Assembly: GCA_024704765.1 (NCBI GenBank) | Contig: JAKMXF010000111.1 | Location: 1,256,619 to 1,320,618, forward strand | DNA from: Oopsacas minuta | Taxonomy: Eukaryota; Animalia; Porifera | Direction of reading: 5' to 3' | Length of the DNA: 64,000 nucleotides | In this document: in pieces, positions 1 through 64,000 of the stretch | Position numbering within the stretch: the stretch's first letter is position 1 | Layout: each line of letters opens with the position of its first letter | Program-made: the position numbers and the translations under genes | The notes under the pieces: generated by a model | Told to the model about the DNA's origin: nothing | The model's database searches: none | What the model saw: only the letters and a program-made list of their open reading frames with translations

Positions 1-56
1 TTCAGAATCCGTTAATTCAGGTTGATATCGCTCAATTTGATAATCCATAGCATAAA

Positions 57-854
57 TAAGGCAATGATAGTCCATTGAAATTTAGGACCAGGGACAGCGA
101 TATATAGCGATGAATTTGCATAGGGCATCCTATTATTGTCTCTAGTATCAAAATGGTACACTTTTACCCGACTAAATGTATTAGTGATATTTAACTACAC
201 ACAATCAATATCTGCAAAAATTTCAGGACTAAATGACGTCACCAGATTTATCACTCGACAATTATATTACTAAAATGCCCCATTTTGAAGCTCTGTAAAG
301 TGTGTATTAATGTATCTAAGAATCCAAAATTTTTACGATGGGATTCCAGGCTGTTTGCATACAAAATATCAAAAATTAGTTATTAATGATTGCGGAAAAT
401 TCTTTGGAGATATCATATCAAATGTACTATTAGGGTATGGGAAGTTGGGTATATACTATTTGTATGTCAGATATTTGGCCATAACGTTGAAAGTTGTCAA
501 GTTATTGGCGAATATAGGCAAAATGTGTCATCCTGGTCACTACTATAACTCTGAAACGTGCTAACTTTATCATGACAAATTTTAGATATTTTCTATGAAA
601 ACAGCCTTGAATCCCATGGGAAGAATCGTAGATGCAATAATACACACTTCACAGAGCTTCCAAATAGCATTTTAAGTAATAAAATTGTCGAGCGAGCTAT
701 CTGGTCATTTCTATGTGTAGTTAAATATCGCTAATACATTTAGTCGGGTAAAGGTGTACCATGATACTATAGAAATAATAGGATTCCCTATGTAAATTCA
801 TTGCTATATATCGCTGTCCCTGGTCCTAAATTTCAATGGATTATCATTGCCTTA
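57..854. mobile_element. MITE-like element with ~145-bp terminal inverted repeats
   Basis: Left arm 57..201 (taaggcaatgatagtccattgaaatttaggaccagggacagcgatatatagc...) is the reverse complement, with few mismatches, of right arm 714..854 (...gctatatatcgctgtccctggtcctaaatttcaatggattatcattgcctta). TA (or TAA/TTA) at the ends; no transposase inside. Confidence 0.8.
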
Positions 855-1774
855 GTGTATAGAATGCTATGGATAATGATTCATGAGTAGCTAATAGCTG
901 CCTTGCTGATACGAACTGATAATATTCAGTTGAACCAAGTTCTAGTAAGTCTATATCATCAGAACGCAACTAATCTATGTATATATTTATGTTTGTATGT
1001 CCAGGATTGATTGAAGAAACTGGAAGACACCCAGGGCTGATTTATGGCATACAGGGGTATTTGGGGCCTGGCTCGGACATGTTCGAGTCTTGGACGTAAA
1101 TTCATACCTATGACGAAATTATGACGTTATTGTCACCTTTTGGAATTTCGAAAAATCACATTATTAACCACTGCTCAGCCAATATATATGTTAGAAGTTT
1201 GAAATTTGAATCACAGGTACCCCTTAATGTGAAAAATGTCCTGACGTCATGATTCTAACTAAAGCTATCTCATCATGGGATTATTACGTCATCATGACTG
1301 TACAAAATAATAAAAATTTCAGATATTCTTAATACCCGAGGCACGAGGTGCGAGATTACTAACCATAAAGGGAAATATCATCTCCAGTGTCATTACAGAA
1401 GGGCATTGAATGTAAATTGGATGGGCCATGGATAACAAAATCTTAAAATTTTAACTATTCTGTGAATTCGAGGCACGTAGTACCGAGTATATTCTGTCGC
1501 TTAGAGACCAATAACACAATAAAATTTACTGTTTAATTAATACTTAAGCTAACCTGGAGCACTAAGCTGTCGTGCAGCGACCTAGCAAGCGAAGCACGCT
1601 AGTAGAAATAAAATTGTAACGTATTCGTATTGTAATGTCGAAAAATTTTAATAGGAAAATATGAACTGAATTGGAGATAATATATAACTAAAAGTGAATA
1701 TATCTATAGCCTACGATAAATCCCAAATAATCACAATTATATGATAAATATGATAACTGATTTACTGCTGCAAG

Positions 1775-3353
1775 TTATGAAGATTGTTTGAGATCTTCAG
1801 GACAATCTGGTTGATTGAAGGGATGTGCTGCTTTGAATGCCTCATTCTTTTCCAGCTCTTCTACTATTCTACATATTGTTGGATAAGGTTCTACCTCTAC
1901 TTTGAACCTAAACGTAGAAATAATTATGGGGTTAATTCATTTGCAGAATTATTAATTGGATATTTCATATTTTGAAAGACAATTTTGACTCGAAATTACT
2001 AGAAATAATCCAAATATTTAATCGGTTTGACAAAAACTACTCAGATAGTTTATGAATTAACTCTCCACATTGATATGAAAAGCAAGAAGTATTGATAACA
2101 AAACGTTACGACCTACCTAGTACTCGGATACAAAGAAAATTGTAGTATGTATATTAAAATTAGTAATATAAGCAAAGTTTGATAATTAAAGTCTACAAAT
2201 ACATCACAATTACAGTACAACCTCGTAAGTACGTACGTCAAGAGATTTCAAAAAGGTACTTATCTGTACTCTGAAGTAAGTACGTCTCGTCCAAAGTATT
2301 TCATTTTGAATTATATTTACCTAATTTCACTATACATTCACAAGTACTAACGAGGTTTACGTACTGTGCTTACCTTGCTGCATTGAAGAACTGAGGTACT
2401 AGACACAGGTCAGCCATGGTTATCTATGTAAAATAGATTAAACAATATATATAATCATTCATACTGTGCAGCGTGCCGAATCTTCTATACTATACTATAC
2501 TATACTACAGTGGTTATACATTTGTTTTTCGTCTTTCATTATTGTTGAAATTTTGTTGAAGCAAGCTGACAAAACAAACATCCTATATGTAACAAATATA
2601 CTACTACACGTGATCACTAAATTTGTTAGATCGCTGTTAGGCCTTCCTAAATATTGATTCGACAGTACATAGGAGCAGTTGCAGGTTTTTCTACGAATGT
2701 TTGGGAGAATTAGGATTGTTCACGGATTAGTAATTATCCCTGTTATCGTATAGTTGATCAGAGCATATTTGATTTGTTGTACTATCCGCTCTTAATGATA
2801 CAACTACAGACAGTACAAATATGCACTGTGATTACTAATATATTCAAAACTCAATTCAACTGACGATTATTATACGTACAGAGATTAAACTTAATTAATG
2901 CAAATAACTAGGGGAATATTATTTAATAATTAACAACTATATGAAGTATGAACTCATATTAGATCATCTAGCAGGACAAACTATTGCTCTGGTGTATGAT
3001 GTTAAATTTTCCGAGGTTAAGCAAATACCTGATACTTTGAAAAGCTTATGATTAATCATAATACTTACTTCGTTTCCAACACAGTATTTGCCAGCAGTTT
3101 CTTTCAATATTGCCTCCAGTGCTAATAAGAAATATTTAAGGTATTAGCAAATTTATGGAAATATAAAACTGTCTTACAAGAATGCACATGGCATTATCAA
3201 GAAATTGAAGAATTCTAGATAATCAATAATTACGTAATTATAAGACTACTCAAAGGTTAATACTTAGTACTTACCATCAAATCCATGTTTAATCCAGTAA
3301 TGTCCCCACTCAGCGCTGCCATCTTTGCCAATCTTATTCAATACACGAAGATT
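1775..3353 (-). other. GSTZ1: GSTZ1 exons 6-9 (3' block)
   Basis: Four short exons 3275..3353, 3069..3121, 2374..2423 and 1775..1907 with canonical splice sites, encoding the GST-zeta C-terminal helical domain. Confidence 0.92.
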
Positions 3354-6300
3354 CTAAATACATAATACACAAGGTCATGTAAAGAATTACTTTCTCATAA
3401 TTACATATGTTCTAGGTAGTTTTGAACATTAGGAATAAATCGCTAATAACGATCTCCAACTTGACAATTGTAATGCTCACCATGTTCATACAATAATTTA
3501 TCTAAGCATAGAATGGATTAGTAGTTTCTTCCAGCTTCCATAAATCGCATGAACTAATAGTTAGTGAAATTAAGTTTAATTGAAATTCAAAAGAGCTACG
3601 AATTACACTGTTTTATACAACCATTATATAATTATTACAAAACAATACAACAATAAATCAATACTTCAATCCAACTTATTCTAACTAATAAAATTACAAA
3701 ACTTTCATAAATGAAGTCATTTCTTGTAGGAGAAATTCCTAATTAACTTCTTCAGTTGGACCTGCATCTAACAAAACGATTCGTCAGAGGTAGCTAACAT
3801 CGATGAGATTTCCTGGAAACTAGGTCTGATCTCTGCATTTATTTGCCAGCACTCTAGCATTACTGAGAATATTCCTTCCGGGCAACCAGTGGGTCGATCC
3901 ATAACATCTGAATTAGCATATGCCTGCAATACATCTTCGTTACTATACCCAGGCCACGGCTTCTCACCTAGAGACCAGATCTCATAAAGCGTCATCCCGA
4001 AAGACCAGACATCCGATTTCTCCGAGTAACGCTGGTAAAAGATAGCTTCAGGTGCTGTCCACTTGAGAGGGATCTTACCTCCCTTTGATGTGTAATAATC
4101 TCCTTCATCTCGGAGCTGTCGAGACAGGCCGAAGTCTGAAATCCGACAAGTGAGGTCTTTAGCTAACAACACATTGCGAGCAGCTAAATCTCGATGAATA
4201 AAGTTTTTGGAAGAGAGATAAGTCATGCCCGAAGCAATCTCTCTTGACAGCTTCAGGTAGAGAGAATACATCTGGGAACGTTGTAGAGTAGATTTGCGGA
4301 GTACCACTACGAATTTTAGAAGTTCTATATGCATTAGCTCAGTAACTATCATGAACGGTTCTGTAAGACTAACAATTCCGAGTAGACGGAGTACATTAGG
4401 GTGTGAGAATTGACCCATAATGGCTGCTTCCTGCAGGAAAGTAAGCTTCAATTCTATGGTGGATGAATCGTGGAGAGTCTTTATAGCCACAAGAAGAGGT
4501 TTGTTTGCCTTAAAGGGGTTGGATTCCATTCCTGATGTGTGCCAGAGACCCTTGTACACAGCCCCAAACTGACCTGATCCTATTTGTTCCTGTCGCTCAA
4601 TAGCACTCACAGCAATTTCGCGATATCTCATATCGGACATTTGATTGAATAGTAGACTCAGGTTCTTAGGAGGTTCCAAGTATATACTCCCCTGCTCGAA
4701 AAATGTATCGGATTTCTGTGATAATTGTCTTGAAGCTGATCCATCTGCACTTTCATACACACTTTCAGACCTCAATTCATATCTTGGCACAACCATTGAA
4801 CTTCCAATATAAGAGCATTGACTCGCTTCTTCATAAGTCTGATACAGGTCATTAACATCATCTGATATACCTAACTCTCCGTATATGTTCTCGTAGGATT
4901 CTGGAGCTGTCTTCATAGCAAATGGCGGTAGTATTTGACCCTGTTCATTAATACTGGAATAAGTAGGATTAGGAAAGTTGAGATTAAAGTCTGTGCTTTC
5001 TACGTGAGGATTTACTTCTGATTTCGGACTCCTATATACCACTTCATTCACGGAACATTCTGATGGAACTAATTGTATATCTTGTGGGTTGACCTCAGCA
5101 TATATTTCATCTTGGGCAGGTCTATTTCCTTTGGATTTATGAGTTCGAGTTAGGAGCAGAAAGAACAGGACAACTACCAGAATTACTATTACAATAATAA
5201 TCACAATCACGACAATAGGAACTGCGTATACTATTGGAAAGGTTATAGCTTCCACAACAGGCCCTGTAGAAACATCAGTAAGAATTGTTTTTGACGTTGA
5301 TTCTAATTGTATGTCCCGACAGGTATTTCCAATGGATCCAGATTTGCATTCACAAATACCATTATTACAAGATTGATTAGGTTTACATTTAGGTTCACAT
5401 TGAAGAAACTGACAATTCGGATAAAGAGGATCACATTCACAAACTCCTTCATTGCATATTTGTGTTTCTCTACATTTAGGAGAACAAGCTTTGGTCTCAC
5501 AACTATCACCGTAATACATGTGAGTGCATTCACAGGTACCATTTGAGAGACAATTACCATCATTCTGACAATCTGGTTGACAAGATAAATTCTGACAACT
5601 ATCACCATAATAAAGACCAGGGCATTCACAGGTACCATTTGATGTACAATTACCATCATTCTGACAATCTGGTTGACAAGATAAATTCTCACAACTATCG
5701 CCATAATAAAGACCAGTGCATTCACAGGTACCATTTGATGTACAATTACCATCATTCTGACAATCTGGTTGACAAGATAAATTCTGACAACTATCACCAT
5801 AATAAAGACCAGTGCATTCACAGGTACCATTTGATGTACAATTACCATCATTCTGACAATCTGGTTGACAAGATAAATTCTGACAACTATCACCATAATA
5901 AAGACCAGGGCATTCACAGGTACCATTTGATGTACAATTACCATCATTCTGACAATCTGGTTGACAAGATAAATTCTGACAACTATCACCATAATAAAGA
6001 CCAGGGCATTCACAGGTACCATTTGAGAGACAATTACCATCATTCTGACAATCTGGTTGACAAGATAAATTCTGACAACTATCACCATAATAAAGACCAG
6101 TGCATTCACAGGTACCATTTGATGTACAATTACCATCATTCTGACAATCTGGTTGACAAGATAAATTCTGACAACTATCACCATAATAAAGACCAGTGCA
6201 TTCACAGGTACCATTTGATGTACAATTACCATCATTCTGACAATCTGGGTGACAAGATAAATTCTCACAACTATCGCCATAATAAAGACCAGGGCATTCA

Positions 6301-9300
6301 CAGGTACCATTTGATGTACAATTACCATCATTCTGACAATCTGGTTGACAAGATAAATTCTGACAACTATCACCATAATAAAGACCAGGGCATTCACAGG
6401 TACCATTTGATGTACAATTACCATCATTCTGACAATCTGGGTGACAAGATAAATTCTCACAACTATCGCCATAATAAAGACCAGTGCATTCACAGGTACC
6501 ATTTGATGTACAATTACCATCATTCTGACAATCTGGTTGACAAGATAAATTCTGACAACTATCACCATAATAAAGACCAGTGCATTCACAGGTACCATTT
6601 GATGTACAATTACCATCATTCTGACAATCTGGTTGGCAAGATAAATTCTGACAACTATCACCATAATAAAGACCAGGGCACTCACAGGTACCATTTGAGA
6701 GACAATTACCACCGTTCTGACATCCTAATGGACATAATATATCTTCACAAGTATCTCCACTGTACCCACTAGGACAGTAACACATACCAGCGTGACAACT
6801 ACCGCCATTCTCACAATTATTAATACACTCACATTTTTTATTGTTGACACAGACGCCGGTAGCTGGACATGGGTTCTCATCATTACAATTTTGACATGTG
6901 ACTTTGAGCAATTCAAAGCAATCATCTACCACTGAAAACGTACATTCGGATAAATGTAATTCTGTCCCAATGCAATCAACCTTGACTCCACTTGTCGCTT
7001 CACCCTGTTCCCAACTTTCTTTAGCACTTGGTCTATCCCTACTTAGACAAAATACTGACGATTCATTCAAACTCCAACCCGAAAAACAAACGTCGGAATA
7101 TGTATCCCCATTCTCACAAATTTGTAGACGCTTGCCAGCTCTCTTGGTTTGTCCATAATTACATGAACTCGAAGTTTGCAATACGACAGTACCAGCAATT
7201 AACAGAAAAGCAAAAACTAACATATTAATATAATAGTATTTGTATATTCTATATGTATTTATATAAATTGGCCCTAGATAGTTGACTGTAATAGAATACT
7301 CTCTCTCATCCAATAATAGTGTTACTAAAAATAATTACTTTAATACTAGATTTGAGCATAATAAATGTCAAATATAATTATATATATATTAGCCTTCGGC
7401 TCGCAAACAAAAATTCACATACGTACATATGAGCAATTTGTGAAATTCAGATTCAGCATACTTGGTATATATATATATATATATATACCCTTGTGTAGTC
7501 ACTGACAGCAAGTTTCTATGTATAATTTAGATTTCGTTAGTTGTTTACATTCATAAAACAACAAATAAATATAATCATCTACAGTAGAACGCGGATAACT
7601 GGATAACTCTCAGTTTATACGTATAGTCGAGGAGAACATAGCCAAAATAATGCGTACTAATACGATTTTTGCTGAAAGTGATAAATAGGAGTATGTCAAT
7701 GCAGAATCCAGCGGGTGACACCTTGGAAGTCTCCTGATTCTGCACTTATACACTTTCAGCAAAAACTACTACTGTAATAATTCTTCTTCCAAACAAAATC
7801 TCAAATCACCGCCTGTGCCCACGTAATTTCCAGCATTTCAAGATTTTTATATTATTTGTTTACTTTATATTCATAAAATCAACAATAAATTTACATATGA
7901 GAAATTTAAGGATGCCAAATTCGGATTCAGCGTACTTAATTAGGGGCCGTTCAATGTTACGCAACTCAAAATTCTCTACATTCTGACCCCTTCCCCTCCC
8001 TATGTCATGCCTTTTGACAGTTTTTGTAATACAAAAAGAATGAGACTGTTACGCCTTGTATACCACCCCCTCTCCTTGGAGCGTTACGTAACGTTTGAAC
8101 GACACCTTACCCTTATACGTCTGTTGAGTCCGTGATAACATGTTGAAACCTAATCTCGAGCATGCTATTGAATTGTATATAGAAATGTATGAAAATATGA
8201 TTAACTACCTAAAAGGTGAAAACTATACACATTAGAATCTCTTCACATGTTAGGTACACATCTAGACGTCACAACGAGTATAAATGCCAAATTTGGTGTC
8301 TTAATCTCTAAAGGTGTGAACAGGAGAGTGAACACACATATACACACCAGTATATACATATATATATATATATGCCAAGTCAAACATTTTAGTACTGAGC
8401 CACTATGTGATATATTATATCTCAGAATTACGAAATTTTGACGAATTATATAACAGCATACTACACTTCCTTGACAACCGAGAAAGAGACAATAATTGAG
8501 ATTTAATGTAATATACGAACCCGGGGTATACAAGATTCATGAACGGACGCTGGTGGTGTTGATTTTAGACGATGAACGTGAATGAACTAAACGTGCGTCA
8601 ATTTGAGACGGATTGAATTGCATTAATTCAGTCTGTTCGTGAACCTTTCATTCCCTGAAAAGTACTAGATTCATAATCCGATATATTAAACTTTGCTAAT
8701 ACGCAAGCTTGATATTAGAGGAATTATTTCCAATACAAAATAGACTACAAAATAGAGTCTCTGAAAACTTGCTATTAGTCGAATATTGGTAATAGACGAA
8801 TTGCTAATAGGCGAACACCACTATTAATAATACATAATATAATATCTAAAACATTGGCTATTAATTCATTTAGAACTTCACCAAAATTGTACCTACTCTG
8901 CAAGTATTAGGCAAATTAGATATTCAATTAAGCATTATACTTGAGAGGGAACAGAATTTGTATTGATTTGTATATAATATTTTTTATATTTTCCAAGCTG
9001 ATCAGTGTAATTAGCGCTAGGTTAATTCCTCAATCTTTATGTTATCAAAGTATCTGACAGCATATGGAGTTATTGATGTAGGTTGGGTATTATGATCTTT
9101 GGTATCATGATGAAATCGTGAACGCATAAAATCCCATGGAATAGCATAAGAATAGACTATTGAGCGAGTTCTTTTTGGCGTTTTTGTTTCTACATCAGAT
9201 GACTCTTTGTTAGGAAAGTTTGAATTACTATATATTCTCTGTACTCTATGCGATTGGTTACACTTCACTTTCTTAATTGCTATACAGAATAAAGTACACA

Positions 9301-12300
9301 AACACACGCACAGTACGCCACAACCACAACCAACCATAAAAGTTGTAGATATTATCACACATAAGATTAACCAATTATCTGGTATTGATGTAATGGAATT
9401 AGGGATCAAACAATCTGAATTAAACAAATTATTACCAAAGCTATCATCAGAAGAATGATCAAAGCATACACAGGTACAATTTGTTAGACAACTACCATTG
9501 TTCTGACATTCTTTAAGACATAAGATTCTCTCACAACTATCACCATAATAAAGACCAGGGCATTCACAGGTACCATTTGAGAGACAATTACCATCATTCT
9601 GACAATCTGGTTGACAAGATAAATTCTGACAACTATCACCATAATAAAGACCAGTGCATTCACAGGTACCATTTGATGTACAATTACCATCATTCTGACA
9701 ATCTGGTTGACAAGATAAATTCTGACAACTATCACCATAATAAAGACCAGGGCACTCACAGGTACCATTTGAGAGACAATTACCACCGTTCTGACATCCT
9801 AATGGACATAATATATCTTCACAAGTATCTCCACTGTACCCACTAGGACAGTAACACATACCAGCGTGACAACTACCGCCATTCTCACAATTATTAATAC
9901 ACTCACATGTTGTATCGTCGACACAGACGCCGGTAGCTGGACATGGGTTCTCATCATCACACATTTGACATGTGACTCTGAGCAATTCGAAGCACTCATC
10001 TACCACTGAATACCTACATTCGGATAAATGTAATTCTGTCCCAATGCAATCAACCTTGACTCCACTTGTCCTTCCACCCTCTTCCCAACTTTCTTCAGCA
10101 CCTGGTCTATCACCACTTAGACAAAATACTGACGATTCATTCAAACTCCAACCCGAAAAACAAACGTCGGAATATGTATCCCCATTCTCACAAATTTGTA
10201 GACGCCCATACCTACTCTTGGTTTCTCCAAAATTACATGAACTCGAAGTTTGCAATACGACAGTACCAGCAATTAACAGAAGAGCAAAAACTAACATATT
10301 AATATAATATAGTTACAATAATTTTCCTTACTCCTTACTTATATATTTTCAGTATTATGATGTAATATTCTTTCAATTCATAGTTCCTAGGCCATACATG
10401 GATGCGTCCCAAAGCACATTTAACCGAGCACATATTAAATACAATATACAAGTAACTCATAATTTGAGAATAACATAAGTAAGCATATGTAAGACGAATT
10501 GAGAATAACATACGAAAACATCTTGTAAGCAAAATGTAATCCACTCTAATAATGCATCCAGTACAAATCTGCAACCAATATACATTTATGGCATAACTAC
10601 CGTGAGATTGCACGGGGAGACACATTTTAATTGTTCATCATTTTAAGGAGCGAATAGTCAGTGCCTACTACACACAGTCAACTCCCGTAATATAGAAACC
10701 CCAAGGGACCGTGATAATTACAGTCAGGGCCGCCTATTATCAACCCACAAGGGACCAAAAATCTTGTTCATAGAATTAATACATATAGAGACTTCATATT
10801 AAGGGAATTTAATTTAATACAAATCCTATGTGAATGATTTCTGGCTTGGTTCATAATAAGAGAATGTTCATAATGAGCACCTTTACTGTACTTCGATATA
10901 AATAGGATTCGATATAGCCGATGAAACTCTTAGGGATTATGTATATATGTATAATTTCTATATATCCGTGTTCGTTAATACGAAAGTTGACTGTGCTATC
11001 ATAAAAGTTAATTAGATACTTAAAGAATCCATAATAACGTAATTCACATAAATATCTTACTTATCAATAATCTTGATTTGTTTGCAAGCTCTTATATAGA
11101 TTAACACTTAGTCTAGGATCGTTCCCAATAATCAAGACAGGATCAGTTTGGGGTACAGGGGGCGGTAACTCTATTTCAATTAGCATACTCAATACTTTAG
11201 AAAAGGTTGGCCTTTCTGATTTTTCACTTCTCCATGTTTCTATCATTGTTTTGTATACATCTCGATTACAGCCTGTAGGTGGAGGTAACTTTGTCCCTAC
11301 TGATAGAGCCCTGACTATTTCCTCATTCGTAGAGTATGGCCATGGTCTCATTCCCAATGACCAGATCTCGTACATTGTCATGCCGAGTGACCACACATCA
11401 CTCTTTTCAGAATACTTTTGATAGAACACAGCTTCTGGAGCGCACCATCTGAACGGGATCTGTCCTCCCTTTGAAGTGTAGTCACCTTCCATACCGAACT
11501 GACGCGTCATTCCAAAGTCTGCAATACGACAAGTTAAGTTTTTAGATACCAAGACATTTCTTGCAGCAAGGTCGCGATGAATAAACTGCATTTCTGCTAG
11601 ATACTTCATACCAGCTGTGATATTGAGACAGAACTGTAGTAAGAGTGAAGGTAACAGCTGACATTTATCAAGTTGGGATTCTTTCAGCTTAAGCAAAAGT
11701 TCCCTCAGCTCAGATTTGAGTAGCTCTGTAATCATCATGTAAGGAGAACTACTAACTACACCAATTAACCTCAATACATTAGGATGTTTGAATTGGTTTA
11801 ATATCATTGCTTCCTTTATAAACGCATTTTCTGCTTCATTATTTGTATAATCTTTTAATTTCTTAACAGCTACGTCAATAGTACCATCAGGTGAACTATA
11901 TTGTGCACTGTAAACGATTCCAAACTGCCCTTGTGCTATTAACTGTCCAATTTTTAATTTGTCTTTATTTACTTCGATATTAGGATCATGACGTAGAGAT
12001 TTGATATACCGTGGAGGCTCAACGTATATCTTCCCAGAAGATGTGAGATGGTGATTCTTACTCACTCCTCGCTTAGAAATAGACGCATAATATTCTGTAT
12101 CAACATAACCGTCAAGGATGGAGGTATAAAAGTCTTCTTCCTTATGACAATCAAGTAGATTCGATTTACTTTTGGTAGTTGTAGGAGATTTTGGTTGGAT
12201 TGGTGATTCATATTTCCTTGAAGAATTTGCGTATGCTGTTAATGATGAATTAGAGGGTGGGACAGGAGGTATGGCCATCTGTGGTATAGGGTCAATAGAG

Positions 12301-15300
12301 TCAAAACTCCCACCAGCGGATTCAATTCTAGGTCTTCTCTCATAGCTTAGATTTTCGCTGGGATATGAATCGAAGCTGTCATCATCCATGAGCGGAAAAG
12401 TTCTATCCGTGTGGTCATTATTCGCTAAGGTGCCATAACGATTACTTGAATGAGAAACACTTCGAATATCACCATGATGTGTATTTTTAAATCTCATACA
12501 TTTGATTAAGACGAGTATTATACTGAATAGAGCGATCACGATAAGGATAACTGATAGGACAGATCCCACTACTATGCCTATTTCGTTATTATTCTGTTGA
12601 GATGTACCATCTACATCTAATTCACATTTAGGTTCTAGACTATTGTGGCATAAATGACAATAATCAGATTCATTAACGTAATTACATGTAGATGTGAAGT
12701 TGCAATATGAAATATATTTATTTCCATCACAATTCGTTAAAACCGGTTTCAGATTATTATTTGAGCTCTCATAACTCTCAACTGATCCAATATGAACCAT
12801 CCCTAGACAGAATTCATTGGTAGAGATATCGCCCAATCCTTCATCATTGAAACATAAAAACTTCCATTCGAGGGTCCTATTATTACTATTCAAACATATT
12901 TGAATAACATTAGATAAGTTTCCTATACTAGTTACTCTTTTGTCTCCGTCTCTACTACAACTTTGAGCGAATGTGTATGATAGATAAAACGTTAATACAG
13001 AAAGAGACAGCAAATAAACAAGTAAAATATTGGAATACATAAAAGCGAGAATCCAATTTCTTCCAGTACGATATTATTGATAAAGCAATATTATCCATGA
13101 TTATGAGAATATCTACCAGAAGAGTGATATATGATATGTACTTCTGAATAGATGTACCTATGACTATCAATTGATGCCTCCAAATGCAGTATAAATGAAA
13201 AAGAATACTTTGGGGCCTCTCTACGTGAGGCGTATTTCGATCATTTTTACTCAAAATATTTCAGTAATAACAAATTCCATAAGCTGGATCCTGACATTAA
13301 ATTGAATAATAAAATTGGACTCGTAACAGAGCAAAATGGATAAATAATAGATTAATAGAATAAAGAATAAATGTGAATCATTTTCAGATGCTGTGAATTT
13401 ATGTTCTATCAAAATTGATTGAGCATTTTATAAATTCAATATTCGGTATCAGGCTTATTCATTAGAAGATTAAAAAGTTAGTAATCAAGAATCCAAAGAA
13501 CACTTGGATATTTGCCTAAAAGTTGGTCTCATTTTTGGATCTTGCCTCCATGTCTCTAACATGATTTGGTACATTTTTTCTGGACAACGGACAGGTTGTG
13601 AGAGGGTGTCTCCGTTTGTAAGAGCTTGTATAACTTCCTCATTATTACAACCTTCCCATGGCTTATCTCCCAGTGACCAGATCTCGTACAGTGTCATACC
13701 AAATGACCACACATCAGATTTCTCAGAGAATTTATTGTAGAACAGAGCTTCTGGAGCTGTCCAACGGAGAGGTACCCTTCCACCACCTGAAGAGGTGTAG
13801 TAATCATTGTCACAATCTATTCCTCGTGACATACCGAAATCTGCCACACGTACACTCAAATCTTTCGCTACTAACACATTCCTAGCAGCTAAATCTCTAT
13901 GAATGAATTTCTTATCAGCTAGATGCTCCATTCCAGCTGCTATCTCCTGACTGAACTTCAGCAGTAGATTTTGAATATTTAGTTTGTCTGAAGAAGCAGT
14001 AGGTCTAATTTGGAGTAAGAGTTGTCTCAGTTCTGTCTTGAGGAGTTCTGTTACCATCATCCATGGTTCTTGAGTTGTCAGTATACCGATAAGTCTGAGT
14101 ACGTAGGGATGATGGAACTGAGTGAGAATAGCAGCCTCCCTCATGAAATCCATTTTGGTATCTTTGTTAGTACCCACAGTTTCCTTCAACGTTTTGATAG
14201 CTACAGGAATGTCTCCCTTCCCTGTACTGTATTTACCTCTGTACACAACACCGAACTGACCAGAAGCGAACTTTTCTCCTATCTCTATATCTTCTGCTCT
14301 AATCTCATGGATATATGCATCTACCATGTGTTTCAATTCAGGGAAGTTCTTAGGAGGCTCCAAATAAGGGCTATCAACTATAGTGCTCTTGTATAAAGAG
14401 TTAACTGATACACCAAAATGAATAGAGTCTATCAGCTGATTTGGATCAATCTTCTGACTTAGTAGGTTAGCATACATACTTGGTTCTATGACCTCCCCAC
14501 CCACTATACTCATATAGTGTTCTATGTTATTATATTCTAGCAGAAAATGAGTTGGATCTTGATATGGCGATGGATCTTGTGAAATGGTGTGATATATATT
14601 TGATGAGTTTCGAAGTGAATTGATAGGAGAATCACAATATATTTCAACCACTTCAGAATAAATTACTTCTTCTCCAGCAACATTGTCACAAGTTGTAACT
14701 GTAGGGTTATTGGTATTTAAATCTCTCCCTTCAAGATTATCAAGAATTAAAGTACGTGGCTCTTGCAAAAGCTTATCTGTGGATTTCTTCCTGCAAGTAA
14801 GACAAATAACTAATATGATGAGGACAGACAAAATAATGGATATACTGATAGCAATAACAAGACTGATGACCAAACCTATGATACTAATGTTATTATCGAC
14901 AGCTGACTCAGAGCAATTTCCTTGATTTAACCCAGATGAAGTACAGTCGATAGTTGGCAAAATAGTTTCTGTCGTAGACAAAATAGATTCTGTCGTAAGC
15001 ATAATAGTTTCTGTCGTAGGCATAGTAGTTTCTGTCGTAGACAAAATAGTTTTTGTCGTAGGCAAAATAGTTTCTATCGTAGGCATAGTGGTTTCTGTCG
15101 TAGGCATAGTGGTTTCTGTCGTAGGCATAGTAGTTTCTGTCGTAGGCATAGTAGTTTCTGTCGTAGGCATAGTAGTTTCTGTCGTAGACAAAATAGTTTC
15201 TGTCGTAGGCATAGTAGACTCAACATTAGTTTGGTTAGAAGTTGGTATTTGTGTAGATATGGTCGTACTAATTGTTGTTAATGGTTGAGTTAATTGTTGG

Positions 15301-18300
15301 GTGTCGTGAGAAGTAGTACCTACAGTAATATCATGAATACTACAATCAACTCCACTAATTCCAGTAGGACAGATACACTCGCCTAGAAAACAGAACCCTC
15401 CATTCATACAAGCCTCCTCACACACACATCTTCCTTCCTCACAAATTCCAGCATTACAATCGGTTTCTGCGTTACTGCATCGTCTGCAACTAAATTCAAC
15501 AGCAGACACATAATGACAATCCTCCATTGTTGTACTATGACTACAATCCAATAGAGACATACTGTCACTACTGCAGTCTAGATTTATTAATTTAACCATA
15601 CCATCGCTTATAATATTAGAGGCACCTAACCCTGAGTAATCTGACAAGATGTAACCAGCTCTTCTACAATACACATATGCCTCACTACTACTCCAACCTT
15701 CAAAACACACAAAGGTCCAACTTTTAACTCCATTATTCTCAAAACAAATCTGTATTACATCGTTTCTATTTGCAGCAGATACCACCCTCTCATCTCCCTC
15801 TACGTCACAAGAATCGGAGAATACAACTCCTGAGGTTAGAAGCAGAAGCTGGACTACTCGTAAAATCCTCTGGTAAAAGTACATAGAATATTAATATGTT
15901 AAATAAATTTGTAGTCCTAATATATTAGGTAATTCAATCAGGCTAGCGCTAGGCAATGAGATAAACCATGGCCTGGGTATACCATTTCAAGGCTAGGTAT
16001 AATGATGTACTATTAATACAAGAATTGAGAATCCGTTTGGGAGAGTTCTACCGAATTATACAGAAATTAATTAAACAGACAGATTTCTAATACATTTTAG
16101 TATTTAAATGTTTTATCAGTAAAGCCTTGATTTCCCGAACAGCAGGGAACGTACGGGAATTTGGCGAAATAGAATCTGAGATTTGAGCTTCTGACTTCTA
16201 TACTAACTATAGTACTAATCCTTTCGAAAGTTATGGTGATGTTAGACACATATTAGTATAAATAAATCTTCCAAGTTGCAACATTCTTGTCAAATATTCC
16301 AACTTCCGAGTTACAAAATCCTCATTTTCTATAATCCTCAAGCATTGAATGTCAAATATCAAAATACAGTAAGACACTATTCAGTTATTCGAATACGTTA
16401 ACACCAAAGTTGAAATTTAGAGACGAAAGGTGTTCGGATAGCCGAGGGTGTACCGTATCCAGCAACCTAATTGGTTACGACATTTATGGAGTTGTTGGTT
16501 AGAAAAATTAATCATTAATACAACTGAAAATTTGATTGCATAATTGTCCGTGTTGATTCTACCATATTAAATAGCATTCCATGAAAATATCTCTAAAATG
16601 CAAACGGCTAAGTATATTAATTACAGAAATTTCACTGAATAATATTACGTATAAGTAACAATTCTAAGAATATAATTAATATAATGCTACATACGCGGAA
16701 TTTATAATTTCGTATTCGTTTGTTGGGTCATGGATTCATTATTAGATTTGACTGAAGGGAAATATACAACAACGGAATCAGAAAACGTGTACTCTAATCA
16801 TTTCTTAAACAAAATAATTATTAGATTATATATGTTTCCGTAAGTTTTTTCTTTAGTTTTCTTGTAATAATTGCGTAGAACATTGCTGGGTTATATGTAA
16901 GACTGTTGTTCAAAATATGATAAATAGAACAAATTTCTGTTTTTGTTATGATAATTATCTGAACACAGTTAAGAACATAGTTATAACAAATGAAACTTGC
17001 ACTAGTTGTATCTCTCTTAATTATATTTGCATTATGGCAGTGCAGAAGTCAAGAGTGTAGCATGGTGAATGAAATAGAAGATTTACAATGTAATGAATTG
17101 AGAGAAGTTAGGTCAGATGCTATATCATCATCATCGAATTGTCGGTCATTCATTACATATCGAAATAGTAGTGAGAATTGTCAAGATATCCCACACGAAG
17201 ACGAAGATTATCTAGATGGGATAATAGTAATCAAATGCACTCGTAATGATGGTATAATCTGTTTGAAAAGTGAAATGAAATTTAGGTGTACATCGTGTGA
17301 AGATGACGCGAATGGTCGAGGTTTTTGTAATTGTAATTGTATGGCTGAGTGTGAGGTAAGTGATGAAAAAGAGACATGGGACATAATATCTACAGTAAAT
17401 ATAACCCAACAAGTTATCTCAAGAATAAGCACTAATCAACCAACAAGCCCAACTATAAATGAAATAACAGATGCACCAACAGCGAATAATACCACAATAA
17501 GGAACAACAGTAGCCCAACTCCTGATCTCCCATTAAATACAAAGCAATACTTAGCTTACGTATTACCAATAGGTGGAATATTTATCATATTACTGATAGC
17601 AGTGCTAATCCCTATCATTGTGTGTTTGATATGTAGAAGGGTATTAAGTAAAGGTAAAGATCCAGAATTAGATACACACTCGATGGATATAAGCCAGTTA
17701 TACATAAATCCTCATATCAGCTCTACGAATGAATCTAACTATTCCACGATATCAGAAATAGAACCCAATAATACCTGTAATTCTCTCAGAAACCACTCCA
17801 ACCAAGATACAAGTAATGGTATAACATCGAATAGACTATCTGAAAATATGTATCAAGAGATCAGATCTAGCCTCATATCAGAAGCAACAACTCCCGGGGA
17901 AATGATACAAAATGTATTATACAATTTCGGTGCTACCAATGAGACAGATATCTCAAATAACTTTTATCATGTCTTGGTAGCTGGTGAAGTAATTCAACCA
18001 AACATTTATGATCAAATAATAGAGGTTAATTCTTTATACTCGAAAGATAATACAAGCAATGAGCAGCGAGATTTTCATAACTACATCGAGCCCCCTAAGA
18101 ACTTCCCTGAATTGAAACACATGGTAGATGCATATATCCATGAGATTAAGGCAGAGGATATAGAGATAGGAGAAGAGTTCGCTTCTGGTCAGTTCGGTGT
18201 TGTGTACAGAGGTAAATACAGTACAGGGAAGGGAGACATTCCTGTAGCTATCAAAACGTTGAAGGAAACTGTGGGTACTAACAAAGATACCAAAATGGAT

Positions 18301-21300
18301 TTCATGAGGGAGGCTGCTATTCTCACTCAGTTCCATCATCCCTACGTACTCAGACTTATCGGTATACTGACAACTCAAGAACCATGGATGATGGTAACAG
18401 AACTCCTCAAGACAGAACTGAGACAACTCTTACTCCAAATTAGACCTACTGCTTCTTCAGACAAACTAAATATTCAAAATCTACTGCTGAAGTTCAGTCA
18501 GGAGATAGCAGCTGGAATGGAGCATCTAGCTGATAAGAAATTCATTCATAGAGATTTAGCTGCTAGGAATGTGTTAGTAGCGAAAGATTTGAGTGTACGT
18601 GTGGCAGATTTCGGTATGTCACGAGGAATAGATTGTGACAATGATTACTACACCTCTTCAGGTGGTGGAAGGGTACCTCTCCGTTGGACAGCTCCAGAAG
18701 CTCTGTTCTACAATAAATTCTCTGAGAAATCTGATGTGTGGTCATTTGGTATGACACTGTACGAGATCTGGTCACTGGGAGATAAGCCATGGGAAGGTTG
18801 TAATAATGAGGAAGTTATACAAGCTCTTACAAACGGAGACACCCTCTCACAACCTGTCCAATGTCCTGATCAAATATATCAAATTATGCTTGAGACCTGG
18901 AAGCAAGATAAAGATTATCGCCCAAGTTTCTCCCAACTGAACAGAGAGCTGAATTTACCTATATGATTTCAGTCATCAAGCTACTTCTCAATATTATTAA
19001 ACACTTGATTGTGTAAATCAAGATTTCTGGAATAACATTTGTTATGATATTCAAGTTGATTGTAAATTATGTCAATACTCAAAACTTAATCTTGCAGCCT
19101 TTGTACTCAATTTCAAGTAATAACACCTTGAAACACATTCGCTCTCTCATTTTTAACGCCCTAGGTTTGAATTTTTGAAAAATGGCTATAAACTTATAAT
19201 TCATTTAAACCATGGATGCCTAGTTAAGCTATATGTATATCTAACATGGTTAATATACAATATTTTGTAAACTAATAATATCATAATTATATTATTAGGA
19301 ATTTAGGACCTTGGTCATTAGTTGCATGGGAAACGGACGCTAGAGTTAGGTAAACCTCATGCTATACACATTCCATTCCATCGATGAATTTATTTTCCTA
19401 TACAGCCAGGGGCGTAGGGCCCCAAACAAATGTAAGGGTTCACAACTTCAGACCAGACGAGTTTTTAATTAAATTCCTCTGACTTTACTAATTATCACTA
19501 AGAAATAAGAATATATACTAAAGTTTCCAAAATATCCAAAGTAGTCAGAGAATATATTGATGACCCTTAATTTAGGGTAGGGACAGATATTTCACTTAAA
19601 CATGCGTTTTGGGGTGATTTTATTTTATATTGAGAGTGAGATCGCGAGTGAAGAGAGCCGAAATTTTACCGTTTGAAATTCGATCCAAATATTATGTATT
19701 TAGATTCCAATTTTGATATTTTCAAATCTATATCTCATATATTTACCATATTTACAACCAGGGTAGGATATATGTCCGAGATGCCTGAGCTGCACTCCCA
19801 GTCTGCCAGCTGGATATTTTCTATCTGTCTTTGTAGCAATTATTATTATTATTATTATTATTTGCAGAATGTACAAAATAGAAATGATAATTATAATATC
19901 GCAGATAATCAGTATTTTGTAATTTGTACACATAAACATGAATAATAAAGATACCATCTTCATTTGATTATAAGTTCTTAGATAAGCTTACGTGCTACAA
20001 CATTTTAAGAAAGATTTTTTGTCTACAAAGTATTTTTTGCGATAATTAGCCAGTAAACTAAGTTATCAAAATGATGATATGCAATACTATAATTTACTTA
20101 AAATTGTGTCGGAATTTCATCTCGTATATTCATCGAATTTTCATTAGTTTGAAAACTTTGAAAATATTAAAATATATAATCGCAGCGTAAAATTTGCAAT
20201 TATATTAGTTGATGCAATTCCATAGAGTATTGCACAACAGCGTATGTTCTTTCTAATTGTAATCAAATGTATTTTCAACATGTAACTTGAGTAATAATTA
20301 TTACTATCTGTCAGACAGTGAGGAGACTGTTTGGCACCAGGGGTTACGTCTCTGGAGAGAGACAATTAGATTCAATTTCACTGAGGCAACATCATGAATC
20401 ATGTCGATGAGTATTCGATTGCCACTGAAATCGAATATTTATTAAAATATGTCTAGGATTATTGGAAAATTATAATATTCTAACAAAAATCTGTAAATAT
20501 TTACGTCTAGAACAAATAGTTAATTCCTTTAAATAAATTATTTCTGATAAATATGGTCTCATAATCATAGTAACTTAAGTATGCGAAACCAAAGTAGAAA
20601 GTTTCAAGAAATAGACTATCAGATTAAGATTATATAAGGGAATATTCATGCATTTCGAAGTGACAATGTGTCCCATCTTTTTCGACACATTATACAATAC
20701 TTGATTAATTCACTAATTCATGAAATTTTCTTGTAAATCATAATTCAGATGAACATTTCTTGGTAAAAATTTGATTACAATATTAACAGTATGAAGTTCT
20801 ACAATATTTCTGAGAAAATATGCCAAGAGTTTATTAAATGATTAGATAATACACATATGTGTATATATATATAATAATAAGCTTTCTCAGAAAACAGTAA
20901 GTCTGGTTATAGTTGTTGATCTATAAAGCCATTTCAACTTAGTCAAGCTCTGTAATACCACAAATTATGCTAAATATTCGCATAATAATTATTAGACTGA
21001 ATGGAATCATGGCCACATAATAATCTGTGTGGTATAACAACATAGTGGGAAGATCAACGAATTCTAATTTCATAGAGATGAAATTCAATGAGTGTACAAA
21101 TAATTGTGTTTTTATCAAGAATTGTGTCTCTGAGTCTGCCCTATAAATGCAGTAGGATTGTCAATAATATGATTTTTCAAACAATTAAACAGCACATACA
21201 TTGAGATGCATATACTCAATATTCTAAGTGTAATCCTATTAGGGATAACCTTTTTGGGATTGGGACGATGCGAATTATGTGACAAAGTTGGAGAGATCAG

Positions 21301-24300
21301 GTCAGAAAATCTTGAAATTATGGATTCATTATCCCAAAGTTACGCACAGATATGTCTACAGCAATCGAGTAGTTTGGAATGGAGTCACATTTGTTCTGAA
21401 CAAACAAGTGAAGGATTTGCTTGGCCCTCTGACAACGGATATGTTTGGTGTAGATCTATGAAGAGAATACCACAGAGTGATCACATAGGATCAATAACGG
21501 CCTCTACATATGGTGTGGGTGATATTAAGTTAGCCAGTGCAAGCTGTGACAGGATAGATCATGAAGATTTGTATGCTTGTAATCACACTACAACTACTGA
21601 GGGTTGTAGATATCTGCATGGGCTTGTTTGTGTCTCTTGTTCAGAGGCTGTACCCTGTAATGGTAATGGATCATGCAGCGAGGGAATGTGTGAATGTAAT
21701 AATAACTGTATGAATGGTGGATTCTGTGATTTAGGAATATGCCAGTGCAGATATCCATACTACGGTGAAAATTGTGAGTACAAATATTGTGTTTCATCTT
21801 GTAATGATAATGAGTTCTGCTTGAATAGCTCTGGGACGTGTATTTGTAAGGATTCATATTATGGTGACAGTTGTCAGTATAAAATATGCCCCGATACATG
21901 TGGTGAAAAAGGAGAATGCAATAATCAAACCGGTTTGTGTCAATGTGAACCAAATTATTTCGGTATCACATGTCAATCAAAGAATTGTACACCTTCTTGT
22001 TCACAGAACGGAACATGTGATGAAACAGTGGGATTATGTCAATGTAATGCACCGTATTACGGAAACAGTTGCCAGTACTTAGGAATAAATTGCACTAACA
22101 AATGTCTAAACCGAGGAATTTGTAATTTCACAAATGCTATGTGTGAATGTAGTGCAAACTTCAGAGGAAACAGCTGTGAAATTGCGTTATCACGTTTTGA
22201 AGAGAATATAGTGATTTCCATAGGAATATTAGCATGTACAGTAGTAATACTGATTGGCTTGGTAGTACTAGTAGTCATAATGTGTATAGTGATTAAAAGG
22301 AGAAAGAGAGGTTCTAAACAAAATGGGAAAATTAAAAATATCGAGTTGTCTGAAGATCAGATACAGGCTTCACAAGAAAACATAACCGAGTCTAAAACTA
22401 ATATAAAGCCAAAACGCAAGTTAAAGGATAACAAAACCTACATCAAGAGCTTAAACTCTAGTAAAGGAACTGAAGCACAGATGATAAGTCTCAATCAGAA
22501 CGGGAATAATTTTCATGCTTCTACAACGAGTAGTCCGTATACACAACTAGGAACACTTGAATATATCAGTTATGAAAGGGAGGAAGTGCATGCCATGTTT
22601 TTAAATGGAGATCGGACAGGGGAAGAGTTGTACGAGGCATACACTAGGATTAACGATAGCATTTTGCCAAGTAGAAACGCTACAATTGTCCTGTCTCAGG
22701 AAGAACGTGATTCGATTCATTCTCAAAATAACGAGCCAATCTATGAAACCTGTCTCAGGAGGGGGAAAGATACAAATGTTGTAAAATTCTCTGATTCAAC
22801 TGAATACTGCGAACCTCCGGATAACTTACCAAAGATATTCGATAGAATGTCTTTAATGAAATTTCGTGAAATCAACCCTGATACTCTTGAGAAACTAGAC
22901 TACCTGGGTTCTGGAGAATTCGGTATAGTTTATAAAGGCATTTGGGATACAGGACGAGAGAAAATCGATGTTGCAATGAAAATATTGAAATCATCAGATG
23001 AAGGAGTGAAGACAGCGTTCATGAGGGAGGCAGCTATAATGGGACAATTCTCCCATCCAAACATCCTAAAACTTATGGGCGTACTTAGTTTGTCAGAACC
23101 CTTCATGATAGTTACAGAATACATGAATGGAGATCTACCAAAGTTACTAATAAATCTAAAACCATCTGGAATAAATTTTTCCCTGATACCGCCAGTCCTA
23201 TTAAAGTTCTGTAATGAGATTGTTACGGGCATGGAGTACCTTGCTTCTAAGAATTGTGTACATCGAGATCTAGCTGCTAGAAATGTTCTCCTCAGTCGTA
23301 ACATGGTGTGTAAAATCGCAGATTTTGGAATGTCACGTGAATTCAAAGAGAACTACGATTATTATAAATGTTCTGGAGGTCTTATTCCTGTGAAGTGGAC
23401 CGCCCCAGAATCAATATTCTACCAGAGATACTCTGAGAAGAGCGATGTTTGGGCTTTTGGCATGACTATGTTTGAGATATGGTCACTAGGTTATAAGCCT
23501 TGGCATAATAAGTCTAATGAAGATATTCTTCAAAAGATGCAGTCTCGTCAAGTAATGCATCCACCAACAGGTTGCCCAAAGGAAATATATGCTATCATGC
23601 TGGAGACCTGGAAGTACGAAGTGGATGAGAGAATTACATTCAAACTATTGCGGCAGTTACTTCGGAAACCAATCCAATTCCAAACTAATACTTCATCTCA
23701 CCCAGCTGATGTTCTTGGAAACGATCCTTCTCTCGTACGAGGATTCGATTGAAGCATAATATTGATAATATTTTTATAATTTGTTTTCTTATCATTTAGA
23801 ATGTTTTACTTCTTTATGTATATGTCAGCTGTTTTGGTATTTTTACACACATTAGCAAGGATCTTATCATAGAATTCTGAATAATTATTCATTTTGAAAC
23901 ACCCGCTTTGCCACTTTTACGACCCAAACGTGGGGCTTCCAGGCGGTCCAAAGAGCCAGAGAAAATTTTACGACGCCCATGTATTGGTGTGTAAATTAAA
24001 AGATTCTAAATAGCCTCAGAAACTTGGTTTCAACCAAATATTAAAAGTACTCAGAGCATGCTCCATCTGCACTGAGAATATGCACCACCTTGGCAATTGA
24101 ATAAAGCTATTAAATATTTGGCTTGGATGTTTTCTAGGCATTTTTGGACAATTCTCACTTGTTGGAATAGTATTTTCCCTGTGTTATTGGCTACCTGCTT
24201 AGATGTTTATTTTTGGACATTATGAGACACTCCTCGTTTTGTTGGAGTGGGTATTTCCCTTGTATTAGTGGTCAGGTGCTTGGATGTTGTTTAGGGCATT

Positions 24301-27300
24301 TGGGGCGGGTGATACTCTAAGTACAAATAGAGCATGCTATGAGTACTTTTACCACCTCTTTCAACGGTTATACTGGGGTGTTCGAGTACGCTGATTCCGA
24401 ATTTTGCACTTTGAAACAGGGGTAGCGCCAGGAAATCCCCGACAAGGGGGCTTAGATCCCCAATGGGGGGGTCTAAATTTGTGACATAAATCCTAGAATA
24501 CTACACAGTTTTACTAGATATAATTCATATTCTTGTCAAATTTCTTCCAATTCCTTCCCAACGGGGGAGCTGTAGCCCCCTCACCTCCCCCTAGCGCCAC
24601 CCCTGCTTTGAAATTACTCATATGTAAATAATTGTTGTGTCTATAAACTAATTTCGAGGTACGAAGTGCCGAGTTCCATGGATCACAGAGTATTCGCAAG
24701 CCGCGCGCTCGTATATTTTATGGTCAGAAATCAAATTCATTGCACCTGTTGTATTGCAAATGCTAGAAACCGAATTTAGAGTAAAAATACTACCAAATAG
24801 ATCCCGGAATTTAATTTTAACCAAATAATATTAATCTAAAGCTAAATATTAAGATAATATCTCTAATATGAAAGCATATACTTTACCATAATTATTAAGA
24901 TACCTAGAGGTGTGCGGAAATTAAATACAATTAAATTCTAAGCAATTAAGCTGAATTCAATTATCTAAGTTCTAACAATCTTGACACTATATGCCAACGT
25001 AGTATTAATTTAATAAAATACAATTTCATTCTCATGGCAATCAATCATATGGTAATTATGTGATTAATCAGCCACAATTTGTAATTAGTTATAGCGTGGT
25101 GGTGTAATTAATTGGAGTTGAGAAAAGCATTAATAGTCTAAGATAAAAAGTAAAAATGATTGGAAAATTGAAAACTTGAAGTACGCTTGATAATGTCAAA
25201 GATAAAGTCAATCATATTTGTGTTACTGATCTGTCTCATGACTCAGGTTATTACTGTATTAACTTGTACAAATAGCAGCCAGTGTAATGGATCAGCTGTG
25301 TGTGGAAGCGGTGGAGTGTGTGTTTGTGAATTTCCTAATTTCGGTGCAGATTGTGAGTTGAGGAACTGCTCCCCTCCCTGTAATATTAACCAGACTTGTA
25401 ATAATCAAACTGGAATATGTCAGTGTAAAGTTCCATTCTATGGAAATAACTGCGAATTGAGAGGATCAGTTTGTCCAGCTCAATGCTTGAATGGAGGTTC
25501 ATGTAACTTTGCTGATGGTACTTGTCTATGTGCTAATAGTTACCATGGAGATGTATGTGAGTTACGAGTATGTATTCCAGCCTGTAAGAATGGAGGTGTG
25601 TGCATATCCCCTAATCACTGTAAATGTGTTAACGGTACGTATGGAGTGTTATGTGAAGAGTTTTTAGACGATTTAAATATAACAGATTTTCCATTAATTT
25701 TTGGTGTTTCAATTGGATTGATAGTATTTTGCTGGTGCTGGGTTATTTACGTAATCATAATATTAACCACTGAGGCCTTCTGTATCTGTAGAAGAAGGAT
25801 AAACAAGAAATCAACTCCACAACCACATCTTTCCCTAAGAACGCAATCTTCCATTAGAATACCGATGCATTTACCAACAGTTAATTTAGAAGCAGGAACA
25901 TTCGATATACAAAACTTAGGAATGACAGATATAGAAAGGAGGAGGAGTCATCTGGTTAGAAATCAATACTACAACAGCAATGAGAGTATAGAATACAGAG
26001 GATGTAATACCGAGACAGTAGCGTACATAGATCCAGATTTACTTTCTGTATCTCCAAACAGAAACTACAACGTCCCAAATAATGACCAACTAGCTGCATC
26101 AGAAGGGCATTGTATTACAAACCATCATATCAGAGAAGCTAGCTTGAATGCAGGATTATATCATGATAACAGTGACGTATATATTCTCCCAGATAATAAG
26201 AATACTGGACCTGCTCTACCACCGAAGCCAAGACCAAAAGCTAAATTTGAAGAGACTCGAAAGAGATTAAGAAAACAAAGATCAAATAGCTATGCAAACG
26301 ATGATTATATCATTTATGAAACTATTGGAGAAGAAGATAGAACGATGGATACAATGTATTCACTGCTAAGCAAGCCAAACAAAAGCGAGCGTAGATGCGT
26401 TGTACTCTCAAATGAAGAAAGAAATTCTCTTCCCAGAGGGAAAACTAGTTATAGCACATTCCCTGGCTTGCTAAAGCAGAGAAGGCAGACTAGATACTTC
26501 AAAGAAGCTCCAATCTATGACAAACCTTCCACAACTCTGGATAAACTGTTTGATCAGATGTCAGGCATGAATTTCAGGGAAATAGTGCCAGACACATTGA
26601 TCACGAGTGAGCTATTGGGGACAGGAGAGTTTGGGATAGTTTGTAAGGGTGCGTGGATTTCTAGACTGGGAGAGGTACCTGTAGCTGTGAAAACTCTGAG
26701 AGAGCCTAGTACTGAAGAAAGGAAGATCGCTCTGTTCCAAGAGGCACTTATCATGGGACAGTTCTCCCATCCAAATGTAATCAGGATTCTAGGTATAGTT
26801 AGCATTAGGGAGCCTTACGCAATCGTATCAGAATTGATGAAGACTGAAATGCTAGTATTTCTACGTACAGTGAGAAATTCAAAGATTGATTTGAACAAAC
26901 TGCCTCCTCTCTTGCTTAGGTTTTGTCGTGAAATAGCAGCAGGAATGCAATACCTCGCTTCAAAGCGTTTCGTGCATCGTGATCTAGCAGCGAGAAATAT
27001 TTTAATCGCGAACAACTACACTATTCGCATAGCAGACTTTGGGATGGCTCGTGAAATTATAAATAACAGCGAATACTACTCTACTTCAGGGGGTAACATA
27101 CCGGTTAGATGGACAGCACCTGAAGCTTTGTTCAATCAACTGTATTCTGAAAAATCTGACGTGTGGTCATTCGGTATGACAATGTTTGAGATATGGTCTC
27201 TAGGTCTCAATCCATGGTACAATTTATCTAATGACGAGGTTATACGAGCTATCCATGGACACCGAGTTCACCCTCCACCCACAGGTTGTCCTAGAGACGT

Positions 27301-30300
27301 ATACTTCATTATGGTAGAAGCTCTGAGATATGAAGTGAAGAAGAGATGTGTATTTACTCAATTCAGACAAATGCTGGAGGCACCGATTGTACTACTAAAA
27401 CCAACAACTGGCACAAATGCAGATGTGCTCGGTAACGACCCTAACTTGGCTAAAGACCTCTACTCTGATTTACAGACAAAGTACATGTATTGAATTAGTA
27501 TGTCGGTTTATAAATGTGAGCATATAGTGATAAAGAGCTATACATATGTATCTACTGGTTGTGTCCCATATTTTGTTTGTAATTTTCAAATTAACATACT
27601 TCATAAGCAATTAAAGAATATCTAATTAAAGATTAACACATCGTAGAGATTTATAATACGCATCAAAATATGGTGTATGTACCATTTACAATATACTGTA
27701 TTAACATACTTTATTTATATCTGTATTTATGAAAATATATAACCTAAGACAGACAAATATCGAGAAATTAATTTTTCATTAGCTAAGAACTAAGAGAACG
27801 CCAATTCTAACTGATGTACAAATACAATTAACAATTTTAATCCGCCAAATTTCGCATTATTTAAGTAAATGAGATGGTTTACACATTTTTCAGTTTATTT
27901 AATCTAAACAATTTGTACAATAAATAATGATACAATTAATTGATGTTACAACACATTCTACATCGCTAATTGCATTATGTAATGTGGATTTATTTCGTTT
28001 TGTATCTCTTTTGCAAATCTAAGTACAAATATTTTGATAGTGAAGGTTCATTACCTACTAGATTCATTGGATCTGTTTCAATCCCTTTTGACAACTTGAT
28101 ATCATTTAACTTCACACATAAATCGGAGAAAGTAGGTCTATTTTCAGGCTCTGGGTTCCAAATCTCTATCATAAGCTCGTAAATATTCCTAGAACACCCA
28201 GTAGGTGGAGTAGGTAGATTATGGTGAAGGAGTGTATCCACCACCTCTTCGGTAGTTAGTGTACACCAAGGTTTAAGACTCATACCCCATACCTCGTACA
28301 TAGTCATGCCAAACGACCAGACATCTGATTTCTCACTAAACCGCCGATAGAAAATAGACTCCGGAGCTGTCCATCTCACTGGAATATGAACTCCTGAAGA
28401 TCTATGATACTCCTTTTCAGTCTTAAGTTCACAGCACATACCAAAATCTGCTATACGACAGCTAAGGTTGATTGTCAGGAGAACATTTCGAGAGGCTAGG
28501 TCTCTATGGATGAACTTTAGATTACTCAAGTACTCCATCCCAAGGCAAATTTCAATGCAGAATTTATGAAGTAAGGTAGGGAATTTTGATTTCTCAATCG
28601 GAGATTTGTTTAACTTAAAAAGGAAGGAGTCTAATTGATCCTTGTGTAACTCAGTGACTATCAAATAAGGTTTCCCTAGGGTAACGACCCCGAATAGCTT
28701 AAGAATGTTTGGGTGGTAGAACTGTCCCATAACTGCAGCTTCTCTCAACACACCAACCACTTCATCAGTATTTTCGGAATTGTTTAGTGCCCTGATCGCT
28801 ACAGGAATATCTCCGTAGTTACTGGCCCAATTTCCTTTGAAAGTATCAAAAAACTGTGCTTCAGAAAGCTTTTCCTGTGGACTCAGAGTTTTCCTGTTTA
28901 TCTCGCGAAAATTAGATTTTGACATCTCATTATATATCGTGGAAATGTCCTTTGAAGGAATTTTCAATCCAGCTTGTTGCTTGAAAAAGTTAGTCTTGTC
29001 TAAATTTGAATCAGGAACTTTCTCAAAGACAACTTCATAATCATTTCCTACATTATTCCTTTCAGTAGAATTGAGTACAATAACTGCAGTTTTATAGTCA
29101 TCCTTCACAGTATGGTTCTCTGTAATTTGTTGGTACATTGATTCACTAACTTTGTTGAGATTCCGCCCTAGCTCGTATGCTCTGTAAATGTCAGATACTT
29201 CATCATAAATAGTACTATCATCATGTAAATCCTCATCTCTATCAGAATAATCATTGGCCATTATCAGCTCCATTGTGCTGGTAGGGCTCACAACATTAGG
29301 TTCGCTGTACGGAGGAGCTGCTTTCTTAAAACGTTGCTGTGGGGATTCGTGCATAGTTTGGTTTTTCAAATTAGAGCCTGTACTCTGGGAACGACCATCA
29401 AGCTTAAAAGACTCATAAATAATTGAAGAGTCGTTCAAAGGTCTGTCACCAGAAGAAGTAATAGTAGACATGGGCATCTGATTGGTACTACCGTGTGTAT
29501 CGCTCAAAACCGAATTTTCATAGACATTACGGTTCATTTGTGAGGTAGCTAAGACAACAGGCACATTATCCAGGCTATACTTCTTACGAGTAGCACAACA
29601 GGCGGAAAGACAAATACATATCATACAAGGACAAAGTAGACAGCAACATAATAGGGCGAATACCCCGAACAACGGTATTACAAGCAAATACAAACTGATT
29701 GCATTATTACTGAAAAAACATTGGAGGATAATACAAGCTATACTACTCGAGTCACAGATAAGAGTGTACAGAGAGGTGGAGTTTGTGAATGTTAGAGTAT
29801 CATTCTGATAAGCACAGTCTGTAAGGAGAGCATTAGATTCGTTCCCCACATAGACAAGGAATATGATATACAAGTAGATAAATACAGACATTATTAAATT
29901 CTATCGATTAATATGAATTATGATATTCGAATATAATTGTATAAATATAGTATTCAGTGAGATAATGTGACTATAGAAATGTGCCCAATGAGGATCAAAT
30001 ATCATAAACTGTCTTTATTAAGAACAACTAATTCTAAAGAATAACTTGCAAAAGTTCTATAATATCCTATGAATAATCAAAATTAGCAACTATTGACAGT
30101 TAAATCAATTAATATATTATTTTAATGAGAATACTACAAATATCAAAATCTAACAAAATCATTTCACAAAAAATAAAATGATACAAATACATAATTAACT
30201 AATTGTCAACTTGTGATAATTATACGTTATTAATATCTTCAACACTATTTCTATCATCATGTTGTTGTATCACATATTTAGGCTCCATATTAGTGTAACC

Positions 30301-33300
30301 ACTCTCTCGTGAGCTAACAACCTCAGCTTGTACCGGGTTATTATTCTCCTCAGTCACAGAACGCCGGACCTTAGCTACACCTACTATTCCTCCATTCCCT
30401 TTATTGTTCATAAATGTTACGAAAGGGTAACTGTACTCGCAAGATTGTCTCGGAATAATCTTATGGGAGGGCTTAAGAGGTATATTGAGATTCTGTATTC
30501 TATCACGGGGACCAACTGGAGGGCGAGGAGGAAGGGGACGAGTCTCAAAAGAATTGACAGGATTGTTCATTTCCTGATAAGATTCCGTGGCGGGAGGAGA
30601 TTCTACATGAGTGGTTATATTCATATCTGTGTAATCGTGTAGAATAGAGACATGATGATTCTCTAAGTTAGTTATATTTTGTAAGTTAAGTTGATGGGAT
30701 TGAGTTTCGTTCCCTGCCATTCGACGCGATCCTAACCTAGCAATCCTTTTCTGTGATTTTCTCTTCCCACAAAGACGACAAGCAACCAAGGCAGGAATAC
30801 AGCACAACAAGCATATGTGACATATAATGATTGCAGTAACACCCACGCTAGGAATAATTAGAGTTAAATAGAGAGGATATCCGATATCTAGACCTAATAA
30901 TCCTGTCGGAGCAACACTAACATCAGTAGACGTAGATATATTATTAAGGTCAGAAGCAGAAAACTCACAGCGGGAGCCAAAAAACTCACTGGGACAGTAG
31001 CAATCATTGAGGACACAAACTCCACCATTCTGACATATGATACTGTCATCATTACAAACGGTTACAGTGCAAACTTGATTAGGAGTACCAGGTACACAAG
31101 CAGCAGGTAGGCAAACTTTCATATCTTCCAAGCATACTGTTACCGAAGTATCTTCTGATTTTATTAATGTTATAAAATGGCATATTAAAAAGAATATTAA
31201 AGTACTCTTCATTTCAGAGATATGGTAATTTGTTTGTAGATAAGTTATGTTAGATTAGATTTAATGTTCTATTTATCCACCTAGAATCTACGTGGTTTAT
31301 AAACCGGATTTTAATAAGAAGTAGTTTAAATCATTCAAATTCACAAAATATTACAAGAACTGTGTCTACACGTAATGTCAGCACAAATAAGGACAACACA
31401 ATTTGTGTAGGAGTCACATCAGATCATGATATCTCTATGTTCGAATATAAGCTCTATAATTACGTGAGATTACAATTAATACTCTAATAAAATGATCCTA
31501 CAATTCAACCTGATTCTAGAGATAACCAAACCAATAAAAAATTCACTACAAATACTTTGAATTCCCTAATAAGGATTGACCACAGTAAATCAGTTTGCTT
31601 TGTTAAGAAAGCTTAGCTAATATTCTGAATACTCGGTACACATTTAGACATATTCAACTAAGTATAATTAATTTCTAACTATTCTCTGAAAGTTTACGAA
31701 TCATTTGTAATTTATTTCTCTGAACATAAATATGTGTGAATGTTTTGCTTGGATTTTTCAAAGGGAATATTCATGAGTTCCGCTCAATGCAACTAGAATA
31801 TTCAATTTCTTCAGGCTAGCTACAAGTTTGGAAATTAACTACACATATAACAGACACCTCATGATAATCTCAGCTGGCATAGCCTTGCCGGAAATATTAT
31901 GAACTGATCCTGGCGAGTAGTTAAATTTAAGATTGCGTATACAGTTCAATACATGAGATGATGTGCGTAGAACAATACAATATATATAGTAGATAAGGAA
32001 GTGGTATGTTACTTATTGTACGAAGTAAACCTATGAAAAGTGTCTATGTAGACTAAATTTTACCTGAATATCTTCAAAATGACAAGAATGACCTGGGTTG
32101 ATTAATTTATGTGCAAACAAATCAATTCATAAATCTCGTCATGAATATTTAGAATTATTCAATAATAGGTTTGATAATATAATCGAATAAACTACTATCT
32201 CATATATTTGCTTTTACAAAGAGCACAGTTATCAAGACAAAGGCCAGCATCTAATCATTTTAGCAGCCTTGGAGGGTAGAACTAACGAGTGTGTAAGAGA
32301 TGCTAAACTGATAAAGAAAATATTAAATATTCAGATTGCTTAATATTGTAAAAAGAATTAAAATTGCGCGAGAAATATTTACTAATTGTATATAGCTGTG
32401 GCCTGTATATTAGCAGAGATTAGTTTGTATTTTTAGGGTACTTAGAAATTGTCGATATACGTATTAAGAAGTAATATGAGAATGCGGACAACTTGCATAG
32501 CCGAATAGGTATACTAACTCATATGAAAAGAGTTAAGTTTGAAGAAATATAGATGAGACTAATATTCAGCTTTATTTTCACAGCATTTTGGAAACAAATA
32601 GTAGCACCAGAAGTGAGAGAAGTATGTCAATCACTAGGTGCAGTGAGAGAGTTCACAAACTCAGCGTATCCCCAACTCTGCAATGACGTTGGTGGGATGC
32701 TTGAATGGAATTATTTTTGTAACAATATCATTATGAATGATGGTAACGTAATTTGCAGAGCACTAGGTTATCCAGGCTACGAATCAGTCGAAGAAATTCA
32801 TTTGGACATATTTAATCCAATAACAAAGATAGCTAATCTGAACTGTGCTGGAAATGAGACAAGATTGACCGATTGTCCATATTCTGAAACAACTAATAGC
32901 TGTATGGTAGCAAAAGGGTTGATATGCACCAGATGTAGTGTCAATTCAATGTGTTCAGGTCCAATAGGGCAGTGTACAATGAACGGGAAATGTAAATGTT
33001 CAGAGGGCTGTATAAGCGGGTACTGCTATCTGGGGAGGTGTATATGTTCAGATGGGTTTGCTGGTACTACATGTAATGAGTGCGATCCTCAATGTGATAA
33101 TGGAGGTATATGCTCTGCTAGCGGGATGTGTGAGTGTATGTCACTTTATTCAGGTGACAGATGTGAATTCAATAACAGCATAATAACACCGACTAATAGT
33201 ACTATATCTATTGTTGATAGTCTAACCTTGATTATCATTGCTGCAGCTGTTCCTTCACTTATATTCAGCTGTACATTGATAATAATCTGCTTCGGAATAC

Positions 33301-36300
33301 TAGCCTTCCTAATGTTCTTTGTGTCTCAAATAAAACCGTCCTTGGGTAGGAAGAAAGTTGAGAATACTAAAATGACTGAAATGACTGTGCAAAACACTAA
33401 CAAACAATTTTCCAACAGAAAACCTCACGAGTATGAGCTAGAATTCGAAAATTCGCACGATTATTACTACATTAGAAATAGTCAAGTTGGACAGAATTCA
33501 TCTAATCCATTCTTGACGACCCAAGTAAGAGATGATAATTATGAGATAATAGAGTCAAGAAACATGTCTAATCAAGCTAAAAAACAAGAAGACCCGCCGC
33601 AGGATTTCTCAACTAATTCTACTTCAAACCTGGTGGATAAAGATCCGAAGTCAGATTATGTAATTGATGATATTAATGATTATTCTTAAGTTTCCTGATA
33701 TTTTTGAATAATATGACACTGAAATATAAATTTATAATTTAGTTCATTCGTGATTTAAAGGAGCACTATAATTAATTTACAGTAAGGGTCACAAATTATG
33801 AACATTCTTTTCTCTAATTATAAACCAAATCAGTGGCCCCAATAACTCATTCCCATAGGATTTGTATTAAAAGTAGTGGGCATCGCTTGCTTGCGCTACA
33901 CGAATCAGCTTTCTTATGTCCCCAATAGTGAACAAATATTCACAATATGTTGTTTACAATATTCATATTCGGAATCAGCATACTCGATTACCCCAGTATA
34001 ATGTTTATTTGTTGTTGTTGTTATGTTGTGTAATATTTGGTTCTGGACTTTATGAACTGAACCTATATAGTTCTATACGGGGGCGTGACAAACATACAGA
34101 CACACACAAAATACTGTTCAATTAATCACAATGTAAGATTCGAGAATTTACGGATACCCTCAAGGGCGGGCCTGGAGTACGACCTTCTCTCCCTCTCATT
34201 TATGAAATTAATTTGACCAGGATAATGAAACTTATAACTTTCAAGAATATCTGAAACTATGGATATGTAAACATTCTAACAAATATATCGTATTAATTAT
34301 CGTTCATATTATCGATTACATAAAATGACCTCTGGACTACATCTGAGGTAGAATTAGTTGGGAAATCAGGTAACAGGTCATCTTTAGCTCTATCTGATTC
34401 ATTAAACGTGTTTCTTGGCTGTATTGACTTAGAATTGCCATTATAAACTGGAATAGTTACTAATGGATTCGATGAGTTCTGTTCAACTAGTGTATCTTGA
34501 ATGCAGCAATAATTATGAGAAATATCGAATTCAAGCTCATACTGTGGAGAGTTTATATAAGAAGATTTCTCAGAGCTGTGCTCTGTTATTACAGTCATTT
34601 TAGCATTTTCATCAACTGTTTTCCGACCGAATTTAGGTTTCATTAGACACACCATAATTGCTAAGCAAGCTAATATTCCGAAGCAGATTATTATCAAGGT
34701 ACAGCTCAATATTAGCGATGGGACAGCTGCAGCAATGATTATCAAGGTTAGACTAGAATCAGTAGGTACTACTTCAGGGAAGAAACTAGTATTAGTCGAA
34801 GGGAATTTTACTGTTGTATTATTAAATTCACATCTTTCACCTGAATAAGATGGCATACACTGACACGTCCCGTTAGCAGTACACACACCTTCATTCTCAC
34901 ATTGAGGGTCGCATCCACTACATGTAGGACCACCAAACCCATCTGAACATAAACACTTCCCCAGAAAGCAGTACCCTCCGTTTTCACAGTCATTGAGACA
35001 TACACATTTCCCATTCATTGAACACTGTCCTCCTAGACACATAGAATTATTCGTACAACTGATACATGATAGTACTGTTACAGAACATGTCAATAATTCA
35101 GAATAAGAACATTGATTCAAAGTAGTTTCATCTCCCATACAGACTAGGTTGTCTATAGCTAGAGCTGTAACGGTCATAGAGGTGGGCGTGGCGGAATCTT
35201 GCATTGGAAAGCCAAGTACCTTGCAAAATACCTTGGCCTCCTTCTTACCGAAATCACCGCAAAAAGAATTCCATATTTGGGTTCCACTTGCATTACTACA
35301 GAGTTGAGGATACATGTCATTGTATAATCTCACTGAACCTAGTGATTGGCATATTTGTGGAGCAGTTTGAGCTTCTATTTGATACCATAATGTAGACAAC
35401 AGCAGATAGAGAATTAATCTCATTTCTACGCTGATAATATTGCGTATTTATTATTTTCTTTAGTTATCTACCAATTAGATATTAACTCCTTCAGAGTTTT
35501 CTTACTTTAAAGAATTATAAGAAATGAATAGTACCTACTTTGTAAATACTGCAATAAATGATATCTCAACTGGTAAAACTACTAGTGTATCATCTTACTA
35601 CCTAGATAAACCTTACCTGAGCATGGTATTCGCAATGGTTTAAGAATTGGGGCCACCACGAGTCCAGGGGTTATTTACAGACCTTAAACTCAAACCCATT
35701 TAGGAAAAATCAATTCTTTGGATTGGCCTTTACAAAAAATGTCCAGCCGACAGACTGTAGTGCAGCTCAGGGTTATGTATTTTGTTCTTTTCAGGGGCAC
35801 GTCTCCCCTGACCCCCCACGTGTGTGTGTATGCGTGTAGATGTTGCAATGCACCAGACCCCGACTGATTTTGGGCTCCTGGATCTAATAAATAGTTCAGG
35901 AGATTCAATATTATTAGTCCCCAACTGTACTTCATGTTCTATTCTCAAATCCTATGGATAAAATTCTAAATAAAAATCCTGCAATTGTACCCTGTCTAAC
36001 TTTTGGAACAAAATCTCTAGCATCAATTTGAAATATGTGCGAAAAAGTGTGAAAATATGATAAATCATGTAGATATCTAGCTTGCTTTTGTATTTGACAC
36101 ATAGAAAGGTGTTTTCACATATGATTAATATCACCAAAAAAGGTGTGAAATATTCACTTTAGAAAAATTCATACCCAAGTTGCAAATCTCCGACCAAAAA
36201 TGTACATGCGTACCAATTTTCATGTGAATCGGACTGCTATCGTAAGGCAGATTTCGAACGGCAGAAATTTCACAAATTGTTCCTCAAATAATGGATTAAT

Positions 36301-39300
36301 TATAGCATAAATGAAGGGAGGGGGTTTATTGAAACCCTAAAATATTATAACAATCAACAACTAGTGCAATTTTAATACGATAGAAAACTATAAATGTATA
36401 ATCGTACACAGTTGGTGATGGATTCCAGTAGAAATATTACTACAAATAATATCATTCATCAACACTTAAGACTCATCATATTCAACCACGGATTGGTTTT
36501 CGTAAGCATTCTCCTTCCAATCACTGTCCTGTTTTTTAAGTAACAAATTAGGAGATGAAGCTTCCATTAAAATAGGAAGATTTCGTATAGCAGGTTCTTC
36601 ATGATTTGATGCATTGACGATTTGATTTTCATAATTAGTTGTGGAGTCAAATCCTTCCCGATTTAAACTTGTTTTGGCTTCAAGCACAGAGTCTTCAACC
36701 TCATAATGAGAAGTCTTCTTTTCTGAGGGTTCATCTATGCTATTACTGTTTGGCATAGGTGGCCTGCTATCCATTTCTACATAAAAGGATTCATCCCGTG
36801 CAGGAGGTAGGGCAGGTGGCATCCCATGATCCATCATACGCCTTTCGTCAACGACTGTATAAATAGTTGATGTTCTTTCTAAGAAGTCCGGCATCTGTAA
36901 ATCAAGTTTTTCCGGTTTGACATTTTTATGCCACTTATTTTTCATCATAAAACATACCATAATACACAGGCACAAGCATAAAAACGATACCAATAATATG
37001 AAACCAAACAACACGCCAAATACGACAATGCCTAACAAGATAGGATCCGAGAAAATAGATGAAGTTCCAGTAACAGGAGATTCTGTTGTATTATTGATAA
37101 ACGTTGTAGTAGGAATGCAAATATTGTCTACTATTTGCCCAGCACAACAGGAAAATACGCCATCATTCAAATTAACAAGGCATCGACTGCTAGATGGACA
37201 AGGTGGAGAACATGTCATAAGAATTTCACAATATTCACCAGTGTAAGGAAACTGACATTCACAAATACCATTGTCTTGACAATTACCAGAGTTTTGGCAA
37301 GGTGAAGAACATGTCATAAGAGTTTCGCAATATTCACCAGTGTAAGGAAACTGACATTCACAAATGCCATTGTCTTGACAATTACCAGAGTTTTGGCAAG
37401 GAGGAGAGCATATCCTATCCTCACAGTCATCTCCTGCATACCCATGAAAGCAGACACACCCTCCTACGTAACACACCCCATTCTCACACTGTTTGCAGCT
37501 ACAAGTACCGTCAACATTACATATAGAGTCATCGTCACCTAAACAATCTGTATATGAAGTGCATGATTCACAAGTTAGTCCACTAACGTAATGACATAAA
37601 CCAGTCATTACATAACCGCCACACTCGGAAATGTTTGTAGGACTTGGATTTCCCAAACAAGCAAAGTTTGTATATTTAGGGGTTCCAATATCGCCTACGT
37701 ATACAGGCATTATCATTGCGTCATCATTGATGTAGCCACTTAAATAACAGAAATTCTCGCTGTTACCACCAGATGGTGCCCAGTTCCCGTTATAACACAT
37801 GGACATGAAATAGAGGCCAGCGTCAAAAAAACTAATCGAAATATTAGAGGCGTTGAAGTAAGCACATATTTGAGGGAATGATCTGTTAGAATCGTCGAAA
37901 TATATTCTAGTGTCACCTGAAATCTGACAAGGTTCTACGGGAGGACCTTCGATTCCATCCACAGGACAAAAGACCGCACAAAACAGGATTATAGAGGAAT
38001 AAATGAAAATTCTCATTTTGGATAAATTATTGTTCTTGGAGGTTTAGTAAATGTATATACTGAGGAGTTAAAGGCATATTGCTACCTGATGACCAATACT
38101 ATCCCAGCAACTTACTAGGTTACATGTTGCAAAGTACAAATTAATGCAAAAGTATGTCAAATCATTATTGTAACTCGAATAAAGTACTCCTATAATGTTT
38201 GTAATGTAAAGTGCTATTATTAGATGCAACATAGGGTGTAATAGGCGTGACGAGAGGTTAGAGAAGGACATTAATAAAGATATCTTCTACCTAGCAAAAT
38301 CAGAGATGAAAGAAAAACGATACTACAATAATTACATACTCGGATATTAATAATCATTTGTATTATACATATCTTAATGCAAGAATTCCATCTACACTCT
38401 GCTCCATTAAGATCAAACCAAATCATTTCTTAGGTAATCATCAAGTATTATTTATTAATTTTCTGTGTAAAGAGTGTACCCTTTAAAAAGTGAAATAACA
38501 CAATTGGATATGAGATGGAGAATATTTAACTGTGTATCAACAATAAATACACACTCTGGCTCTGGTCAAACATCAGGGCCGGTGCCACCGTGGGTGTCCT
38601 GGGTGTCCAGACACCTACTGCCACGAAAGACCTTTGCATTATCCTCTATGGTAGATGCTGTTTAGACACCCAAAAGCTTCAATAGGCGGCGCCGGCCCTA
38701 AATATCATAAATCTCCCGAAAAATACTAGCACATAGTAGTGAATCGGTCTGAAGATCCGAAGATGAGATATTCGTGAAAATGTCCCGATAATACTCGTAT
38801 ACTCTAACCAGAGTAGACTGAATTATATAATTACACAATTAAAATAGATAATCTTAACCATAAGCTGCCATAACTAATGTATAACTACGAGTAATATTAT
38901 GCTGCAAATGTCTACACACTACCATTATTCGAATTAACTAAATAGAAAAGGAAATTTATTTTTGAATAATTGTATATGATAGATATCATCACATAATATT
39001 CAGAGTAATATTAAGAAGAAAATTACAAATGAGATAAAAATAAAATTATCTCCAACTACCCACAAGGAAATATCCTAAAGTTATTGAACTTTGTGGGTTA
39101 ATATGGCTCGTACCACTCACAGTTTGTTATAGCGATTATAAAAGTGTGAAATCGAGTAGAATAATAAACAAACTGTACTAATGAATATATTATTCTATTA
39201 TCTGGTGATCTTATTATTAACTTATAACATACATGTTATAGTAGAGACGCGTAGTCTAACGGGAAACTACACTAGAGAACGATTAGTAACAGATGAAACA

Positions 39301-41158
39301 GGCTCGCGTTGTGTGAATGAATATCGCTACGAAAGTGATAATAATGTATCTTGGTTGAGGATATGTGCAGATGAAATGAGTGAGCATACTGTAAGCCTTT
39401 TGTGTAGAAATCTTCTGGATCTTAGTACAAACTCAATAGAGATAAATGATTCTGAATCTCCAAAGAATCGAAATGAAAAAGTGCGCATAGATTGTGATGG
39501 AGATGAAACCAGATTAGAAGAGTGTAATGTTGAAATAGTCAATTCCTGTAAAACAATCCTGCATGACAAAGTATGTGTTAACTGTAGCCAAAACTCCCAG
39601 TGTAATGGATCAGCTGTGTGTGGAAGCGGTGGAGTGTGTGTTTGTGAATTTCCTAATTTCGGTGCAGATTGTGAGTTGAGGAACTGCTCCCCTCCCTGTA
39701 ATATTAACCAGACTTGTAATAATCAAACTGGAATATGTCAGTGTAAAGTTCCATTCTATGGAAATAACTGCGAATTGAGAGGATCAGTTTGTCCAGCTCA
39801 ATGCTTGAATGGAGGTTCATGTAACTTTGCTGATGGTACTTGTCTATGTGCTAATAGTTACCATGGAGATGTATGTGAGTTACGAGTATGTATTCCAGCC
39901 TGTAAGAATGGAGGTGTGTGCATATCCCCTAATCACTGTAAATGTGTTAACGGTACGTATGGAGTGTTATGTGAAGAGGTGGACTCAGATATATTTCGTC
40001 ATGGATTAACGGTTGGTGTCTCACTTGCTGTTATAGTTTTTTTCATTTTAGTTATCATATGCATGATAATTTTGCTATGTATACAACTCAAAAAGCTAAT
40101 GAAGTATAAATTGGATGGAATCTCTATTCGCAAGAAGAAAATACAAAAAGAATTGAAAAGAGAAGTTCAAATGGAAGATTACGTAAATATTCCCAAAGAA
40201 ATACATAGGCAACAAGCACATCTTACACAAATACAAGCTGTCATACCGAATCTGAACCGAAACAGATTATCAGAAGTATACTACGCTATTCCGCAACAGC
40301 TAAGAAATACGGAATACAGAGAAGAGGGTTACTCTACTATGCGGTTACACTACGATAACGTAATCGCTGCAGAATCATGCCAGGATATAGAAAGCGGACA
40401 GCAAGAGCAGAGAACAGAAACTCCAGAATATATTGAGCTGCAATAGATATTCTGTCACATAGAGTGAGTAGATTAGTTTAGTTTAAGAAAGTTTAGGTTG
40501 ATACAAGATTTTCTATGTTCTAATTAAAATATTAATACAGTCTACATCTGGTAACTAGAATGCCCGTTAACTCGAACGAATATTCAGTTCACTTCGTTGT
40601 ACTTTTAGTACTTATCGCATCCGTTAACTCGAACATTCGATTTTTCCAACAGATTTTCAGGAATCGAATTACTGAATGTGAACTATATAGTATATTAATT
40701 AAATCTCCATTTGTGTCTGTGTGTCTGTGTGTCTGTCACGCTCCCATATAGAGAACATATAGGTTCAGTTCATAAAATCCAGAACTAAATACTACACAAC
40801 ATAACAACAACAAAACAACATTGTACTGGGGTAATCGAGTATACTGATTCCGAATATAATATCGTAAACAACATTTCCTAAATATTAGTTCACTTTTGGA
40901 GACATAAAGAAAGCAGATTTAAAGTTTATGGCAGTATCATGTTTGCTACGGTTAAGATGAGACCAGGGGGGGGGTCGACAAAGTGCGGCCCCTCATAGCA
41001 AGTTTGGGCAGCGCGGGCAAGCTTCAGATACTCACATAAACTAGCTATCTTCGCTGTAATAACTAATTCCATAACCTTATTTGCCACCCGAATCTTCTTG
41101 TTTAAGTACTTTTGTATATTTAACATAGCCTTATTTAAAATTTCAATTATTTCTTTAC

Positions 41159-41216
<58 letters not shown>

Positions 41217-41658
41217 GTAGTAGACAACAAATCTTTACGATTCAAGAACCTTTCTACGAAACTATTAGTCAACCACCTAACGAAGAACCCGATGATACTC
41301 CAGATGTCACAATCAATACCACAATTACAACAGATTTAGAATATACTAGTTCAGAAAATTCAAATGATCATCTCTAAACCAAACATGATTACATAGCCTG
41401 TCAGCAATCAACACTTTCAGAAACCACCATTGCTCAAATCCACTTTATATAGTAACTCCCATAAATAATATTAGTAAGCTCATATACGCTTTATCATCTT
41501 TCGTTACTCAGAAATCTAGAATGTTCCTTCAAACCTTAGAATAGCAGCAATCAGTTATATTTAGTACTATAGTTGTGTTTGTACTGATGAGCTGGATAAA
41601 TAGCCAGCGAAACAAATTATGTTATTGTCTACTACTATTAAATCTACATATACTCTTT

Positions 41659-41706
<48 letters not shown>

Positions 41707-44700
41707 TAATAATAACAATAATAATAACAACAATAAATGTATATATGAGAACCTTGAAATTCGGATTCAAGTCATTCAACCCAGTATAAATGTTGAGAGC
41801 AAATCTCTTCCAATATTTTCAGATTAGTAAATTTGTTTAATTGGATTCAGCATATTATATTTTGAATTTAATACTGCTTACTAAGGACAGGCTACATTTT
41901 GAAATTTTTCGGCCACTGAAAGTCTTAAAATGGTGAATGCGGCCCACTTTGCAGACCCCTGAAGTAGACTATGAACACCACACAGCTACACACACATAGG
42001 GTATACAATGTCACATCACTTTACAATCGTTTTATTAAGATTCGTATGACTCCATTTAAGAATATAAAAGGATTTTCAATAAATAAGTATCCAGTACATC
42101 AACCTGTTATATTGTTACTCGTTATTCTGTGAGTTCAGTATATTAGAAAATACGTCAATCGCATAACAATCAGTTAGATTAGTGGAATATATGGCGAAGT
42201 GGTTAATTACGTTAATTATTAAGTCAGAAATACTGAAAATTCTCCAAATAAGTTATGCAGAACAAAGTGCAGCTAATAAGGCGGTAAGTGTATGTGGGTT
42301 TCGAGAGATTACATTCAATCATTTTCCTAGTAGAACAGCCCTGAAGATATTTACGGGATTCATTAACAAAGAATTTTTGAGATTCGTACAATGTTTGCAT
42401 AAATCAATAGATTGTTGTAAGACAGTGATGTTGCTATCTATCTCATTCAGCAGGGATTCTCAAGTGGAATCAGACAGCACTTCTTCTCAATATCATATAA
42501 AAGAAACGTTCTCACTGATTTTGAGTTAAATTTACTCATGAATTATATATATTTACAATTTCTACTGCTGATCCTAGTTATAGCATACACAAACAGTGAG
42601 TCATGTGATGTGTATGGAGAGTTAAGAGAAGTGAAGGAGGGAAGGAAGAATTCCCCACAGGTATGTGATTACGATAATTCAGGTTCATTAAACTGGTACC
42701 AGATATGCGATAATGGATGGGATATAGATGATGCAGATGTATGGTGCAAACAGCTGGGTTATATTGAAGCAGAAAATAAAGGTAAATCAGTCAAGAAACC
42801 AGGTAATAATCGGAATACAGTAAAGATGAATAATTTCAACTGTAATCCTGATACAGACAAGAAGCTGGTGGACTGTTCTAATGTGAAACAAACCAATAAA
42901 TGTGATTATGTAACAGATATAAAGTGTAAGAGATGTGATAGTGATATACAATGTATTGGAGTAGGCTCTTGTAATATAGGTAGTGGTATCTGTAAGTGTT
43001 CAAACAACAGTACTTGTGGAGTTGGAATGATGTGCAAGGAAGAAAGATGCGAGTGTATACGCTCATCTTGTCAAACTTGTCAACAAGAATGTCAAAATGA
43101 TGGAATATGTCAGAATGATGGAACATGTGAGTGTGTTGGATTATATTACGGAGATAGTTGTCAGGATAAATTGTGTACCAATGAATGTCCTGATAATAGC
43201 TTTTGCGTTACAGTTGGAGAATGTGTAGTAACCGTCATACCAACCACAGAACCTAAAACTACACTTGTTGAAATTCCTATAACTACAACAAAACAATCCA
43301 TAGCTACAATAACTACAGAACGACCTACAACCATGCTATCTACTAAAGCACATATAACTACACTTCCTATTGTACTACCTACTGTAACCACAAAACTTTT
43401 AGAAGTAACTAATTCAGATCATTCAACAACAAAGCCTGAAAAAGAAGTACCAAACACTCCAGAACAAGATTCCAGGCCTGGTTTAACATTAATGGAAAAG
43501 CTAATACTGAGTATAAGTATCTCAGCAGGACTAGCTTGTATCATTATAACCTGTATTGCAGTCCTGTCAATTTGCTTTATAAGTAACATTAGAAAGAAAA
43601 GGAAGAGAGTACTCATGAAGGAGAATGAATACGAAGAGATGGCAGCTCTACCCAGCTGTAGTTTCCATGAGTCTGCTAACTGTTCTGATAATATTTCTAT
43701 CAGCTCTCCTATTGAATATGATTCGGTTGTAGAAGAGGTTATGTCTTATTCTACGATAGACAGTGTATCTGAATTTGTTAATGCAACAAACCAAGCTCCA
43801 TATTACTCTACAGTAAGAGAAAGCATCCCCGTTGATGAGGTAGCTGTAGAGGAACTGCCATACTACTCTACTGTAGGAGAAATAATACCAGCTATTAGCA
43901 TAGAAGAACCAGCTCCGTACTACTCTACAGTAGGAGAGAATAACCTAGATAGTGAGGCAGTTAATACGGAGGTACAAGCTCCATACTATTCTACAGCGGG
44001 GGATATATCAACAGGGAATGAGCCAGGTATATATGAGAGTATAGAGTTTGGGTATAGAGACTATGAGAATGTCAACGAGAACAATCCAATAGAGCCTTAT
44101 CTGATCACTTAGCGATATTTTTAATATGGACAGTTGGATACATATACTAATTTATTAAATCATTGTAAATGGCACGCAGTAATCTATAATGATACAATTG
44201 TAAGGATTGGTCTGAATTGAAATAAGATAATATGAAATATATTTTATCAATAAAACTCGATGTGTATAGGTGCAGAATTAATGGAGGAAATGGTAAATAC
44301 AAACTTGAAATAAAACAGATGTATGGAATGAAATGTTACAAATGTTTAACCCATCAGACTTGATATAATACAAATGCATGATGATACAAGTTACATGATG
44401 ATCAGTTGCAATCCTATCTGAGCCTATAGATGTTGGCTAGTACAAATTACAACATATATTAGTAAGTAAGTTTATTCGATTTTCACCAATTTGATTAGTA
44501 GTTAAAGGTCAAAAGCAGCTGAATTTTGTATGTACTGTACCAAATATCATACTAAGTGCTCTGCTGATATGATATACTACGTATGCAGTAACTTCAGAAA
44601 AAATGCAATCATTAAACACAATAAGTATCATGTCATGTATTATGCAACAATATATACCAAAATGTTGAAGTAATTTATTATTCATAAAAATACATACTTG

Positions 44701-46478
44701 TATAGGCTGTATGGAGGATGAGATGATGTAAGATATTTCTCTAACCTTTGCTCTAACCAGAGGTTCTTTAGGTAACAACATATATCCTGGACGTGTCTCT
44801 TCAAGATACGCAATTATAGACAGCTGTTAAAATAATATCGATTAATACCACTAAGTACAAGTATATTATAAATAAATAATATGTATTATTAATAATTATT
44901 ACCGATTGAGTTAATGTATGTCCATCTATTATGAGAGTGGGTACTTCTTGCATCTGGTTAACCTTAGTGTATTCTTGTGAGTACTAGTAGAAAAACCGTG
45001 TAATAAATTTAAGAGTGAGACTATTGACACTGCCCGGTCTGTGCAAATAAAGACTTCATTAATTCGTTAATATTTATACTTGTGTAAAATACGTACACTT
45101 ATTATAACCATAGGCGCTAAACCTAGGGGGCTCGAGCCCCCCCCTGGATCTTTCAAGTTGTTAGGAATTCAGCGCCCCTGATTATAACCCATTGTATACC
45201 TGCTCGCCGCCATCCTTCAGGAGATGTACAGGGTTGTATTCGTATTCAATACCTTTAAGAGCCAAAGCTAGAATAAAGTAAAACAATAATAATACAATGA
45301 GCGATCATTGATCGTAACTTAACAAGCTTTAAAGAATGGATAAATGAGATATCAAATAAACTTAAATACAGTCAACAAACTCGAACTAATATTCACTTCG
45401 TTGTACTTTTATTACTTATCGCATCAGTTAACTCGAACATTCAATTTTTCGAACAGATTTTCAGGGTTCGAATTACTGATTGTTAATAGTATATTAATTA
45501 ACAATAATTTTTAAATAATTTTGATATGAATAGATTCTTTTAGGGTAAATAAATTCACGGAGTCTGTATTTCAAACTTTTTTACCAGAAAAAATATTTCC
45601 AGATTGATGCTGGATGTTTGAATTAGTTCATTTATTTGACAATCAAGATAAATGCAAGTTCAGCATATTGGAAGAATAGCGACACAATATATACCTAGGA
45701 CATGAAAATAATAAATTTATCAAAAATTATTCATGAATTAATCAAAAAGTATGAAAATGGGGTAAGAAATCGATTATAAAGCAAATTTGGTGAACATTTA
45801 TGCAGTTTGGATGAATAGAAGACATTATTCCAAGGAAATTACAAAATTTAAATTTTTACATTATGATGCCCTTAATTAAGACTACTTTTTAATACTCTTG
45901 ATTCATTCCGTGAATTTATTTACCCAAAAAAGGTTCAATTCGCAATCATCGGAAGCTTTATTTTTCTTTCATGAGGATTATAAAACTGGACTCTTATTTT
46001 TACTATGATTCGGCAGCATATATAGCTGTATTATAGTAAACTATGATGCGGAACATGTTTGGATATTGTTGTCATTTATTTCGCCAGTAATTAAGAAAAT
46101 TTACTGCCACAACCATAAAGATAACCTATTATTATCAAATTAACATAGCTCATTTTAATCTTCCAATCAATCGACTAAATTTATACGTACGGTATACGAC
46201 AACTTGTAAAATAATTAATGATAATATAATCCATCAATTGTGGAGCTAAATAATCATTGACAATGACAGTATTGCACAGTTTTGAGATCACTAAGAATAG
46301 ATATAGCTTGTTGATCCCTAGTCTACTCACCTATCCTCACTCTCCATGAACAACTACTTCTGAAATAGCTATAGAGAATTGGCTATAGAATGATAAAATA
46401 GAATAATTACTAGTTCATATCCAAGTATAATCTTGTATGGTATACCTTAATTGCTGATTGGACTGTAGATGCAGACAT
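1775..46478 (-). CDS. GSTZ1: Maleylacetoacetate isomerase / glutathione S-transferase zeta, 9 exons, 224 aa
   Basis: Hand-assembled complement(join(1775..1907,2374..2423,3069..3121,3275..3353,44698..44823,44903..44983,45200..45267,46331..46382,46446..46478)) = 675 nt. All introns are GT-AG and all phases are compatible. Translation MSASTVQSAIK|PILYSYFRSSCSWRVRI|ALALKGIEYEYNPVHLLKDGGEQ|YSQEYTKVNQMQEVPTLIIDGHTLTQS|LSIIAYLEETRPGYMLLPKEPLVRAKVREISYIISSSIQPIQ|NLRVLNKIGKDGSAEWGHYWIKHGFD|ALEAILKETAGKYCVGNE|ITMADLCLVPQFFNAAR|FKVEVEPYPTICRIVEELEKNEAFKAAHPFNQPDCPEDLKQSS* contains the zeta-class SSCSWRVRIAL signature and the C-terminal HP-x-x-QPD motif. Confidence 0.93.
2213..2366. mobile_element. Tc1/mariner (pogo-like) MITE in GSTZ1 intron 8
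   Basis: cagtacaacctcgtaagtac at the left and gtactaacgaggtttacgtactg at the right are imperfect inverted repeats; TA on the left flank. Confidence 0.6.
3768..7223 (-). CDS. R1: receptor tyrosine kinase (SRCR-like + EGF array + TM + TK), ~1151 aa
   Basis: Probable start MLVFAFLLIAG at 7223 (signal peptide; matches the R2 start). Cys-rich SRCR-like domain, 13 near-identical EGF units plus flanking EGFs, TM IVYAVPIVVIVIIIVIVILVVVLFFLLL, kinase motifs GSGQFG, VAIK, HRDLAARN, DFG, KWTAPE. Single exon. Confidence 0.92.
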   Translation of the reverse strand: MLVFAFLLIAGTVVLQTSSSCNYGQTKRAGKRLQICENGDTYSDVCFSGWSLNESSVFCLSRDRPSAKESWEQGEATSGVKVDCIGTELHLSECTFSVVDDCFELLKVTCQNCNDENPCPATGVCVNNKKCECINNCENGGSCHAGMCYCPSGYSGDTCEDILCPLGCQNGGNCLSNGTCECPGLYYGDSCQNLSCQPDCQNDGNCTSNGTCECTGLYYGDSCQNLSCQPDCQNDGNCTSNGTCECTGLYYGDSCENLSCHPDCQNDGNCTSNGTCECPGLYYGDSCQNLSCQPDCQNDGNCTSNGTCECPGLYYGDSCENLSCHPDCQNDGNCTSNGTCECTGLYYGDSCQNLSCQPDCQNDGNCTSNGTCECTGLYYGDSCQNLSCQPDCQNDGNCLSNGTCECPGLYYGDSCQNLSCQPDCQNDGNCTSNGTCECPGLYYGDSCQNLSCQPDCQNDGNCTSNGTCECTGLYYGDSCQNLSCQPDCQNDGNCTSNGTCECTGLYYGDSCENLSCQPDCQNDGNCTSNGTCECPGLYYGDSCQNLSCQPDCQNDGNCLSNGTCECTHMYYGDSCETKACSPKCRETQICNEGVCECDPLYPNCQFLQCEPKCKPNQSCNNGICECKSGSIGNTCRDIQLESTSKTILTDVSTGPVVEAITFPIVYAVPIVVIVIIIVIVILVVVLFFLLLTRTHKSKGNRPAQDEIYAEVNPQDIQLVPSECSVNEVVYRSPKSEVNPHVESTDFNLNFPNPTYSSINEQGQILPPFAMKTAPESYENIYGELGISDDVNDLYQTYEEASQCSYIGSSMVVPRYELRSESVYESADGSASRQLSQKSDTFFEQGSIYLEPPKNLSLLFNQMSDMRYREIAVSAIERQEQIGSGQFGAVYKGLWHTSGMESNPFKANKPLLVAIKTLHDSSTIELKLTFLQEAAIMGQFSHPNVLRLLGIVSLTEPFMIVTELMHIELLKFVVVLRKSTLQRSQMYSLYLKLSREIASGMTYLSSKNFIHRDLAARNVLLAKDLTCRISDFGLSRQLRDEGDYYTSKGGKIPLKWTAPEAIFYQRYSEKSDVWSFGMTLYEIWSLGEKPWPGYSNEDVLQAYANSDVMDRPTGCPEGIFSVMLECWQINAEIRPSFQEISSMLATSDESFC
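5493..6740 (-). repeat. Coding tandem array, 13 x 96 bp (32-aa EGF-like unit)
   Basis: caagataaat recurs every 96 bp from 5581 to 6637 (12 copies of LSCQPDCQNDGNCTSNGTCECxGLYYGDSCxN), plus one ILCPLG variant unit. Confidence 0.97.
7943..8106. mobile_element. PIF/Harbinger (Tourist-like) MITE
   Basis: TIRs ggggccgttcaatgttacgcaac / gttacgtaacgtttgaacgacacc, with TTA on both flanks (7940..7942, 8107..8109). Confidence 0.7.
8521..8657. mobile_element. Small inverted-repeat element (MITE-like)
   Basis: aagattcatgaacggac near the left end versus gtctgttcgtgaacctt near the right end; no clear TSD. Confidence 0.4.
9017..10297 (-). CDS. R2: kinase-less paralogue of R1 (SRCR-like + EGF + Cys-rich TM + short tail), 426 aa
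   Basis: The N-terminal part is nearly identical to R1 at DNA level but has only 3 of the 96-bp units. TM and tail are unrelated to R1; no kinase. Confidence 0.9.
   Translation of the reverse strand: MLVFALLLIAGTVVLQTSSSCNFGETKSRYGRLQICENGDTYSDVCFSGWSLNESSVFCLSGDRPGAEESWEEGGRTSGVKVDCIGTELHLSECRYSVVDECFELLRVTCQMCDDENPCPATGVCVDDTTCECINNCENGGSCHAGMCYCPSGYSGDTCEDILCPLGCQNGGNCLSNGTCECPGLYYGDSCQNLSCQPDCQNDGNCTSNGTCECTGLYYGDSCQNLSCQPDCQNDGNCLSNGTCECPGLYYGDSCERILCLKECQNNGSCLTNCTCVCFDHSSDDSFGNNLFNSDCLIPNSITSIPDNWLILCVIISTTFMVGCGCGVLCVCLCTLFCIAIKKVKCNQSHRVQRIYSNSNFPNKESSDVETKTPKRTRSIVYSYAIPWDFMRSRFHHDTKDHNTQPTSITPYAVRYFDNIKIEELT
10675..10993. mobile_element. pogo-like MITE (cagtcaactc...gttgactg) interrupted by a second MITE
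   Basis: TIRs at both ends; related to the copies at 58740..58909 and 63757..63923. Confidence 0.7.
10721..10888. mobile_element. Nested Tc1/mariner-type MITE with TA duplication
   Basis: cagtcagggccgcctattatcaac / gttcataatgagcacctttactg inverted ends, with TA at 10719..10720 and 10889..10890. Confidence 0.7.
11064..13040 (-). CDS. R3: receptor tyrosine kinase with short degenerate SRCR-like ectodomain, 658 aa
   Basis: Signal peptide, Cys-rich ectodomain, TM IGIVVGSVLSVILIVIALFSIILVLI, kinase AQGQFG, VAVK, HRDLAARN, DFG. Confidence 0.92.
   Translation of the reverse strand: MYSNILLVYLLSLSVLTFYLSYTFAQSCSRDGDKRVTSIGNLSNVIQICLNSNNRTLEWKFLCFNDEGLGDISTNEFCLGMVHIGSVESYESSNNNLKPVLTNCDGNKYISYCNFTSTCNYVNESDYCHLCHNSLEPKCELDVDGTSQQNNNEIGIVVGSVLSVILIVIALFSIILVLIKCMRFKNTHHGDIRSVSHSSNRYGTLANNDHTDRTFPLMDDDSFDSYPSENLSYERRPRIESAGGSFDSIDPIPQMAIPPVPPSNSSLTAYANSSRKYESPIQPKSPTTTKSKSNLLDCHKEEDFYTSILDGYVDTEYYASISKRGVSKNHHLTSSGKIYVEPPRYIKSLRHDPNIEVNKDKLKIGQLIAQGQFGIVYSAQYSSPDGTIDVAVKKLKDYTNNEAENAFIKEAMILNQFKHPNVLRLIGVVSSSPYMMITELLKSELRELLLKLKESQLDKCQLLPSLLLQFCLNITAGMKYLAEMQFIHRDLAARNVLVSKNLTCRIADFGMTRQFGMEGDYTSKGGQIPFRWCAPEAVFYQKYSEKSDVWSLGMTMYEIWSLGMRPWPYSTNEEIVRALSVGTKLPPPTGCNRDVYKTMIETWRSEKSERPTFSKVLSMLIEIELPPPVPQTDPVLIIGNDPRLSVNLYKSLQTNQDY
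13485..15884 (-). CDS. R4: receptor tyrosine kinase (SRCR-like + EGF + mucin stalk + TM + TK), 799 aa
   Basis: WTFVCFEGWSSSEAYVYCRRAGY SRCR-like core, EGF, Thr-rich repeats, TM, and intact kinase motifs (VAIK, HRDLAARN, DFG). Confidence 0.93.
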   Translation of the reverse strand: MYFYQRILRVVQLLLLTSGVVFSDSCDVEGDERVVSAANRNDVIQICFENNGVKSWTFVCFEGWSSSEAYVYCRRAGYILSDYSGLGASNIISDGMVKLINLDCSSDSMSLLDCSHSTTMEDCHYVSAVEFSCRRCSNAETDCNAGICEEGRCVCEEACMNGGFCFLGECICPTGISGVDCSIHDITVGTTSHDTQQLTQPLTTISTTISTQIPTSNQTNVESTMPTTETILSTTETTMPTTETTMPTTETTMPTTETTMPTTETTMPTIETILPTTKTILSTTETTMPTTETIMLTTESILSTTETILPTIDCTSSGLNQGNCSESAVDNNISIIGLVISLVIAISISIILSVLIILVICLTCRKKSTDKLLQEPRTLILDNLEGRDLNTNNPTVTTCDNVAGEEVIYSEVVEIYCDSPINSLRNSSNIYHTISQDPSPYQDPTHFLLEYNNIEHYMSIVGGEVIEPSMYANLLSQKIDPNQLIDSIHFGVSVNSLYKSTIVDSPYLEPPKNFPELKHMVDAYIHEIRAEDIEIGEKFASGQFGVVYRGKYSTGKGDIPVAIKTLKETVGTNKDTKMDFMREAAILTQFHHPYVLRLIGILTTQEPWMMVTELLKTELRQLLLQIRPTASSDKLNIQNLLLKFSQEIAAGMEHLADKKFIHRDLAARNVLVAKDLSVRVADFGMSRGIDCDNDYYTSSGGGRVPLRWTAPEALFYNKFSEKSDVWSFGMTLYEIWSLGDKPWEGCNNEEVIQALTNGDTLSQPVRCPEKMYQIMLETWRQDPKMRPTFRQISKCSLDS
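13589..14272. repeat. 684-bp perfect inverted repeat, copy A (R4 kinase core)
   Basis: Base-by-base comparison with 18176..18859 found no mismatch. Confidence 0.95.
14943..15215 (-). repeat. Coding minisatellite 13 x 21 bp (TMPTTET/ILSTTET mucin-like stalk)
   Basis: gtcgtaggcatagtagtttct-type units in frame within R4. Confidence 0.9.
16990..18966 (+). CDS. R5: receptor tyrosine kinase with divergent Cys-rich ectodomain, 658 aa
   Basis: Signal peptide, Cys-rich region plus Ser/Thr stalk, TM YLAYVLPIGGIFIILLIAVLIPIIVCLIC; kinase core identical to R4. Confidence 0.92.
   Translation: MKLALVVSLLIIFALWQCRSQECSMVNEIEDLQCNELREVRSDAISSSSNCRSFITYRNSSENCQDIPHEDEDYLDGIIVIKCTRNDGIICLKSEMKFRCTSCEDDANGRGFCNCNCMAECEVSDEKETWDIISTVNITQQVISRISTNQPTSPTINEITDAPTANNTTIRNNSSPTPDLPLNTKQYLAYVLPIGGIFIILLIAVLIPIIVCLICRRVLSKGKDPELDTHSMDISQLYINPHISSTNESNYSTISEIEPNNTCNSLRNHSNQDTSNGITSNRLSENMYQEIRSSLISEATTPGEMIQNVLYNFGATNETDISNNFYHVLVAGEVIQPNIYDQIIEVNSLYSKDNTSNEQRDFHNYIEPPKNFPELKHMVDAYIHEIKAEDIEIGEEFASGQFGVVYRGKYSTGKGDIPVAIKTLKETVGTNKDTKMDFMREAAILTQFHHPYVLRLIGILTTQEPWMMVTELLKTELRQLLLQIRPTASSDKLNIQNLLLKFSQEIAAGMEHLADKKFIHRDLAARNVLVAKDLSVRVADFGMSRGIDCDNDYYTSSGGGRVPLRWTAPEALFYNKFSEKSDVWSFGMTLYEIWSLGDKPWEGCNNEEVIQALTNGDTLSQPVQCPDQIYQIMLETWKQDKDYRPSFSQLNRELNLPI
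18176..18859. repeat. 684-bp perfect inverted repeat, copy B (R5 kinase core)
   Basis: Reverse complement of 13589..14272. Confidence 0.95.
21206..23752 (+). CDS. R6: receptor tyrosine kinase (SRCR-like + multiple EGF + TM + TK), 848 aa
   Basis: Signal peptide, SRCR-like domain, about six EGF units, TM, kinase GSGEFG, VAMK, HRDLAARN, DFG. Confidence 0.93.
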   Translation: MHILNILSVILLGITFLGLGRCELCDKVGEIRSENLEIMDSLSQSYAQICLQQSSSLEWSHICSEQTSEGFAWPSDNGYVWCRSMKRIPQSDHIGSITASTYGVGDIKLASASCDRIDHEDLYACNHTTTTEGCRYLHGLVCVSCSEAVPCNGNGSCSEGMCECNNNCMNGGFCDLGICQCRYPYYGENCEYKYCVSSCNDNEFCLNSSGTCICKDSYYGDSCQYKICPDTCGEKGECNNQTGLCQCEPNYFGITCQSKNCTPSCSQNGTCDETVGLCQCNAPYYGNSCQYLGINCTNKCLNRGICNFTNAMCECSANFRGNSCEIALSRFEENIVISIGILACTVVILIGLVVLVVIMCIVIKRRKRGSKQNGKIKNIELSEDQIQASQENITESKTNIKPKRKLKDNKTYIKSLNSSKGTEAQMISLNQNGNNFHASTTSSPYTQLGTLEYISYEREEVHAMFLNGDRTGEELYEAYTRINDSILPSRNATIVLSQEERDSIHSQNNEPIYETCLRRGKDTNVVKFSDSTEYCEPPDNLPKIFDRMSLMKFREINPDTLEKLDYLGSGEFGIVYKGIWDTGREKIDVAMKILKSSDEGVKTAFMREAAIMGQFSHPNILKLMGVLSLSEPFMIVTEYMNGDLPKLLINLKPSGINFSLIPPVLLKFCNEIVTGMEYLASKNCVHRDLAARNVLLSRNMVCKIADFGMSREFKENYDYYKCSGGLIPVKWTAPESIFYQRYSEKSDVWAFGMTMFEIWSLGYKPWHNKSNEDILQKMQSRQVMHPPTGCPKEIYAIMLETWKYEVDERITFKLLRQLLRKPIQFQTNTSSHPADVLGNDPSLVRGFD
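24417..24605. mobile_element. hAT-type MITE with 8-bp TSD
   Basis: TIRs caggggtagcgcca / tagcgccacccctg; identical CTTTGAAA at 24409..24416 and 24606..24613. Confidence 0.85.
25193..27493 (+). CDS. R7: receptor tyrosine kinase (4 EGF + TM + TK, no SRCR), ~766 aa
   Basis: ATG at 25193 (MSKIKSIIFVLL signal peptide); EGF block directly after the signal; kinase GTGEFG, VAVK, HRDLAARN, DFG. Confidence 0.92.
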   Translation: MSKIKSIIFVLLICLMTQVITVLTCTNSSQCNGSAVCGSGGVCVCEFPNFGADCELRNCSPPCNINQTCNNQTGICQCKVPFYGNNCELRGSVCPAQCLNGGSCNFADGTCLCANSYHGDVCELRVCIPACKNGGVCISPNHCKCVNGTYGVLCEEFLDDLNITDFPLIFGVSIGLIVFCWCWVIYVIIILTTEAFCICRRRINKKSTPQPHLSLRTQSSIRIPMHLPTVNLEAGTFDIQNLGMTDIERRRSHLVRNQYYNSNESIEYRGCNTETVAYIDPDLLSVSPNRNYNVPNNDQLAASEGHCITNHHIREASLNAGLYHDNSDVYILPDNKNTGPALPPKPRPKAKFEETRKRLRKQRSNSYANDDYIIYETIGEEDRTMDTMYSLLSKPNKSERRCVVLSNEERNSLPRGKTSYSTFPGLLKQRRQTRYFKEAPIYDKPSTTLDKLFDQMSGMNFREIVPDTLITSELLGTGEFGIVCKGAWISRLGEVPVAVKTLREPSTEERKIALFQEALIMGQFSHPNVIRILGIVSIREPYAIVSELMKTEMLVFLRTVRNSKIDLNKLPPLLLRFCREIAAGMQYLASKRFVHRDLAARNILIANNYTIRIADFGMAREIINNSEYYSTSGGNIPVRWTAPEALFNQLYSEKSDVWSFGMTMFEIWSLGLNPWYNLSNDEVIRAIHGHRVHPPPTGCPRDVYFIMVEALRYEVKKRCVFTQFRQMLEAPIVLLKPTTGTNADVLGNDPNLAKDLYSDLQTKYMY
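25279..25660 (+). repeat. 382-bp identical EGF cassette, copy A (in R7)
   Basis: No mismatch against 39597..39978. Confidence 0.95.
27990..29891 (-). CDS. R8: receptor tyrosine pseudokinase with ~45-aa ectodomain, 633 aa
   Basis: Signal peptide, stub ectodomain, Cys-rich TM. In the kinase fold the Gly-loop is replaced by SEAQFFD and the beta3 Lys by Arg (VAIR); HRDLASRN and DFG are retained. Confidence 0.88.
   Translation of the reverse strand: MSVFIYLYIIFLVYVGNESNALLTDCAYQNDTLTFTNSTSLYTLICDSSSIACIILQCFFSNNAISLYLLVIPLFGVFALLCCCLLCPCMICICLSACCATRKKYSLDNVPVVLATSQMNRNVYENSVLSDTHGSTNQMPMSTITSSGDRPLNDSSIIYESFKLDGRSQSTGSNLKNQTMHESPQQRFKKAAPPYSEPNVVSPTSTMELIMANDYSDRDEDLHDDSTIYDEVSDIYRAYELGRNLNKVSESMYQQITENHTVKDDYKTAVIVLNSTERNNVGNDYEVVFEKVPDSNLDKTNFFKQQAGLKIPSKDISTIYNEMSKSNFREINRKTLSPQEKLSEAQFFDTFKGNWASNYGDIPVAIRALNNSENTDEVVGVLREAAVMGQFYHPNILKLFGVVTLGKPYLIVTELHKDQLDSFLFKLNKSPIEKSKFPTLLHKFCIEICLGMEYLSNLKFIHRDLASRNVLLTINLSCRIADFGMCCELKTEKEYHRSSGVHIPVRWTAPESIFYRRFSEKSDVWSFGMTMYEVWGMSLKPWCTLTTEEVVDTLLHHNLPTPPTGCSRNIYELMIEIWNPEPENRPTFSDLCVKLNDIKLSKGIETDPMNLVGNEPSLSKYLYLDLQKRYKTK
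30220..31212 (-). CDS. R9: kinase-less receptor (EGF + Cys-rich TM + Tyr/Pro-motif tail), 330 aa
   Basis: Signal peptide, EGF CQNGGVCVLNDCYCPSEFFGSRC, TM; tail with YTDM, YQEM, YTNM and RPLPPRPP. Confidence 0.87.
   Translation of the reverse strand: MKSTLIFFLICHFITLIKSEDTSVTVCLEDMKVCLPAACVPGTPNQVCTVTVCNDDSIICQNGGVCVLNDCYCPSEFFGSRCEFSASDLNNISTSTDVSVAPTGLLGLDIGYPLYLTLIIPSVGVTAIIICHICLLCCIPALVACRLCGKRKSQKRIARLGSRRMAGNETQSHQLNLQNITNLENHHVSILHDYTDMNITTHVESPPATESYQEMNNPVNSFETRPLPPRPPVGPRDRIQNLNIPLKPSHKIIPRQSCEYSYPFVTFMNNKGNGGIVGVAKVRRSVTEENNNPVQAEVVSSRESGYTNMEPKYVIQQHDDRNSVEDINNV
32553..33689 (+). CDS. R10: kinase-less SRCR-like/EGF receptor, 378 aa
   Basis: GNVICRALGY and LNCAGNETRLTDC SRCR-like motifs, EGFs, TM, Tyr-containing tail. 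Confidence 0.9.
   Translation: MRLIFSFIFTAFWKQIVAPEVREVCQSLGAVREFTNSAYPQLCNDVGGMLEWNYFCNNIIMNDGNVICRALGYPGYESVEEIHLDIFNPITKIANLNCAGNETRLTDCPYSETTNSCMVAKGLICTRCSVNSMCSGPIGQCTMNGKCKCSEGCISGYCYLGRCICSDGFAGTTCNECDPQCDNGGICSASGMCECMSLYSGDRCEFNNSIITPTNSTISIVDSLTLIIIAAAVPSLIFSCTLIIICFGILAFLMFFVSQIKPSLGRKKVENTKMTEMTVQNTNKQFSNRKPHEYELEFENSHDYYYIRNSQVGQNSSNPFLTTQVRDDNYEIIESRNMSNQAKKQEDPPQDFSTNSTSNLVDKDPKSDYVIDDINDYS
33880..34107 (-). mobile_element. Interspersed repeat, HINE/DINE-1 (Helentron)-like non-autonomous element
   Basis: Its reverse complement aligns with 40711..40920 (gtcacgc...ataggttcagttcataaa...tactggggtaatcgagtatgctgattccgaat). (ctgt)-type microsatellite at one end; gcaagcgatgc...ctact end resembles gcaagcgaagcacgctagt at ~1585..1603. 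Family assignment is inference. Confidence 0.55.
34293..35423 (-). CDS. R11: kinase-less SRCR-like/EGF receptor, inverted paralogue of R10, 376 aa
   Basis: Same architecture and shared motifs (CQSLGxVR, YPQLC, SLTLIIIAAAVPSLI, YELEF); tail-to-tail with R10. Confidence 0.9.
   Translation of the reverse strand: MRLILYLLLSTLWYQIEAQTAPQICQSLGSVRLYNDMYPQLCSNASGTQIWNSFCGDFGKKEAKVFCKVLGFPMQDSATPTSMTVTALAIDNLVCMGDETTLNQCSYSELLTCSVTVLSCISCTNNSMCLGGQCSMNGKCVCLNDCENGGYCFLGKCLCSDGFGGPTCSGCDPQCENEGVCTANGTCQCMPSYSGERCEFNNTTVKFPSTNTSFFPEVVPTDSSLTLIIIAAAVPSLILSCTLIIICFGILACLAIMVCLMKPKFGRKTVDENAKMTVITEHSSEKSSYINSPQYELEFDISHNYCCIQDTLVEQNSSNPLVTIPVYNGNSKSIQPRNTFNESDRAKDDLLPDFPTNSTSDVVQRSFYVIDNMNDN
36466..38016 (-). 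CDS. R12: kinase-less SRCR-like/EGF receptor with Tyr-motif tail, 516 aa
   Basis: Signal peptide, PQIC SRCR-like domain, EGFs including a 99-bp duplication (units offset 37211/37310), TM, tail with YTVV, YVEM, YENQ x2 and PPALPP. Confidence 0.9.
   Translation of the reverse strand: MRIFIYSSIILFCAVFCPVDGIEGPPVEPCQISGDTRIYFDDSNRSFPQICAYFNASNISISFFDAGLYFMSMCYNGNWAPSGGNSENFCYLSGYINDDAMIMPVYVGDIGTPKYTNFACLGNPSPTNISECGGYVMTGLCHYVSGLTCESCTSYTDCLGDDDSICNVDGTCSCKQCENGVCYVGGCVCFHGYAGDDCEDRICSPPCQNSGNCQDNGICECQFPYTGEYCETLMTCSSPCQNSGNCQDNGICECQFPYTGEYCEILMTCSPPCPSSSRCLVNLNDGVFSCCAGQIVDNICIPTTTFINNTTESPVTGTSSIFSDPILLGIVVFGVLFGFILLVSFLCLCLCIMVCFMMKNKWHKNVKPEKLDLQMPDFLERTSTIYTVVDERRMMDHGMPPALPPARDESFYVEMDSRPPMPNSNSIDEPSEKKTSHYEVEDSVLEAKTSLNREGFDSTTNYENQIVNASNHEEPAIRNLPILMEASSPNLLLKKQDSDWKENAYENQSVVEYDES
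38574..38700. mobile_element. hAT-like MITE
   Basis: TIRs cagggccggtgcc / ggcgccggcccta; the flanking 8-mers do not match well. Confidence 0.6.
39181..40446 (+). CDS. R13: kinase-less receptor (SRCR-like + 4 EGF + TM + Tyr-motif tail), 421 aa
   Basis: WLRICADE...IDCDGDETRLEEC SRCR-like domain; EGF block identical to R7; tail with YVNI, YSTM, YDNV and YIEL. Confidence 0.9.
   Translation: MNILFYYLVILLLTYNIHVIVETRSLTGNYTRERLVTDETGSRCVNEYRYESDNNVSWLRICADEMSEHTVSLLCRNLLDLSTNSIEINDSESPKNRNEKVRIDCDGDETRLEECNVEIVNSCKTILHDKVCVNCSQNSQCNGSAVCGSGGVCVCEFPNFGADCELRNCSPPCNINQTCNNQTGICQCKVPFYGNNCELRGSVCPAQCLNGGSCNFADGTCLCANSYHGDVCELRVCIPACKNGGVCISPNHCKCVNGTYGVLCEEVDSDIFRHGLTVGVSLAVIVFFILVIICMIILLCIQLKKLMKYKLDGISIRKKKIQKELKREVQMEDYVNIPKEIHRQQAHLTQIQAVIPNLNRNRLSEVYYAIPQQLRNTEYREEGYSTMRLHYDNVIAAESCQDIESGQQEQRTETPEYIELQ
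39597..39978 (+). repeat. 382-bp identical EGF cassette, copy B (in R13)
   Basis: No mismatch against 25279..25660. Confidence 0.95.
40711..40920 (+). mobile_element. Second copy of the HINE/DINE-like repeat
   Basis: Aligns with the reverse complement of 33880..34107. Confidence 0.55.
40964..41961. mobile_element. Possible degenerate hAT-type element bounded by cagggg...cccctg ends
   Basis: caggggg...gtcgacaaagtgcggcccc versus gcggcccactttgcagacccctg; TSD only partly matching. The ends may belong to separate fragments. Confidence 0.35.
41161..41215. repeat. (AAT)n microsatellite
   Basis: Pure taa/aat run; a second run with aac variants lies at ~41662..41735. Confidence 0.95.
42538..44112 (+). 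CDS. R14: kinase-less receptor (SRCR + EGF + mucin stalk + TM + tandem Tyr-motif tail), 524 aa
   Basis: Clearest SRCR core (WYQICDNGWDIDDADVWCKQLGY), EGF CECVGLYYGDSCQ resembling the R1 unit, Thr-rich stalk, TM, tail with four PYYST[VA] repeats. Confidence 0.92.
   Translation: MNYIYLQFLLLILVIAYTNSESCDVYGELREVKEGRKNSPQVCDYDNSGSLNWYQICDNGWDIDDADVWCKQLGYIEAENKGKSVKKPGNNRNTVKMNNFNCNPDTDKKLVDCSNVKQTNKCDYVTDIKCKRCDSDIQCIGVGSCNIGSGICKCSNNSTCGVGMMCKEERCECIRSSCQTCQQECQNDGICQNDGTCECVGLYYGDSCQDKLCTNECPDNSFCVTVGECVVTVIPTTEPKTTLVEIPITTTKQSIATITTERPTTMLSTKAHITTLPIVLPTVTTKLLEVTNSDHSTTKPEKEVPNTPEQDSRPGLTLMEKLILSISISAGLACIIITCIAVLSICFISNIRKKRKRVLMKENEYEEMAALPSCSFHESANCSDNISISSPIEYDSVVEEVMSYSTIDSVSEFVNATNQAPYYSTVRESIPVDEVAVEELPYYSTVGEIIPAISIEEPAPYYSTVGENNLDSEAVNTEVQAPYYSTAGDISTGNEPGIYESIEFGYRDYENVNENNPIEPYLIT
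45109..45180. mobile_element. 72-bp hAT-type mini-element with 8-bp TSD in GSTZ1 intron 3
   Basis: Ends cataggcgctaa / tcagcgcccctg; ATTATAAC at 45101..45108 and 45181..45188. Confidence 0.8.
45369..45489. mobile_element. pogo-like MITE in GSTZ1 intron 2 (second copy ~40565..40690)
   Basis: ta|cagtcaac start; internal ttcacttcgttgtactttta...cttatcgcat...gttaactcgaacattc shared with 40565..40690. Confidence 0.55.
45543..45925. mobile_element. MITE-like element in GSTZ1 intron 2
   Basis: Perfect 19-bp inverted ends gggtaaataaattcacgga / tccgtgaatttatttaccc. Confidence 0.65.
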
Positions 46479-46524
46479 AACTGGCTACACACTGATAATA
46501 TCAAATTACTTCTGAGCTAATATA

Positions 46525-46938
46525 ATGCAACGCAAAGAACACCCAATAACGATACGATTAGAGTATCTAGGCGTAGAAGATAAATACACAAGAGAGATGA
46601 TTCTCCTCGTATTTAACGACTTATTCGATGTGAAGATATGGCCAGAGCTGAGACTAATACTCCATCCAGACGAGAGTAAGCCCCCTCTGTTAGCTGGGAG
46701 ACCCTCAGCCGATGGACCAATTACACTGGTCCAACCGAGACCAAGCGAACGTCTTATAAGCCTACAGTCACTCTATTCAGAGCTCTCTCTTATACAGAAA
46801 AAATATTCAGCTAACTCAATTATGGTAGCGTTTGTGGATAGTGACAGTGCTATTGTGTACTACAACCTCAACGCTACAGATGTCCCTTCCAGTTACAAAA
46901 GTTGTCCGAAACAACAGACACTTCCAAATATTGCGTAG
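46525..46938 (+). CDS. TSEN15: tRNA-splicing endonuclease subunit Sen15, 137 aa
   Basis: N-terminal HP, VFNDLFDVKIW and C-terminal IMVAFVDSDSAIVYYNL match the Sen15 family pattern and size. Confidence 0.85.
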   Translation: MQRKEHPITIRLEYLGVEDKYTREMILLVFNDLFDVKIWPELRLILHPDESKPPLLAGRPSADGPITLVQPRPSERLISLQSLYSELSLIQKKYSANSIMVAFVDSDSAIVYYNLNATDVPSSYKSCPKQQTLPNIA

Positions 46939-47073
46939 ATAATCAGGTTATATTCAATTAGCAGTTGAACAAATACTAGAAATTATAATTACATGTATGG
47001 ATAAATTTATAGCTGCATACAAGTAAATATAATAATAAAAATCAGCGTATTACTTTCCTGGACCATCAAAATG

Positions 47074-47730
47074 CTAAATGAAAATACCATCAAGAATGCT
47101 AATAGCAAACTTCTGTAGTCTAAACAGCAGGTATATTCCCCATCCCAATACTCCCAATACATTCAGGAGTAATGGAGCATTTACAACTGAGTAGATATCA
47201 AACTGTACACTTACAGCTTCTACTATTCCCCAAATGAAGAGAGCAATGATGGGGACTGGCAAAAAGTCAAAAGTTTCCACATATGTAAATACGGAATCTT
47301 TGGTATCAAGTCGTCCAATAAAGTACCATACAACTCGAGCAATGAACTCTATAATAGCTAATGAACCTACAACCATTAGTTGTATGTTAGACAGATCATC
47401 TCGGCTACTGCTTAACTGTCCATACACTCCTGTTCCTAAACATGCTATTGGTACCAGCAACATGAACACCAGGATGAATGCTATCACAAAAAAGAATAGG
47501 ATTAGATTCAACCAGTTTAGTGTCTGTTTACTAAAACCTCCTTCAATTCCAAAATCAGCATTAGGACGTGCGTACATGTATTGTGCGAAGTAGTGAATGA
47601 GCACGTGAGTGGAATTGGTAGCAAGGAAGGACTCACAAGCATCTTTTGAATTTAGTCTCTTGTTGAATCTATCCTGGACTCTGAAATAATTGGGATGTTC
47701 TTTTTTGAGTTCATCGATTGAAACTGCCAT
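47074..47730 (-). CDS. Hypothetical multi-pass (about 4 TM) membrane protein, 218 aa
   Basis: Long ATG-initiated ORF with four hydrophobic segments in the C-terminal two thirds; no family recognised. Confidence 0.65.
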   Translation of the reverse strand: MAVSIDELKKEHPNYFRVQDRFNKRLNSKDACESFLATNSTHVLIHYFAQYMYARPNADFGIEGGFSKQTLNWLNLILFFFVIAFILVFMLLVPIACLGTGVYGQLSSSRDDLSNIQLMVVGSLAIIEFIARVVWYFIGRLDTKDSVFTYVETFDFLPVPIIALFIWGIVEAVSVQFDIYSVVNAPLLLNVLGVLGWGIYLLFRLQKFAISILDGIFI

Positions 47731-49011
47731 TATGACTGTAATTACTGTAAAATTTTTGATATATCTTCAATATATAATTATATAGCTTAGATATTAACTG
47801 TGTGGTAAGTATTAGGGAAGAATACATATTGTTATCAATTATTTTAAGAGGATAATTATTTCATCATTCTTTAGGAGATAATTAGGCAGTTTAGATAGCA
47901 GAATTTATAACTTGATGGTAATGTCAGATATTATTTGGAGTTCTTAGAAGTAAATACATACGATTAACTCAACAATATTTCTGAGTTTCTGGAATCAATC
48001 TTAGCTATAAGTAAATTTATCAAAGTTGTGGTGAGATGAATCCCATTATTACTAACCATAACCACGATACAATCTAATAGTTACTAGTTACATCTGATCA
48101 TAGAATGCTATTGCTGGCAATGATATTCAAAAACTAACAAAATACATTTGTTTAATATTTCAAAGAATGTAATAATAACTATAATAATCATTGGTGCGTA
48201 CTAAGGCAAATTCATAGTCATTTTTATACTACATATGATCTCAGCATTAGATTCAGTAACCTGAAAGTCTGCTTTATTATAAAACAATAATAAACAAAGG
48301 ATTTAGGATTAATTAATCTTCTACTTTCGGTATCCATAGTATTTGTAATTTTTACACAATCCAAGACTCGTGCATGAAAGTAAAATTTACATTATTTTAG
48401 GGAGGAATCGAATCGTATTCTTGAATCTCATTTACCTAACAATAAGCGGTTTTTACGAAACGAAAGGGAACTCTAAATTATTATGCGTATGAAGGGTTCA
48501 AGCCTATATAGCTAATTCTCTGGCATGGCAACGGGAGAGAATGTAATCAAATAAACTCTTACTCATACTTGTATTGTTATGACGTCATCGCCCCCTGTTT
48601 ATGAAGTTAGTCAAATTTCTAAGCTGATAATAATAACAATAGCTCTCTGTAACGTCGTTATGAGAATAAATGTAGTCATATATGGAATTATGTAATCAGA
48701 GTGATAAAATAGATCCGAACCTTTGGAATAACACCTGATTTACCTACCATGCATTATTATTCCATTATTGGATTGGTTTCATTTCCGAAAAATTTGTCTC
48801 GTTGTGATTGTTTATATTTTCACGCAAATTTCGAAATAATACTCTACAAAATCAAAATATTATATGAAATTAGAAACAATTGAGCTCGCATCAACAACTC
48901 CAGTAAAAGTAAAGTGAGTATAATCTTGTATAGATAAGATTTAATAATTACTACGTCATCATTATTATATATCATAATTATATCACATACTTTGATAATT
49001 AGCAAAATTAT

Positions 49012-50807
49012 ATGGCTTCAGGTACTCGAGGAAGGAAACAGTTAGGACAGTCGGAACAAGAGATTATAGCTGAACCAGTCAAACAAAAAATTACAGAAAG
49101 TGAGAATCTGTCTGAAGAAGAAAACAAGTATAAAATAGGAGATAAAGTTCTCTGCTATGAACCAGATCCGACTAAAGCAAAGGTTCTATACAATTCGAGA
49201 GTTCTAGACTTACGAGAGAAGGGGAAGAAAAAAGGGATGGAAGACAAGAAACTTCAATACCTAATGCATTTTGTGGGGTGGAGTAACAATTGGGATTGTT
49301 GGGTAGAAGAGAATTCAATCATAGCCGATGATCCTACGGGAAGGGAAATACAGAAACGGGCGAATAGAGTAGCAAACAGATCGTTAAAGAAAGATGAAAT
49401 GTCTAGGAATAGAGGGGTGGTTACAAGAGGGAAGAAGAGGCAGCGAAAATTTCACGATTCAGATGAAGACAGCGATAATGAGCACGTAACCAGCACAAGG
49501 TAAATTTTCAAAATTATCTTAGCAAATATTATACAATATTGAGTATGATTATTCTATTATTTAGCGATTGGTTAATAATTATATAATTTATAAATATTAT
49601 TATGACATTCGAATATATCCCTGGGTGTACACTTATAAAATTAGCATATCAGCTTAGAACACGTATATTACGTTACATTGAATGATCAGTACATTCTGAG
49701 TTGAATTATCCATTCCTCAGTTTTCTATTGAATTAGACAGTGGATAATCTGGTCCTATTCAAATGGGCTATAATACAATTTACCATAAGAGTTTATAAGA
49801 TTATATTATTGCAATAGTATTGCAGTGCATGTAAAGATCTACTTTCATTTGAGGAAGCTAAATATACACAAGTATAATGTGTGTAATATGTCATTTATAT
49901 GTGAAATGCGTAATAAACTATTTCAATTTATAGGTACTCAAGTAAAGACTCAGAAGTCTCAGAGATCTCAGAGAGTGAATGCTCCACTAGCACTTGTACT
50001 GAGCCTTGTCAACCTAAGAGTAAACCACAAGGCAAAGCCTCTCAAATGCCAGAGCACATTATTTTTAACTTACCAGCAGCGCTAAAAGCTGTTTTGATGG
50101 AAGACATGAATCAATACCAACTTGGTCTTCAGTTGAGGCTACCGAGAAGCCCTAATGTAAGGGAAATCTTATTGCTGTACTTACAGCAAAAGATTCAAGA
50201 TTCTCCAGAACAGGAGGGTATTTATGGAGAAATTGTTGACGGAATAAAAATATATTTTGACTTTTTGGTTGGAGATCAGCTCCTGTACGAATCGGAGCTG
50301 CCACAATTCAAACGTTTCTTCCCACAGAGTCGTAACAAACCTCTCTTGATTGCTTGTTCACCTGACTACGTCAAATATGCGCCTATTACGAAAAGTATGT
50401 GAACGTAATTCAAATAAATTATTATTCACATAATTACAAAAAGCCTAAACCAAGGAAATTATGGGAATTTATAATGTATTTCTTTCTATTTAGTTGAATG
50501 CGTAGTGAATAAGGATCGACCTACAAACTCAACTTCTCAAGGAATCTTTCTAAAACCACCAGCTAGCAAACCTCAAAAAGATAAAGATAGTCATATGCTT
50601 CCATCACAAGTATACGGAGTTGAGCATCTGGCTAGATTATTCGTACATCTTCCTGACTTCATGGGCAAGGCAGATATACCTCGTAAACACAATTTACTCA
50701 TAAGTTCACATCTACAAGATCTAATTGACAACATAACATCCAACCTCCCTCGTTACCAAGAAACAGCACAGTATGAAGAACCTATTCATCAAAATCAACA
50801 GAAGTGA
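49012..50807 (+). CDS. MSL3: Male-specific lethal 3 homologue (chromo-barrel + MRG domain), 3 exons
   Basis: join(49012..49499,49934..50394,50494..50807), GT-AG and in frame. KVLCYEPDPTKAKVLY and YLMHFVGWSNNWDCW are MSL3-type chromo-barrel motifs; YFDF..GDQLLYESE and PSQVYGVEHLARLFV are MRG motifs. Confidence 0.88.
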
Positions 50808-51015
50808 GATATGCTATGAAGAATATTTTAATCTATTCTAATTCATGCCTATACACTTAGAAATTTTATACGTCAATTTCAATCAAATGTGAGTAATTAT
50901 TGACAAATATTAACACAACACACGCATACGAATCGATGCAGTTAGTTAATTCAATAATTTATTACCAGAAATACATTTAAAAGTATATAACCAGTATGTA
51001 AATTCCTGGAACTAA

Positions 51016-52149
51016 TCACACCGACTTGACATCATCTTTACCAATCAGGGGGACAAGCAACTCGTCACTGGAGATTGATACTTGGATGTCCTCATGCTCA
51101 GCACTGTCCGGTCTGCCCCCCTCCCTCACATTTAGTGTTGTTATCGTTGATGTTGTTGATGTTGTGGTCGTTACAGTCTCTTCTTGATTGGTCTCTAACA
51201 TTTCCGGTGCGGTATCTTCAGATGTATCCTCGTGCTCTCCTTTGAGGATATCAAACTTACACAATGGACATGTGTGTTTCTTATACAACCACTTATCAAC
51301 ACAATCCTTATGGAACGGGTGTGTACAGGGAAGAGTCCGTATAACATCTCCACTCATAAACTCATCCAAACAGACACTGCAGGAGTCATGCAGTCCGTCT
51401 ACACTAGTAGTATCCCCTACACTGTATCTACTACACTTCATCTCATGCAGCTTCCTCTTGACAGCTCGATTTGCCTCTTGTTTCTGCTGGGTACGCTTCC
51501 AAATGTTGAAGCAGCGACACCAGAGCTGGTATATGGTCAGAAAAAGCGCAATCAGTACTACCAATAGTACGATACAAGTTAGCCCGATGAAAATGGAGAA
51601 AGTAATTTGCGAGTACGTATTATATCCATCACTATTGTGTTGTGTGTTGTCAATAGCTGCTAAGGTTAAAACACTCATCAGCTGTAGCATGGCTTGCCCT
51701 GACTTCAAGCTGACTGATACTACTGCAATAGGACTTAAGTAATCAGAACTGCTACCCATTACGAATGGATAACTAGTATCTTCTATGTTATACACTACCA
51801 ACCCCTTAGCATTGTTGTTTACAGCTATTTCAGTCTTAGTTGTGAAGTAACAAGATCCTCTCTCTGCTAGAGCAATGAATCCATTCGGAACTGTAACGTT
51901 AGCCAACCTAGATCTCACTTCACTGTCGTTGCATGACGTACCAATGTAGTAGAATGGCAGAGAGCTGGTGTTGATAAGTGCGCTAAAAGTCGCGTAATAG
52001 CAATCAAAACTATAGGTTTCAACTAACTCCTCATCTGCAGTTTCCATTACACGGATGATTACATCTCCTCTGTAGTCGAAGTAGCTTGAACAGTTCGTGA
52101 TCAAGACACTAGCTGTAATCACCAGCAAGATTAAATGGTATCTTTCCAT
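51016..52149 (-). CDS. PA-TM-RING E3 ubiquitin ligase (Goliath/GRAIL/RNF130-150-like family)
   Basis: Probable start MERYHLILL at 52149. PA domain (IALAERGSCYFTTKTEIAVNNNAKGLVVYN), TM, RING-H2 CSVCLDEF...LPCTHPFHKDCVDKWL...CPLC. Confidence 0.88.
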   Translation of the reverse strand: MERYHLILLVITASVLITNCSSYFDYRGDVIIRVMETADEELVETYSFDCYYATFSALINTSSLPFYYIGTSCNDSEVRSRLANVTVPNGFIALAERGSCYFTTKTEIAVNNNAKGLVVYNIEDTSYPFVMGSSSDYLSPIAVVSVSLKSGQAMLQLMSVLTLAAIDNTQHNSDGYNTYSQITFSIFIGLTCIVLLVVLIALFLTIYQLWCRCFNIWKRTQQKQEANRAVKRKLHEMKCSRYSVGDTTSVDGLHDSCSVCLDEFMSGDVIRTLPCTHPFHKDCVDKWLYKKHTCPLCKFDILKGEHEDTSEDTAPEMLETNQEETVTTTTSTTSTITTLNVREGGRPDSAEHEDIQVSISSDELLVPLIGKDDVKSV

Positions 52150-52571
52150 GTTGTAAATGCTAATAAACACGTAATGCAATATAATTATAATATCGTTGCA
52201 ATATTCTTATATAAATAGTGTCCCTGTGCATACAATGGCTTATGAAGTCGTTGAAATATGATACATGGATTACTAAAGAAAGTGTACTGGCCTTACGATC
52301 TGTATAATTTGATACTTACAGATCATAAAGATATAAATAGCTAGCCATAATTCAATAAGATGTGAGTTCAAACTTGTAAGGAATGGTCATAAGGAAGTAG
52401 AACAGGATATCCAATATGAGATTTGGAAATAAGTAATGAGATATCATAGCCATAGAAATAAGTATTCAAGTAATACATGAAAATTTATTATTCACAAATT
52501 ACATGTGTGAATCAAATATAACCATCTATCTATCACTAATATTCATGCATGGAAAAGTAAGTAGAAAATAT

Positions 52572-54548
52572 TCAAGGGGTATGACTGGAGAATTGCTCAA
52601 TAATATATTTGAAGAGGGGAGTAACTCTCTCATTTATAGCCTTATTCTTCAATAACTGGTTATAATTACATAGACATGTCCACAACTGAGCTACAGTAGT
52701 TCTATTCTCTAAGAGCTGTTGATGTAACTCTATCAGTCTATCTCCCAACTTATCATCTCCAAACGTGAAATACAAAATATCTCTCCTAGTTACAGCTGCT
52801 GACATCAGTTGTATCACTGATTTCAAAGATTTGTCTCCTCCAAACGCACCACAGCCCCAATTACCTGTAGCTACTGCTAGACAGCTGTCAGTGTCAAAGT
52901 CACCTTGAAGGAGACCAGCCAATGCTTTATCAAGTTCTCGTCGTAATGCATAAGGACGGAATTGATCTGAATACTTTCTAACTACAAGAGCATCAATAGC
53001 TGTAACGTATGTCTTACGACGAGCTAATGAATCAATTGGTGTGACGTCATAGTAATTACCAGTCCATTGAAAAGAATCTGAATAACCTGAATAATTAGAG
53101 AATCTCTCTGCCCCTATTATTACTAATGCTTCATGTGGTTGTAAGCATTCTACGAACAACCGGGATATCATCATTTCAGGACACAGCAGAAAATAAATCT
53201 CTTCTTGTACACAACCTCCACTGAGTACTCCTCCTCCTATTATCTTGTTAGCAAAATCTACCTTGAGTGTATTCTCGTTAGCATCTTCAATCCTACCTTT
53301 ATTGTCAATTTTCAAGTTTGTGAGAGTACAATCCTTGAGAGACCATTCGTAAGGCTGTTCTAATTGTTGTCTGCGGAATGTAACACATCCAGCAGGTTGA
53401 TCTGATAGCACACGTTTGAAATAATGGAATATACATTTGAGTTTGTTAGCTTTGCATTTGCTTAGAGAAAGAGCATCTTTATCAGATTCGAATTGAGGAG
53501 CTTGATCAGGCGAGAATAGAGTATAGAAATTAATTCCTGGGAAATTAGCATACTCACTGGTAAATCCTGTAGAATTCCGTCTAGGAAATGTACAGAAGAA
53601 TGCATTAGCTAACAAACATGCTATTTGTATCTGTGAGAGTGTTAGGTCTCTCACTTGCTCACATCTGAGTAGAGGGAGGGGAGAAGTTACCAGAGAGGGT
53701 AGGTTTAGTGCCAGGCGTGTCATGCCTGGGATTGTATCCTCAAATATGTGCTTCCTCTCCTCAGCATCTATGTAGTGCTTAAAGAATGTGTGTAGTCCTA
53801 AGAAATTCCATTTGCGTCCAACTTCATTGTTGTAACTAAGAATAGCCTCTTCTAATTCATAACTATCTGATATACGAGACTGTAAAGACTTCTCTATTAC
53901 ACTCCATTTGTTAGTTAGCTGTTTCTTAGCACCTGTAGATCTGCATAATAAATTCTTCACAGAGCAAGGCATTCTAACATGCATTGCAGTCCAGGTGTCC
54001 TGGAAGGCGAGAGGAGTAGGGAGAGGAGCCTTGCCTTCCTCTCTGAACTTAACAAGAATAGTGTGAGGGAGTTTTCTAATGGAATCAGGTAACTGTGCAT
54101 TTGTAGGAGATTCTTTAGCTTCAGGTCTAGAGCTCTTTGGTGGAGTAAATAATACCTCCACTCTTGTAGATGTAGCTGCTTCGGAAGGGGAGAGTTTCTC
54201 TATATCAAGAGGTGTGAAATTTCGAGAGCTCTTCTTATCAGGAGGAGTACTGGAGTTGTTTATATGTTTAGATCTTGTGACTGCAGAATTATCAGGTGAT
54301 TTCCGCTTTCTATTAGTTTGTTTGTTGTGTGTAGGAGTTGATATTTCCTCTGTTTGATCAGAGTCGTGAATTGCGAAATTTATCACAACAGGTTTATCAG
54401 AAGAGTTTAATTCAGGGACAGGGGGTAGTATTTTGTCTAATCCTAATTCTTTAATATCTATAATGTTAGAATGTTTACACACAGCTTTATCTTGAGGTTG
54501 TAGATTCAGAAATTCAGATATATCTGTCTGTATGGATTGACCAGCCAT
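52572..54548 (-). CDS. PARG: Poly(ADP-ribose) glycohydrolase
   Basis: Signature VDFANKIIGGGVLSGGCVQEEIYF, LLANAFFCTFPRRN and ATGNWGCGAFGGD; probable ATG at 54548. Single exon. Confidence 0.95.
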   Translation of the reverse strand: MAGQSIQTDISEFLNLQPQDKAVCKHSNIIDIKELGLDKILPPVPELNSSDKPVVINFAIHDSDQTEEISTPTHNKQTNRKRKSPDNSAVTRSKHINNSSTPPDKKSSRNFTPLDIEKLSPSEAATSTRVEVLFTPPKSSRPEAKESPTNAQLPDSIRKLPHTILVKFREEGKAPLPTPLAFQDTWTAMHVRMPCSVKNLLCRSTGAKKQLTNKWSVIEKSLQSRISDSYELEEAILSYNNEVGRKWNFLGLHTFFKHYIDAEERKHIFEDTIPGMTRLALNLPSLVTSPLPLLRCEQVRDLTLSQIQIACLLANAFFCTFPRRNSTGFTSEYANFPGINFYTLFSPDQAPQFESDKDALSLSKCKANKLKCIFHYFKRVLSDQPAGCVTFRRQQLEQPYEWSLKDCTLTNLKIDNKGRIEDANENTLKVDFANKIIGGGVLSGGCVQEEIYFLLCPEMMISRLFVECLQPHEALVIIGAERFSNYSGYSDSFQWTGNYYDVTPIDSLARRKTYVTAIDALVVRKYSDQFRPYALRRELDKALAGLLQGDFDTDSCLAVATGNWGCGAFGGDKSLKSVIQLMSAAVTRRDILYFTFGDDKLGDRLIELHQQLLENRTTVAQLWTCLCNYNQLLKNKAINERVTPLFKYIIEQFSSHTP

Positions 54549-54854
54549 TGTATGAAAAATATTAATTGTTAACACTTGTCAATCTAATAATACATCTCTT
54601 AGAATTTGATAATTTAAAGAATACATTTTTAAAGTACGAATATAGAGTAATACGTGGTCATGGTGATAAATAATACATTTACAATAAACGTACTGACTAT
54701 TGTACTCGAAATTTTAGAGTTTCGTAGTGGAAGAAATTACTAATTTCTATGATATAAAATATCTCAATACAACAAACGGCCAATGAATAAACTAATAGGA
54801 TAAAACTTTACCAGTTACAATCAACCACTACATCTCACCTACATAGAACTAGCA

Positions 54855-57800
54855 CTAAATTTCTAAGTCCTTGGCTACCATTGTAGCACAAATGTTGTGA
54901 TAAATGTGTTTGTGTTGTTTAAAGAGCTTCAAAGCGATATCTCTACCATTCTCAGCTTTATACAGATTCCTGTACAGAGGTCTAACAAACTTCATACGAC
55001 CTACTTCTGTTAAGAAGCTAGCTACTTGAACATACATCTCTTCCCAATTGGATCTGAGGCATAACCTGAAATTATAATTAGCAAATAAATTCAGATAAAT
55101 GAATACTGATTGATATAGCTTTGATTTTTACAACCTTCAAACAATACTCATAGTACAGTTGAGTGTAACATTGAATATCTGAACCTATAGTTGCCTATAG
55201 ATTGAAATACAGAACAAGGGCAAAATCTATACTGAATATATTAATATTGGAATTATATTGAATGGCTTTCGGAACGAAAATTAATTACTATAATGGGTCT
55301 CGAAGCAGTGCTCCGCGCTCCATCTGCATCCCATCTCATATCCCATACTTAAACAATTCGGAAGCAGTCTGTATTGCTGGACAAGTTCGAACGCTAATTC
55401 TGCGCTAAAGAATAACAAAGGATGTGACTAACTGGTGTTCGGTGAAATTCTTCATGAATTTGTAAGAATATAAAATACGTATTACTTCATAAATGTACTT
55501 CAATGGTTTGTTATAATGGCAGAATAGCGCTAATGATGGACGATTTAACGGAAGCATAACTAATGAATATTTGATAGAAATATCATATGTTTTCTATATG
55601 TAAATTAGCTTACGATAGCCATTTGAATTTTATTTCTGCGTTTTTGGAATCTTCCATATTGTAGAGAGTCTTCATTTTAATCAAGTGAGTTATAGGCAGT
55701 GGAATATCAGCTCTCAGGAGTAGAGATAACAAATCTCGTTTTTGGAGCGGAGAGAGAGACGAGTAGAGTTCAAAACTTGAATCCAGTGTAGCTAGTTCAT
55801 CAGCTGATATATTTATCCACCTATTACTTAGTTCAATACAAGGTTGTTGTAGAGAAGAATCGAAACAAGAGGGAATAATTGAGGGAGCAGGCATACCAGG
55901 AGAGTAGAACCAATTATCCCAATCTAAACTGGAGAAGCAACCTGTTCCTACTTCTTCTGAAAAGAACTCTAAAAAGAATTTTTTGAATAGATCAGTTGTT
56001 ATCAAGCCATCTCCTTTGAACTTATCTATGTAGGCTTTAATGAAGGGATCAAAATTGTCAGGTCCTCCCACCAAGGACTCCAGATGAAAGAGAAAACAAG
56101 AACCTGAGGGAATACAATGGATAATATGTTTAAATTAGCTGAAGGATGAAATTATGTAATCTACTAAAAGAATGATACACAATACACAAGGGATGTATAT
56201 ACTGCTATCTAGAGTGTGTAACTGAGTATTGAAAATATATTGTATTGAAGGGAACAGAATAGAAGGGATGAGGCGAAAAACATTAAGACATAGTGAATAA
56301 TAAATTACAGTAGAACTTAGATAACGACCTACCCCTTCGGGAAAACAAAAATTAATGTGTACAGTCCGAATAGGAATTGTACTATAATTAATAGTAACTT
56401 GGGTATACTCCTTATCAGAGTTCTACTATAGTTTCCAAATCACACTGAAAACATACTATACCTTTCTCATAGGGTACAGATGAGAAGGCATCGTCTGGAT
56501 CTGTGTCTCTAACAGTAGGAACTAGTTTAGTAAACTCATGATCTGATCCAAAGCGTTTGACTGAGTTTAATAGAGAATCATATCCATTGAGAAACTCCAT
56601 ATGTCTCAACTTCTCCGAGTTGAGACGAGAAATAATCTTTCTTTCTAGGAACACAGTGAAGCCTTCATTCAGCCAAAAATGATCCCATGTAGCACATGTG
56701 ACTAAATTACCTGTCCAGCTGTGGGATATCTCATGAATCAGCACTGCAGCTAAAGATCTAAAAACAATAAAGAGTAACAGTAACATCATACCTAGTTTGA
56801 ATGTATCATCGAATTAGCCATTATGGCAATGGCTAAAATATGATAATTATCTTGACTAGGTTAAATACAGGACCGTAATAATTACAGGTGTCACTCTTAG
56901 TCAAATAATGGAAATATAAAAATAATGAAATTTATAAAAGTCAAAACCATGAAAATTTATACATATCCAATTCAAGTTGAATTTTTACAGGAAATTCGTA
57001 ATCTAAAACTTTGGAAATTAAATACTACGGAACTACAAATTTGTAAATATTTGTAAATATTAACTTCATGGCCAATACACGCAATTATTAAGTATAAAGG
57101 AATTAAAACACAATAGAATAATGTACTAATAAATCATGAGAATCCAACTAACCTATCCCCAGCTAACAGAGTAGGAGTAACAAATATGAGACAAGGATGT
57201 TCCATACCTCCGTAAGGGTAACTGGGAGGTAGCACAAGTAAATCGCATGAACCCCAAATGTATGGACCAGCGATTGATTCCCCACACTTAATAAACTCCT
57301 CTATTTCTGAGAATTCATACGCACAAGCATCTAGTAGCTCAGGCTCACTCCAAACTCTAGACCTGAATAATGTATTCATATAATATATTACGTATATTTG
57401 TTAAAGTATTTAATCTACCTCGCTCCAATTTCTCTACAGTGTATATCCCCAATAGCTAATCCTATGAGGTAAGAAGGAATAGGAGTAGGTTGTTCAAACG
57501 AGTATGATACTTTATTCCCCACACCTATAGATTCTCCAGTCAGTCTCCCTTCTTTAATATCTCCTACAGGAATAGCTCCCATCAGAGCAGTCAGTTCAGC
57601 AGGTACTATTAAAGTAGCTCTGTAAGTGAACTTAATGCCAGGAGAGTCCTGACAGGGCAGCAAGGAACGAGCATGAATAGCCTGACACTGAGTAAACACG
57701 AAGGCATGCTTTCCACCTATATGATGACACGATAACCAGATAACCAGATAACCAGATAACCAGTGATAACTCTATAGCAAATGCAAATATCACAGTTAAT

Positions 57801-60800
57801 TATCTTAACGAATAACCAAAATATATTCAAATATTAATTCAAAATATGTACAATGCTACAGAATGCTAACGAAATTTTAAATTTGTTATTTTAGGATTAA
57901 AAAGGAGGGAAAATTGTTTGCCTGAGAGAGCGGAGCAATTAGGCTCAACACTTGTCCGATGCCTCGGGAAGGATATCGGCCAAAAACAGAACAGTTGACA
58001 AATAAGCCATTGGATGCACTTGTGTATTTTATTAGATTGATGAATTGGACCGAAAGGAGGGTTTGATATCTCAAATTAAAAGATGAATTTATAAACTACC
58101 AACGATAACCTACCATAACAACTATTATTCAGTATTGGAAATCAGTGAAATGAATTAACACAGATAAATAAAAGAATTATTTGCATTATGATTGTTTAGA
58201 TATCTAAAATATTAATATCAAATATTATTTTACAATTGTCAAACAAACAAATTATTTAGTCTATTGTCATCTATATTAAGCAAAAATATTCTGCAATGCT
58301 ATATGAGTAATAAATATTCCCTTCTTTGATATCAATTAAATATACTCTATAGCGATAATATATAAACTAATGTGAGTAATAGCAGTAGAAATAGCTATCC
58401 CCCCAATAAGTATTAATCAGTTTGTAGAAGTTATTATAAAATAAGAAACAGTATAAATAGCCTAAAAGCAGGCAGCAAATATAAATATTTATAAGTAGGA
58501 GCTGACTGTAATTCACTCTATCAATTACTAGTCAACTATCAACAACCAACTTCAATATATCAGACTACTGATCTCAAACATTCACAGGCTAAGGTATTAT
58601 GTAGATAAATCATATATCAGAACCCCAGCCCAATATAATTGGGGGTCAAGGTAGGTAGAGTTGGGGATAGGGACCTTACAGTAACAATATTCCAACCTAA
58701 AATCAACTCTAAATGTAGGGAAATTTGTATTTGGCTATACAGAGTCAACTCCCGTTATACCGAACACGGACATATAGAAATGCCTGATTATCTCGAAGTC
58801 TAAAATTATTAAAAATCAAATTAAGGTTATTTCATTCGTCATATCGAATTCTACTTATATAGATTTAATTATCGCGGCTTGAACTTCGATATTATGAGAG
58901 TTGACTATGTAAATACATTCTAGAACAATATCTAAGAAAGAATATGTCTGACTCAGTAGAGAACTTGCTATTCAACGGAAAGAAAGGCTATTTAATGAAA
59001 CTATTTGATCCTAAATTTTCTGAATTTCTGAGATGTGTAGCAATATGTCAAAGATGTGAAAGAATAATGCGAGACCCTTGTAAGATATTACAGGGTGGTC
59101 CTCAAGACACTGTCTGTCTAAACTGTAAAAAGGATGGAGAAGAAGTTACAGAACTGAAGGCTATCCAAAGAGGTATTTTAATTTTGAGAGTGAAGTGTGC
59201 TCTACAGGAGAGAGGCTGCAAATGGACAGGAAAGCTCACGGAGATAAGAGATCATCTAGGAAATTGCGAGGAATTTCTGCTCGAATGTCCTCAGAAATGT
59301 AAAGAAATAAGGAAAAGAAGCGACTTAGAAGTTCACATGAAAAATCACTGTGCAATGAGAATAGTTGAATGCGAGCACTGTACACGAAAATTTCACTTCA
59401 AAGATATGGCAACTCATTTAAATACGTGTGAATACTTTCCGGTAGAATGTATTTGTGGTGAACGACCGAGAAGAAAAGATCTACGAATCCATCAACGAGA
59501 CATCTGCTTAGAAACCGTCATTGAGTGCCACTTTAAAGAATATAAATGTGAAGAAAAGTTTAAGAGAAGATTCTTAGAAGAACATCTAAAGAAAAATGAA
59601 GTCAAACATATTACATTGAAAGTAGTAGCGCTAGAAACGAGAATCCAAATCTTAGAGGGGAAAAATAACAAACTAACTGCTGAAGCGAGACAATTAGCTA
59701 TTAGCAAGATCGATTATGAGGAACAAAACAAGAAACTCAAAACAGAAGTAGATCGATTAGAGGCTCGTAACATAGGGATTGAGAAGATGAATAACAATCT
59801 TAATAAAAAGGTATATATACTAGATGAGCTGAGTCGCTATACATTTGTCCTAGATTGGATAATCGTCGTGAACATTGGTAAGATGCCTGATATCAATGGA
59901 CCTACTTTCATTTTACCGGATTCTGGGATAAAAGTCTACACAAAATACCGAATTCAAGAGTATGCGAATGATATACTATCTCTTTCAATTGCTGTCTGGC
60001 CTATAAGTATGAAAGAAGCATTTTCTTATAACTATTGGAGTTTCATAGTAGATCAACATGATCAATTGTCAACTCTGTGTAACTACAAATGTACAGATAA
60101 CAGAGAAATGATAACGGGAACAGCAAGCAAAGTATTCGAATCTTGTAAAACTATAGCTAAATTCCCTCGAAATGAAATCGATAATCTAAAACTCAAACAG
60201 AATGGAAAGCTGCATGTTAGGATATATGTCAAAAGATAGATAGATAGATAGATGTGTAATTATCTTAACTGTTCCAGTAATCAGCTGAGGGTTTATGAAT
60301 CTTCATATTATATGTAATCTTAAATATTTGGTATGCTTTTACAAATAGTTGTAAACTTGTAATGGATAATAAGCAAAATGTTGTATATAATGATTTGATT
60401 GAACCAGGGTATATGCGCCAAGTTTTGTGTTCTGGTAGGAAATGTCCTCCAGGTTTGAATATATTCTAAAACCTTGCGCATATGAACCAGAGTCACCAAA
60501 GTAAATTGAACACGCTCCTAATAGTCCTCACATGAATTAGGTCAAATCTCTTAATCCTCAGTTATGATCAAAAGTATAATTAAGAGAGCAATTGACTTCA
60601 CTTAAATAATAGAAATACTTGATTGATACGAATTTGTAAAAAATCGTTTTAGTAATCTATTAAATCTCAATTGTTGTCTGTCTGTCTGTCTGTCTGTCTG
60701 TCAGTCTGTCTGTCAGTTTGTTTGTTTGTCAGTTGTGAAGGATAGGATTTACGGTATGCAATTTTGAAATTTTATTTATCGTGTTTATCAAGGAAGTAAA

Positions 60801-63385
60801 TAGAATTCAATAAAACTTCACTAAATATATTGAACATGCTGAATCCGATTTTCACATTTTTGGATTAATCATATGTAAATTTATTGTTGTTTTTATGAAT
60901 ATAAAGTAAACAAATTAGCAAAATCTTAAAGTTTACGTAGATAATTGCCCTCAACGACTACAAAGGGACTTTATCTTACAAAATAATTCAATATCATGTA
61001 TGTCATATATGCATATTTGTGAATTACATTTTCTAAATATATCTCTATTATAATACTCAAGGGAGCCGTCAATTTGGAGAATAATGGATACCTCGAGGCG
61101 GAATGCGGCAAGTTCATCGCGAAGCAACGAGCCAAAGCGATCAGCTTGTGCAACTGCGTGCTGCGTAGTAATAATACTACGCAGCACGCAGTTGTTCAAG
61201 CTGATAAGTAATAATATTCTGAATAGTAATATTATATTCCAATATTAGGTTAACAATACACAGTGTCTCTTTGTGTAGATTCGCAATATAGAATTATTCA
61301 ATATAATTTAATTAGAACAATGAATGAAGTTAATACTGTTGATATAGTTTAATTAATCTTTTCAGTTTCAGGTGAAAGTTTCCCCACTATACGTATACCT
61401 ACTATATAAGTGTAGATGCGGCTGACCCAATAGAGAAATTGATATTTGTTGGAAGAGACAAAGGGTATGTGAAGACATTAATCCCATATACTATCTTACA
61501 GTTTATGACAAGTGCATTAACGTGTCCAAGATGTGGAGGAATAATCCGAGATATGTGTGTGATAAAAGACAGTGATCAACTTATAGTTTGTCTAAACTGT
61601 AAGAAAACAGATGAGTAGTAACCAGGACTACTCAATTCAAAGAAGCAATATCAGGATTGAGAGTAAAGTGTCCGTTACAGAATAGAGGCTGTAGGTACAT
61701 TGGAAAATTGAGTAATTTAGAAAGTCACATGCAGTATCGTCAGTAATTTATATTTGACTGTCCTCAGAATTGTAACCAAATATTGAAGAGGAAGTCTTTA
61801 AAACTCATAAGAAAATTTCGTGTAATATGAGGCTAGTTAGATGCGTTAATTGTGAAGAGAGATTATACTTTAAAGATATGAGAACTCATTTGGAGGTTTG
61901 TAAGTATTTTCCCGTACAATGCGTTTGTCGTCAACGCATTCGAAGAAAAGATCTACAAATTCATAAACAAGACAATTGCTTGTAACTTTAAACAACATGG
62001 ATGTGATGTTATGTTTAAGAGAAGATCCTTAGAGTCTCATATACAGGAAAACTAAGCCAAACACCATATACTTAGAATAAGAACACTTGAGAGTAGAATT
62101 ATTACTTTAGAGAGTCAAAACTATAAACACAAAGATGAGGAAAACAATCAAAAGAAATAAACAAAATTGTTGAAAAACAAAGAGATCATTGAATCAGAGG
62201 ATTTCAGTCAGTACAAGTTAGTTCTGAATTGGAGAATATTAATAGACAATTTCAGAGGTACATTATTGGTGTATGGACTTACATTCACTATTCCTTGTTG
62301 TGGAATAAAATTCTTAACTAAATGCCTCGTAAAAAAAACACACTGATATTAGCAGTTGTTGTCTGGCCTGTCAGAATGAAAGAAGCGTTTTCATACAATT
62401 TCTGGAGTATTGTTATAGATCAAGAAAATGATAAATTATGTGAGAAACAAGAGGGTAATTATAAATGTATTATTAACAAGGAAATAACGCCAGCATCTAC
62501 AAGCAGGCCATTCGAAGCTAGTATGCTCATTGCTAGATATAAACTAGCATGTCTCTATGAATATATTAAAGACGGAGTATTGAATGTTAAGGTATATACT
62601 CAGAAATAATCTTCAGTTTGTATTTTGGCTAACCCTCTCCCCAGGATGTACCTGGTGTGATAGAGTTTCTGGGAGATATACTCCCAAACAACTCTTAAAT
62701 AAATATAAATATTTATACCTAATCTAATGATTCTAAGTTGGTTATGACGTCATAACGTAAGACAAATAAAGCAGGAAATAGTACTGCATGCATCTATAAC
62801 ATTACAATATATAAGTGGAATTTGATTAATGCGAACTCCAAATTGTACATTACACGATTCTCATTGATAGACATTGAAGGAGACTGAACATTTGTAGATG
62901 ATATCAGTATTGTATTAATCTTGTGTTATTGTATTAGTATAACGAGAGCCTACTACACACCCTATATAAGATGGTTACATAAACATACCTTTAGTCTGCT
63001 CAGGAGCTAACCACTGCACAGCAGTAGCATTAGTAACCTTATACTCAATGTTGATCTTTAATTCATCCTTACCAACAATCATATCACTAAATAAAGTTAT
63101 TGATAGAGAAGTTCCAAGGACAGAGGATGCTCCTATCTCCCATTTCAATTTGCGGTTACTAACACAATCGCATACCTCAATTACTTGTATGTTATGAATA
63201 TCAAGTATCAGTAGAGGAGAGGGTACTCCACTAGAACATATGTTAAAGTGTAGCTCAGCTGTAGCAGATATTATCTTAGAACTAAAGTCAAAATCTGCTT
63301 CCCACACAAGATGAGACAATCTGTAATCTTTTGTGTTAGCACAAGACAGAGGATCAGTAGGAAATATAGTTTCTGTTGTAGCCAT
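54855..63385 (-). CDS. LTA4H: Leukotriene A4 hydrolase / M1 aminopeptidase, 6 exons, 633 aa
   Basis: complement(join(54855..55065,55614..56103,56462..56757,57153..57362,57419..57716,62989..63385)) = 1902 nt, GT-AG and in frame. [28 protein letters not shown]...[14 protein letters not shown] and [10 protein letters not shown] motifs. Confidence 0.94.
57731..57762. repeat. (gataacca)x4 minisatellite near the LTA4H intron 1 acceptor
   Basis: Four exact 8-bp units. Confidence 0.85.
58740..58909. mobile_element. pogo/Tc1-like MITE with TA duplication
   Basis: ta|cagagtcaactccc ... gagagttgactatg|ta. Confidence 0.75.
58944..60239 (+). CDS. TRAF-like protein (degenerate RING, TRAF zinc fingers, coiled coil, MATH-like C-terminus), 431 aa, nested antisense in LTA4H intron 1
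   Basis: [33 protein letters not shown]...HMKNHC, CEHC...HLNTC, C.CG...HQRDIC zinc fingers; heptad region; beta-rich C-domain starting FVLDWII. Confidence 0.85.
   Translation: MSDSVENLLFNGKKGYLMKLFDPKFSEFLRCVAICQRCERIMRDPCKILQGGPQDTVCLNCKKDGEEVTELKAIQRGILILRVKCALQERGCKWTGKLTEIRDHLGNCEEFLLECPQKCKEIRKRSDLEVHMKNHCAMRIVECEHCTRKFHFKDMATHLNTCEYFPVECICGERPRRKDLRIHQRDICLETVIECHFKEYKCEEKFKRRFLEEHLKKNEVKHITLKVVALETRIQILEGKNNKLTAEARQLAISKIDYEEQNKKLKTEVDRLEARNIGIEKMNNNLNKKVYILDELSRYTFVLDWIIVVNIGKMPDINGPTFILPDSGIKVYTKYRIQEYANDILSLSIAVWPISMKEAFSYNYWSFIVDQHDQLSTLCNYKCTDNREMITGTASKVFESCKTIAKFPRNEIDNLKLKQNGKLHVRIYVKR
60640..60960 (+). mobile_element. HINE/DINE-like repeat with (ctgt)n microsatellite
   Basis: (gtct)n/(gttt)n tract at 60678..60730 followed by atgctgaatccgattttcac, a motif shared with repeats at ~7440, ~7920, ~24390 and ~41760. 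Boundaries approximate. Confidence 0.45.
61140..61205. other. 31-bp near-perfect hairpin (4-nt loop)
   Basis: atcagcttgtgcaactgcgtgctgcgtagta-ataa-tactacgcagcacgcagttgttcaagctgat; 29 of 31 positions are Watson-Crick. Confidence 0.9.
61416..62609 (+). pseudogene. TRAF-like pseudogene, tandem paralogue of 58944..60239
   Basis: Colinear remnants ([59 protein letters not shown]) with in-frame stops at 61616, 61744 and ~62053, and frameshifts. Confidence 0.88.
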
Positions 63386-63756
63386 AATTATAATTAGGAT
63401 AACTATATATCACAACTACACTATCTACTATAAAGTATATATGACATAGTTACATAATTTGAGAACTACAGTAATCAGGACCGTACACAGGGGCTGGGGG
63501 GGGTTGGCTCGAACGAACCGTAAATATAGGAAGATTTCGGGCTGGCGTCACTAGCCTAGTTTGTCAATTTTGGTGTTGTCAGTATTGTTTCGATGGTAAT
63601 TGAGATTTCAACGTTTAGCTGATTTGGTTTAACCCGACCACATCAAAATCCGTGCCGGTGGGGCCTATGATTTATATTGTTCATGCACCCATGAGTTCTG
63701 ATTATTAAGTTTCACATTGTCAAAAGATAAATATAAAATTAAGTAAATGAATAAAA

Positions 63757-63923
63757 CAGTCAACTCCAGTTATATCGAAGTTCGAGGACCGCGATAATTC
63801 CTTCGATATGACCTGATATAATGTATGTTATTTTGCTGGTTTGGGAACATATTTGCACTATTTCAGACTTCTATGTAAGCGGGAATTTCGAAAATGCTTG
63901 TTCGATATAATGGAAGTTGATTG
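63757..63923. mobile_element. pogo-like MITE, same family as 10675..10993
   Basis: cagtcaactccagttatatcgaa / ttcgatataatggaagttgattg inverted ends. Confidence 0.7.
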
Positions 63924-64000
63924 TATAATTGTATATTTGATTGATAGGAAGTCAAGTCCGAGTTATTACATGGCAATATTAATTAACATCTGGTAGAGAG

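Follow-up and report, generated by a model that had tools for sequence, protein, structure and literature searches.

In the glass sponge Oopsacas minuta, an entire cluster of receptor genes separates exons 5 and 6 of GSTZ1, and the mature mRNA connects these two exons directly. Our analysis supports a single nine-exon GSTZ1 gene with this cluster lying wholly inside its intron 5, which contains 14 intronless single-pass receptor genes: seven receptor tyrosine kinases and seven kinase-less EGF/SRCR receptors. The sequence under study is a 64,000-nucleotide stretch of contig JAKMXF010000111.1, referred to below as the window.

Results

The host gene

We reconstructed GSTZ1 from nine exons on the minus strand of the window, giving a CDS of 675 nt that encodes 224 amino acids. 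The exon sizes are 33/52/68/81/126/79/53/50/133 nt and the introns are GT..AG in every case. Exon 1 (46446..46478) carries the ATG at 46478 and is followed by exon 2 (46331..46382), exon 3 (45200..45267), exon 4 (44903..44983) and exon 5 (44698..44823), which ends with the residues IQPIQ. Exon 6 (3275..3353) begins with NLRVL, and the gene continues through exon 7 (3069..3121), exon 8 (2374..2423) and exon 9 (1775..1907), the last with the stop codon. Between exons 5 and 6 lies the phase-0 intron 5, which covers 41,344 bp (3354..44697); the other introns measure 63, 1063, 216, 79, 153, 645 and 466 bp. An earlier note on this DNA had assembled nine exons into an intact 224-aa GST-zeta and placed the other introns between 63 and 1063 bp; we reproduced its exon coordinates exactly and confirmed the intron sizes. 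It had also suggested that the internal exons of vertebrate GSTZ1 have the same sizes. In a teleost this holds for 52/68/81/126/53/50, but exon 6 has 76 nt there, one codon less.

The predicted protein aligns without gaps to characterized zeta-class enzymes, namely mouse MAAI (2cz2; E 9e-82) and human GSTZ1 (1fw1; E 1e-79). A Pfam search found both domains over the full length, GST_N/GST_N_3 (E 1e-15) and GST_C/GST_C_3 (E 1e-6), and the N-terminal active-site stretch SSCxWRVRIAL is identical in the sponge protein and the two mammalian enzymes. Judged by its sequence, the host gene product is an intact GST-zeta, or maleylacetoacetate isomerase. Within the window, none of the GSTZ exons is duplicated. 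Sen15 (46525..46938, plus strand) and GSTZ1 are arranged head-to-head, their ATGs separated by 46 bp; Sen15 provides a single-copy synteny anchor.

Splicing across the receptor cluster

For transcript evidence we used a sole RNA-like run, X4, which comes from the same study as the genome assembly, is unstranded and was read as k-mer contigs. The 44698->3353 junction predicted in the earlier note is present in X4 and is visible from both sides: the loose contig end at 44698 runs into the start of exon 6, and that at 3353 runs into the end of exon 5. All remaining GSTZ1 introns are likewise spliced in this run, with joints at 45267->46331 (skipping 1063 nt), 44823->44903, 3121->3275, 2423->3069 and 1905->2372, and a loose end at the exon 1-2 junction; exon 3 is represented both in the gene model and in X4. 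Depths of the junction contigs are alike in the two parts of the gene (2646 and 2914 in the 5′ half, 2845-3328 in the 3′ half). Between the 3′ end of R1, the receptor gene nearest to exon 6, and exon 6 itself, X4 has no RNA contig (depth 0 over 3410-3543), so there is no sign of a transcript starting upstream of exon 6, nor of read-through from R1.

A GSTZ transcript of Vazella pourtalesii, 85% identical, is also unbroken over the exon 5/exon 6 junction. DNA-like contigs from runs X1-X3 span both ends of intron 5. These runs are probably the ones behind the assembly, and we therefore do not count them as independent support.

The nested receptor genes

The 14 receptor ORFs fill 62% of intron 5. 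Each is intact and has one TM-like segment; together they span 3768-44112, all within 3354-44697, with eight on the same strand as GSTZ1 and six antisense. The earlier note put every receptor CDS inside the intron, with 414 and 585 bp left over at its two ends; this placement and both figures are correct.

R1 and R3-R8 are built as receptor tyrosine kinases, with an ectodomain, one TM segment and, on the cytoplasmic side, a tyrosine kinase domain (PK_Tyr_Ser-Thr, E 1e-68 to 1e-83). R1 (3768..7313, minus, the host strand) has a multi-EGF ectodomain and an ORF of 1181 aa whose likely initiating Met is residue 31. R3 (11064..13040, minus) encodes 658 aa and R4 (13485..15884, minus) is an SRCR receptor tyrosine kinase of 799 aa; its kinase domain and that of R5 (16990..18966, plus, 658 aa) share 95% identity. 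R6 (21206..23752, plus, 848 aa) and R7 (25187..27493, plus, ORF of 768 aa) are EGF receptor tyrosine kinases, and R8 (27990..29891, minus, 633 aa) is receptor tyrosine kinase-like with a short ectodomain. Near-identical repeats, formed by the inverted R4/R5 kinase core, lie in the interior of the intron; we count them against the explanation favored in the Discussion.

By contrast, R2 and R9-R14 consist of EGF/SRCR ectodomains with a short tail only, and no kinase domain or remnant of one was found in or beside them. The EGF receptors in this set are R2 (9017..10297, minus, 426 aa), the receptor-like R9 (30220..31212, minus, 330 aa), R11 (34293..35423, minus, 376 aa), R12 (36466..38016, minus, 516 aa) and R13 (39181..40446, plus, 421 aa). 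R10 (32553..33689, plus, 378 aa) is an SRCR/EGF receptor, and R14 (42538..44112, plus, 524 aa) is an SRCR receptor.

R1 is transcribed in X4, where its RNA contig stops near 3561, after an ATTAAA at 3580; this sense-strand poly(A) site is demonstrably used and lies 208 nt ahead of the exon 6 acceptor. R14 is covered by a 2156-nt X4 contig. R1 and R14, at least, thus give rise to their own transcripts. Poly(A) hexamers also follow most of the guest genes, as expected in DNA of 35% GC.

Intron 5 and the nest in other species

Beyond sponges, we used the GSTZ1 loci of Orbicella and Scomber for comparison. The homologous phase-0 intron (IQPIQ|NLRVL) has 73 bp in Geodia, 50 bp in Oscarella, 64 bp in Corticium and 115 bp in Scomber, always at the identical position, and this bears out the earlier proposal of a small ancestral intron at the site. 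All eight GSTZ1 intron positions are common to O. minuta and a teleost. The position of intron 5 is at least as old as the last ancestor shared by sponges and vertebrates. The O. minuta intron is ~360 times as long as its teleost counterpart, in a genome whose mean intron is only 341 bp (PMC10280926).

A locus (L010) in the assembly ERZ25071281, from a Vazella-like glass sponge, carries two R12-like genes, one R13-like and one R14-like gene, GSTZ exons 5 to 1, Sen15, MRG, PA-RING, PARG, LTA4H and TRAF, with gene order and orientation as in O. minuta. Exon 5 ends there at the same donor, and the R14 orthologue adjoins it. The locus extends no less than 9 kb past GSTZ exon 5, a stretch that holds the four receptor genes and none of exons 6-9. 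Identity to O. minuta is 43% for R14 and 60% for Sen15. By its gene content and order, this locus shows the 5′ end of the nest to be conserved in a second glass sponge. Orthologues of R1, R4, R5 and R7 are recorded on one 648,217-bp contig, the same size as that of L010. BLASTN between the 5′ intron ends of O. minuta and ERZ25071281 detected no conserved non-coding sequence. As to where the receptor cluster stops, only 2.7 kb beyond the 3′ end of GSTZ1 was covered.

Age of the receptors

The seven cluster kinases fall in one hexactinellid clade and into six orthogroups. These orthogroups predate the split from related glass sponges, indicating that most of the expansion is old. O. minuta kinases from elsewhere in the genome nest within the diversity of the cluster, and the ERZ25072730 locus around the R1-like P0209 contains three tandem R1-like genes; no GSTZ exon lies within 10 kb of P0209, which makes this locus uninformative on nesting in that assembly. 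The picture of an expanding receptor nursery drawn in the earlier note is accordingly only partly apt: most of the expansion is older than the split from related glass sponges, and local tandem duplicates are present in relatives. The locus also pinpoints a lineage-specific family of glass sponge receptor tyrosine kinases together with kinase-less partners.

Discussion

We consider it highly probable that GSTZ1 is an intact nine-exon gene whose intron 5 was enlarged by a settled receptor family and is spliced in cis, that the guests are independent of the host and that the nest persists because it is difficult to lose. Intronless single-pass receptor genes would have moved into an ancient phase-0 intron, normally of 50-115 bp, and diversified there, thereby enlarging it to 41.3 kb. 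The host RNA polymerase would read through the whole intron, including the eight same-sense genes, and the intron would then be taken out in cis, with the receptor genes acting as independent transcription units. Guests on the sense strand would be tolerated because they lack introns that could mis-splice, and the nest would persist mainly because its loss would break GSTZ1 or the receptors, rather than because of co-regulation. Such nests, and tolerated intronless guests on the sense strand, have precedents (PMC1891103, PMC3240667, PMC3814207). Besides the near-identical repeats and the non-independence of the DNA runs, further points count against this explanation: eight sense-strand poly(A) sites, one of them in demonstrable use, need to be ignored, and the junction RNA consists of k-mer contigs of one unstranded run, not full-length cDNA.

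Conservation of the nest could also reflect functional coupling, in which GSTZ1 transcription through the cluster, or shared control elements, would regulate the receptors and the nest would have been selected as a regulatory unit. The 5′ end of the nest has indeed been kept in the second glass sponge despite strong divergence (R14 43%, Sen15 60%), GSTZ1 and R1 are both abundant in X4, and the authors of the GMC/Flo-2 nest described below put forward the same idea (PMC1891103). The difficulty of losing a nest, however, predicts conservation equally well; expression of nested and host genes is poorly correlated or uncorrelated in insects and Drosophila (PMC3240667, PMC3814207), and BLASTN found no conserved non-coding sequence at the 5′ end of intron 5 between the two species. 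We therefore regard coupling as unlikely, and the suggestion in the earlier note that GSTZ1 co-regulates the locus finds no support in our data. More speculatively, and at somewhat longer odds, glass sponge polymerase II might ignore intronic sense poly(A) sites that are in use, and read-through might switch the receptors displayed in syncytial tissue by transcriptional interference; if so, the nest would be a regulatory device and not a frozen accident.

Separate transcription of the two halves of the host gene is a very improbable source of its mRNA. Here the GSTZ1 promoter would drive exons 1-5, a second start within or past R1 would yield exons 6-9, and trans-splicing would join the two transcripts. 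The machinery for this appears to be present, as a spliced leader is apparently found on a few percent of glass sponge mRNAs (PMC10282587), and a cis route must bypass the eight sense-strand poly(A) sites. The stretch without an RNA contig just upstream of exon 6 (3410-3543) can be counted for this reading as well as against it, as it gives no sign of a second start. The canonical GT..AG boundaries at an ancestral intron position and the equal junction depths in both halves argue for cis-splicing. Among animals, such genic trans-splicing is uncommon. We attach next to no probability to an artefact, that is, to a misassembly or to half-genes from two different paralogues. The DNA runs do come from the study that produced the assembly, and the public O. 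minuta annotation has two separate genes in place of GSTZ1, with models of 130 aa and 107 aa. However, the 5′ extension of the 107-aa model is without X4 RNA support (depth 0 over 3410-3543), and over the extension of the 130-aa model X4 RNA reaches ~5% of exon depth and may represent the R14 3′ UTR. Moreover, X4 RNA connects the two halves at precisely the predicted sites, as seen from either side, an independent assembly of another species has the same 5′ layout, and each GSTZ exon is single-copy in the window. The RNA junction, together with the synteny between species, led us to reject both misassembly and two paralogues.

Nests of this kind were already known, and the GSTZ1 locus is a large and real case. 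Classical nests, such as OMG/EVI2A/EVI2B in NF1 and the TIMPs in synapsins, also consist of complete genes inside an intron of an unrelated host, with one to three unrelated guests that are mostly antisense. The view in the earlier note that nests usually number one to a few genes must be qualified, as a nest of 12-13 genes has been published: in Drosophila Flo-2, twelve GMC oxidoreductase genes plus CG14406 lie in one 83.2 kb intron (2007, PMC1891103). There, too, a dozen paralogous genes occupy a single very large intron, and their host is conserved and unrelated to them; the nest is found in the homologous intron of distant species, and it was suggested that family members which lie elsewhere today arose in it (PMC1891103). 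The insect guests are almost all antisense, a trait of that case and not a requirement of the class, whereas eight of the 14 GSTZ1 guests are sense. The Flo-2 intron lies near the 5′ end of its host, whereas GSTZ1 intron 5 splits the coding region mid-way, and the GSTZ1 guests are membrane receptors. A further published nest is similar in that paralogous membrane-protein genes form a conserved synteny block in one host intron, with guest expression unrelated to that of the host, but it comprises no more than 4-5 genes, and some lineages are documented to have escaped from nesting.

Glass sponge genomes are known for an abundance of nested genes. Within the same animal class, 12.4% of the genes of Aphrocallistes vastus are nested and most genes are single-exon; reportedly, many of its nests are conserved in O. 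minuta, whose annotation (83 nested genes) under-calls nesting (PMC10282587). That study gives counts and a glassin example, but its main text makes no mention of kinases, a multi-gene receptor nest or GSTZ1 (PMC10282587). The GSTZ1 nest is among the largest documented multi-gene nests, and it occurs in an early-branching animal. With most of its guests in sense orientation, the locus lends itself to asking how transcription and splicing cope with long introns packed with functional poly(A) sites, and whether gene clusters become trapped and preserved by nesting.

The nine-exon model also corrects the public annotation, in which a conserved enzyme of tyrosine catabolism is currently split into two truncated proteins. 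In comparative work on this 'gene-poor' genome, the split GSTZ1 models would look like a gene loss or a fragment.

An intact GSTZ1 gene spans the receptor cluster

Exact matches of two window ORFs put the window on Oopsacas minuta contig JAKMXF010000111.1 (GCA_024704765.1), its first base corresponding to record base 1,256,619; further members of the receptor family bear the LOD99 locus tags of this glass sponge. We rebuilt GSTZ1 from sequence as nine minus-strand exons of 33, 52, 68, 81, 126, 79, 53, 50 and 133 nt (exons 1–5 at 44698–46478, exons 6–9 at 1775–3353), and these match exactly the exon coordinates proposed in an earlier note. Every intron starts with GT and ends with AG, and the 675-nt coding sequence specifies an intact protein of 224 aa with GST_N and GST_C domains. 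This protein aligns without gaps, including over the SSCSWRVRIAL active-site stretch, to mouse maleylacetoacetate isomerase (2cz2; E 9e-82) and human GSTZ1 (1fw1; E 1e-79), and the best match to it comes from a transcript of Vazella pourtalesii, another glass sponge. The earlier note had raised the case that the two halves belong to different GSTZ paralogues. Sensitive tblastn over the whole window found each exon only once, so the halves do not come from different local copies.

The locus was present in four public sequencing runs of a single study. Three (X1–X3) are DNA-like, with flat depth and long contigs crossing introns, and the fourth (X4) is RNA-like, with depths of 2,000–7,000 over exons and 0–20 over small introns and with spliced joints. 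Every small GSTZ1 intron has a joint or a loose end in X4. The loose end at 44698 matches the first 30 bases of exon 6 in reverse complement, and the one at 3353 likewise matches the last 30 bases of exon 5. The exon 5–exon 6 junction is thus supported from either side, at the canonical sites that had been predicted, and the joining of 44698 to 3353, which the earlier note had proposed as a check, is present in X4. Depth in the junction contigs is about equal in the 5′ half (2646 and 2914) and the 3′ half (2845–3328), which indicates that most transcripts begun are also completed. Also, a Vazella mRNA, 85% identical, runs unbroken across ...SSSIQPIQ NLRVLNKIG.... DNA-like contigs connect R14 with exons 5–3 at one end of intron 5 and exon 6 with the R1 kinase domain at the other; they probably derive from the assembly's own libraries and are weak as independent support.

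The public GenBank annotation places two genes here instead of one, a 130-aa GST_N model (44391–46478) and a 107-aa GST_C model (1775–3489). X4 does not support the 107-aa model's 5′ extension (depth 0 at 3410–3543), and over the 130-aa model's 3′ extension its depth is about 5% of that on exons, a signal that may be the R14 3′ UTR. The same annotation shortens R1 to 382 aa and gives R5 as 634 aa.

Two further features of the reads were observed. Although all runs are filed under one sample, the SNP positions at which X1 and X2 depart from the window are unlike those of X3 and X4 (1705–3458); two or more haplotypes or individuals are represented. In the DNA-like runs, dispersed repeats at 1400–1667, 45398–45504 and 45933–46039, two of them within GSTZ1 intron 2, exceed the normal depth 5- to 100-fold and bear numerous divergent loose ends.

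Fourteen intronless receptor genes fill intron 5

Intron 5 (3354–44697) measures 41,344 bp, of which 25,590 bp (62%) is covered by the 14 long receptor ORFs (R1–R14; 3768–44112). All are intronless, eight lying on the host strand and six antisense, and each encoded protein has one strongly hydrophobic segment. Half of them (R1 and R3–R8) carry a tyrosine kinase domain after EGF or SRCR ectodomains; the other seven (R2 and R9–R14) combine such ectodomains with a short tail. Kinase matches in the window number exactly seven, with no kinase remnants near R2 or R9–R14. Kinase-less orthologues of R12, R13 and R14 of similar length are present in another species, indicating that these are maintained genes and ruling them out as decayed kinases.

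R1 and R14 are transcribed independently. In X4 the R1 RNA contig ends near 3561, 14 nt past an ATTAAA; a poly(A) site on the sense strand is thus actively used just 208 nt short of the exon 6 acceptor. R14 is covered by an RNA contig of 2156 nt, which continues for 615 nt after the stop codon and reaches 30 nt into exon 5 on the opposite strand (43900–44727); the R14 3′ UTR may overlap GSTZ1 exon 5 antisense, or the contig may be unspliced host RNA. Alternative-frame ORFs of 469 and 409 aa on both strands across the R1 EGF repeat array (5303–6772) are most likely by-products of the repeats, not genes.

An ancestral short intron and an old nest

To locate introns, we mapped GSTZ proteins of other animals onto their own loci. 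A phase-0 intron between IQP(I/L)Q and NL was found in Geodia (73 bp), Oscarella (50 bp), Corticium (64 bp) and the teleost Scomber (115 bp), whereas the GSTZ locus of the coral Orbicella lacks it. Each of the eight intron positions of O. minuta GSTZ1 is also present in other animals. The host intron was thus ancestrally short, as the earlier note had supposed, and its O. minuta size is derived. The vertebrate internal exon sizes given there hold in Scomber (52/68/81/126/76/53/50) for all but exon 6, which differs by 3 nt (one codon).

The window kinases have their nearest relatives in ENA proteins encoded on large contigs of related assemblies, where R1 and R3–R8 each have a clear orthologue. 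With single-copy Sen15, head-to-head with GSTZ1, as the synteny anchor, we compared 20 kb of contig ctg49543 (assembly ERZ25071281, a related glass sponge). Its order is two R12-like genes (−), R13-like (+), R14-like (+), GSTZ exons 5 to 1 (−), Sen15 (+), MRG, PA-RING, PARG, LTA4H and TRAF, the same order and orientation as in the window. GSTZ exons 1–5 are intact there (30/52/68/81/126), with the same exon 5 donor (...IQPIQ|GT), and no trace of exons 6–9 was found within 9 kb past exon 5. The recorded orthologues of R1, R4, R5 and R7 lie on a 648,217-bp contig; ctg49543 is likewise 648,217 bp. In its N-terminal half, the GSTZ of this species shares 93% identity with Vazella and 83% with O. 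minuta, which together with the shared 5′ layout suggests that the nest is older than the split between Oopsacas and the Vazella-like lineage.

In a maximum-likelihood tree built from 82 kinase domains, the window kinases fall into six well-supported orthogroups, each with proteins of several related assemblies, so most diversification is older than these species. The O. minuta groups LOD99_3350/3352 and LOD99_14942, on other contigs, branch within the cluster's diversity, a placement that would fit export from the cluster. Relatives carry local tandem duplicates, namely two R12-like genes and three R1-like genes; the latter are EGF receptor kinases on one strand in assembly ERZ25072730 (L009, 3849–18132), where O. 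minuta has R1 and kinase-less R2. R4 and R5 stand head-to-head, and their kinase domains (13488–14327 and 18121–18945) are 95% identical and pair with each other in the tree, apart from the orthologues of either gene. Copies in the related species (proteins P0130, P0133 and P0134) likewise group by species, indicating concerted evolution by gene conversion.

Discussion

The receptor cluster in the GSTZ1 intron is well supported as real. It is not new in kind, being a large new example of an established arrangement. [quoted passage not shown] Glass sponge genomes have already been described as rich in nested genes; the O. minuta annotation has only 83 against 2,432 (12.4%) in A. vastus, for which annotation settings were blamed (PMC10282587). 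Particular to the O. minuta nest are its 14 guests, their sense-strand majority, an intron roughly 120-fold over the genome's mean (341 bp, with 1.59 introns per gene; PMC10280926), a position midway through the coding region of an ancient enzyme gene, and its having been missed by the public record. The earlier note saw an expanding receptor nursery in a colonized small intron, possibly co-regulated with its host. The evolutionary part is largely borne out; the regulatory part found no support.

Host transcription would read the 41 kb in cis, with each guest using its own promoter and the nest being passively retained. Antisense orientation accounts for 71% of nested genes in Drosophila, where guests on the sense strand tend to consist of a single exon, a bias interpreted as selection against mis-splicing (PMC3814207); the tolerance of eight intronless sense-strand genes in the GSTZ1 intron fits this pattern. 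Cis read-through would require eight sense poly(A) sites to be bypassed. Alternatively, two GSTZ1 half-transcripts could be joined by trans-splicing, given that about 4% of A. vastus cDNA reads are reported to carry a spliced leader (PMC10282587); we consider this unlikely and retain transcription in cis as the preferred reading.

The zeta-class SSC motif, retained in O. minuta, is STS in the ctg49543 species (L010 exon 2, about 9652–9714) and SSS in Vazella (protein P0001); thus, its cysteine varies among glass sponges. A protein O-mannosyltransferase (PMT) gene adjoins GSTZ in Geodia barretti (L001, 764–3419) and Oscarella lobularis (L002, 1–1443), a pairing that is old microsynteny and was not seen beside GSTZ1 in the glass sponge window. 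The start codons of the divergent neighbors GSTZ1 and Sen15 are 46 bp apart in O. minuta (46478–46525) and 36 bp apart in the related species (L010, 9964–10001), and this gap looks like a putative conserved bidirectional promoter.

What the first reader, a model, noticed from the sequence alone, without database searches (positions are those of the whole stretch)
3768..44112. Modular mix-and-match receptor system: candidate immune or allorecognition locus
Seen: 14 single-exon type-I receptors assembled from a small parts list (variant SRCR tip, EGF or mucin stalk, TM, then kinase or tyrosine-motif tail). Six have intact kinases, one is a pseudokinase and seven are kinase-less. Kinase genes occupy 3.7-29.9 kb and kinase-less genes 30.2-44.1 kb (R2 excepted). 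Modules are shared between different partners (R1/R2, R4/R5, R7/R13). Established: SRCR proteins are expanded pattern-recognition receptors in sponges and sea urchins; paired signalling, inhibitory and decoy receptors with tyrosine motifs typify KIR/LILR/Siglec clusters and Hydractinia Alr genes. Inference: this is a receptor repertoire diversified by intragenic cassette exchange rather than exon shuffling, with kinase-less members acting as substrates, co-receptors or decoys for the kinases.
Basis: partly seen in the sequence, partly recalled or inferred. Interest (0 to 1): 0.9.

Follow-up and report, generated by a model that had tools for sequence, protein, structure and literature searches.

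The report
Glass-sponge receptor kinase gene array
This is an old, conserved row of 14 intron-free cell-surface receptor genes in the glass sponge Oopsacas minuta, half with a tyrosine kinase and half with tyrosine-motif tails, whose neighbours keep copying whole domains into one another; nothing tested here marks it as an immune or self-recognition locus.

Summary
Window 3768-44112 carries 14 uninterrupted ORFs for type-I membrane proteins. Six have intact tyrosine kinases, one (R8) is a conserved pseudokinase, and seven have no kinase. An SRCR tip is shown for 10 of the 14, not all.

The shared modules are real:
- R1/R2: 92.8% identical over 857 nt.
- R4/R5: 684 nt identical.
- R7/R13: 382 nt identical, and raw-read unitigs support two copies.

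The contig is JAKMXF010000111.1 of Oopsacas minuta.

The array keeps its gene order, orientation and near one-to-one orthologues in four related assemblies, although synonymous sites are saturated. There are no pseudogenes. Whole-gene dN/dS is 0.08-0.43. Tip and kinase trees agree except at a few chimeras.

Module sharing comes from recurrent, domain-limited gene conversion. Modules are 94-100% identical within a species but only 64-82% identical between species. R2 gained its R1-type ectodomain in this lineage only.

Tail tyrosines are preferentially conserved (p about 1e-6), which fits phosphotyrosine docking. An immune or allorecognition role is untested and, on present evidence, disfavoured.

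First readers of this scan flagged similar loci elsewhere in this genome (for example s1-257327); I did not check them.

The parts
3768..7223 (-). R1: SP-SRCR-about 17 EGF (12.8 x 96-bp tandem array at 5495-6722)-TM-tyrosine kinase, 1151 aa from the ATG
   Evidence: orthologue B1409 (50% aa)
9017..10297 (-). R2: SP-SRCR-EGF-TM-85 aa tail, no kinase. A chimera: the ectodomain is R1-derived, while TM and tail are orthologous to small genes B173/C144 of relatives
11064..13040 (-). R3: SP-SRCR-short stalk-TM-tyrosine kinase
   Evidence: orthologues B624 and C631
13485..15884 (-). R4: SP-SRCR-EGF-mucin (12.5 x 21 bp)-TM-tyrosine kinase
   Evidence: orthologues B712 and C704
16990..18966 (+). R5: SP-non-SRCR Cys-rich tip-S/T/P stalk-TM-tyrosine kinase
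   Evidence: orthologues B698 and C691
13589..14272 (-). R4 copy of the 684-nt identical kinase core (wider tract 13539-14360)
   Evidence: the same segment is 82% nt identical to orthologue B712
18176..18859 (+). R5 copy of the 684-nt identical kinase core (wider tract 18088-18909), inverted relative to R4
   Evidence: B and C show the same homogenisation among three kinases
21206..23752 (+). R6: SP-SRCR-6 EGF-TM-tyrosine kinase; the closest solved kinase is Eph
   Evidence: orthologues B821, C838p and D869p
25187..27493 (+). R7: SP-4 EGF-TM-tyrosine kinase
   Evidence: orthologue B764 (74% aa); D orthologue continuous with its ectodomain
25279..25660 (+). R7 copy of the 382-nt four-EGF cassette
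   Evidence: separate unitig at about 2x depth in three runs
39597..39978 (+). R13 copy of the identical 382-nt four-EGF cassette
   Evidence: B764/B381 are 99.3% identical over 290 nt
27990..29891 (-). R8: SP-about 45 aa stub-TM-pseudokinase (Gly loop lost, VAIK Lys->Arg)
   Evidence: the Gly loop is also degenerate in orthologues B639 and D634
30220..31212 (-). R9: SP-Cys-rich/EGF-stalk-TM-185 aa tail with conserved YxxM motifs and RPLPPxP
32553..33689 (+). R10: SP-SRCR-EGF-TM-tyrosine-motif tail
34293..35423 (-). R11: paralogue of R10 (72% nt), same architecture
36466..38016 (-). R12: SP-SRCR (with insert)-EGF-TM-tail with conserved TxYxxV/I, YVEM and YEN
39181..40446 (+). R13: SP-SRCR-R7-type EGF cassette-TM-tyrosine-motif tail
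42538..44112 (+). R14: SP-SRCR-Cys-rich-mucin-TM-tail with 4 x PYYSTxG and a conserved C-terminus
6367..7223 (-). R1 side of the R1/R2 shared ectodomain tract (R2 side is 9441-10297)

Best explanation
The locus is an ancient tandem array, conserved in its lineage, in the glass sponge Oopsacas minuta. It holds 14 intron-free genes for single-pass receptors. Each is built from an SRCR tip and/or teneurin-type EGF repeats and/or a mucin stalk, then a TM segment, then either an Eph-like tyrosine kinase (six active, one conserved pseudokinase) or a kinase-less tail rich in conserved tyrosine docking motifs.

Shown:
- The array arose by old tandem duplication and is kept under purifying selection.
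- Recurrent gene conversion acts on top of this, limited to blocks of paralogous sequence. It keeps particular modules of neighbouring genes nearly identical within each species: the R4/R5 kinase, the R7/R13 EGF cassette and the R1/R2 ectodomain.
- Now and then it creates a chimera. R2 is a small TM adaptor that acquired R1's ectodomain.

Inferred:
- The set works as a phosphotyrosine signalling ensemble at the cell surface.
- Kinase-less members that share an ectodomain module with a kinase member bind the same partner and serve as co-receptors or substrates presenting SH2/SH3 docking sites.
- R8 acts as a non-catalytic scaffold.
For: Organism: JAKMXF010000111.1 belongs to the Oopsacas WGS project.

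Architecture.

Synteny and orthology in assemblies B, C, D and E.

Orthogroups in the kinase and tip trees.

Concerted evolution:
- Within-species module identity is 94-100%; between species it is 64-82%.
- A 2x-depth 382-bp unitig is seen in the assembly's own reads. A double-depth unitig followed by a fork is seen in a 2-6% diverged lineage.

R2 chimera.

Purifying selection: whole-gene dN/dS 0.08-0.43 against 0.12-0.15 for PARG and PA-RING; no relics.

Tails: tyrosines are conserved at 27/47 positions against 191/831 for other residues, Fisher p=9e-7. YxxM, YxN, [IV]xYDSV and TxYxxV/I motifs are conserved across species.

Pseudokinase: its features are conserved in three species.
Against: - No expression data: no RNA run was found. 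Transcription, single-exon structure and co-expression are therefore unproven.
- No biochemical evidence that the kinases phosphorylate the kinase-less tails.
- Short tyrosine motifs arise easily by chance, although their conservation argues otherwise.
- Conversion could be a neutral by-product of proximity and homology rather than selected.
- Ectodomain tips of young paralogue pairs have dN/dS about 1-1.9. Kinase-less genes have roughly twice the dN of neighbouring housekeeping genes. Both leave room for ligand-driven diversification.
- The relatives are unnamed ENA assemblies, so the depth of the clade is inferred only from sequence divergence.
Confidence: 0.65

Rival explanations
1. Immune or allorecognition repertoire. 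The genes are fast-diversifying recognition receptors. Cassette exchange generates variety, and the kinase-less members act as inhibitory or decoy partners, as in KIR/LILR/Siglec or Hydractinia Alr.
For: - SRCR domains are common in invertebrate pattern-recognition families (PMC8242945).
- Tips of recent paralogue pairs have dN/dS 0.7-1.9 against 0.25-0.8 for kinase tracts.
- Ectodomain tips are only 30-64% identical to orthologues, against 76-85% for kinases.
- Motifs fitting ITIM and ITSM consensus are conserved in R14 and R12.
- TRAF-like genes lie nearby.
Against: - Gene order, orientation and near 1:1 orthology are kept in four other assemblies despite saturated dS.
- No pseudogenes.
- Whole-gene dN/dS is below 0.45.
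- R7 against a 2-6% diverged lineage shows 18 silent and 14 replacement codon changes.
- An 8.3-kb variant-free unitig covers R7-R8 in the sequenced individual (weak evidence, because contigs drop rare variants).
- No canonical ITAM and no charged TM residue.
- The R1/R2 tip excess of replacements (22.8 against 3.2) rests on few sites and was not tested for significance.
Confidence: 0.15
2. Contact-dependent developmental or adhesion signalling, in the manner of Eph/ephrin-B. Kinase-bearing and kinase-less members interact in trans through SRCR-EGF ectodomains and signal in both directions in the syncytial tissue.
For: - The kinase domain is closest to Eph kinases among solved structures (EphA2, E 1e-65).
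- A conserved Y-x-E-P-P juxtamembrane motif recalls, from memory, the Eph juxtamembrane tyrosines.
- The kinase-less partners have conserved cytoplasmic tyrosines, as ephrin-B does.
- Conserved orthology fits a housekeeping developmental role.
Against: No Eph ligand-binding domain, fn3 or SAM domain. There is no evidence of trans interaction. The resemblance to ephrin-B is only an analogy.
Confidence: 0.15
3. The identical modules are assembly artefacts, that is, collapsed or mis-joined repeats.
For: Perfect identity over 382 and 684 nt is unusual for paralogues whose flanks are below 50% identical.
Against: - Three runs give a discrete 382-bp unitig at about twice the flanking depth, with forks at both ends.
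- Separate assemblies of relatives show the same modules homogenised: B at 97-99%, C at 94-98%.
- Identity decays in a graded way at the tract edges.
Confidence: 0.03

Closest known systems
Lineage-specific receptor tyrosine kinase radiations of sponges and unicellular holozoans (Amphimedon kinome, choanoflagellate RTKs)
   Same: Many RTKs with non-canonical ectodomain combinations, often in tandem, and with no orthologues in bilaterians. This rests on my own knowledge of Srivastava et al. 2010 and Suga et al. 2012, and on PMC8662651, which mentions organism-specific TK families.
   Different: Here kinase and kinase-less members sit in one conserved array. Specific modules undergo concerted evolution in several species. 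The SRCR-EGF-TM-Eph-like-TK architecture was not described in any paper I could search.
Eph receptors
   Same: Closest solved kinase domains; activation-loop tyrosines; a tyrosine-containing juxtamembrane motif.
   Different: No Eph ligand-binding domain, fn3 repeats or SAM domain. Bona fide Eph receptors exist separately in sponges (PMC6485061).
Paired receptor clusters (KIR, LILR, Siglec, SIRP) with gene conversion between members
   Same: Clustered genes share near-identical ectodomain modules but have different cytoplasmic outputs. Gene conversion keeps the ectodomains alike. Tails carry tyrosine motifs.
   Different: The ectodomains are not Ig. The activating arm is an intrinsic kinase rather than an ITAM adaptor. 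The TM has no charged residue. Orthology is stable rather than birth-and-death, and there are no pseudogenes.
SRCR-superfamily receptors (CD163, CD6, DMBT1, MARCO; sponge and sea-urchin SRCR expansions)
   Same: The tip domain has the SRCR fold.
   Different: There is a single short SRCR of 93-124 aa at the tip, followed by EGF or mucin and an intracellular kinase or docking tail.
Receptor pseudokinases (for example HER3, and the ROR/RYK/PTK7 class)
   Same: R8 keeps the fold, HRDL and DFG but lacks the glycine loop and, in two of three species, the VAIK lysine. It is conserved under purifying selection.
   Different: It has almost no ectodomain, and it is unrelated by descent.

Membership tests
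Receptor tyrosine kinase (general) | Signal peptide, ectodomain, one TM segment and a cytoplasmic tyrosine-kinase domain with HRDLAARN, DFG and P-x-x-W-x-APE | tested here: met
   R1 and R3-R7. R8 has the fold but has lost its ATP-site residues.
Eph receptor family | N-terminal ephrin-binding domain (PF01404), Cys-rich region, two fn3 repeats, SAM domain | tested here: not met
   Pfam finds none of these in any of the 14. Only the kinase domain is Eph-like.
SRCR superfamily | SRCR fold of about 100 aa with conserved cysteines | tested here: met
   20 of 30 isolated tips hit PF00530. The R1 tip model has pLDDT 89.5, and the 50 matches listed are all SRCR. Not met for R5. Absent in R7-R9.
Paired immune receptors (KIR/LILR/Siglec type) | Ig-superfamily ectodomains | tested here: not met
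   No Ig domain by Pfam.
Paired immune receptors (KIR/LILR/Siglec type) | Activating members with a charged TM residue pairing with ITAM adaptors; inhibitory members with ITIM | tested here: inconclusive
   No charged TM residue and no canonical ITAM in the window's proteins. One ITIM-consensus motif (R14) and one ITSM-consensus motif (R12) are conserved.
Paired immune receptors / allorecognition loci (including Hydractinia Alr) | High allelic polymorphism, copy-number variation, birth-and-death turnover | tested here: inconclusive
   Turnover is low: 1:1 orthologues in four assemblies and no pseudogenes. Polymorphism could not be tested properly, because only one 6-kb stretch was laid and only as contigs.
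Sponge aggregation-factor allorecognition genes | Calx-beta and Wreath domains | tested here: not met
   No Calx-beta match in the Pfam scans. The Wreath domain was not searched for specifically.
Multigene family under concerted evolution by gene conversion | Paralogous segments more alike within a species than orthologous segments between species, with orthologous flanks | tested here: met
   - R4/R5 97.9% against 82% to the orthologue.
- R7/R13 100% against 75% and 64%.
- The same pattern holds in B and C.
- Flanks are orthologous by position and by tree.

The most novel reading that the evidence does not exclude
The kinase/kinase-less pairs that share an ectodomain module (R7/R13, R1/R2, and B821/B737 in a relative) are obligate co-receptor pairs. 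Selection, acting through recurrent gene conversion, keeps their ligand-binding module identical. This would be a non-Ig counterpart of paired receptors, based on an intrinsic kinase, in one of the earliest-branching animal lineages, which lacks much of the usual developmental signalling toolkit.
Probability: 0.2. Interest if true: 0.75.

Novelty: new variant of a known kind. Interest (0 to 1): 0.55.

Why it matters
Glass sponges are syncytial, early-branching animals. The Oopsacas genome paper stresses missing core signalling genes and does not mention tyrosine kinases or SRCR receptors. This locus shows that the lineage maintains a conserved, compact set of unusual receptor kinases together with kinase-less partners.

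It also gives a clean natural example of domain-scale gene conversion. In some places conversion homogenises modules; in others it creates new receptor architectures without exon shuffling, because the genes have no introns. The example is replicated across several species.

The locus offers testable receptor/substrate pairs for studying how phosphotyrosine signalling was wired early in animal evolution. It does not, on present evidence, offer a candidate for the long-sought sponge self-recognition locus.

Tried and rejected
- RNA evidence: the search for RNA runs returned only DNA-like runs from the assembly's own sample, plus one diverged lineage. Expression is therefore untested.
- Atlas searches with PARG, R6 and R14 gave only generic PARG, TK and SRCR neighbours.
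- The R5 tip as a degenerate SRCR: rejected by hhalign.
- Pseudogene relics of the extra B737-type gene, or of other receptors, in the window's intergenic DNA: none by tblastn at E<1e-4.
- The D536 gene call looked like an R7 orthologue without an ectodomain. The ORF in fact continues upstream through three EGFs, so this is a gene-call artefact.
- The long ORFs at 5303-6712 and 5543-6772 are alternative-frame artefacts of the 96-bp repeat.
- An 'invertible switch' between the inverted R4/R5 kinase repeats: an inversion would only swap the last residues of two otherwise identical kinase ends, so I do not favour it (reasoning).
- Literature: no description of this family in the Oopsacas or Aphrocallistes genome papers, or in full-text searches. 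Srivastava et al. 2010 is not held.
- P0177, an R6-like RTK that shares a contig with the PARG relative P0039, lies in an unrelated neighbourhood. It is a dispersed paralogue, not part of the array.
Full report
**What is there.** The window is AT-rich (about 35% GC). Between 3768 and 44112 it carries 14 long uninterrupted ORFs on both strands. Each begins with a hydrophobic leader and has one strong transmembrane segment.

Pfam finds a tyrosine-kinase domain in R1 and R3-R8, and teneurin-type EGF repeats in R1, R2, R6, R7 and R9-R13. Tandem Repeats Finder confirms four coding repeats:
- a 12.8 x 96-bp EGF array in R1;
- 3.5 copies of the same unit in R2;
- a 12.5 x 21-bp mucin repeat in R4;
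- a 2.1 x 99-bp EGF duplication in R12.

The two other long ORFs at 5303-6772 are off-frame readings of the R1 repeat.

The cluster ends at R1 on the left, with nothing coding in 1-3767. On the right it ends at R14. Then follow a Sen15-like ORF (named from its syntenic counterpart in relatives), an unassigned 218-aa membrane ORF, MRG exons (also named from synteny), a PA-RING ligase, PARG, LTA4H fragments and a TRAF-like gene.

**The tip domain.** In whole-protein scans only R4, R10 and R14 pass the SRCR threshold. I cut out the N-terminal Cys-rich tips of the window's genes and of their relatives (30 sequences, alignment A1). Three results show an SRCR fold:
- Scanned alone, 20 of the 30 hit PF00530. 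This includes the R1 tip at 26.4 bits, above the cutoff of 26.1.
- An AlphaFold2 model of the 93-aa R1 tip, built on A1, has mean pLDDT 89.5.
- The 50 PDB matches listed by Foldseek are all SRCR domains, such as CD163, CD6, complement factor I, M2BP, SCARA1, MARCO and DMBT1, with TM-scores of 0.48-0.72.

So R1-R4, R6 and R10-R14 have a short SRCR tip. The R5 tip and its two orthologues do not match the SRCR profile (hhalign probability 0.13). R7 and R9 have EGF only, and R8 has a stub of about 45 aa.

**Kinases.** In an alignment of 23 kinase domains, R1 and R3-R7 keep the VAxK lysine, the alpha-C glutamate, HRDLAARN, DFG, at least one activation-loop tyrosine and the P-x-x-W-x-APE motif. R1, R6 and R7 keep a full G-x-G-x-F-G loop. 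In R3, R4 and R5 its first glycine is alanine.

R8 has no glycine loop and has Lys->Arg in VAIK. Its orthologues B639 and D634 also have a degenerate loop, although D634 keeps the lysine. This is therefore a conserved pseudokinase, not a decaying gene. Its whole-gene dN/dS against B639 is 0.08.

Among solved structures the R6 kinase is closest to Eph kinases (EphA2, E 1e-65, 225 bits). Abl and Src score about 188-203 bits. None of the Eph-defining ectodomain or SAM domains is present.

**Organism.** R6 is encoded on NCBI GCA_024704765.1, contig JAKMXF010000111.1, 1,926,057 bp. JAKMXF000000000 is the Oopsacas minuta whole-genome project (PMC10280926). This confirms the earlier scan note s1-290525. 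That genome paper does not mention tyrosine kinases, RTKs or SRCR. Nor does the Aphrocallistes genome paper.

**Relatives and synteny.** The PARG next to the array has unnamed relatives at 67-82% identity on large ENA contigs. The nearest named animals are below 51%. I walked four of those contigs. Each carries the same array.

- Assembly B (ERZ25069837) has, in the same order and orientation, counterparts of R1 and R3-R14. It has a short gene (B173) at R2's place and one extra gene (B737). The array is followed by Sen15, MRG, PA-RING, PARG, LTA4H and TRAF.
- Assembly C (ERZ25071281) shows the R1-R6 part.
- Assembly D (ERZ25072730) shows the R6-R14 part next to the same flanking genes.
- Assembly E (ERZ20067936, PARG 67%) shows the R5/R6-R12 part about 25 kb from PARG, with an actin gene inserted.

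Best-hit relations between the window's proteins and those of B, C and D, searched in one direction each, are one-to-one, at 38-74% amino-acid identity. Synonymous sites between the window and B are saturated (dS about 0.8-3.3). dN is 0.16-0.52 for the receptors, against 0.19-0.20 for PARG and PA-RING. Whole-gene dN/dS is 0.08-0.43. By domain, tips are 30-64% identical and kinases 76-85%. tblastn finds no receptor relics in the window's intergenic DNA.

The array is therefore old, stable and under purifying selection. Its ectodomains and tails evolve about twice as fast as neighbouring housekeeping genes.

**Module sharing is concerted evolution.**

Within the window:
- R1/R2 are 92.8% identical over nt 1-857.
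- R4/R5 are 97.9% identical over 822 nt, with a perfectly identical 684-nt core.
- R7/R13 are identical over 382 nt.
- Outside these tracts identity drops to 35-55%.

Between species the same segments are much less alike. R4-B712 and R5-B698 kinase tracts are 82% and 81% identical. The R7-B764 cassette is 75% identical, and R13-B381 is 64%.

Other assemblies show the same modules homogenised:
- B712/B698/B737 kinases are 97-98% identical.
- C704/C691/C728 kinases are 94-98% identical.
- B764/B381 EGF regions are 99.3% identical over 290 nt.
- B737/B821 and C728/C838 ectodomains are about 95% identical.
- In D, by contrast, the R7 and R13 orthologues share only 58% amino-acid identity in this region.

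The maximum-likelihood kinase tree has six orthogroups with species-tree-like content. The exception is the R4/R5 group, where R4 and R5 are sisters (support 99/95). The SRCR-tip tree recovers the same orthogroups and also pairs R3 with R4. Incongruence is thus confined to R2, R5, R13 and B737/C728.

**Read evidence.** Contigs from three runs of the assembly's own sample give a discrete unitig covering exactly 25279-25660, at about twice the flanking depth. This is what two exact copies would produce.

A run labelled as another organism carries this region at 2-6% divergence. It too has a double-depth unitig inside the cassette, followed by a fork into two continuations, although it differs from the window at 5 of 219 positions. 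This points to continuing conversion in separate lineages.

The cassette edges coincide with the limits of paralogy: the four EGFs in R7/R13, and the kinase domain in R4/R5. Homology-dependent conversion would give this result without any special mechanism.

**A documented chimera.** R2's TM segment and tail are orthologous to small genes at the same position in B and C (B173 and C144, 43-49% identity). Those genes have only a short ectodomain. R2's SRCR-EGF ectodomain is R1-derived. So in the Oopsacas lineage a small membrane adaptor gained a neighbour's ectodomain.

In the same way, B737 and C728 combine an R6-type ectodomain with an R4/5-type kinase. This gene is absent from the window.

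**Selection on young copies.** Nei-Gojobori counts for recent paralogue pairs:
- R1/R2 tip: dN/dS 1.9 (22.8 replacement and 3.2 silent differences).
- Tips of B737/B821, C728/C838 and C710/C997: dN/dS 0.7-1.1.
- Kinase tracts: dN/dS 0.25-0.8.

This is consistent with relaxed or mildly positive selection on tips. The counts are small, and I did not test them for significance.

For R7 against the diverged lineage, the listed differences are 18 silent and 14 replacement codons. That indicates purifying selection. This list is only part of the differences.

**Tails.** Across orthologue alignments of six kinase-less genes, 27 of 47 tail tyrosines are invariant, against 191 of 831 other residues (Fisher p=9e-7).

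Conserved motifs:
- YxxM in R9, R12, R13 and R14;
- YxN in R12, R13 and R14;
- [IV]xYDSV in R14;
- TxYxx[VI] in R12;
- an RPLPPxP proline motif in R9;
- PYYSTxG repeats in R14, with four copies here, more in B and one in D.

No TM segment has a charged residue. Several are Cys-rich. These features fit phosphotyrosine docking sites. That the neighbouring kinases are the writers is inference.

**Wider family.** An exhaustive HMMER search with R6 finds 4,833 proteins at E<=1e-30, mostly through the kinase domain. Among the best hits are unnamed proteins with SRCR+TK or EGF+TK, and a named Oopsacas RTK paralogue on another contig. First-reader notes of this scan list further SRCR-RTK and adaptor loci elsewhere in this genome; I did not check them.

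**Verdict.** The mix-and-match signal is genuine. It is best explained by recurrent, homology-bounded gene conversion with occasional chimera formation inside an ancient, conserved receptor array.

The immune or allorecognition reading is not supported by what could be tested: stable orthology, no pseudogenes, purifying selection, and no sign of heterozygosity in the one stretch examined. The last point is weak because contigs hide rare variants. Population and expression data are still needed to rule that reading out.

Noticed in passing
window:24200-24650: The intergenic stretch upstream of R7 has read depth up to about 50 times single-copy, with many forks and loose ends in all runs. It is probably a high-copy dispersed repeat or small transposable element.
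   Followed up: no
window:46525-60239: The flanking block Sen15, MRG, PA-RING, PARG, LTA4H and TRAF-like is syntenic with the receptor array in assemblies B and D. In assembly E, ABC-transporter genes follow PARG within the 10 kb examined, and the receptor array lies about 25 kb from PARG.
   Followed up: partly
window:47074-47730: A 218-aa ORF with several hydrophobic segments and no Pfam match, between the Sen15-like ORF and the MRG exons.
   Followed up: no
C-termini of R3, R6, R7 and R8 (for example window:23660-23752, 27374-27493): A conserved motif follows the kinase domain: G-N-[DE]-P-x-L, and in R3, R7 and R8 a further L-Y-x-x-L-Q. It is present in all orthologues of these four groups and absent from the R1 and R4/R5 groups. 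It may be a docking or regulatory tail.
   Followed up: partly
TM and juxtamembrane of R2, R8 and R9 (for example window:29600-29690): Runs of cysteines in and just after the TM segment. They are candidate palmitoylation sites and are conserved in B173, C144 and B639.
   Followed up: no
window:24000-29950 in run X5: A 2024 run labelled as a different organism holds this locus at 2-6% nucleotide divergence. It could be a sister species or a distinct population, and would be useful for dN/dS if fully laid.
   Followed up: partly
L010:13187-14317: An actin gene sits inside the receptor array of assembly E, between the R7 and R8 orthologues.
   Followed up: no
L008:11816-15297: Assembly D has a recent whole-gene duplication of the R12 orthologue (D529/D487, 90% nt identity), and no R11-type gene in the stretch seen.
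   Followed up: partly
window:41160-41736: Two AT-rich trinucleotide microsatellites, (ATA)19 and (TAA)25, lie in the R13-R14 intergenic region.
   Followed up: no

What the first reader, a model, noticed from the sequence alone, without database searches (positions are those of the whole stretch)
6834..10297. R1 versus R2 ligand-binding tips: 23 amino-acid replacements but only 1 silent change
Seen: comparing codons 1-130 (R1 6834..7223, R2 9908..10297) by hand, I count 23 replaced residues in patches (YGQTKRAGK/FGETKSRYG, RDRPSAKESWEQGEA/GDRPGAEESWEEGGR, TF/RY, QNCND/QMCDD, NNKK/DDTT) and a single synonymous codon (F103 ttt/ttc). The following EGF DNA is identical and all cysteines are kept. 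Similarity ends about 12 nt upstream of the ATG. Established: dN far above dS at surface patches is the signature of diversifying selection in MHC, KIR and allorecognition genes. Inference: the SRCR-like tip is the specificity determinant, and the pair is one kinase-linked and one kinase-less receptor with diverged specificities.
Basis: partly seen in the sequence, partly recalled or inferred. Interest (0 to 1): 0.87.

Follow-up and report, generated by a model that had tools for sequence, protein, structure and literature searches.

The report
Fast-evolving tips of paired sponge receptors
Two neighbouring receptor genes of a glass sponge, one with and one without a tyrosine kinase, share a front end copied from one to the other, yet their outermost SRCR domain differs at 23 amino acids, half of them at the spots that also differ in a similar gene pair of another sponge, which suggests selection for different binding partners.

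Summary
The window is Oopsacas minuta (glass sponge). R1 (7223..3768, minus strand; SRCR + EGF array + TM + tyrosine kinase) and R2 (10297..9017; SRCR + EGFs + TM, no kinase) share a ~0.79-kb 5' tract. In codons 1-130 I count 32 nucleotide differences, 23 replacements and 1 purely synonymous codon. All cysteines are kept, the next 196 nt are identical, and reads confirm both tips.

For this pair alone, dN/dS is 2.6 (NG86) to 4.3 (ML), with p between 0.002 and 0.06 depending on the test. That is suggestive, not "far above".

A syntenic locus from another sponge adds support. R2's TM and tail are ancient, so the shared tract is most likely a gene conversion from R1. An independent tandem pair there (A/B) differs at the same columns (12 of 23, p=2e-5). 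Cross-validated hot-site dN/dS is 9.4 and 3.2, and a joint site-class test gives p=3e-6.

The signal rests on multi-hit codons and vanishes without them. A third-paralogue donor elsewhere in the genome could not be excluded. Surface exposure, alleles, expression and ligand are untested.

Verdict: probable diversifying selection on an SRCR tip within a concertedly evolving receptor cluster. This is a new member of a known kind.

The parts
3768..7223 (-). R1: intronless receptor tyrosine kinase, 1151 aa (signal peptide, SRCR, EGF array, TM, kinase)
   Evidence: Translation. Pfam EGF_TEN 1.4e-102 and PK_Tyr_Ser-Thr 2e-83 at aa 876-1143. VAIK, HRDLAARN and DFG are present in the translation.
9017..10297 (-). 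R2: kinase-less membrane receptor, 426 aa (signal peptide, SRCR, ~4 EGF, degenerate EGF, Cys-rich TM, 85-aa tail)
   Evidence: Translation. Pfam finds EGF only, no kinase. It is a called gene in GCA_024704765.1.
6891..7163 (-). R1 SRCR domain (codons 21-111)
   Evidence: Pfam SRCR 26.2 bits. AF2 pLDDT 91. Foldseek top hits are CD163, M2BP, CD6 and DMBT1 SRCR domains.
9965..10237 (-). R2 SRCR domain (codons 21-111)
   Evidence: Pfam SRCR 30.5 bits. PDB phmmer hits are to SRCR chains.
7131..7157 (-). Variable cluster 1 in R1 (codons 23-31, beta1 and the beta1-beta2 turn). R2 counterpart: 10205-10231.
   Evidence: 12 nt differences, including a 9-nt run where every base differs. Secondary structure.
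6996..7040 (-). Variable cluster 2 in R1 (codons 62-76, loop after the helix and the following hairpin). R2 counterpart: 10070-10114.
   Evidence: 9 nt differences giving 6 replacements. Codons 62 and 68 also differ between A and B.
6882..6941 (-). Variable cluster 3 in R1 (codons 95-114, last hairpin of the SRCR and the hinge). R2 counterpart: 9956-10015.
   Evidence: 9 nt differences, including the only silent codon, F103. Codon 112 reads N/M here, M/K in A/B, and K in the organism-B contig.
6834..6845 (-). Variable cluster 4 in R1 (codons 127-130, turn of the first EGF-like hairpin, NNKK vs DDTT). R2 counterpart: 9908-9919.
   Evidence: 4 nt differences giving 4 replacements. All four columns also differ between A and B.
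6454..7235 (-). R1 side of the shared ~0.79-kb tract (from -12 to about +770). R2 counterpart: 9528-10309.
   Evidence: Ungapped DNA comparison. blastn gives 92.7% over the 411-nt tip part. R2 diverges from R1 after nt ~770.
9020..9373 (-). R2-specific TM and cytoplasmic tail, older than the shared tract
   Evidence: 49% identical to a 144-aa ORF at the syntenic position of locus L002 from another sponge. Shared motifs: GCGVLC.CLCT, SHRVQRIYSN, YSYAIPW, YAVR. pN 0.36, pS 0.59.
3795..4598 (-). R1 tyrosine kinase domain
   Evidence: Pfam PK_Tyr_Ser-Thr at aa 876-1143.
5304..6833 (-). R1 EGF array (teneurin-type EGF, 96-bp units)
   Evidence: Pfam EGF_TEN and translation.

Best explanation
R1 and R2 are adjacent intronless receptor genes in a glass-sponge (Oopsacas minuta) cluster of SRCR/EGF receptors. 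Segments in this cluster are repeatedly homogenised by gene conversion.

R2 is an old kinase-less receptor type; its TM and tail are conserved in another sponge. Its first ~0.79 kb (from 12 nt before the ATG, through the signal peptide, SRCR and first EGFs) was overwritten fairly recently by its kinase-bearing neighbour R1. Tract dS is about 0.02-0.04.

Against that near-identical background, about 20 positions of the SRCR tip and the hinge behind it have been driven apart by selection for amino-acid change. They form four clusters: the beta1-beta2 turn, the post-helix loop and hairpin, the last hairpin and hinge, and the first EGF-like turn. Selection may have acted as new substitutions after the conversion, or against later conversions that would erase the differences.

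R2's tip ended up 8 charge units more acidic than R1's. The two receptors would therefore bind different ligands, or the same ligand differently. R1 would signal through its kinase. R2 would act through its conserved Tyr-containing tail, or as a decoy or partner.

Shown: the gene structures, the SRCR fold, the counts, the clustering, the synteny, and the shared hot columns. Inferred: the direction of the conversion, selection as the cause, and that the tip sets specificity.
For: (1) Counts: 23 replaced codons against 1 silent codon. NG86 omega 2.58, ML omega 3.8-4.3. P(<=1 silent codon) is 0.002-0.01 for 32 random hits.

(2) Same-age control inside the tract: tip pN is 0.094 against pooled tract pS of about 0.04 (Fisher p=0.02; p=0.001 with purely silent codons only).

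(3) Control from the same cluster: the 822-nt R4/R5 kinase conversion tract has 7 silent and 7 replaced codons, against 1 and 23 here (p=0.0017). The bias is therefore not a general mutational property of the cluster.

(4) Independent replicate: in syntenic locus L002 the tandem genes A and B differ at 23 columns, 12 of which coincide with the 23 R1/R2 columns (expected 4; p=2e-5).

(5) Cross-validated hot sites: R1/R2 at A/B-defined columns give omega 9.4 (p=2.6e-5). A/B at R1/R2-defined columns give omega 3.2 (p=0.004). In A/B, silent divergence is even across hot (0.13) and cold (0.11) codons.

(6) Joint two-pair site-class test, M1a vs M2a: LRT 25.4 (p=3e-6); 17.6 (p=1.5e-4) without the block at codons 28-31.

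(7) The replaced residues are almost all polar, charged or small. No cysteine or core residue is touched. In distant SRCRs these positions fall in more variable columns (entropy 2.48 vs 1.90 bits, p=0.03).

(8) Conversion background: R2's tail has an orthologue in L002, both flanks are syntenic, and two more clean conversion tracts lie in the window.

(9) The changes are not confined to R2. The organism-B contig shares R2's state at 8 of the differing sites and R1's state at 4.
Against: - For this pair alone the excess is marginal: Fisher p=0.06, and the SRCR proper (codons 21-112) gives p=0.14-0.18.
- The site-class signal drops to LRT 0 when all codons with more than one changed base are removed. 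Such codons are over-represented: 6 observed vs 2.4 expected, and 9 vs 3.4 in A/B. A multi-nucleotide or templated mutation process could therefore mimic selection.
- The 9-nt run of differences at codons 28-31 does not look like point mutation.
- Overall omega for A/B is 0.83, and between species it is 0.36-0.5.
- R2's surviving old EGF unit is also replacement-rich relative to R1's units. Codon-position patterns therefore cannot exclude unconverted remnants.
- No allelic variation was seen in the single sample. There is no RNA evidence that R2 is expressed, no solvent-accessibility calculation, and no ligand.
- The rest of the genome could not be searched for a third paralogue.
Confidence: 0.55

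Rival explanations
1. Mosaic gene conversion without positive selection. R1-type and R2-type ectodomains diverged long ago. Conversion runs through the conserved core-coding segments, where homology is good, but stalls at the already divergent loop-coding segments. The four clusters are then old unconverted islands, and silent sites look young only because most of them lie in converted DNA.
For: - Conversion is frequent in this cluster, and the R1/R2 tract is itself a conversion onto an older R2 gene.
- Local divergence inside the clusters (15-44%) is in the range of R2's surviving old EGF unit against R1's units (~31%), which is also replacement-rich.
- NG86 silent divergence inside hot codons is 0.15, against 0.014 in cold codons for R1/R2.
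- The run at codons 28-31 differs at 9 consecutive bases.
Against: - It needs at least four separate islands of 12-60 nt, with many isolated single-base differences between identical stretches of 3-14 nt.
- Third codon positions are the least changed (13/12/7 for positions 1/2/3).
- The A/B pair has even silent divergence in hot and cold codons, yet omega is 3.2 at the independently defined hot columns.
- Under pure neutrality, hot-site pN should not exceed pS.
Confidence: 0.2
2. The patches were imported by short-tract conversion, or by templated multi-nucleotide mutation, from one or more further SRCR paralogues elsewhere in the genome. Each patch would then be one event, not several selected substitutions.
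For: - There is an excess of multi-hit codons in both pairs, and a complete 9-nt replacement at codons 28-31.
- The omega>1 signal vanishes without multi-hit codons.
- Earlier notes list other SRCR-RTK loci on other pieces of this genome.
- R1 itself is absent from the protein collection, so protein searches are blind to part of the genome.
Against: - No donor was found in the 64-kb window, in L002 or in L004.
- The 12 other receptor genes of the cluster have tips only ~20-26% identical, too divergent to supply homologous flanks.
- The exhaustive HMMER search found nothing above 45% identity apart from R2 itself.
- Outside codons 28-31, the number of multi-hit codons is about what the density of hits predicts (my estimate).
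- Imported tracts should carry silent differences too.
Confidence: 0.13
3. Relaxed constraint. R2 is a truncated, kinase-less by-product that is decaying, and the replacements are neutral.
For: - R2 lacks a kinase and its last EGF is degenerate.
- Omega=1 is not firmly rejected for the pair alone.
- There is no expression evidence.
Against: - Neutral decay cannot make the tip diverge about ten times faster than the signal peptide and EGF DNA of the same tract (32 differences in 390 nt, against about 3 point differences in ~450 nt).
- The ORF is intact and all cysteines are kept.
- R2's tail motifs are conserved across species.
- The organism-B contig suggests changes on the R1 side as well.
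- The same columns differ between A and B, which both carry kinases.
Confidence: 0.07
4. Assembly or haplotype artefact: the two tips are alleles or mis-joined copies of one gene.
For: The flanking coding DNA is near-identical.
Against: - Both tips are reproduced exactly by contigs of three runs, at single-copy depth in two of them.
- Contigs join each tip to its own distinct upstream DNA (records 3, 8, 11, 16, 17 and 24).
- The 3' parts of the two genes are unrelated.
Confidence: 0.01

Closest known systems
Vertebrate paired receptor families (KIR, Ly49, SIRP, LILR/PIR)
   Same: These are tandem genes with near-identical ectodomains but different signalling ends. The ectodomains are kept alike by gene conversion, with replacement-rich divergence concentrated at ligand-contact sites. 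(From my own knowledge, not tested here.)
   Different: The fold here is SRCR plus EGF, not Ig or C-type lectin. One partner is a receptor tyrosine kinase rather than an ITIM or ITAM-adaptor receptor. R2's tail has no recognisable ITIM or ITAM (read). No ligand, polymorphism or opposing signalling has been shown.
Geodia cydonium RTK and sponge adhesion molecules (SAML/SAMS)
   Same: A sponge receptor tyrosine kinase and kinase-less membrane proteins share closely related ectodomains. The RTK ectodomain is polymorphic and has been linked to self/non-self recognition (PMC11926128).
   Different: Those ectodomains are Ig-like, and their polymorphic sites are spread over the domains rather than clustered. 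Here the domain is SRCR, the variation is between paralogues, and it is clustered.
Expanded tandem SRCR gene families of Amphimedon queenslandica and sea urchin
   Same: They are tandem arrays of SRCR-containing genes, often with EGF, regarded as immune-type receptors (PMC10855680).
   Different: That survey does not mention kinases, hexactinellids, gene conversion or site-wise selection (0 occurrences of 'kinase', 'gene conversion' and 'hexactinellid'). Those genes have introns; these are intronless.
Canonical SRCR domains with solved structures (CD163, DMBT1/SALSA, M2BP, MARCO, CD6)
   Same: The fold is the same (Foldseek probability 1.00, TM 0.5-0.6). The C2-C7, C3-C8 and C5-C6 cysteine positions and the G-x-E motif after C5 are present.
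   Different: The two acidic residues after the second conserved Cys ('CDD'), which I recall forming the cation/ligand site in DMBT1 and CD163, are F-S in R1/R2. There is an extra N-terminal Cys pair (C21, C36) instead of the group-B C1-C4 pair. Sequence identity is only 17-28%.

Membership tests
SRCR domain (Pfam PF00530) | Profile score at or above Pfam's gathering threshold | tested here: met
   R1 tip 26.2 bits and R2 tip 30.5 bits, against a cut-off of 26.1. The R1 score is borderline.
SRCR domain (Pfam PF00530) | SRCR fold (beta-sheet cradling one helix) | tested here: met
   AF2 model pLDDT 91, pTM 0.80. The 50 best PDB matches listed are all SRCR domains or SRCR-containing proteins, TM 0.47-0.62.
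SRCR domain (Pfam PF00530) | Conserved cysteine framework (C2-C7, C3-C8, C5-C6) | tested here: met
   C46, C59, C84, C94, C102 and C110 align with the conserved Cys columns of 25 distant SRCR domains. The disulfide pairing itself is inferred.
Cation-dependent ligand-binding SRCR (DMBT1/CD163 type) | Acidic pair after the second conserved Cys, plus the Glu after C5 | tested here: not met
   R1/R2 read C46-F-S-G-W where the canonical domains read C-D-D/E-x-W. E88 is present. The definition of the motif is from my own knowledge.
Receptor tyrosine kinase (R1) | Signal peptide, single TM, and a tyrosine-kinase domain with the VAIK Lys, HRDLAARN and DFG | tested here: met
   PK_Tyr_Ser-Thr 2e-83 at aa 876-1143. 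The motifs and a hydrophobic TM at aa 660-691 are read in the translation. Catalytic activity was not tested.
Paired receptors (functional class) | Near-identical ectodomains on genes with different signalling ends, adjacent in the genome | tested here: met
   The tips are 83% identical, the first EGFs are identical, one gene has a kinase and the other does not, and the genes are 1.8 kb apart.
Paired receptors (functional class) | Opposing (activating vs inhibitory) signalling, and a shared or related ligand | not testable with these tools
   No ITIM or ITAM is recognisable in R2's tail. The ligand is unknown.
Genes under diversifying selection (MHC/KIR-like signature) | dN/dS above 1 at a defined subset of sites | tested here: inconclusive
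   Cross-validated hot-site omega is 9.4 (p=2.6e-5) and 3.2 (p=0.004). The joint site-class LRT gives p=3e-6, but LRT is 0 once multi-hit codons are removed. The pair alone gives p=0.002-0.06.
Genes under diversifying selection (MHC/KIR-like signature) | High allelic polymorphism at the same sites | tested here: inconclusive
   No variant appears in either tip in the three runs, which are all from one sample of an isolated cave population (PMC10280926). Contigs drop rare variants.
Genes under diversifying selection (MHC/KIR-like signature) | Variable sites lie on one exposed face | not tested
   The tools return no model coordinates. Only proxies are available: the residues are polar, they lie in turns or at hairpin positions, and their columns are more variable in distant SRCRs.

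The most novel reading that the evidence does not exclude
Glass sponges have a true paired-receptor system. A kinase-bearing and a kinase-less SRCR receptor are kept alike by gene conversion, while about 20 surface positions of the SRCR tip are driven apart again and again, independently in different species. This would be an analogue of KIR/Ly49/SIRP built on an RTK, used for microbe or allogeneic recognition in one of the earliest-branching animal lineages.
Probability: 0.25. Interest if true: 0.75.

Novelty: new member of a known kind. Interest (0 to 1): 0.5.

Why it matters
Almost nothing is known about recognition receptors in glass sponges. The Oopsacas genome paper does not mention SRCR, tyrosine kinases or EGF receptors.

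If the reading holds, this cluster shows a familiar vertebrate immune-receptor dynamic in a very different setting. Duplication or conversion keeps neighbouring receptors alike, and selection pushes a few surface sites apart. Here that happens in an SRCR-EGF receptor tyrosine kinase family of a very early-branching animal.

It also gives a short, testable list of candidate ligand-contact positions: residues 28-31, 62, 68, 76, 107, 112 and 127-130. And it offers a natural pair, kinase and kinase-less, for binding and signalling experiments.

Tried and rejected
- Three word-indexed protein searches (R2 region 1-132, R1 region 1-132, and an alignment of both tips) found only R2 itself.
- An exact look-up showed that R1 is not in the protein collection at all, so these blanks do not exclude a third paralogue.
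- A JGI metagenome scan with a five-tip alignment found nothing.
- blastn and pattern searches for patch donors in the window, L002 and L004 found nothing.
- The organism-B contig (X5) would have been the ideal close outgroup, but only 12 of its 28 differences were printed and the reads tool is capped at one call. I used it only qualitatively. It also has 5 gaps and changes at conserved positions (D83, I85), so it may be a pseudogene or another paralogue.
- An ADAR-like origin for the A>G excess (10 of 32 changes) was considered and dropped. The other 22 changes are of nine other types, and the G gain matches the K/N/Q to E/D/G/R replacements.
- A five-sequence M1a/M2a test is significant (p=0.001). 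It assigns only 2.7% of sites, essentially codon 29, to omega>1, and it includes a saturated 2.9-substitution branch. I give it little weight.
- Codon-position composition was tried as a test against 'unconverted remnants'. It failed as a discriminator, because R2's old EGF remnant is equally replacement-rich.
- Solvent exposure could not be computed, because the structure tool returns no coordinates.

Full report
WHAT AND WHERE

The window is part of contig JAKMXF010000111.1 of assembly GCA_024704765.1. That accession belongs to the genome of the glass sponge Oopsacas minuta (PMC10280926).

Between about 3.7 and 44 kb the window holds 14 intronless ORFs. They encode membrane receptors with SRCR and/or teneurin-type EGF ectodomains. 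Seven carry a tyrosine-kinase domain and seven do not.

The finding concerns the two genes at one end of the cluster, both on the minus strand.
- R1 (7223..3768, 1151 aa): signal peptide, SRCR, a long EGF array, a TM segment, and a tyrosine kinase with VAIK, HRDLAARN and DFG.
- R2 (10297..9017, 426 aa): the same signal peptide, SRCR and first EGFs, then a degenerate EGF, a cysteine-rich TM segment and an 85-residue tail without a kinase.

Codons 1-130 align without gaps. There are 32 nucleotide differences in 24 codons: 23 replacements and one purely silent codon (F103). All twelve cysteines are invariant.

The following 196 nt are identical. Up to nt ~768 there are only two silent changes and two swaps between EGF-repeat variants. 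Ungapped identity starts 12 nt before the ATG.

Contigs from three runs of one sample reproduce both tips without a single other letter and link each tip to its own upstream DNA. The pair is therefore not an assembly artefact.

The tip is an SRCR domain:
- Pfam scores are 26.2 and 30.5 bits against a cut-off of 26.1.
- phmmer finds only SRCR chains in the PDB.
- An AF2 model of R1 residues 20-135 has pLDDT 91 and pTM 0.80.
- The model's best PDB matches are all SRCR domains: CD163, M2BP, CD6, SCARA1, DMBT1.

HOW STRONG IS dN > dS FOR THIS PAIR ALONE?

| Test | Result |
|---|---|
| Nei-Gojobori, codons 1-130 | S=83.5, N=306.5, Sd=3.17, Nd=28.83, dN/dS 2.58, one-sided Fisher p=0.06 |
| Pairwise GY94 ML, codons 1-130 | omega 3.8-4.3, p=0.02-0.03 |
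| Pairwise GY94 ML, SRCR proper (codons 21-112) | omega 2.5-2.7, p=0.14-0.18 |
| Tip pN against pooled silent sites of the whole tract | p=0.02 (p=0.001 with purely silent codons only) |
| 32 random hits on R1's tip | 6-8 silent codons expected; P(<=1)=0.002-0.01 |
| Clustering of the differences | longest clean run 92 nt, p=6e-4 |
| Control: R4/R5 822-nt kinase conversion tract | 7 silent and 7 replaced codons, against 1 and 23 here, p=0.0017 |

The sign of the effect is clear. 'Far above' is too strong for one pair of 130 codons.

WHERE THE IDENTITY COMES FROM

The exhaustive HMMER search with the tip found two closer relatives, at 44-45% identity, in ENA assemblies of other samples.

One of them lies in locus L002, on a 648-kb contig, and this locus is syntenic with the window:
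- A gene 57% identical to the window's g3.
- Then a 144-aa ORF 49% identical to R2's TM and tail, with shared motifs GCGVLC.CLCT, SHRVQRIYSN, YSYAIPW and YAVR. Its 5' side is occupied by repeats.
- Then two tandem R1-type kinase genes, A (710 aa) and B (997 aa).
- Then an exon 91% identical to window 1778-1912.

R2's TM and tail are therefore older than the species split. Its first ~0.79 kb, in contrast, is nearly identical to R1's. The simplest reading is a gene conversion, or an equivalent ectopic exchange, from R1 into R2.

Conversion is common here. The window holds two more such tracts between otherwise divergent receptors: R4/R5 (822 nt, 97.9%, inverted) and R7/R13 (382 nt, 100%). The first-stage notes s1-261158 and s1-261175 pointed me to these tracts.

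AN INDEPENDENT REPLICATE

A and B of L002 have tips 82% identical to each other but only 42% identical to R1/R2. They are therefore a separate event that made two neighbouring tips alike.

They differ at 23 of 131 aligned columns, and 12 of those are columns where R1 and R2 also differ. Four would be expected by chance (hypergeometric p=2e-5).

I used each pair to define the 'hot' columns for the other, which avoids circularity:
- R1/R2 at A/B-defined columns: pN 0.289 against pS 0.038, omega 9.4, p=2.6e-5.
- A/B at R1/R2-defined columns: pN 0.315 against pS 0.116, omega 3.2, p=0.004.
- The remaining columns give omega 1.37 and 0.39.
- In A/B, silent divergence is even across hot (0.13) and cold (0.11) codons. 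A mixture of tract ages does not explain that pair.

A joint two-pair site-class model prefers a class with omega>1:
- About 16% of sites have omega about 11.
- The sites are residues 28, 29, 31, 62, 68, 76, 107, 112 and 127-130.
- LRT is 25.4 (p=3e-6), or 17.6 (p=1.5e-4) without codons 28-31.

Codon 112 reads N in R1, M in R2, M in A, K in B, and K in the partial contig of a close relative.

CAVEATS THAT KEEP THE VERDICT AT 'PROBABLE'

- Removing every codon with more than one changed base abolishes the site-class signal. This control is biased against the hypothesis, because it removes the fastest codons.
- Such codons are over-represented: 6 vs 2.4 expected in R1/R2, and 9 vs 3.4 in A/B.
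- Codons 28-31 contain a 9-nt run in which every base differs.
- A multi-nucleotide, templated or short-tract conversion process could therefore mimic selection.
- No donor exists in the window, L002 or L004. The other tips of the cluster are only 20-26% identical.
- I could not search the rest of the genome. R1 itself is missing from the protein collection. Earlier notes list further SRCR-RTK loci on other contigs.
- R2's surviving old EGF unit is also replacement-rich relative to R1's units. Codon-position patterns therefore cannot exclude the idea that the four clusters are old islands that escaped conversion.
- Overall omega is 0.83 for A/B and 0.36-0.5 between species.

WHERE THE CHANGES SIT AND WHAT THEY DO

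In the model the changes map as follows:
- the end of beta1 and the beta1-beta2 turn (residues 23-31);
- the loop after the helix and the following hairpin (62-76, with i/i+2 pairs 66/68 and 73/75);
- the start and turn of the last hairpin and the hinge (95-114);
- the turn of the first EGF-like hairpin (127-130).

The replaced residues are almost all polar, charged or small. In 25 distant SRCR domains the same columns are more variable (entropy 2.48 vs 1.90 bits, p=0.03). Exposure on one face remains untested, because no coordinates are returned.

The replacements are directional. 18 of the 32 changes from R1 to R2 create a G, turning K, N and Q into E, D, G and R. R2's mature tip carries a net charge of -14, against -6 for R1, -6 for A and -4 for B.

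The acidic pair that I recall forming the cation site of DMBT1/CD163-type SRCRs is absent (F47-S48). Binding is unlikely to be of that type.

MECHANISM I COMMIT TO (ABOUT 55%)

- An old kinase-less receptor acquired its neighbour's ligand-binding head by conversion. Selection then changed, or preserved differences at, about 20 surface positions.
- The kinase receptor and the kinase-less receptor would then recognise different ligands, or the same ligand with different affinity.
- R2 would act through its conserved Tyr-containing tail, or as a decoy or partner of R1.
- The rivals are mosaic conversion without positive selection (about 20%), patches imported from a third paralogue or by templated mutation (about 13%), neutral decay of R2 (about 7%) and artefact (about 1%).

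COMPARISON WITH WHAT IS KNOWN

The behaviour resembles vertebrate paired receptors such as KIR, Ly49 and SIRP (from my own knowledge). It also resembles the Geodia cydonium RTK and its kinase-less SAM relatives, which share polymorphic Ig-like ectodomains (PMC11926128).

Tandem SRCR expansions are described in Amphimedon and sea urchin, but without kinases, conversion or site-wise selection (PMC10855680). The Oopsacas genome paper does not discuss these genes.

I found no description of SRCR-EGF receptor kinases of hexactinellids. The phenomenon itself is a known kind.

READS

- I laid 3,851 letters in a single call.
- No run could be shown to be RNA, so whether R2 is expressed is unknown.

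Noticed in passing
window 7761-8400 (between R1 and R2): This is a high-copy repeat. Summed contig depth is 10^3-10^5, against about 100 for flanking single-copy DNA, in all runs including organism B. There are many variant letters and joints. It is probably a transposable element family inserted between the two receptor genes.
   Followed up: no
window 13539-14360 and 18088-18909; 25279-25660 and 39597-39978: Two further conversion-like tracts lie between otherwise divergent receptors. The R4/R5 kinase cores share 822 nt at 97.9% in inverted orientation (17 differences, 11 at third positions; 7 silent and 7 replaced codons). R7/R13 share a 382-nt EGF cassette at 100%.
   Followed up: partly
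window 9020-9373 and L002 4209-4643: R2's cysteine-rich TM (GCGVLCVCLCT) and its tail motifs (SHRVQRIYSN, YSYAIPW, YAVR) are conserved in another sponge. There the ectodomain-coding side is replaced by repeated elements. This looks like a conserved kinase-less signalling module of unknown function, possibly palmitoylated and tyrosine-phosphorylated.
   Followed up: partly
window 3768-7313: R1, a 1151-aa intact receptor tyrosine kinase ORF, is not in the 15-billion protein collection under either start codon. Protein-based searches therefore miss at least some genes of this genome.
   Followed up: yes
window 6854-6970, 9928-10281 (run X1): In run X1 the tip-specific contigs have depth 460-634, against about 91-106 for neighbouring single-copy contigs. 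In runs X2 and X3 of the same sample they sit at about 84-144. This is unexplained. It could be library bias or an admixture of transcript-derived reads.
   Followed up: no
L003 1-9354: This 9.4-kb contig from another ENA assembly carries five copies of the same 162-aa truncated SRCR-tip ORF in alternating orientation, each overlapped by a 56-aa ORF. It looks like a palindromic long-read artefact or a real inverted array.
   Followed up: no
L004 2969-10571: A third sponge sample (ERZ25072740) has an RTK cluster with a single R1-type gene (P0020, 37% identical tip) next to SRCR-TK and TK genes. The number of R1-type copies therefore differs between species (1, 1+R2, 2).
   Followed up: no
window 49012-60239: Ordinary neighbours lie beyond the receptor cluster: an MSL3-type chromodomain protein, a PA-TM-RING ligase, PARG, a leukotriene-A4-hydrolase-like fragment and a TRAF-type zinc-finger protein.
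   Followed up: no

Follow-up and report, generated by a model that had tools for sequence, protein, structure and literature searches.

How can two neighbouring receptor genes that differ in ectodomain, transmembrane segment (TM) and C-terminal tail carry kinases that are almost identical? The question is raised by a 64,000-nt stretch of the genome of the glass sponge Oopsacas minuta (hereafter the window; contig JAKMXF010000111.1, positions 1,256,619 to 1,320,618), where the receptor tyrosine kinase (RTK) genes R4 and R5 lie head to head. Our answer, to which we give a probability of about 0.9, is the recurrent interlocus gene conversion of kinase-coding segments between these two old paralogues. 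We infer conversion from sequence patterns, namely the distribution, age and limits of the identity and the variants shared between the two genes.

Two receptor genes and their inverted kinase arms

By their predicted proteins, R4 and R5 are receptor tyrosine kinases with a full catalytic domain, an ectodomain and a single TM (Table 1). Both kinases are complete (Pfam PK_Tyr_Ser-Thr, 279.5 and 278.4 bits, profile positions 1-256/258, E ~1e-83), and the translations contain the catalytic motifs VAIK, HRDLAARN, DFG and PLRWTAPE, together with a Gly-loop, ASGQFG, in which Ala takes the place of the first Gly in all species. Judged from the translations, each protein starts with a hydrophobic N-terminus and contains a single extended hydrophobic segment with basic residues behind it. 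The layout of R4 comprises a signal peptide, an SRCR domain (27.9 bits against a Pfam cut-off of 26.1), an EGF-like Cys module, a Thr-rich stalk, the TM, a juxtamembrane region and the kinase, and that of R5 a short Cys-containing ectodomain, without a Pfam match, followed by TM, juxtamembrane region and kinase. Most of the ~90 extra residues of O. minuta R4 relative to its orthologues are explained by the stalk repeat, found as 12 registers of a 126-nt reference at 21-nt spacing (357 nt, ~17 units). The tails span only 20-33 residues, which form the C-lobe end of the kinase and show no evident array of docking sites. An exact protein look-up retrieved R4 from NCBI nr as a 799-aa protein occurring once, on its own contig, while the 658-aa form of R5 is absent from the records because its annotation begins 24 residues later, at a later Met, and gives 634 aa.

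Both arms of the repeat described below lie inside intact ORFs, and the 5′ ends of the two genes are 1105 nt apart. The spacer of O. minuta could not be aligned with those of the other sponges except for one 24-nt match (16912-16935, E=0.006). All ORFs of at least 80 aa between 9 and 24 kb of the window are RTKs or antisense shadows of RTKs. Two separate maiA-like exon matches on the minus strand, at 44698-44835 (profile positions 63-108) and 1802-1936 (profile positions 166-210), are consistent with a putative gene spanning the RTK array, the GSTZ1 host of the earlier note. The contig itself belongs to the sponge and is not human DNA.

Table 1. Features of the R4/R5 locus (coordinates of the window)
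Feature	Position	Strand	Basis or comment
R3, flanking RTK	11064..13040	-	kinase unconverted; ordinary orthologue across species; control
R4, intronless RTK, 799 aa	13485..15884	-	ORF; Pfam PK_Tyr_Ser-Thr 3.1e-83, SRCR
R4-type C-terminal tail, C-lobe end and ~20 residues	13485..13588	-	unconverted in O. minuta; orthologous to R4 tails of other sponges
Left arm, R4 kinase domain, aa ~509-782	13539..14360	-	repeat search and mismatch count
Exact 684-nt core, R4, Gly-loop to LSQPV	13589..14272	-	taken as most recent conversion tract; dS ~0
5′ shoulder (partner 18088-18175)	14273..14360	-	read as remnant of an older, longer conversion tract
Thr-rich stalk repeat of R4, PTTETTM, 21-nt tandem	14905..15261	-	repeat search, translation
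R4-R5 spacer between start codons, 1105 nt, A+T-rich (30% G+C)	15885..16989	.	presumed site of both promoters
R5, intronless RTK, 658-aa ORF	16990..18966	+	ORF and Pfam kinase
Right arm, R5 kinase domain	18088..18909	+	repeat search and mismatch count
Exact 684-nt core, R5	18176..18859	+	mismatch count; reverse complement of R4 core
R5-type C-terminal tail, KQ[DE]KD.RPSF.QL..EL	18860..18966	+	orthologous to R5 tails of other sponges
R6, flanking EGF-rich RTK	21206..23752	+	kinase unconverted in O. minuta; second control

A repeat search over the window reported a single inverted pair, with arms of 822 nt that are 98% complementary, lie 3727 nt apart and align with 17 mismatches and no gaps. 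Their longest perfect run confirmed the 684-bp exact inverted kinase core that the earlier note had described, and its further observations of near identity over ~88 bp upstream (5 mismatches in the 88 nt of the 5′ shoulder, 5.7%) and of a 3.9-kb inner segment (3903 nt between the exact cores) were also borne out. The 3′ side of the core has 12 mismatches in 43 nt, and beyond both arm ends the ungapped identity of R4 and R5 drops to ~30%, which is the chance level. These sharp limits fall inside continuous homologous ORFs, with the 5′ tract edge at Y-[IL]-E-P-P in all species. The closest other DNA in the 61-Mb O. minuta genome is only ~70% identical to the arms, and therefore 684 identical bases are not due to chance.

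Old genes with a kinase that follows the species

The locus was compared with five other glass-sponge assemblies from ENA (eight haplotypes in total, O. minuta included), where orthologues were located by a kinase-plus-tail search and then placed by genomic context. The contig names of these five assemblies resemble the long-read metaMDBG style. Word searches with the ectodomains of R4 and R5 alone retrieved almost nothing, the single foreign match being a 3.6-kb contig (P0002 / L016) that seemingly joined an R4 ectodomain to an R5 stalk; it proved to be a fold-back breaking at the Ser-rich, poly-T-rich kinase insert, and was left out of the evidence for this reason.

The head-to-head pair occurs within syntenic arrays of all five other assemblies, and the gene order R3, R4 (-), R5 (+), R6 is found in 8/8 haplotypes, with a presumed divergent promoter region of 0.5-1.1 kb between R4 and R5. 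Across assemblies the arms measure 822-866 nt, with 95.3-99.5% identity and spacers of 2.9-3.7 kb. The longest exact run in the adjacent R4-R5 pairs of the other assemblies is 163-476 nt, compared with 684 in O. minuta, and a distal R4b-R5 pair of assembly A reaches 667 nt. In two species, three genes (R4, R5 and R6a) carry one kinase sequence.

Divergence between O. minuta R4 and R5 depends on the region considered. The core is 99.6% identical in nucleotides (dS ~0.003), the shoulder 95% (dS 0.22), the tail 58% (dS 1.4) and the N-terminal part (N-part) ~40% (dS saturated). Within a haplotype the cores are 95.7-99.7% identical, versus a mean of 81% between orthologues. The orthologous cores differ at 4-24% of nucleotides (dS 0.08-1.4, dN/dS 0.08-0.33), and since they have diverged at synonymous sites too, the identity within each species is not a matter of constraint at the nucleotide level.

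Trees built by region give the same picture. The tree from core DNA joins the R4 and R5 of each assembly (100/100), and an AU test rejects the monophyly of R4 (p=4.9e-59), whereas the kinases of the flanking genes R3 and R6 cluster by orthologue as usual. The protein tree of the N-part (ectodomain and juxtamembrane region) instead recovers an R4 clade and an R5 clade, each at 100/99 and with matching species branching. The tails also split into R4-type and R5-type (100/98), and forcing the two O. minuta tails together is rejected (p=0.002). Because the flanks are saturated at synonymous sites and orthologous to separate genes elsewhere, the duplicates are old, and the regional trees indicate that their duplication is older than the split of the six glass-sponge assemblies.

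More recent exchange is indicated by two contig pairs, C1/C2 and E1/E2, which are assumed to be allelic haplotigs and are 97.8-99.2% identical over ~20 kb. At three sites of C1/C2 (CTTC-type), R4 of C1 matches R5 of C2 and R5 of C1 matches R4 of C2, and the R4 arm of C2 shows 3 differences from R5 of C1 versus 12 from its own allele. In E1/E2, two haplotype-specific sites are common to both genes. If the contig pairs are haplotigs, polymorphism is shared between R4 and R5. Together with the homogenisation of the core in each assembly, these variants strongly support, as a description, the earlier claim that conversion is ongoing and keeps one kinase on two sensors.

The direction of the last event in O. 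minuta is hinted at by a 2,018-nt copy of window positions 11676-13692, located 190 kb away. Outside the core, copy and window diverge by 2.1%, but in the overlap with the core by 6.7% (7/104), an excess that begins at 13587/13589. This suggests that the R4 core was overwritten after the copy arose; the last event could then have run from R5 to R4, with R4 as recipient. The reading is weak (P ~0.008 a priori) and only suggestive, since another part of the copy contains mismatches clustered just as densely. No consistent signal of GC-biased conversion was found in the GC3 of the core against that of the unconverted R3 and R6 kinases: the core has the higher value in assemblies C and E and the lower one in B and D, with no difference in O. 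minuta and A.

Inversion, assembly and single-event accounts

The same arms could in principle serve as a switch. The earlier note envisaged a shufflon-like arrangement, where a crossover inside the repeats flips the 3.9-kb inner part and swaps tails and 3′ UTRs between the two ectodomains. Such an invertible or NAHR-prone segment could be a programmed switch or a recurrent inversion polymorphism. Its geometry holds, as inversion through 822-nt arms of 98% identity with a 684-nt exact run is feasible and leaves both genes in frame, and it is established that conversion of inverted repeats by one another may occasionally end in a crossover and so in an inversion. Against inversion, however, stand the single configuration found in 8/8 haplotypes of 6 assemblies (all of them consensus assemblies, in which rare somatic or low-frequency germline inversions may go unseen), the agreement in orientation of both haplotig pairs, and the constant association of the SRCR ectodomain with an R4-type tail beside R3 and of the R5 ectodomain with an R5-type tail, a linkage of tail type and ectodomain that is older than the species split. 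No recombinase gene was seen among the ORFs of at least 80 aa at 9-24 kb, and the part to be swapped amounts to only 20-33 residues. All eight haplotypes keep both gene order and ectodomain-tail linkage, so that among them a crossover product appears neither in fixed form nor as a polymorphism, and we consider a flipping segment highly improbable. By the refuting conditions of the earlier note the outcome is split: only one orientation was found, but shared polymorphism was found as well.

A more trivial source of identity would be the O. minuta assembly, through repeat collapse or polishing with multi-mapped short reads. This hybrid SPAdes assembly (k up to 99) was processed with SSPACE, Pilon and GapFiller (PMC10280926), so that a few copy-specific differences have possibly been erased and the zero-mismatch run, which no other adjacent R4-R5 pair matches in length (163-476 nt), may be slightly inflated. 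Polishing, however, is unable to raise an identity of roughly 60-75%, as in the adjacent tails, to 100% with a clean in-frame edge, and each arm, 3.7 kb from the other, is embedded in its own unique flanking sequence. Five independent assemblies show the same arms, at 95-99.5% identity, so the assembly of O. minuta did not create them; no more than a handful of true differences could have been lost there, and an artefactual origin of the identity seems very unlikely. Even less credible is a single recent event restricted to O. minuta, either a young inverted duplicate with fast-evolving outer parts or a one-off domain swap. Such an event suffices for the 684-nt identity within this species alone, but not for flanks that are saturated at synonymous sites and orthologous to separate genes elsewhere, nor for a tract that has been homogenised independently in every lineage. 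Moreover, judging from the 5.7% divergence of the shoulder and the 6.7% of the 2-kb copy, O. minuta has undergone two or more nested events, and the haplotig-shared variants point to events on a population time scale. Provided that the other assemblies are correctly attributed, the cross-species trees already refute this account.

Probable conversion limited to one domain and its consequences

R4 and R5 already existed as distinct, head-to-head genes when O. minuta and at least five other glass-sponge lineages shared an ancestor. Under recurrent conversion, repair of a break or gap in one arm would use as template the inverted arm, 3-4 kb away on the same or the sister chromatid, in an ectopic, non-crossover event for which synthesis-dependent strand annealing is the simplest putative pathway. 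Each event would overwrite a few hundred bases and leave the flanks unexchanged, within a tract of ~0.8 kb that starts at Y-[IL]-E-P-P, just ahead of the Gly-loop, and stops close to the C-lobe end. As conversion restores the high identity that the next event requires, the tract would be self-perpetuating. The ectodomain, TM, juxtamembrane region and C-terminal tail have become too dissimilar to be converted and evolve like normal orthologues. In O. minuta, the latest event would correspond to the exact core, and an older, longer one would have reached 14360. The outcome is a single kinase sequence under two different ectodomains, or three in two species.

This sameness of the kinases may be a neutral by-product of proximity and homology. 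A selected role is rather unlikely: the shared divergent promoter region of 0.5-1.1 kb would drive R4 and R5 together (with R6a, in two species), these receptors, as heteromers or interchangeable units, would need an identical kinase and activation loop, for instance for trans-phosphorylation, and conversion would keep this module matched while ectodomains and tails diversify, possibly for self/non-self or microbe sensing; rare somatic inversions might also occur.

The process itself is known from inverted pairs such as the divergent hsp70 and Amy genes of Drosophila, the palindromes of the human Y chromosome and RHD/RHCE. As in these cases of concerted evolution, R4 and R5 are closely linked, inverted paralogues more alike than orthologues, with a sharp-edged tract within part of the coding sequence and unexchanged flanks. 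Unlike them, the tract corresponds to one protein domain, the tyrosine kinase, next to unalignable sensor parts, and has been kept in glass sponges across lineages whose orthologous cores stand at dS 0.5-1.4. Among plant CRK/DUF26 receptor-like kinases, conversion between nearby recent tandem duplicates is said to keep copies similar and fades with divergence (Commun Biol 2019, PMC6368629). There too receptor kinases in local arrays undergo conversion, but R4 and R5 form an old, inverted pair that differs strongly everywhere except in the kinase, the only part kept alike. Vertebrate paired receptors (KIR, Siglec, LILR) share a ligand-binding ectodomain and differ in their signalling part. They resemble our pair as neighbouring mosaic genes with one module homogenised by conversion and another different, and are also its mirror image, because R4 and R5 share the signalling kinase and differ in their ectodomains. 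With bacterial shufflons the locus has in common inverted repeats around a segment whose inversion would recombine gene ends. However, its arms are whole coding domains rather than short specific sites, and a single orientation is present in 8 haplotypes; on present evidence, it neither works like a shufflon nor belongs to that class. The R4/R5 pair is a clean new example of a known process, not a new mechanism and not a DNA switch. In a literature search, no publication connected sponge RTKs with gene conversion, and both gene conversion and tyrosine kinases go unmentioned in the O. minuta genome paper (PMC10280926).

At R4/R5, within each species the signalling module has remained identical for longer than the time of synonymous saturation, while sensors and tails are ordinary orthologues. 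Sponges have very large lineage-specific RTK families, whose diversity is usually credited to duplication and domain shuffling, and conversion is a third force, which acts cleanly at this locus. Kinase-domain trees of sponge RTKs can consequently group old genes by species and mimic recent lineage-specific expansions. Converted pairs are also natural experiments that reveal the receptor parts in need of matching, and the eight syntenic haplotypes offer a data set on conversion tract length and on the ratio of crossover to conversion in an early-branching animal.

The inverted kinase tract of R4 and R5

The RTK genes R4 and R5 of Oopsacas minuta lie head to head, with their starts facing each other 1105 nt apart. 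The inverted identity described in the earlier note was reproduced in a base-by-base comparison, in which positions 13589-14272 are the exact reverse complement of 18176-18859 over 684 nt, a figure to be taken as "at least about 99%" because the assembly may have erased a few differences. A single inverted repeat pair was found by repeat search (13539-14360 and 18088-18909, 822 nt, 98% complementary), and its arms differ at 17 positions without any gap when compared base by base. The near identity claimed for the ~88 bp upstream of this core also holds, with 5 mismatches in 88 nt on the coding 5′ side (the "shoulder"); the coding 3′ side has 12 mismatches in 43 nt, and outside the arms identity falls to chance level. 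In a search of the 61.46-Mb genome (365 contigs), the next best genomic DNA match was ~70% identical. The G+C content of the window is 30-39%, and the published genome has ~61 Mb, 365 scaffolds and 36% G+C (PMC10280926).

Both genes encode full tyrosine kinases according to Pfam, R4 additionally with an SRCR domain, and the R5 ectodomain gave no Pfam match. When the two proteins are compared by BLASTP, the kinase is identical, the juxtamembrane homology is rich in indels and the ectodomains lack homology. In R4 and R5 of all the species examined, the first Gly of the Gly-loop is replaced by Ala (A-S-G-Q/H-F-G, 14264-14281 region); the remaining catalytic motifs of R4 and R5 are all intact. The Thr-rich PTTETTM stalk of R4 is encoded by a 21-nt tandem repeat of ~17 units (14905-15261, 357 nt; reported by the repeat search as 12 registers of a 126-nt reference), a species-specific mucin-like expansion that adds ~90 residues to the protein (799 aa versus 693-714 aa in the orthologues). 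The public annotation of R5 (P0003, 634 aa) begins 24 residues (16990-17061) past the first ATG of the ORF, which is probably too late, because the longer ORF opens with a hydrophobic signal-peptide-like stretch (MKLALVVSLLIIFALWQC), like the orthologues. As for the R4-R5 spacer, only 24 nt (16912-16935) match other species, marginally (E=0.006), with 87.5% identity to the glass-sponge loci B and D, where the element lies about as far upstream of the R5 start.

Features and syntenic loci (window coordinates unless a fetched contig is named)
Feature	Contig	Position	Strand	Description
R4		13485..15884	-	Intact intronless ORF; arm is its kinase domain
R5		16990..18966	+	Intact intronless ORF; arm is its kinase domain
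maiA/GST-zeta-like exon match		44698-44835	-	maiA profile positions 63-108
maiA/GST-zeta-like exon match		1802-1936	-	maiA profile positions 166-210
Locus A	L017			ENA ERZ25766962
Locus B	L018			ENA ERZ25071281
Loci C1, C2	L019, L020			ENA ERZ25072730
Locus D	L021			ENA ERZ25069837
Loci E1, E2	L022, L023			ENA ERZ25072740
B_R6a	L018	13766-15952		
D_R6a	L021	4409-6622		

Syntenic pairs in other glass sponges

With the kinase and tail of R5 as query, a word search returned proteins 72-79% identical in ENA assemblies, several of them per contig, with an R4-like or R5-like N-terminus, kinases identical within each pair and C-terminal tails of two recurrent types. The contigs of these proteins, once fetched, provided seven loci from five assemblies. 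All seven keep the array order of the window, R3(-) R4(-) / R5(+) R6(+), with small additions in A, B and D, and in each of them the R4 and R5 kinases are covered by inverted arms (831-866 nt, 95.3-99.5% identity, spacers of 2.9-3.7 kb). The longest exact runs in these loci measure 163-476 nt, or 667 nt for the distal R4 copy of A, a locus with two tandem R4 copies (L017 3815-5896 and 7382-9463, 93.3% identical over 2.1 kb). This distal copy, 6.5 kb from R5, is 97.8% identical to R5, whereas the adjacent one reaches only 95.3%, and the three arms form a mosaic. Loci B and D each have one more gene, R6a, in which an R6-like EGF ectodomain is followed by a kinase and tail of the R5 type, and whose kinase has entered the R4/R5 conversion group; internal matches of L018 join 13702-14803 to 17852-18956 (93.8%) and 11048-12105 to 14915-15980 (93.4%).

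Two further structures were observed. Between two RTK genes of assembly B, 712 nt (L018 3693-4403) match their own reverse complement at 95%, as a palindrome with a perfect centre. A contig from a sixth sponge sample (L016, ENA ERZ26869290 ctg160959) carries an R4-type SRCR+EGF ectodomain on an R5-type stalk, TM and juxtamembrane region (316-2235, 2009-3444). This contig is a fold-back, with arms at ~972-2009 and 2401-3430, broken at a Ser-rich, poly-T-rich kinase insert, and it could reflect either a genuine exchange of ectodomains or a chimera made during assembly.

A codon alignment of 33 genes was partitioned into N-terminal part, shoulder, core and tail, the latter being the C-terminal end beyond the core.

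Identity by region, within and between assemblies
Region	R4 vs R5, same haplotype	Orthologue mean between assemblies
N-terminal part	35-40%	59% (R4), 56% (R5)
Shoulder	91-100%	73% (R4), 72% (R5)
Core	95.7-99.7%	81%
Tail	58-66%	64% (R4), 71% (R5)

The tree built from core DNA groups R4 with R5 of the same assembly (support 100/100), whereas the R3 and R6 kinases of these loci fall into normal orthologue clades, in which the species branch in the same way. Forcing R4 monophyly in the core lowers the log-likelihood by 1426 units (AU p=4.9e-59). The N-terminal part behaves in the opposite way, with an R4 clade (100/99) and an R5 clade (100/99), and the tail (60-75 nt past the conserved TW) splits by gene with 100/98 support, a forced grouping of the O. 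minuta R4 and R5 tails being rejected (p=0.002). Orthologous cores show dS values of 0.08-1.4 and dN/dS values of 0.08-0.33; between R4 and R5 of O. minuta, dS rises from ~0.003 (core) to 0.22 (shoulder) and 1.4 (tail), and the juxtamembrane region has reached saturation. From regional identities, trees and dS, it follows that the genes are old and that their kinase is under ordinary purifying selection, with a nucleotide sequence that has been repeatedly homogenised in each lineage. Concerted evolution of the R4/R5 kinase by interlocus gene conversion, restricted to this one domain, as the earlier note had proposed, is strongly supported by these sequence comparisons, where core trees sort by assembly, and flank and tail trees by gene.

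Conversion, assembly artefact or invertible switch

The identity of the O. minuta arms could come in part from the assembly, with a few true differences erased between near-identical arms, in a genome obtained with SPAdes on Illumina and corrected PacBio data, followed by SSPACE, Pilon and GapFiller (PMC10280926). However, a tract with clean, in-frame limits and the size of a domain cannot arise in this way where the flanks are 58% identical, and the same structure is present in five other assemblies, whose contigs, as we read their names, are labelled in the manner of a long-read metagenome assembler. Regarding the shufflon-like switch also put forward for this pair, its geometry is sound, as crossing over between the arms would turn the inner 3.9 kb around and thereby exchange the tails of the two ectodomains. 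The switch itself finds no support, given that the linkage of ectodomain and tail is constant in the eight haplotypes (O. minuta plus the seven loci). The R4-type tail, [YRNH]-x-[DEG]-[PA]-[KP]-[MKL]-R...F..[IL], is on the SRCR ectodomain and adjoins R3 in 8/8 of them, and the R5-type tail, x-[QRC]-[DE]-K-D-x-R-P-x-F..L..[EQ]-L (first residue K, N or Q), is on the R5 ectodomain and adjoins R6, again in 8/8.

C1 and C2 are collinear and 97.8-99.2% identical over ~20 kb, E1 and E2 are 98.5-98.9% identical, and we infer that both pairs are haplotigs. No difference in orientation was found within either pair, as read from consensus assemblies, where a low-level somatic inversion would not show, and none of the ORFs in the region of the pair looks like a recombinase. 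With tails and orientation constant, conversion here therefore leaves no fixed crossovers behind. The explanation is either that crossovers seldom happen or that exchanged tails are selected against, and the tails are conserved in a gene-specific manner, which is in keeping with such selection.

Signs that conversion is ongoing are also found between haplotypes. At 3 sites of assembly C, C1_R4 has its base in common with C2_R5, and C1_R5 has the alternative base in common with C2_R4; the C2_R4 arm shows 3 differences to the C1_R5 arm versus 12 to its own allele; in assembly E, 2 sites distinguish the haplotypes yet are common to both genes of each one. In O. minuta, the 5.7% divergence of the shoulder beside the 0% of the core suggests an older, longer tract beneath a younger, shorter one. 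A dead fragment located 190 kb downstream on the same contig (contig 1461908-1463923, fetched as L006/L015) serves as a time marker: this 2,018-nt copy of 11676-13692, 97.6% identical, comprises a portion of R3, the R3-R4 spacer and the R4 tail, together with 104 nt of the R4 core, and breaks off within the kinase. Outside the core it is 2.1% divergent from the window, but in the core part the divergence reaches 6.7%, with the excess starting at 13587/13589. This pattern would fit an overwriting of R4 from R5 after the copy arose, a direction that is only suggestive because another mismatch cluster sits in the copy.

The array and its significance

Two separate minus-strand maiA-like exon matches ~43 kb apart are consistent with the proposal of a GSTZ1 host gene for the RTK array; between the profile segments that they cover, no exon was found for positions 109-165. 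Other homogenised tracts of the array are an EGF cassette of R7 and R13, which forms an exact 382-nt direct repeat (25279-25660 and 39597-39978), and the front ends of R1 and R2, a direct repeat at 92.9% (6367-7235 and 9441-10309).

Gene conversion between linked duplicates, inverted ones included, is textbook knowledge, and the process acting on R4 and R5 is this known one. Conversion has been documented in tandem receptor-like kinases of plants (PMC6368629); our literature search turned up nothing on conversion among the RTKs of sponges, and R4 and R5 are not a topic of the O. minuta genome paper (PMC10280926). The R4/R5 pair is a particularly clean case of kinase homogenisation, verified across species, and moderately interesting in that an early-branching animal here shows concerted evolution that is limited to one domain and long-lived.

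Follow-up and report, generated by a model that had tools for sequence, protein, structure and literature searches.

Probable recurrent gene conversion keeps a four-EGF module alike in a receptor tyrosine kinase gene and a kinase-less receptor gene of the sponge Oopsacas minuta

We analyzed a stretch of 64,000 nucleotides of the hexactinellid (glass) sponge Oopsacas minuta (contig JAKMXF010000111.1, positions 1,256,619 to 1,320,618, hereafter the window) that carries a cluster of receptor genes. Two of these genes, R7 and R13, share a cassette of EGF-like modules (Table 1). The R7 open reading frame, which as listed begins upstream of the ATG at TTG 25187, is kept uninterrupted in all five related assemblies. 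The tyrosine kinase profile PF07714 matched its residues 471-727 (E 1.7e-75, 254 bits), and with a predicted signal peptide, an ectodomain, a single membrane span and a kinase domain that retains the catalytic motifs, R7 has the make-up of a receptor tyrosine kinase. The cassette occupies residues 30-156 between signal peptide and membrane span and represents nearly the whole ectodomain.

R13 lacks a kinase domain and carries the cassette at residues 140-266, beneath an N-terminal part of 138 residues. The SRCR profile PF00530 did not match this tip in O. minuta but matched two of the four orthologues (best E 8.5e-6), and an AlphaFold2 model of R13 built from a four-row alignment was too poor for a fold search (mean pLDDT 39.9). 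As far as sequence can tell, this agrees with an earlier note on this DNA, which described R7 as an ectodomain made almost entirely of the cassette and R13 as an SRCR-like tip on an EGF stalk. No paralogue of the tip was found genome-wide at E 0.001 or better, and none of the cytoplasmic tail was found in the genome. Overall identity of the tail among the orthologues compared (O. minuta and relatives A, B and C) is 27-38%, yet its tyrosine motifs, of the Y-x-x-M and Y-x-x-L types, are invariant (alignment columns E365, Y368, Y384, M387, P415, Y417 and L420). R13 has a single ITIM-like match, L-H-Y-D-N-V (40345-40362), which its orthologues do not retain.

Table 1. Coordinates within the window of R7, R13 and the features discussed in the text.
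Feature	Position	Strand	Basis
R7, intronless receptor tyrosine kinase gene, 766 aa from ATG 25193	25193..27493	+	Pfam PF07714; conserved uninterrupted ORF
R7 predicted signal peptide, 25 hydrophobic residues ending at EGF1 Cys1	25193..25267	+	inferred by reading the sequence
Cassette copy 1 (R7), EGF1 from just before Cys2 to EGF4 plus two residues	25279..25660	+	exact comparison
R7 membrane span	25691..25771	+	hydrophobic stretch, then R-R-R
R7 tyrosine kinase domain	26603..27373	+	glycine loop, VAVK, HRDLAARN, DFG and PVRWTAPE all intact
R13, kinase-less single-pass receptor gene, 421 aa	39181..40446	+	ORF, Pfam; orthologues in relatives A, B and C
R13 signal peptide and fast-evolving Cys-rich tip, diverged SRCR-like	39181..39594	+	Pfam matches of orthologues; dN
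Cassette copy 2 (R13), same sequence as copy 1	39597..39978	+	exact comparison
R13 membrane span	40006..40083	+	sequence reading
R13 tail motif E-V-x-Y-A-x-P	40273-40293	+	conserved in 4/4 orthologues
R13 tail motif G-Y-S/T-x-M	40327-40341	+	conserved in 4/4 orthologues
R13 C-terminal motif P-x-Y-x-E/M-L (invariant: P, Y and L only)	40423-40440	+	4/4 orthologues

The two copies of the cassette are identical base for base over 382 bp (0 mismatches), lie on the same strand and start 14,318 bp apart (14.3 kb). An exact match of this length within 64 kb is far beyond chance. Ungapped identity of the flanks, taken over 30-400 bp on each side, is 28-35% and thus at random level. The tract begins at the third base of the Ser codon that precedes Q-C-N-G-S, between Cys1 and Cys2 of EGF1, and ends after L-C-E-E, two residues past Cys6 of EGF4. 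Of the 24 cysteines in four six-Cys EGF-like modules it thereby includes 23. Both ends agree with those given in the earlier note. In the assembly (61.46 Mb, 365 contigs) the 382-mer occurs in exactly two places, R7 and R13, and the nearest other EGF stretch in the genome has a protein identity of 43-54% to the cassette. The EGF profile PF07974 scored 23.0 bits on R7 and 22.0 bits on R13, just above and just below its cut-off of 22.1. Scores for the teneurin-type EGF array profile PF25024 (55 and 48 bits) stayed below the cut-off of 65, and every module has an even six cysteines, leaving none of the odd cysteines that serve covalent dimerization in teneurin-type arrays.

We compared the locus with five syntenic related sponge assemblies (relatives A to E), whose assignment to the hexactinellids rests on synteny and 56-76% protein identity only. 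Relative A has R8 to R14, Sen15, PA-RING and PARG in the O. minuta order, and relatives B to E have comparable gene orders. A block shared between R7 and R13, with the same borders as in O. minuta, was found in two of the five assemblies, relative A (286 bp at 95.1%) and relative C (273 bp at 96.0%). In O. minuta and relative C its 5' border falls on Cys2 of EGF1; the 3' border lies 0-2 residues past Cys6 of EGF4 in all three species. Past either border an identity of 95-100% gives way over a few codons to about 50% or less. EGF3 is absent from both genes of relative C but kept in R7 of relative D, a member of the C/D/E clade, and in all other full-length R7 orthologues, which means that within the C lineage one gene received the deletion from its partner. 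Relative E retains an intact R7 kinase but no longer has R13. In relative B there is no shared block, the stalk of R13 being replaced by a four-Cys remnant. We considered this remnant as a deleted EGF1 converted from R7 of the same species, but its DNA identity to that R7 (58%) is no higher than to EGF1 of other species (58-68%). The remnant is compatible with a block that is ancestral in R13 as well as with one gained after relative B branched off. A profile search with the four R13 orthologues gained no further orthologue, so none for relative D, and also missed the relative C protein.

Divergence between the copies follows the species and not the gene. In codon-based comparisons the R7 and R13 cassettes of one species are 100% (O. 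minuta), 93.8% (relative A) and 94.9% (relative C) identical, with dS of 0, 0.149 and 0.114, whereas between species nucleotide identity is 52-80% and dS ranges from 0.54 to saturated. Identity of the R13 cassettes of relatives A and C to that of O. minuta is just 67-77%. Within one genome the paralogous segments are hence closer to each other than orthologues are across genomes, which is the pattern of concerted evolution. A maximum-likelihood tree of the cassettes clustered them by species (relative A 97/99, relative C 87/89), and an AU test rejected a topology that unites the R13 cassettes (lnL difference 145, p 1.8e-67). The R13 cassette evolves at the rate of R7 (dN 0.20), as opposed to a dN of 0.53-0.55 for tip and tail of R13 (tip 0.53 versus relative A). 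Cassette GC3 in O. minuta (0.27 versus 0.31-0.35 in the remainder of the genes) gave no signature of GC-biased conversion, which converted tracts often but not always carry, and GC3 showed no consistent increase in the cassettes of the relatives. A permutation test for a younger tract nested in the block was not significant in relative A (p 0.058, for 91 bp free of mismatches in a block with 14) or in relative C (p 0.64).

We consider it likely, with a probability of roughly 0.8, that recurrent interlocus gene conversion confined to the four-EGF module keeps the R7 and R13 copies alike. R7 and R13 would be old paralogues in a tandem receptor gene cluster, directly oriented and sharing the module; a break in one copy would be repaired off the other without crossover, overwriting up to the whole block of homology. 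The block was presumably present in R13 before the lineages split. In O. minuta the latest event or events may be too recent for differences to have accumulated, and in relatives A and C the last events would be older (dS 0.11-0.15). A discrete tract between diverged flanks in three species is what conversion leaves behind, and both the EGF3 loss specific to relative C and the unequal within-species dS point to events in independent lineages. The borders are probably sharp because usable homology stops there: upstream only some seven diverged EGF1 codons remain, and downstream the juxtamembrane and membrane segment has diverged too far for a heteroduplex. R7 and R13 do share a faint old homology across that segment (z 2.1-8.1 versus shuffles).

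A reading that adds function to conversion, and does not replace it, is that R7 and R13 are paired receptors selected for an identical EGF module, binding the same ligand or each other, with R7 phosphorylating the tyrosine motifs of R13; we regard it as tentative and rather doubtful. In three lineages homogenization is limited to an ectodomain module while the signaling parts stay distinct, the tyrosine motifs of R13 withstand the divergence of its tail, and R1 and R2 in the window form a second kinase/kinase-less pair that likewise has common ectodomain sequence. The pattern also fits merohomogenization of vertebrate paired receptors, known from the paired opposing leukocyte receptors KLRC/NKG2, KLRI, KLRB, Ly49 and PIR (Fossum et al., 2011, PMC3210942). 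However, neutral conversion limited by homology yields the same pattern, and dN/dS of the within-species differences is about 0.3 and equal to the between-species value. Nor is there a free cysteine for a covalent link, as all 24 lie within six-Cys modules. Obligate pairing of R7 and R13 is weakened by relative B, which retains an intact R13 without the stalk, and by relative E, in which R7 has kept its kinase without any R13.

That one copy is a false duplicate, or that graph simplification and polishing merged two similar copies, we hold to be improbable. The O. minuta genome was assembled with SPAdes in hybrid mode, with k up to 99, processed with GapFiller and polished with Pilon (PMC10280926). 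Such a pipeline can merge near-identical repeats, and the exact 100% identity may be slightly inflated by it; relatives A and C, which have HiFi-style assemblies, stand at 95-96%, and look-ups of the exact R7 and R13 proteins returned no independent O. minuta contig or transcript. Merging by bulge removal would be unlikely at about 5% divergence. Both copies are in frame within intact and unique gene contexts, orthologues with the same module occur in independent assemblies, and a false duplicate would have had to replace a homologous stretch exactly.

The earlier note had proposed that a recent segmental transfer gave rise to a chimeric receptor. In the form of one transfer that placed the ectodomain of R7 in R13 of O. 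minuta, we consider this very unlikely. A recent copying event is supported by zero differences over about 80 synonymous sites, compared with a dS of about 0.7 to the nearest relative, and the zero mismatches, the sharp borders and an R13 tip and tail without a paralogue in the genome would all suit a new chimera. But the EGF stalk is already present in R13 of relatives A and C, in an equivalent position and with matching borders, which would make the architecture older than the divergence of these lineages and trace the identity to repeated homogenization. The borders common to several species and the faint flank homology through the membrane span argue in the same direction. The note had set its view against the case in which both genes of relatives carry the cassette at normal synonymous divergence; relatives A and C do carry it in both genes, but the divergence is low instead. 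Comparing orthologues, as the note had suggested, singles out no donor, as the O. minuta cassette is nearly equidistant from R7 (75.9%) and R13 (77.0%) of relative A, which are themselves homogenized. Equally remote is the reading that the R7 module was re-inserted into R13 separately in each lineage without homology, by template switching. The identity reaching the very edge of the O. minuta block and the varying number of modules among species could be credited to it. However, 5' and 3' borders shared across three lineages and a diverged but homologous margin of some seven codons upstream are predicted by homology-limited conversion, and three precise in-frame insertions at a single site are unlikely.

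Recurrent conversion of a receptor module has parallels inside and outside the cluster. Two further pairs in the window appear converted, R1/R2 over 872 bp at 92.9% (front end) and R4/R5 over 822 bp at 97.9%, inverted (kinase core), and like R7/R13 they hold tracts of high identity in otherwise diverged paralogues. Unlike these, R7/R13 has the only exact tract, involves an internal module alone and joins non-adjacent genes with five genes between them. Like merohomogenized leukocyte receptors, R7 and R13 are neighboring paralogues with different signaling parts, homogenized after speciation in an ectodomain module only and grouping by species for that part only. In contrast to those pairs of ITIM-bearing and ITAM-adaptor receptors, they comprise a sponge receptor tyrosine kinase and a kinase-less receptor with tyrosine motifs, and they share an EGF stalk on which R13 bears an additional unshared tip. 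Siglec-11/Siglec-16 and CEACAM paired receptors, which are held alike by gene conversion (PMC5701461, PMC2832619), also combine near-identical extracellular domains, clustered genes and differing cytoplasmic tails, but are mammalian Ig-superfamily lectins or adhesion receptors with known ligands and co-expression in the same cells. As in domain or exon shuffling, a domain-sized unit occurs in two architectures; unlike there, the unit has no flanking introns and was probably in both genes before the split, so that the recent part would be homogenization and not acquisition. Our literature search found no paper tying sponge receptor tyrosine kinases to gene conversion.

The genetic process itself is ordinary. 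If it explains the pattern, concerted evolution restricted to one module, amply documented in the immune receptor pairs of mammals, extends to an early-branching animal, where it acts within a cluster of intronless genes for receptor tyrosine kinases and across lineages so deeply diverged that synonymous sites are saturated. The EGF parts of such sponge receptors are then unusable for orthology or dating, and the identical tract is a likely weak spot in assemblies based on short reads. A bolder proposal, which we regard as somewhat less likely still than selection for a paired module, is that glass sponges run paired receptors like those of vertebrate immunity. A receptor with a tyrosine kinase and one without, the latter offering docking tyrosines, would see the same partner or each other, the EGF module being kept identical by selected conversion and the fast-evolving SRCR-like tip serving recognition; the cluster would then hold at least two such pairs, R7/R13 and R1/R2. 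Under the same proposal the shared module, being directly oriented, might also serve as a joint at which recombination exchanges the heads and tails of intronless receptor genes. R7 and R13 represent a concrete candidate for a kinase and co-receptor pair in a sponge that is open to test.

An identical tract of exactly 382 bp, encoding four EGF modules and called the cassette here, lies in the receptor tyrosine kinase R7 and the kinase-less receptor R13 of O. minuta. The earlier note had reported this tract and its borders, inside the first EGF and two residues past the last Cys, and both statements proved right. The start falls between the first two cysteines of EGF1, and the end lies two residues past Cys6 of EGF4; the two copies show zero differences, R7/R13 identity directly beyond them is at random level (28-35%, ungapped), and a search of the whole assembly (61.46 Mb, 365 contigs) found the 382-mer in these two places only. 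The nearest other EGF stretch genome-wide has 43-54% protein identity to the cassette. As also proposed, the cassette forms nearly all of the mature R7 ectodomain and the stalk of R13. The R13 tip, its N-terminal cysteine-rich part, stays below Pfam thresholds in O. minuta but gives an SRCR match in two of four orthologues. The R7 juxtamembrane region spans ~280 residues and its kinase retains all catalytic motifs; the cytoplasmic tail of R13 has 120 residues.

Positions of the features discussed (O. minuta window unless a relative is named)
Feature	Position	Description
R2	9017-10297	tail with V-Y-x-Y-A-I-P
R7	25193-27493	signal peptide, four six-Cys EGF-like modules, membrane span, juxtamembrane region, tyrosine kinase
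Cassette, R7	25279-25660	identical to R13 copy
Supposed R7 intron	25955-26192	coding; conserved in five R7 orthologues
R9	30220-31212	tail with G-Y-S/T-x-M, as in R13
R10/R11 3' coding parts	33018-33404, 34566-34976	inverted repeats, 76-83% identity
Dispersed non-coding repeat	40569-40919, 33903-34106, 45378-45501	86% identity, one copy inverted; immediately 3' of R13 stop, between R10 and R11, past R14
R12 duplication	37199-37396 (minus strand)	tandem, 99 bp, 96% identity; one EGF-like module doubled
R13	39181-40446	signal peptide, cysteine-rich tip, same four EGF modules as R7, membrane span, tail
Cassette, R13	39597-39978	identical to R7 copy
R13 tail motif	40273-40341	V-Y-Y-A-I-P, counterpart of the R2 motif, and G-Y-S/T-x-M, as in R9
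Relative B, R7-R8 interval	L017:13187-14317	actin gene; lineage-specific insertion
Relative D, R7-R8 interval	L018:12654-17618	hAT-dimerisation ORF and two inverted 460-aa integrase (rve) ORFs; lineage-specific
Relative E, R7 stalk	L020:9512-11632	EGF1, EGF2/3 hybrid, two-Cys remnant of EGF4; kinase intact
Relative E, syntenic place of R13	L023:15573-16353	no R13 between R12-like gene and R14

For the O. minuta assembly, Illumina and corrected PacBio reads were combined by SPAdes in hybrid mode, and the result was scaffolded and polished with Pilon and GapFiller (PMC10280926). Such a pipeline could have merged two copies differing at a few sites, and the figure of 100% is best taken to mean complete or nearly complete identity. 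That one copy is entirely a false duplicate is improbable, as both copies lie in frame inside intact unique genes and the same arrangement recurs in independent long-read-style assemblies of relatives. A public protein model for R7 (P0002, 264 aa, 'Protein shifted isoform X4') treats the supposed intron as spliced out, which shifts the frame and stops the protein upstream of the kinase. As that segment is coding and conserved, the model is probably wrong; if right, it would represent a kinase-less R7 isoform.

The window is gene-dense (GC 32-39%) with uninterrupted long reading frames. In Pfam scans, its single-pass receptors form a tandem cluster: seven carry a tyrosine kinase domain, and about seven lack one and have EGF-like and/or SRCR-like ectodomains. 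PA-RING, PARG and TRAF-like genes come after them. Two further pairs, R1/R2 and R4/R5, are also converted. The paralogues R10 and R11 are arranged convergently (tail to tail), and the dispersed repeat may be a small mobile element.

Word-based protein searches yielded R7 orthologues from five ENA assemblies, relatives A (ERZ25071281), B (ERZ20067936), C (ERZ25072730), D (ERZ25072740) and E (ERZ25766962), and R13 orthologues from two of the five. Walks along their contigs recovered the gene order of the window (R6, R7, R8, R9, R10 on to R14, then Sen15), with PA-RING and PARG also next in line in A. Judged by this synteny and 56-76% R7 identity only, they are related sponges, probably hexactinellids. 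The R7 gene-caller models of C, D and E are cut short; the open frames extend upstream across the EGF ectodomain up to a signal peptide. In a tree of R7 outside the cassette, O. minuta pairs with A, and C joins (D,E); B is the most divergent and could be placed only loosely. Between-species dS outside the cassette is at or near saturation (0.5 within C/D/E, >1.2 otherwise).

In A and in C, the R7 and R13 orthologues likewise have an EGF block in common (286 bp at 95.1% and 273 bp at 96.0%, respectively), whose identity to the cassette of O. minuta is just 67-77%. Cassette dS between R7 and R13 is 0 in O. minuta, 0.149 in A and 0.114 in C, versus 0.54 to saturated between species. In a maximum-likelihood tree all copies cluster by species, not by gene, and constraining the R13 cassettes of the three species to form a clade lowers the log-likelihood by 145 units (AU p 1.8e-67). 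EGF3 is missing from both C genes, leaving three modules in each, while R7 of D, from the same clade, has all four; a module-sized deletion was therefore itself copied from one gene to the other in the C lineage. R13 of A lacks EGF1, present in its R7, so the block common to the A genes is EGF2-4. The block starts at EGF1 Cys2 in O. minuta and C and ends 0-2 residues past EGF4 Cys6 in all three species. This pattern is concerted evolution of one module only, by recurrent interlocus gene conversion.

The earlier note had instead proposed a recent segmental transfer that created a chimeric receptor, but R13 already has an EGF stalk in A and C; its tip-plus-stalk architecture predates the split of (O. 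minuta,A) from (C,D,E), and the O. minuta event merely reset the clock. The absence of any change at ~80 synonymous sites caps pairwise dS at ~0.04 (95% upper bound, our own arithmetic), at most ~5% of the O. minuta-to-A divergence of the cassette. B has an intact R13 gene in which a four-Cys remnant is all that occupies the stalk position; either the stalk was lost in B or B branched before R13 gained it.

The sharp block borders reflect how far usable homology extends. Upstream, this comprises only ~7 codons (EGF1 Cys1 to Cys2) that are ~50% identical, preceded by the signal peptide in R7 and the tip in R13. Downstream, the juxtamembrane and membrane segments retain a faint protein likeness (z scores of 2.1-8.1 relative to shuffled sequences, highest in B), and their DNA is far too diverged for conversion to extend. 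The R13 cassette evolves at the pace of R7 (dN 0.20), 2.7 times more slowly than the R13 tip and tail (dN 0.53-0.55), a hint that R7 is under the tighter constraint of the two and may usually act as donor. The outgroup copies, being homogenised as well, give no pointer to which gene was the donor in O. minuta.

As the mature R7 ectodomain is almost solely cassette, R7 must engage its partner through this module. Three tyrosine motifs in the R13 tail, E-V-x-Y-A-x-P, G-Y-S/T-x-M and C-terminal P-x-Y-x-E/M-L (of which only P, Y and L are invariant), are conserved throughout four orthologues, the rest of the tail being 27-38% identical. Having these motifs and no kinase, R13 is plausibly a tyrosine kinase substrate or docking protein, and the motifs common to the kinase-less R2, R9 and R13 tails suggest a common docking function. 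R7 and R13 might be a kinase/co-receptor pair whose common module is held in step, which would parallel the merohomogenization of vertebrate paired receptors (PMC3210942, PMC5701461, PMC2832619). However, the sequence pattern is accounted for equally well by neutral conversion limited by homology, the within-species differences have the same dN/dS (~0.3) as those between species, B retains R13 without a stalk and E retains the R7 kinase without R13. We therefore rate the likelihood of such a pair at roughly one in four or five. The decayed R7 stalk and missing syntenic R13 coincide in E only, a single case from which we draw no inference.

Recurrent gene conversion is a known mechanism; its setting here is new, a sponge receptor tyrosine kinase cluster in which it recurs across deep lineages.
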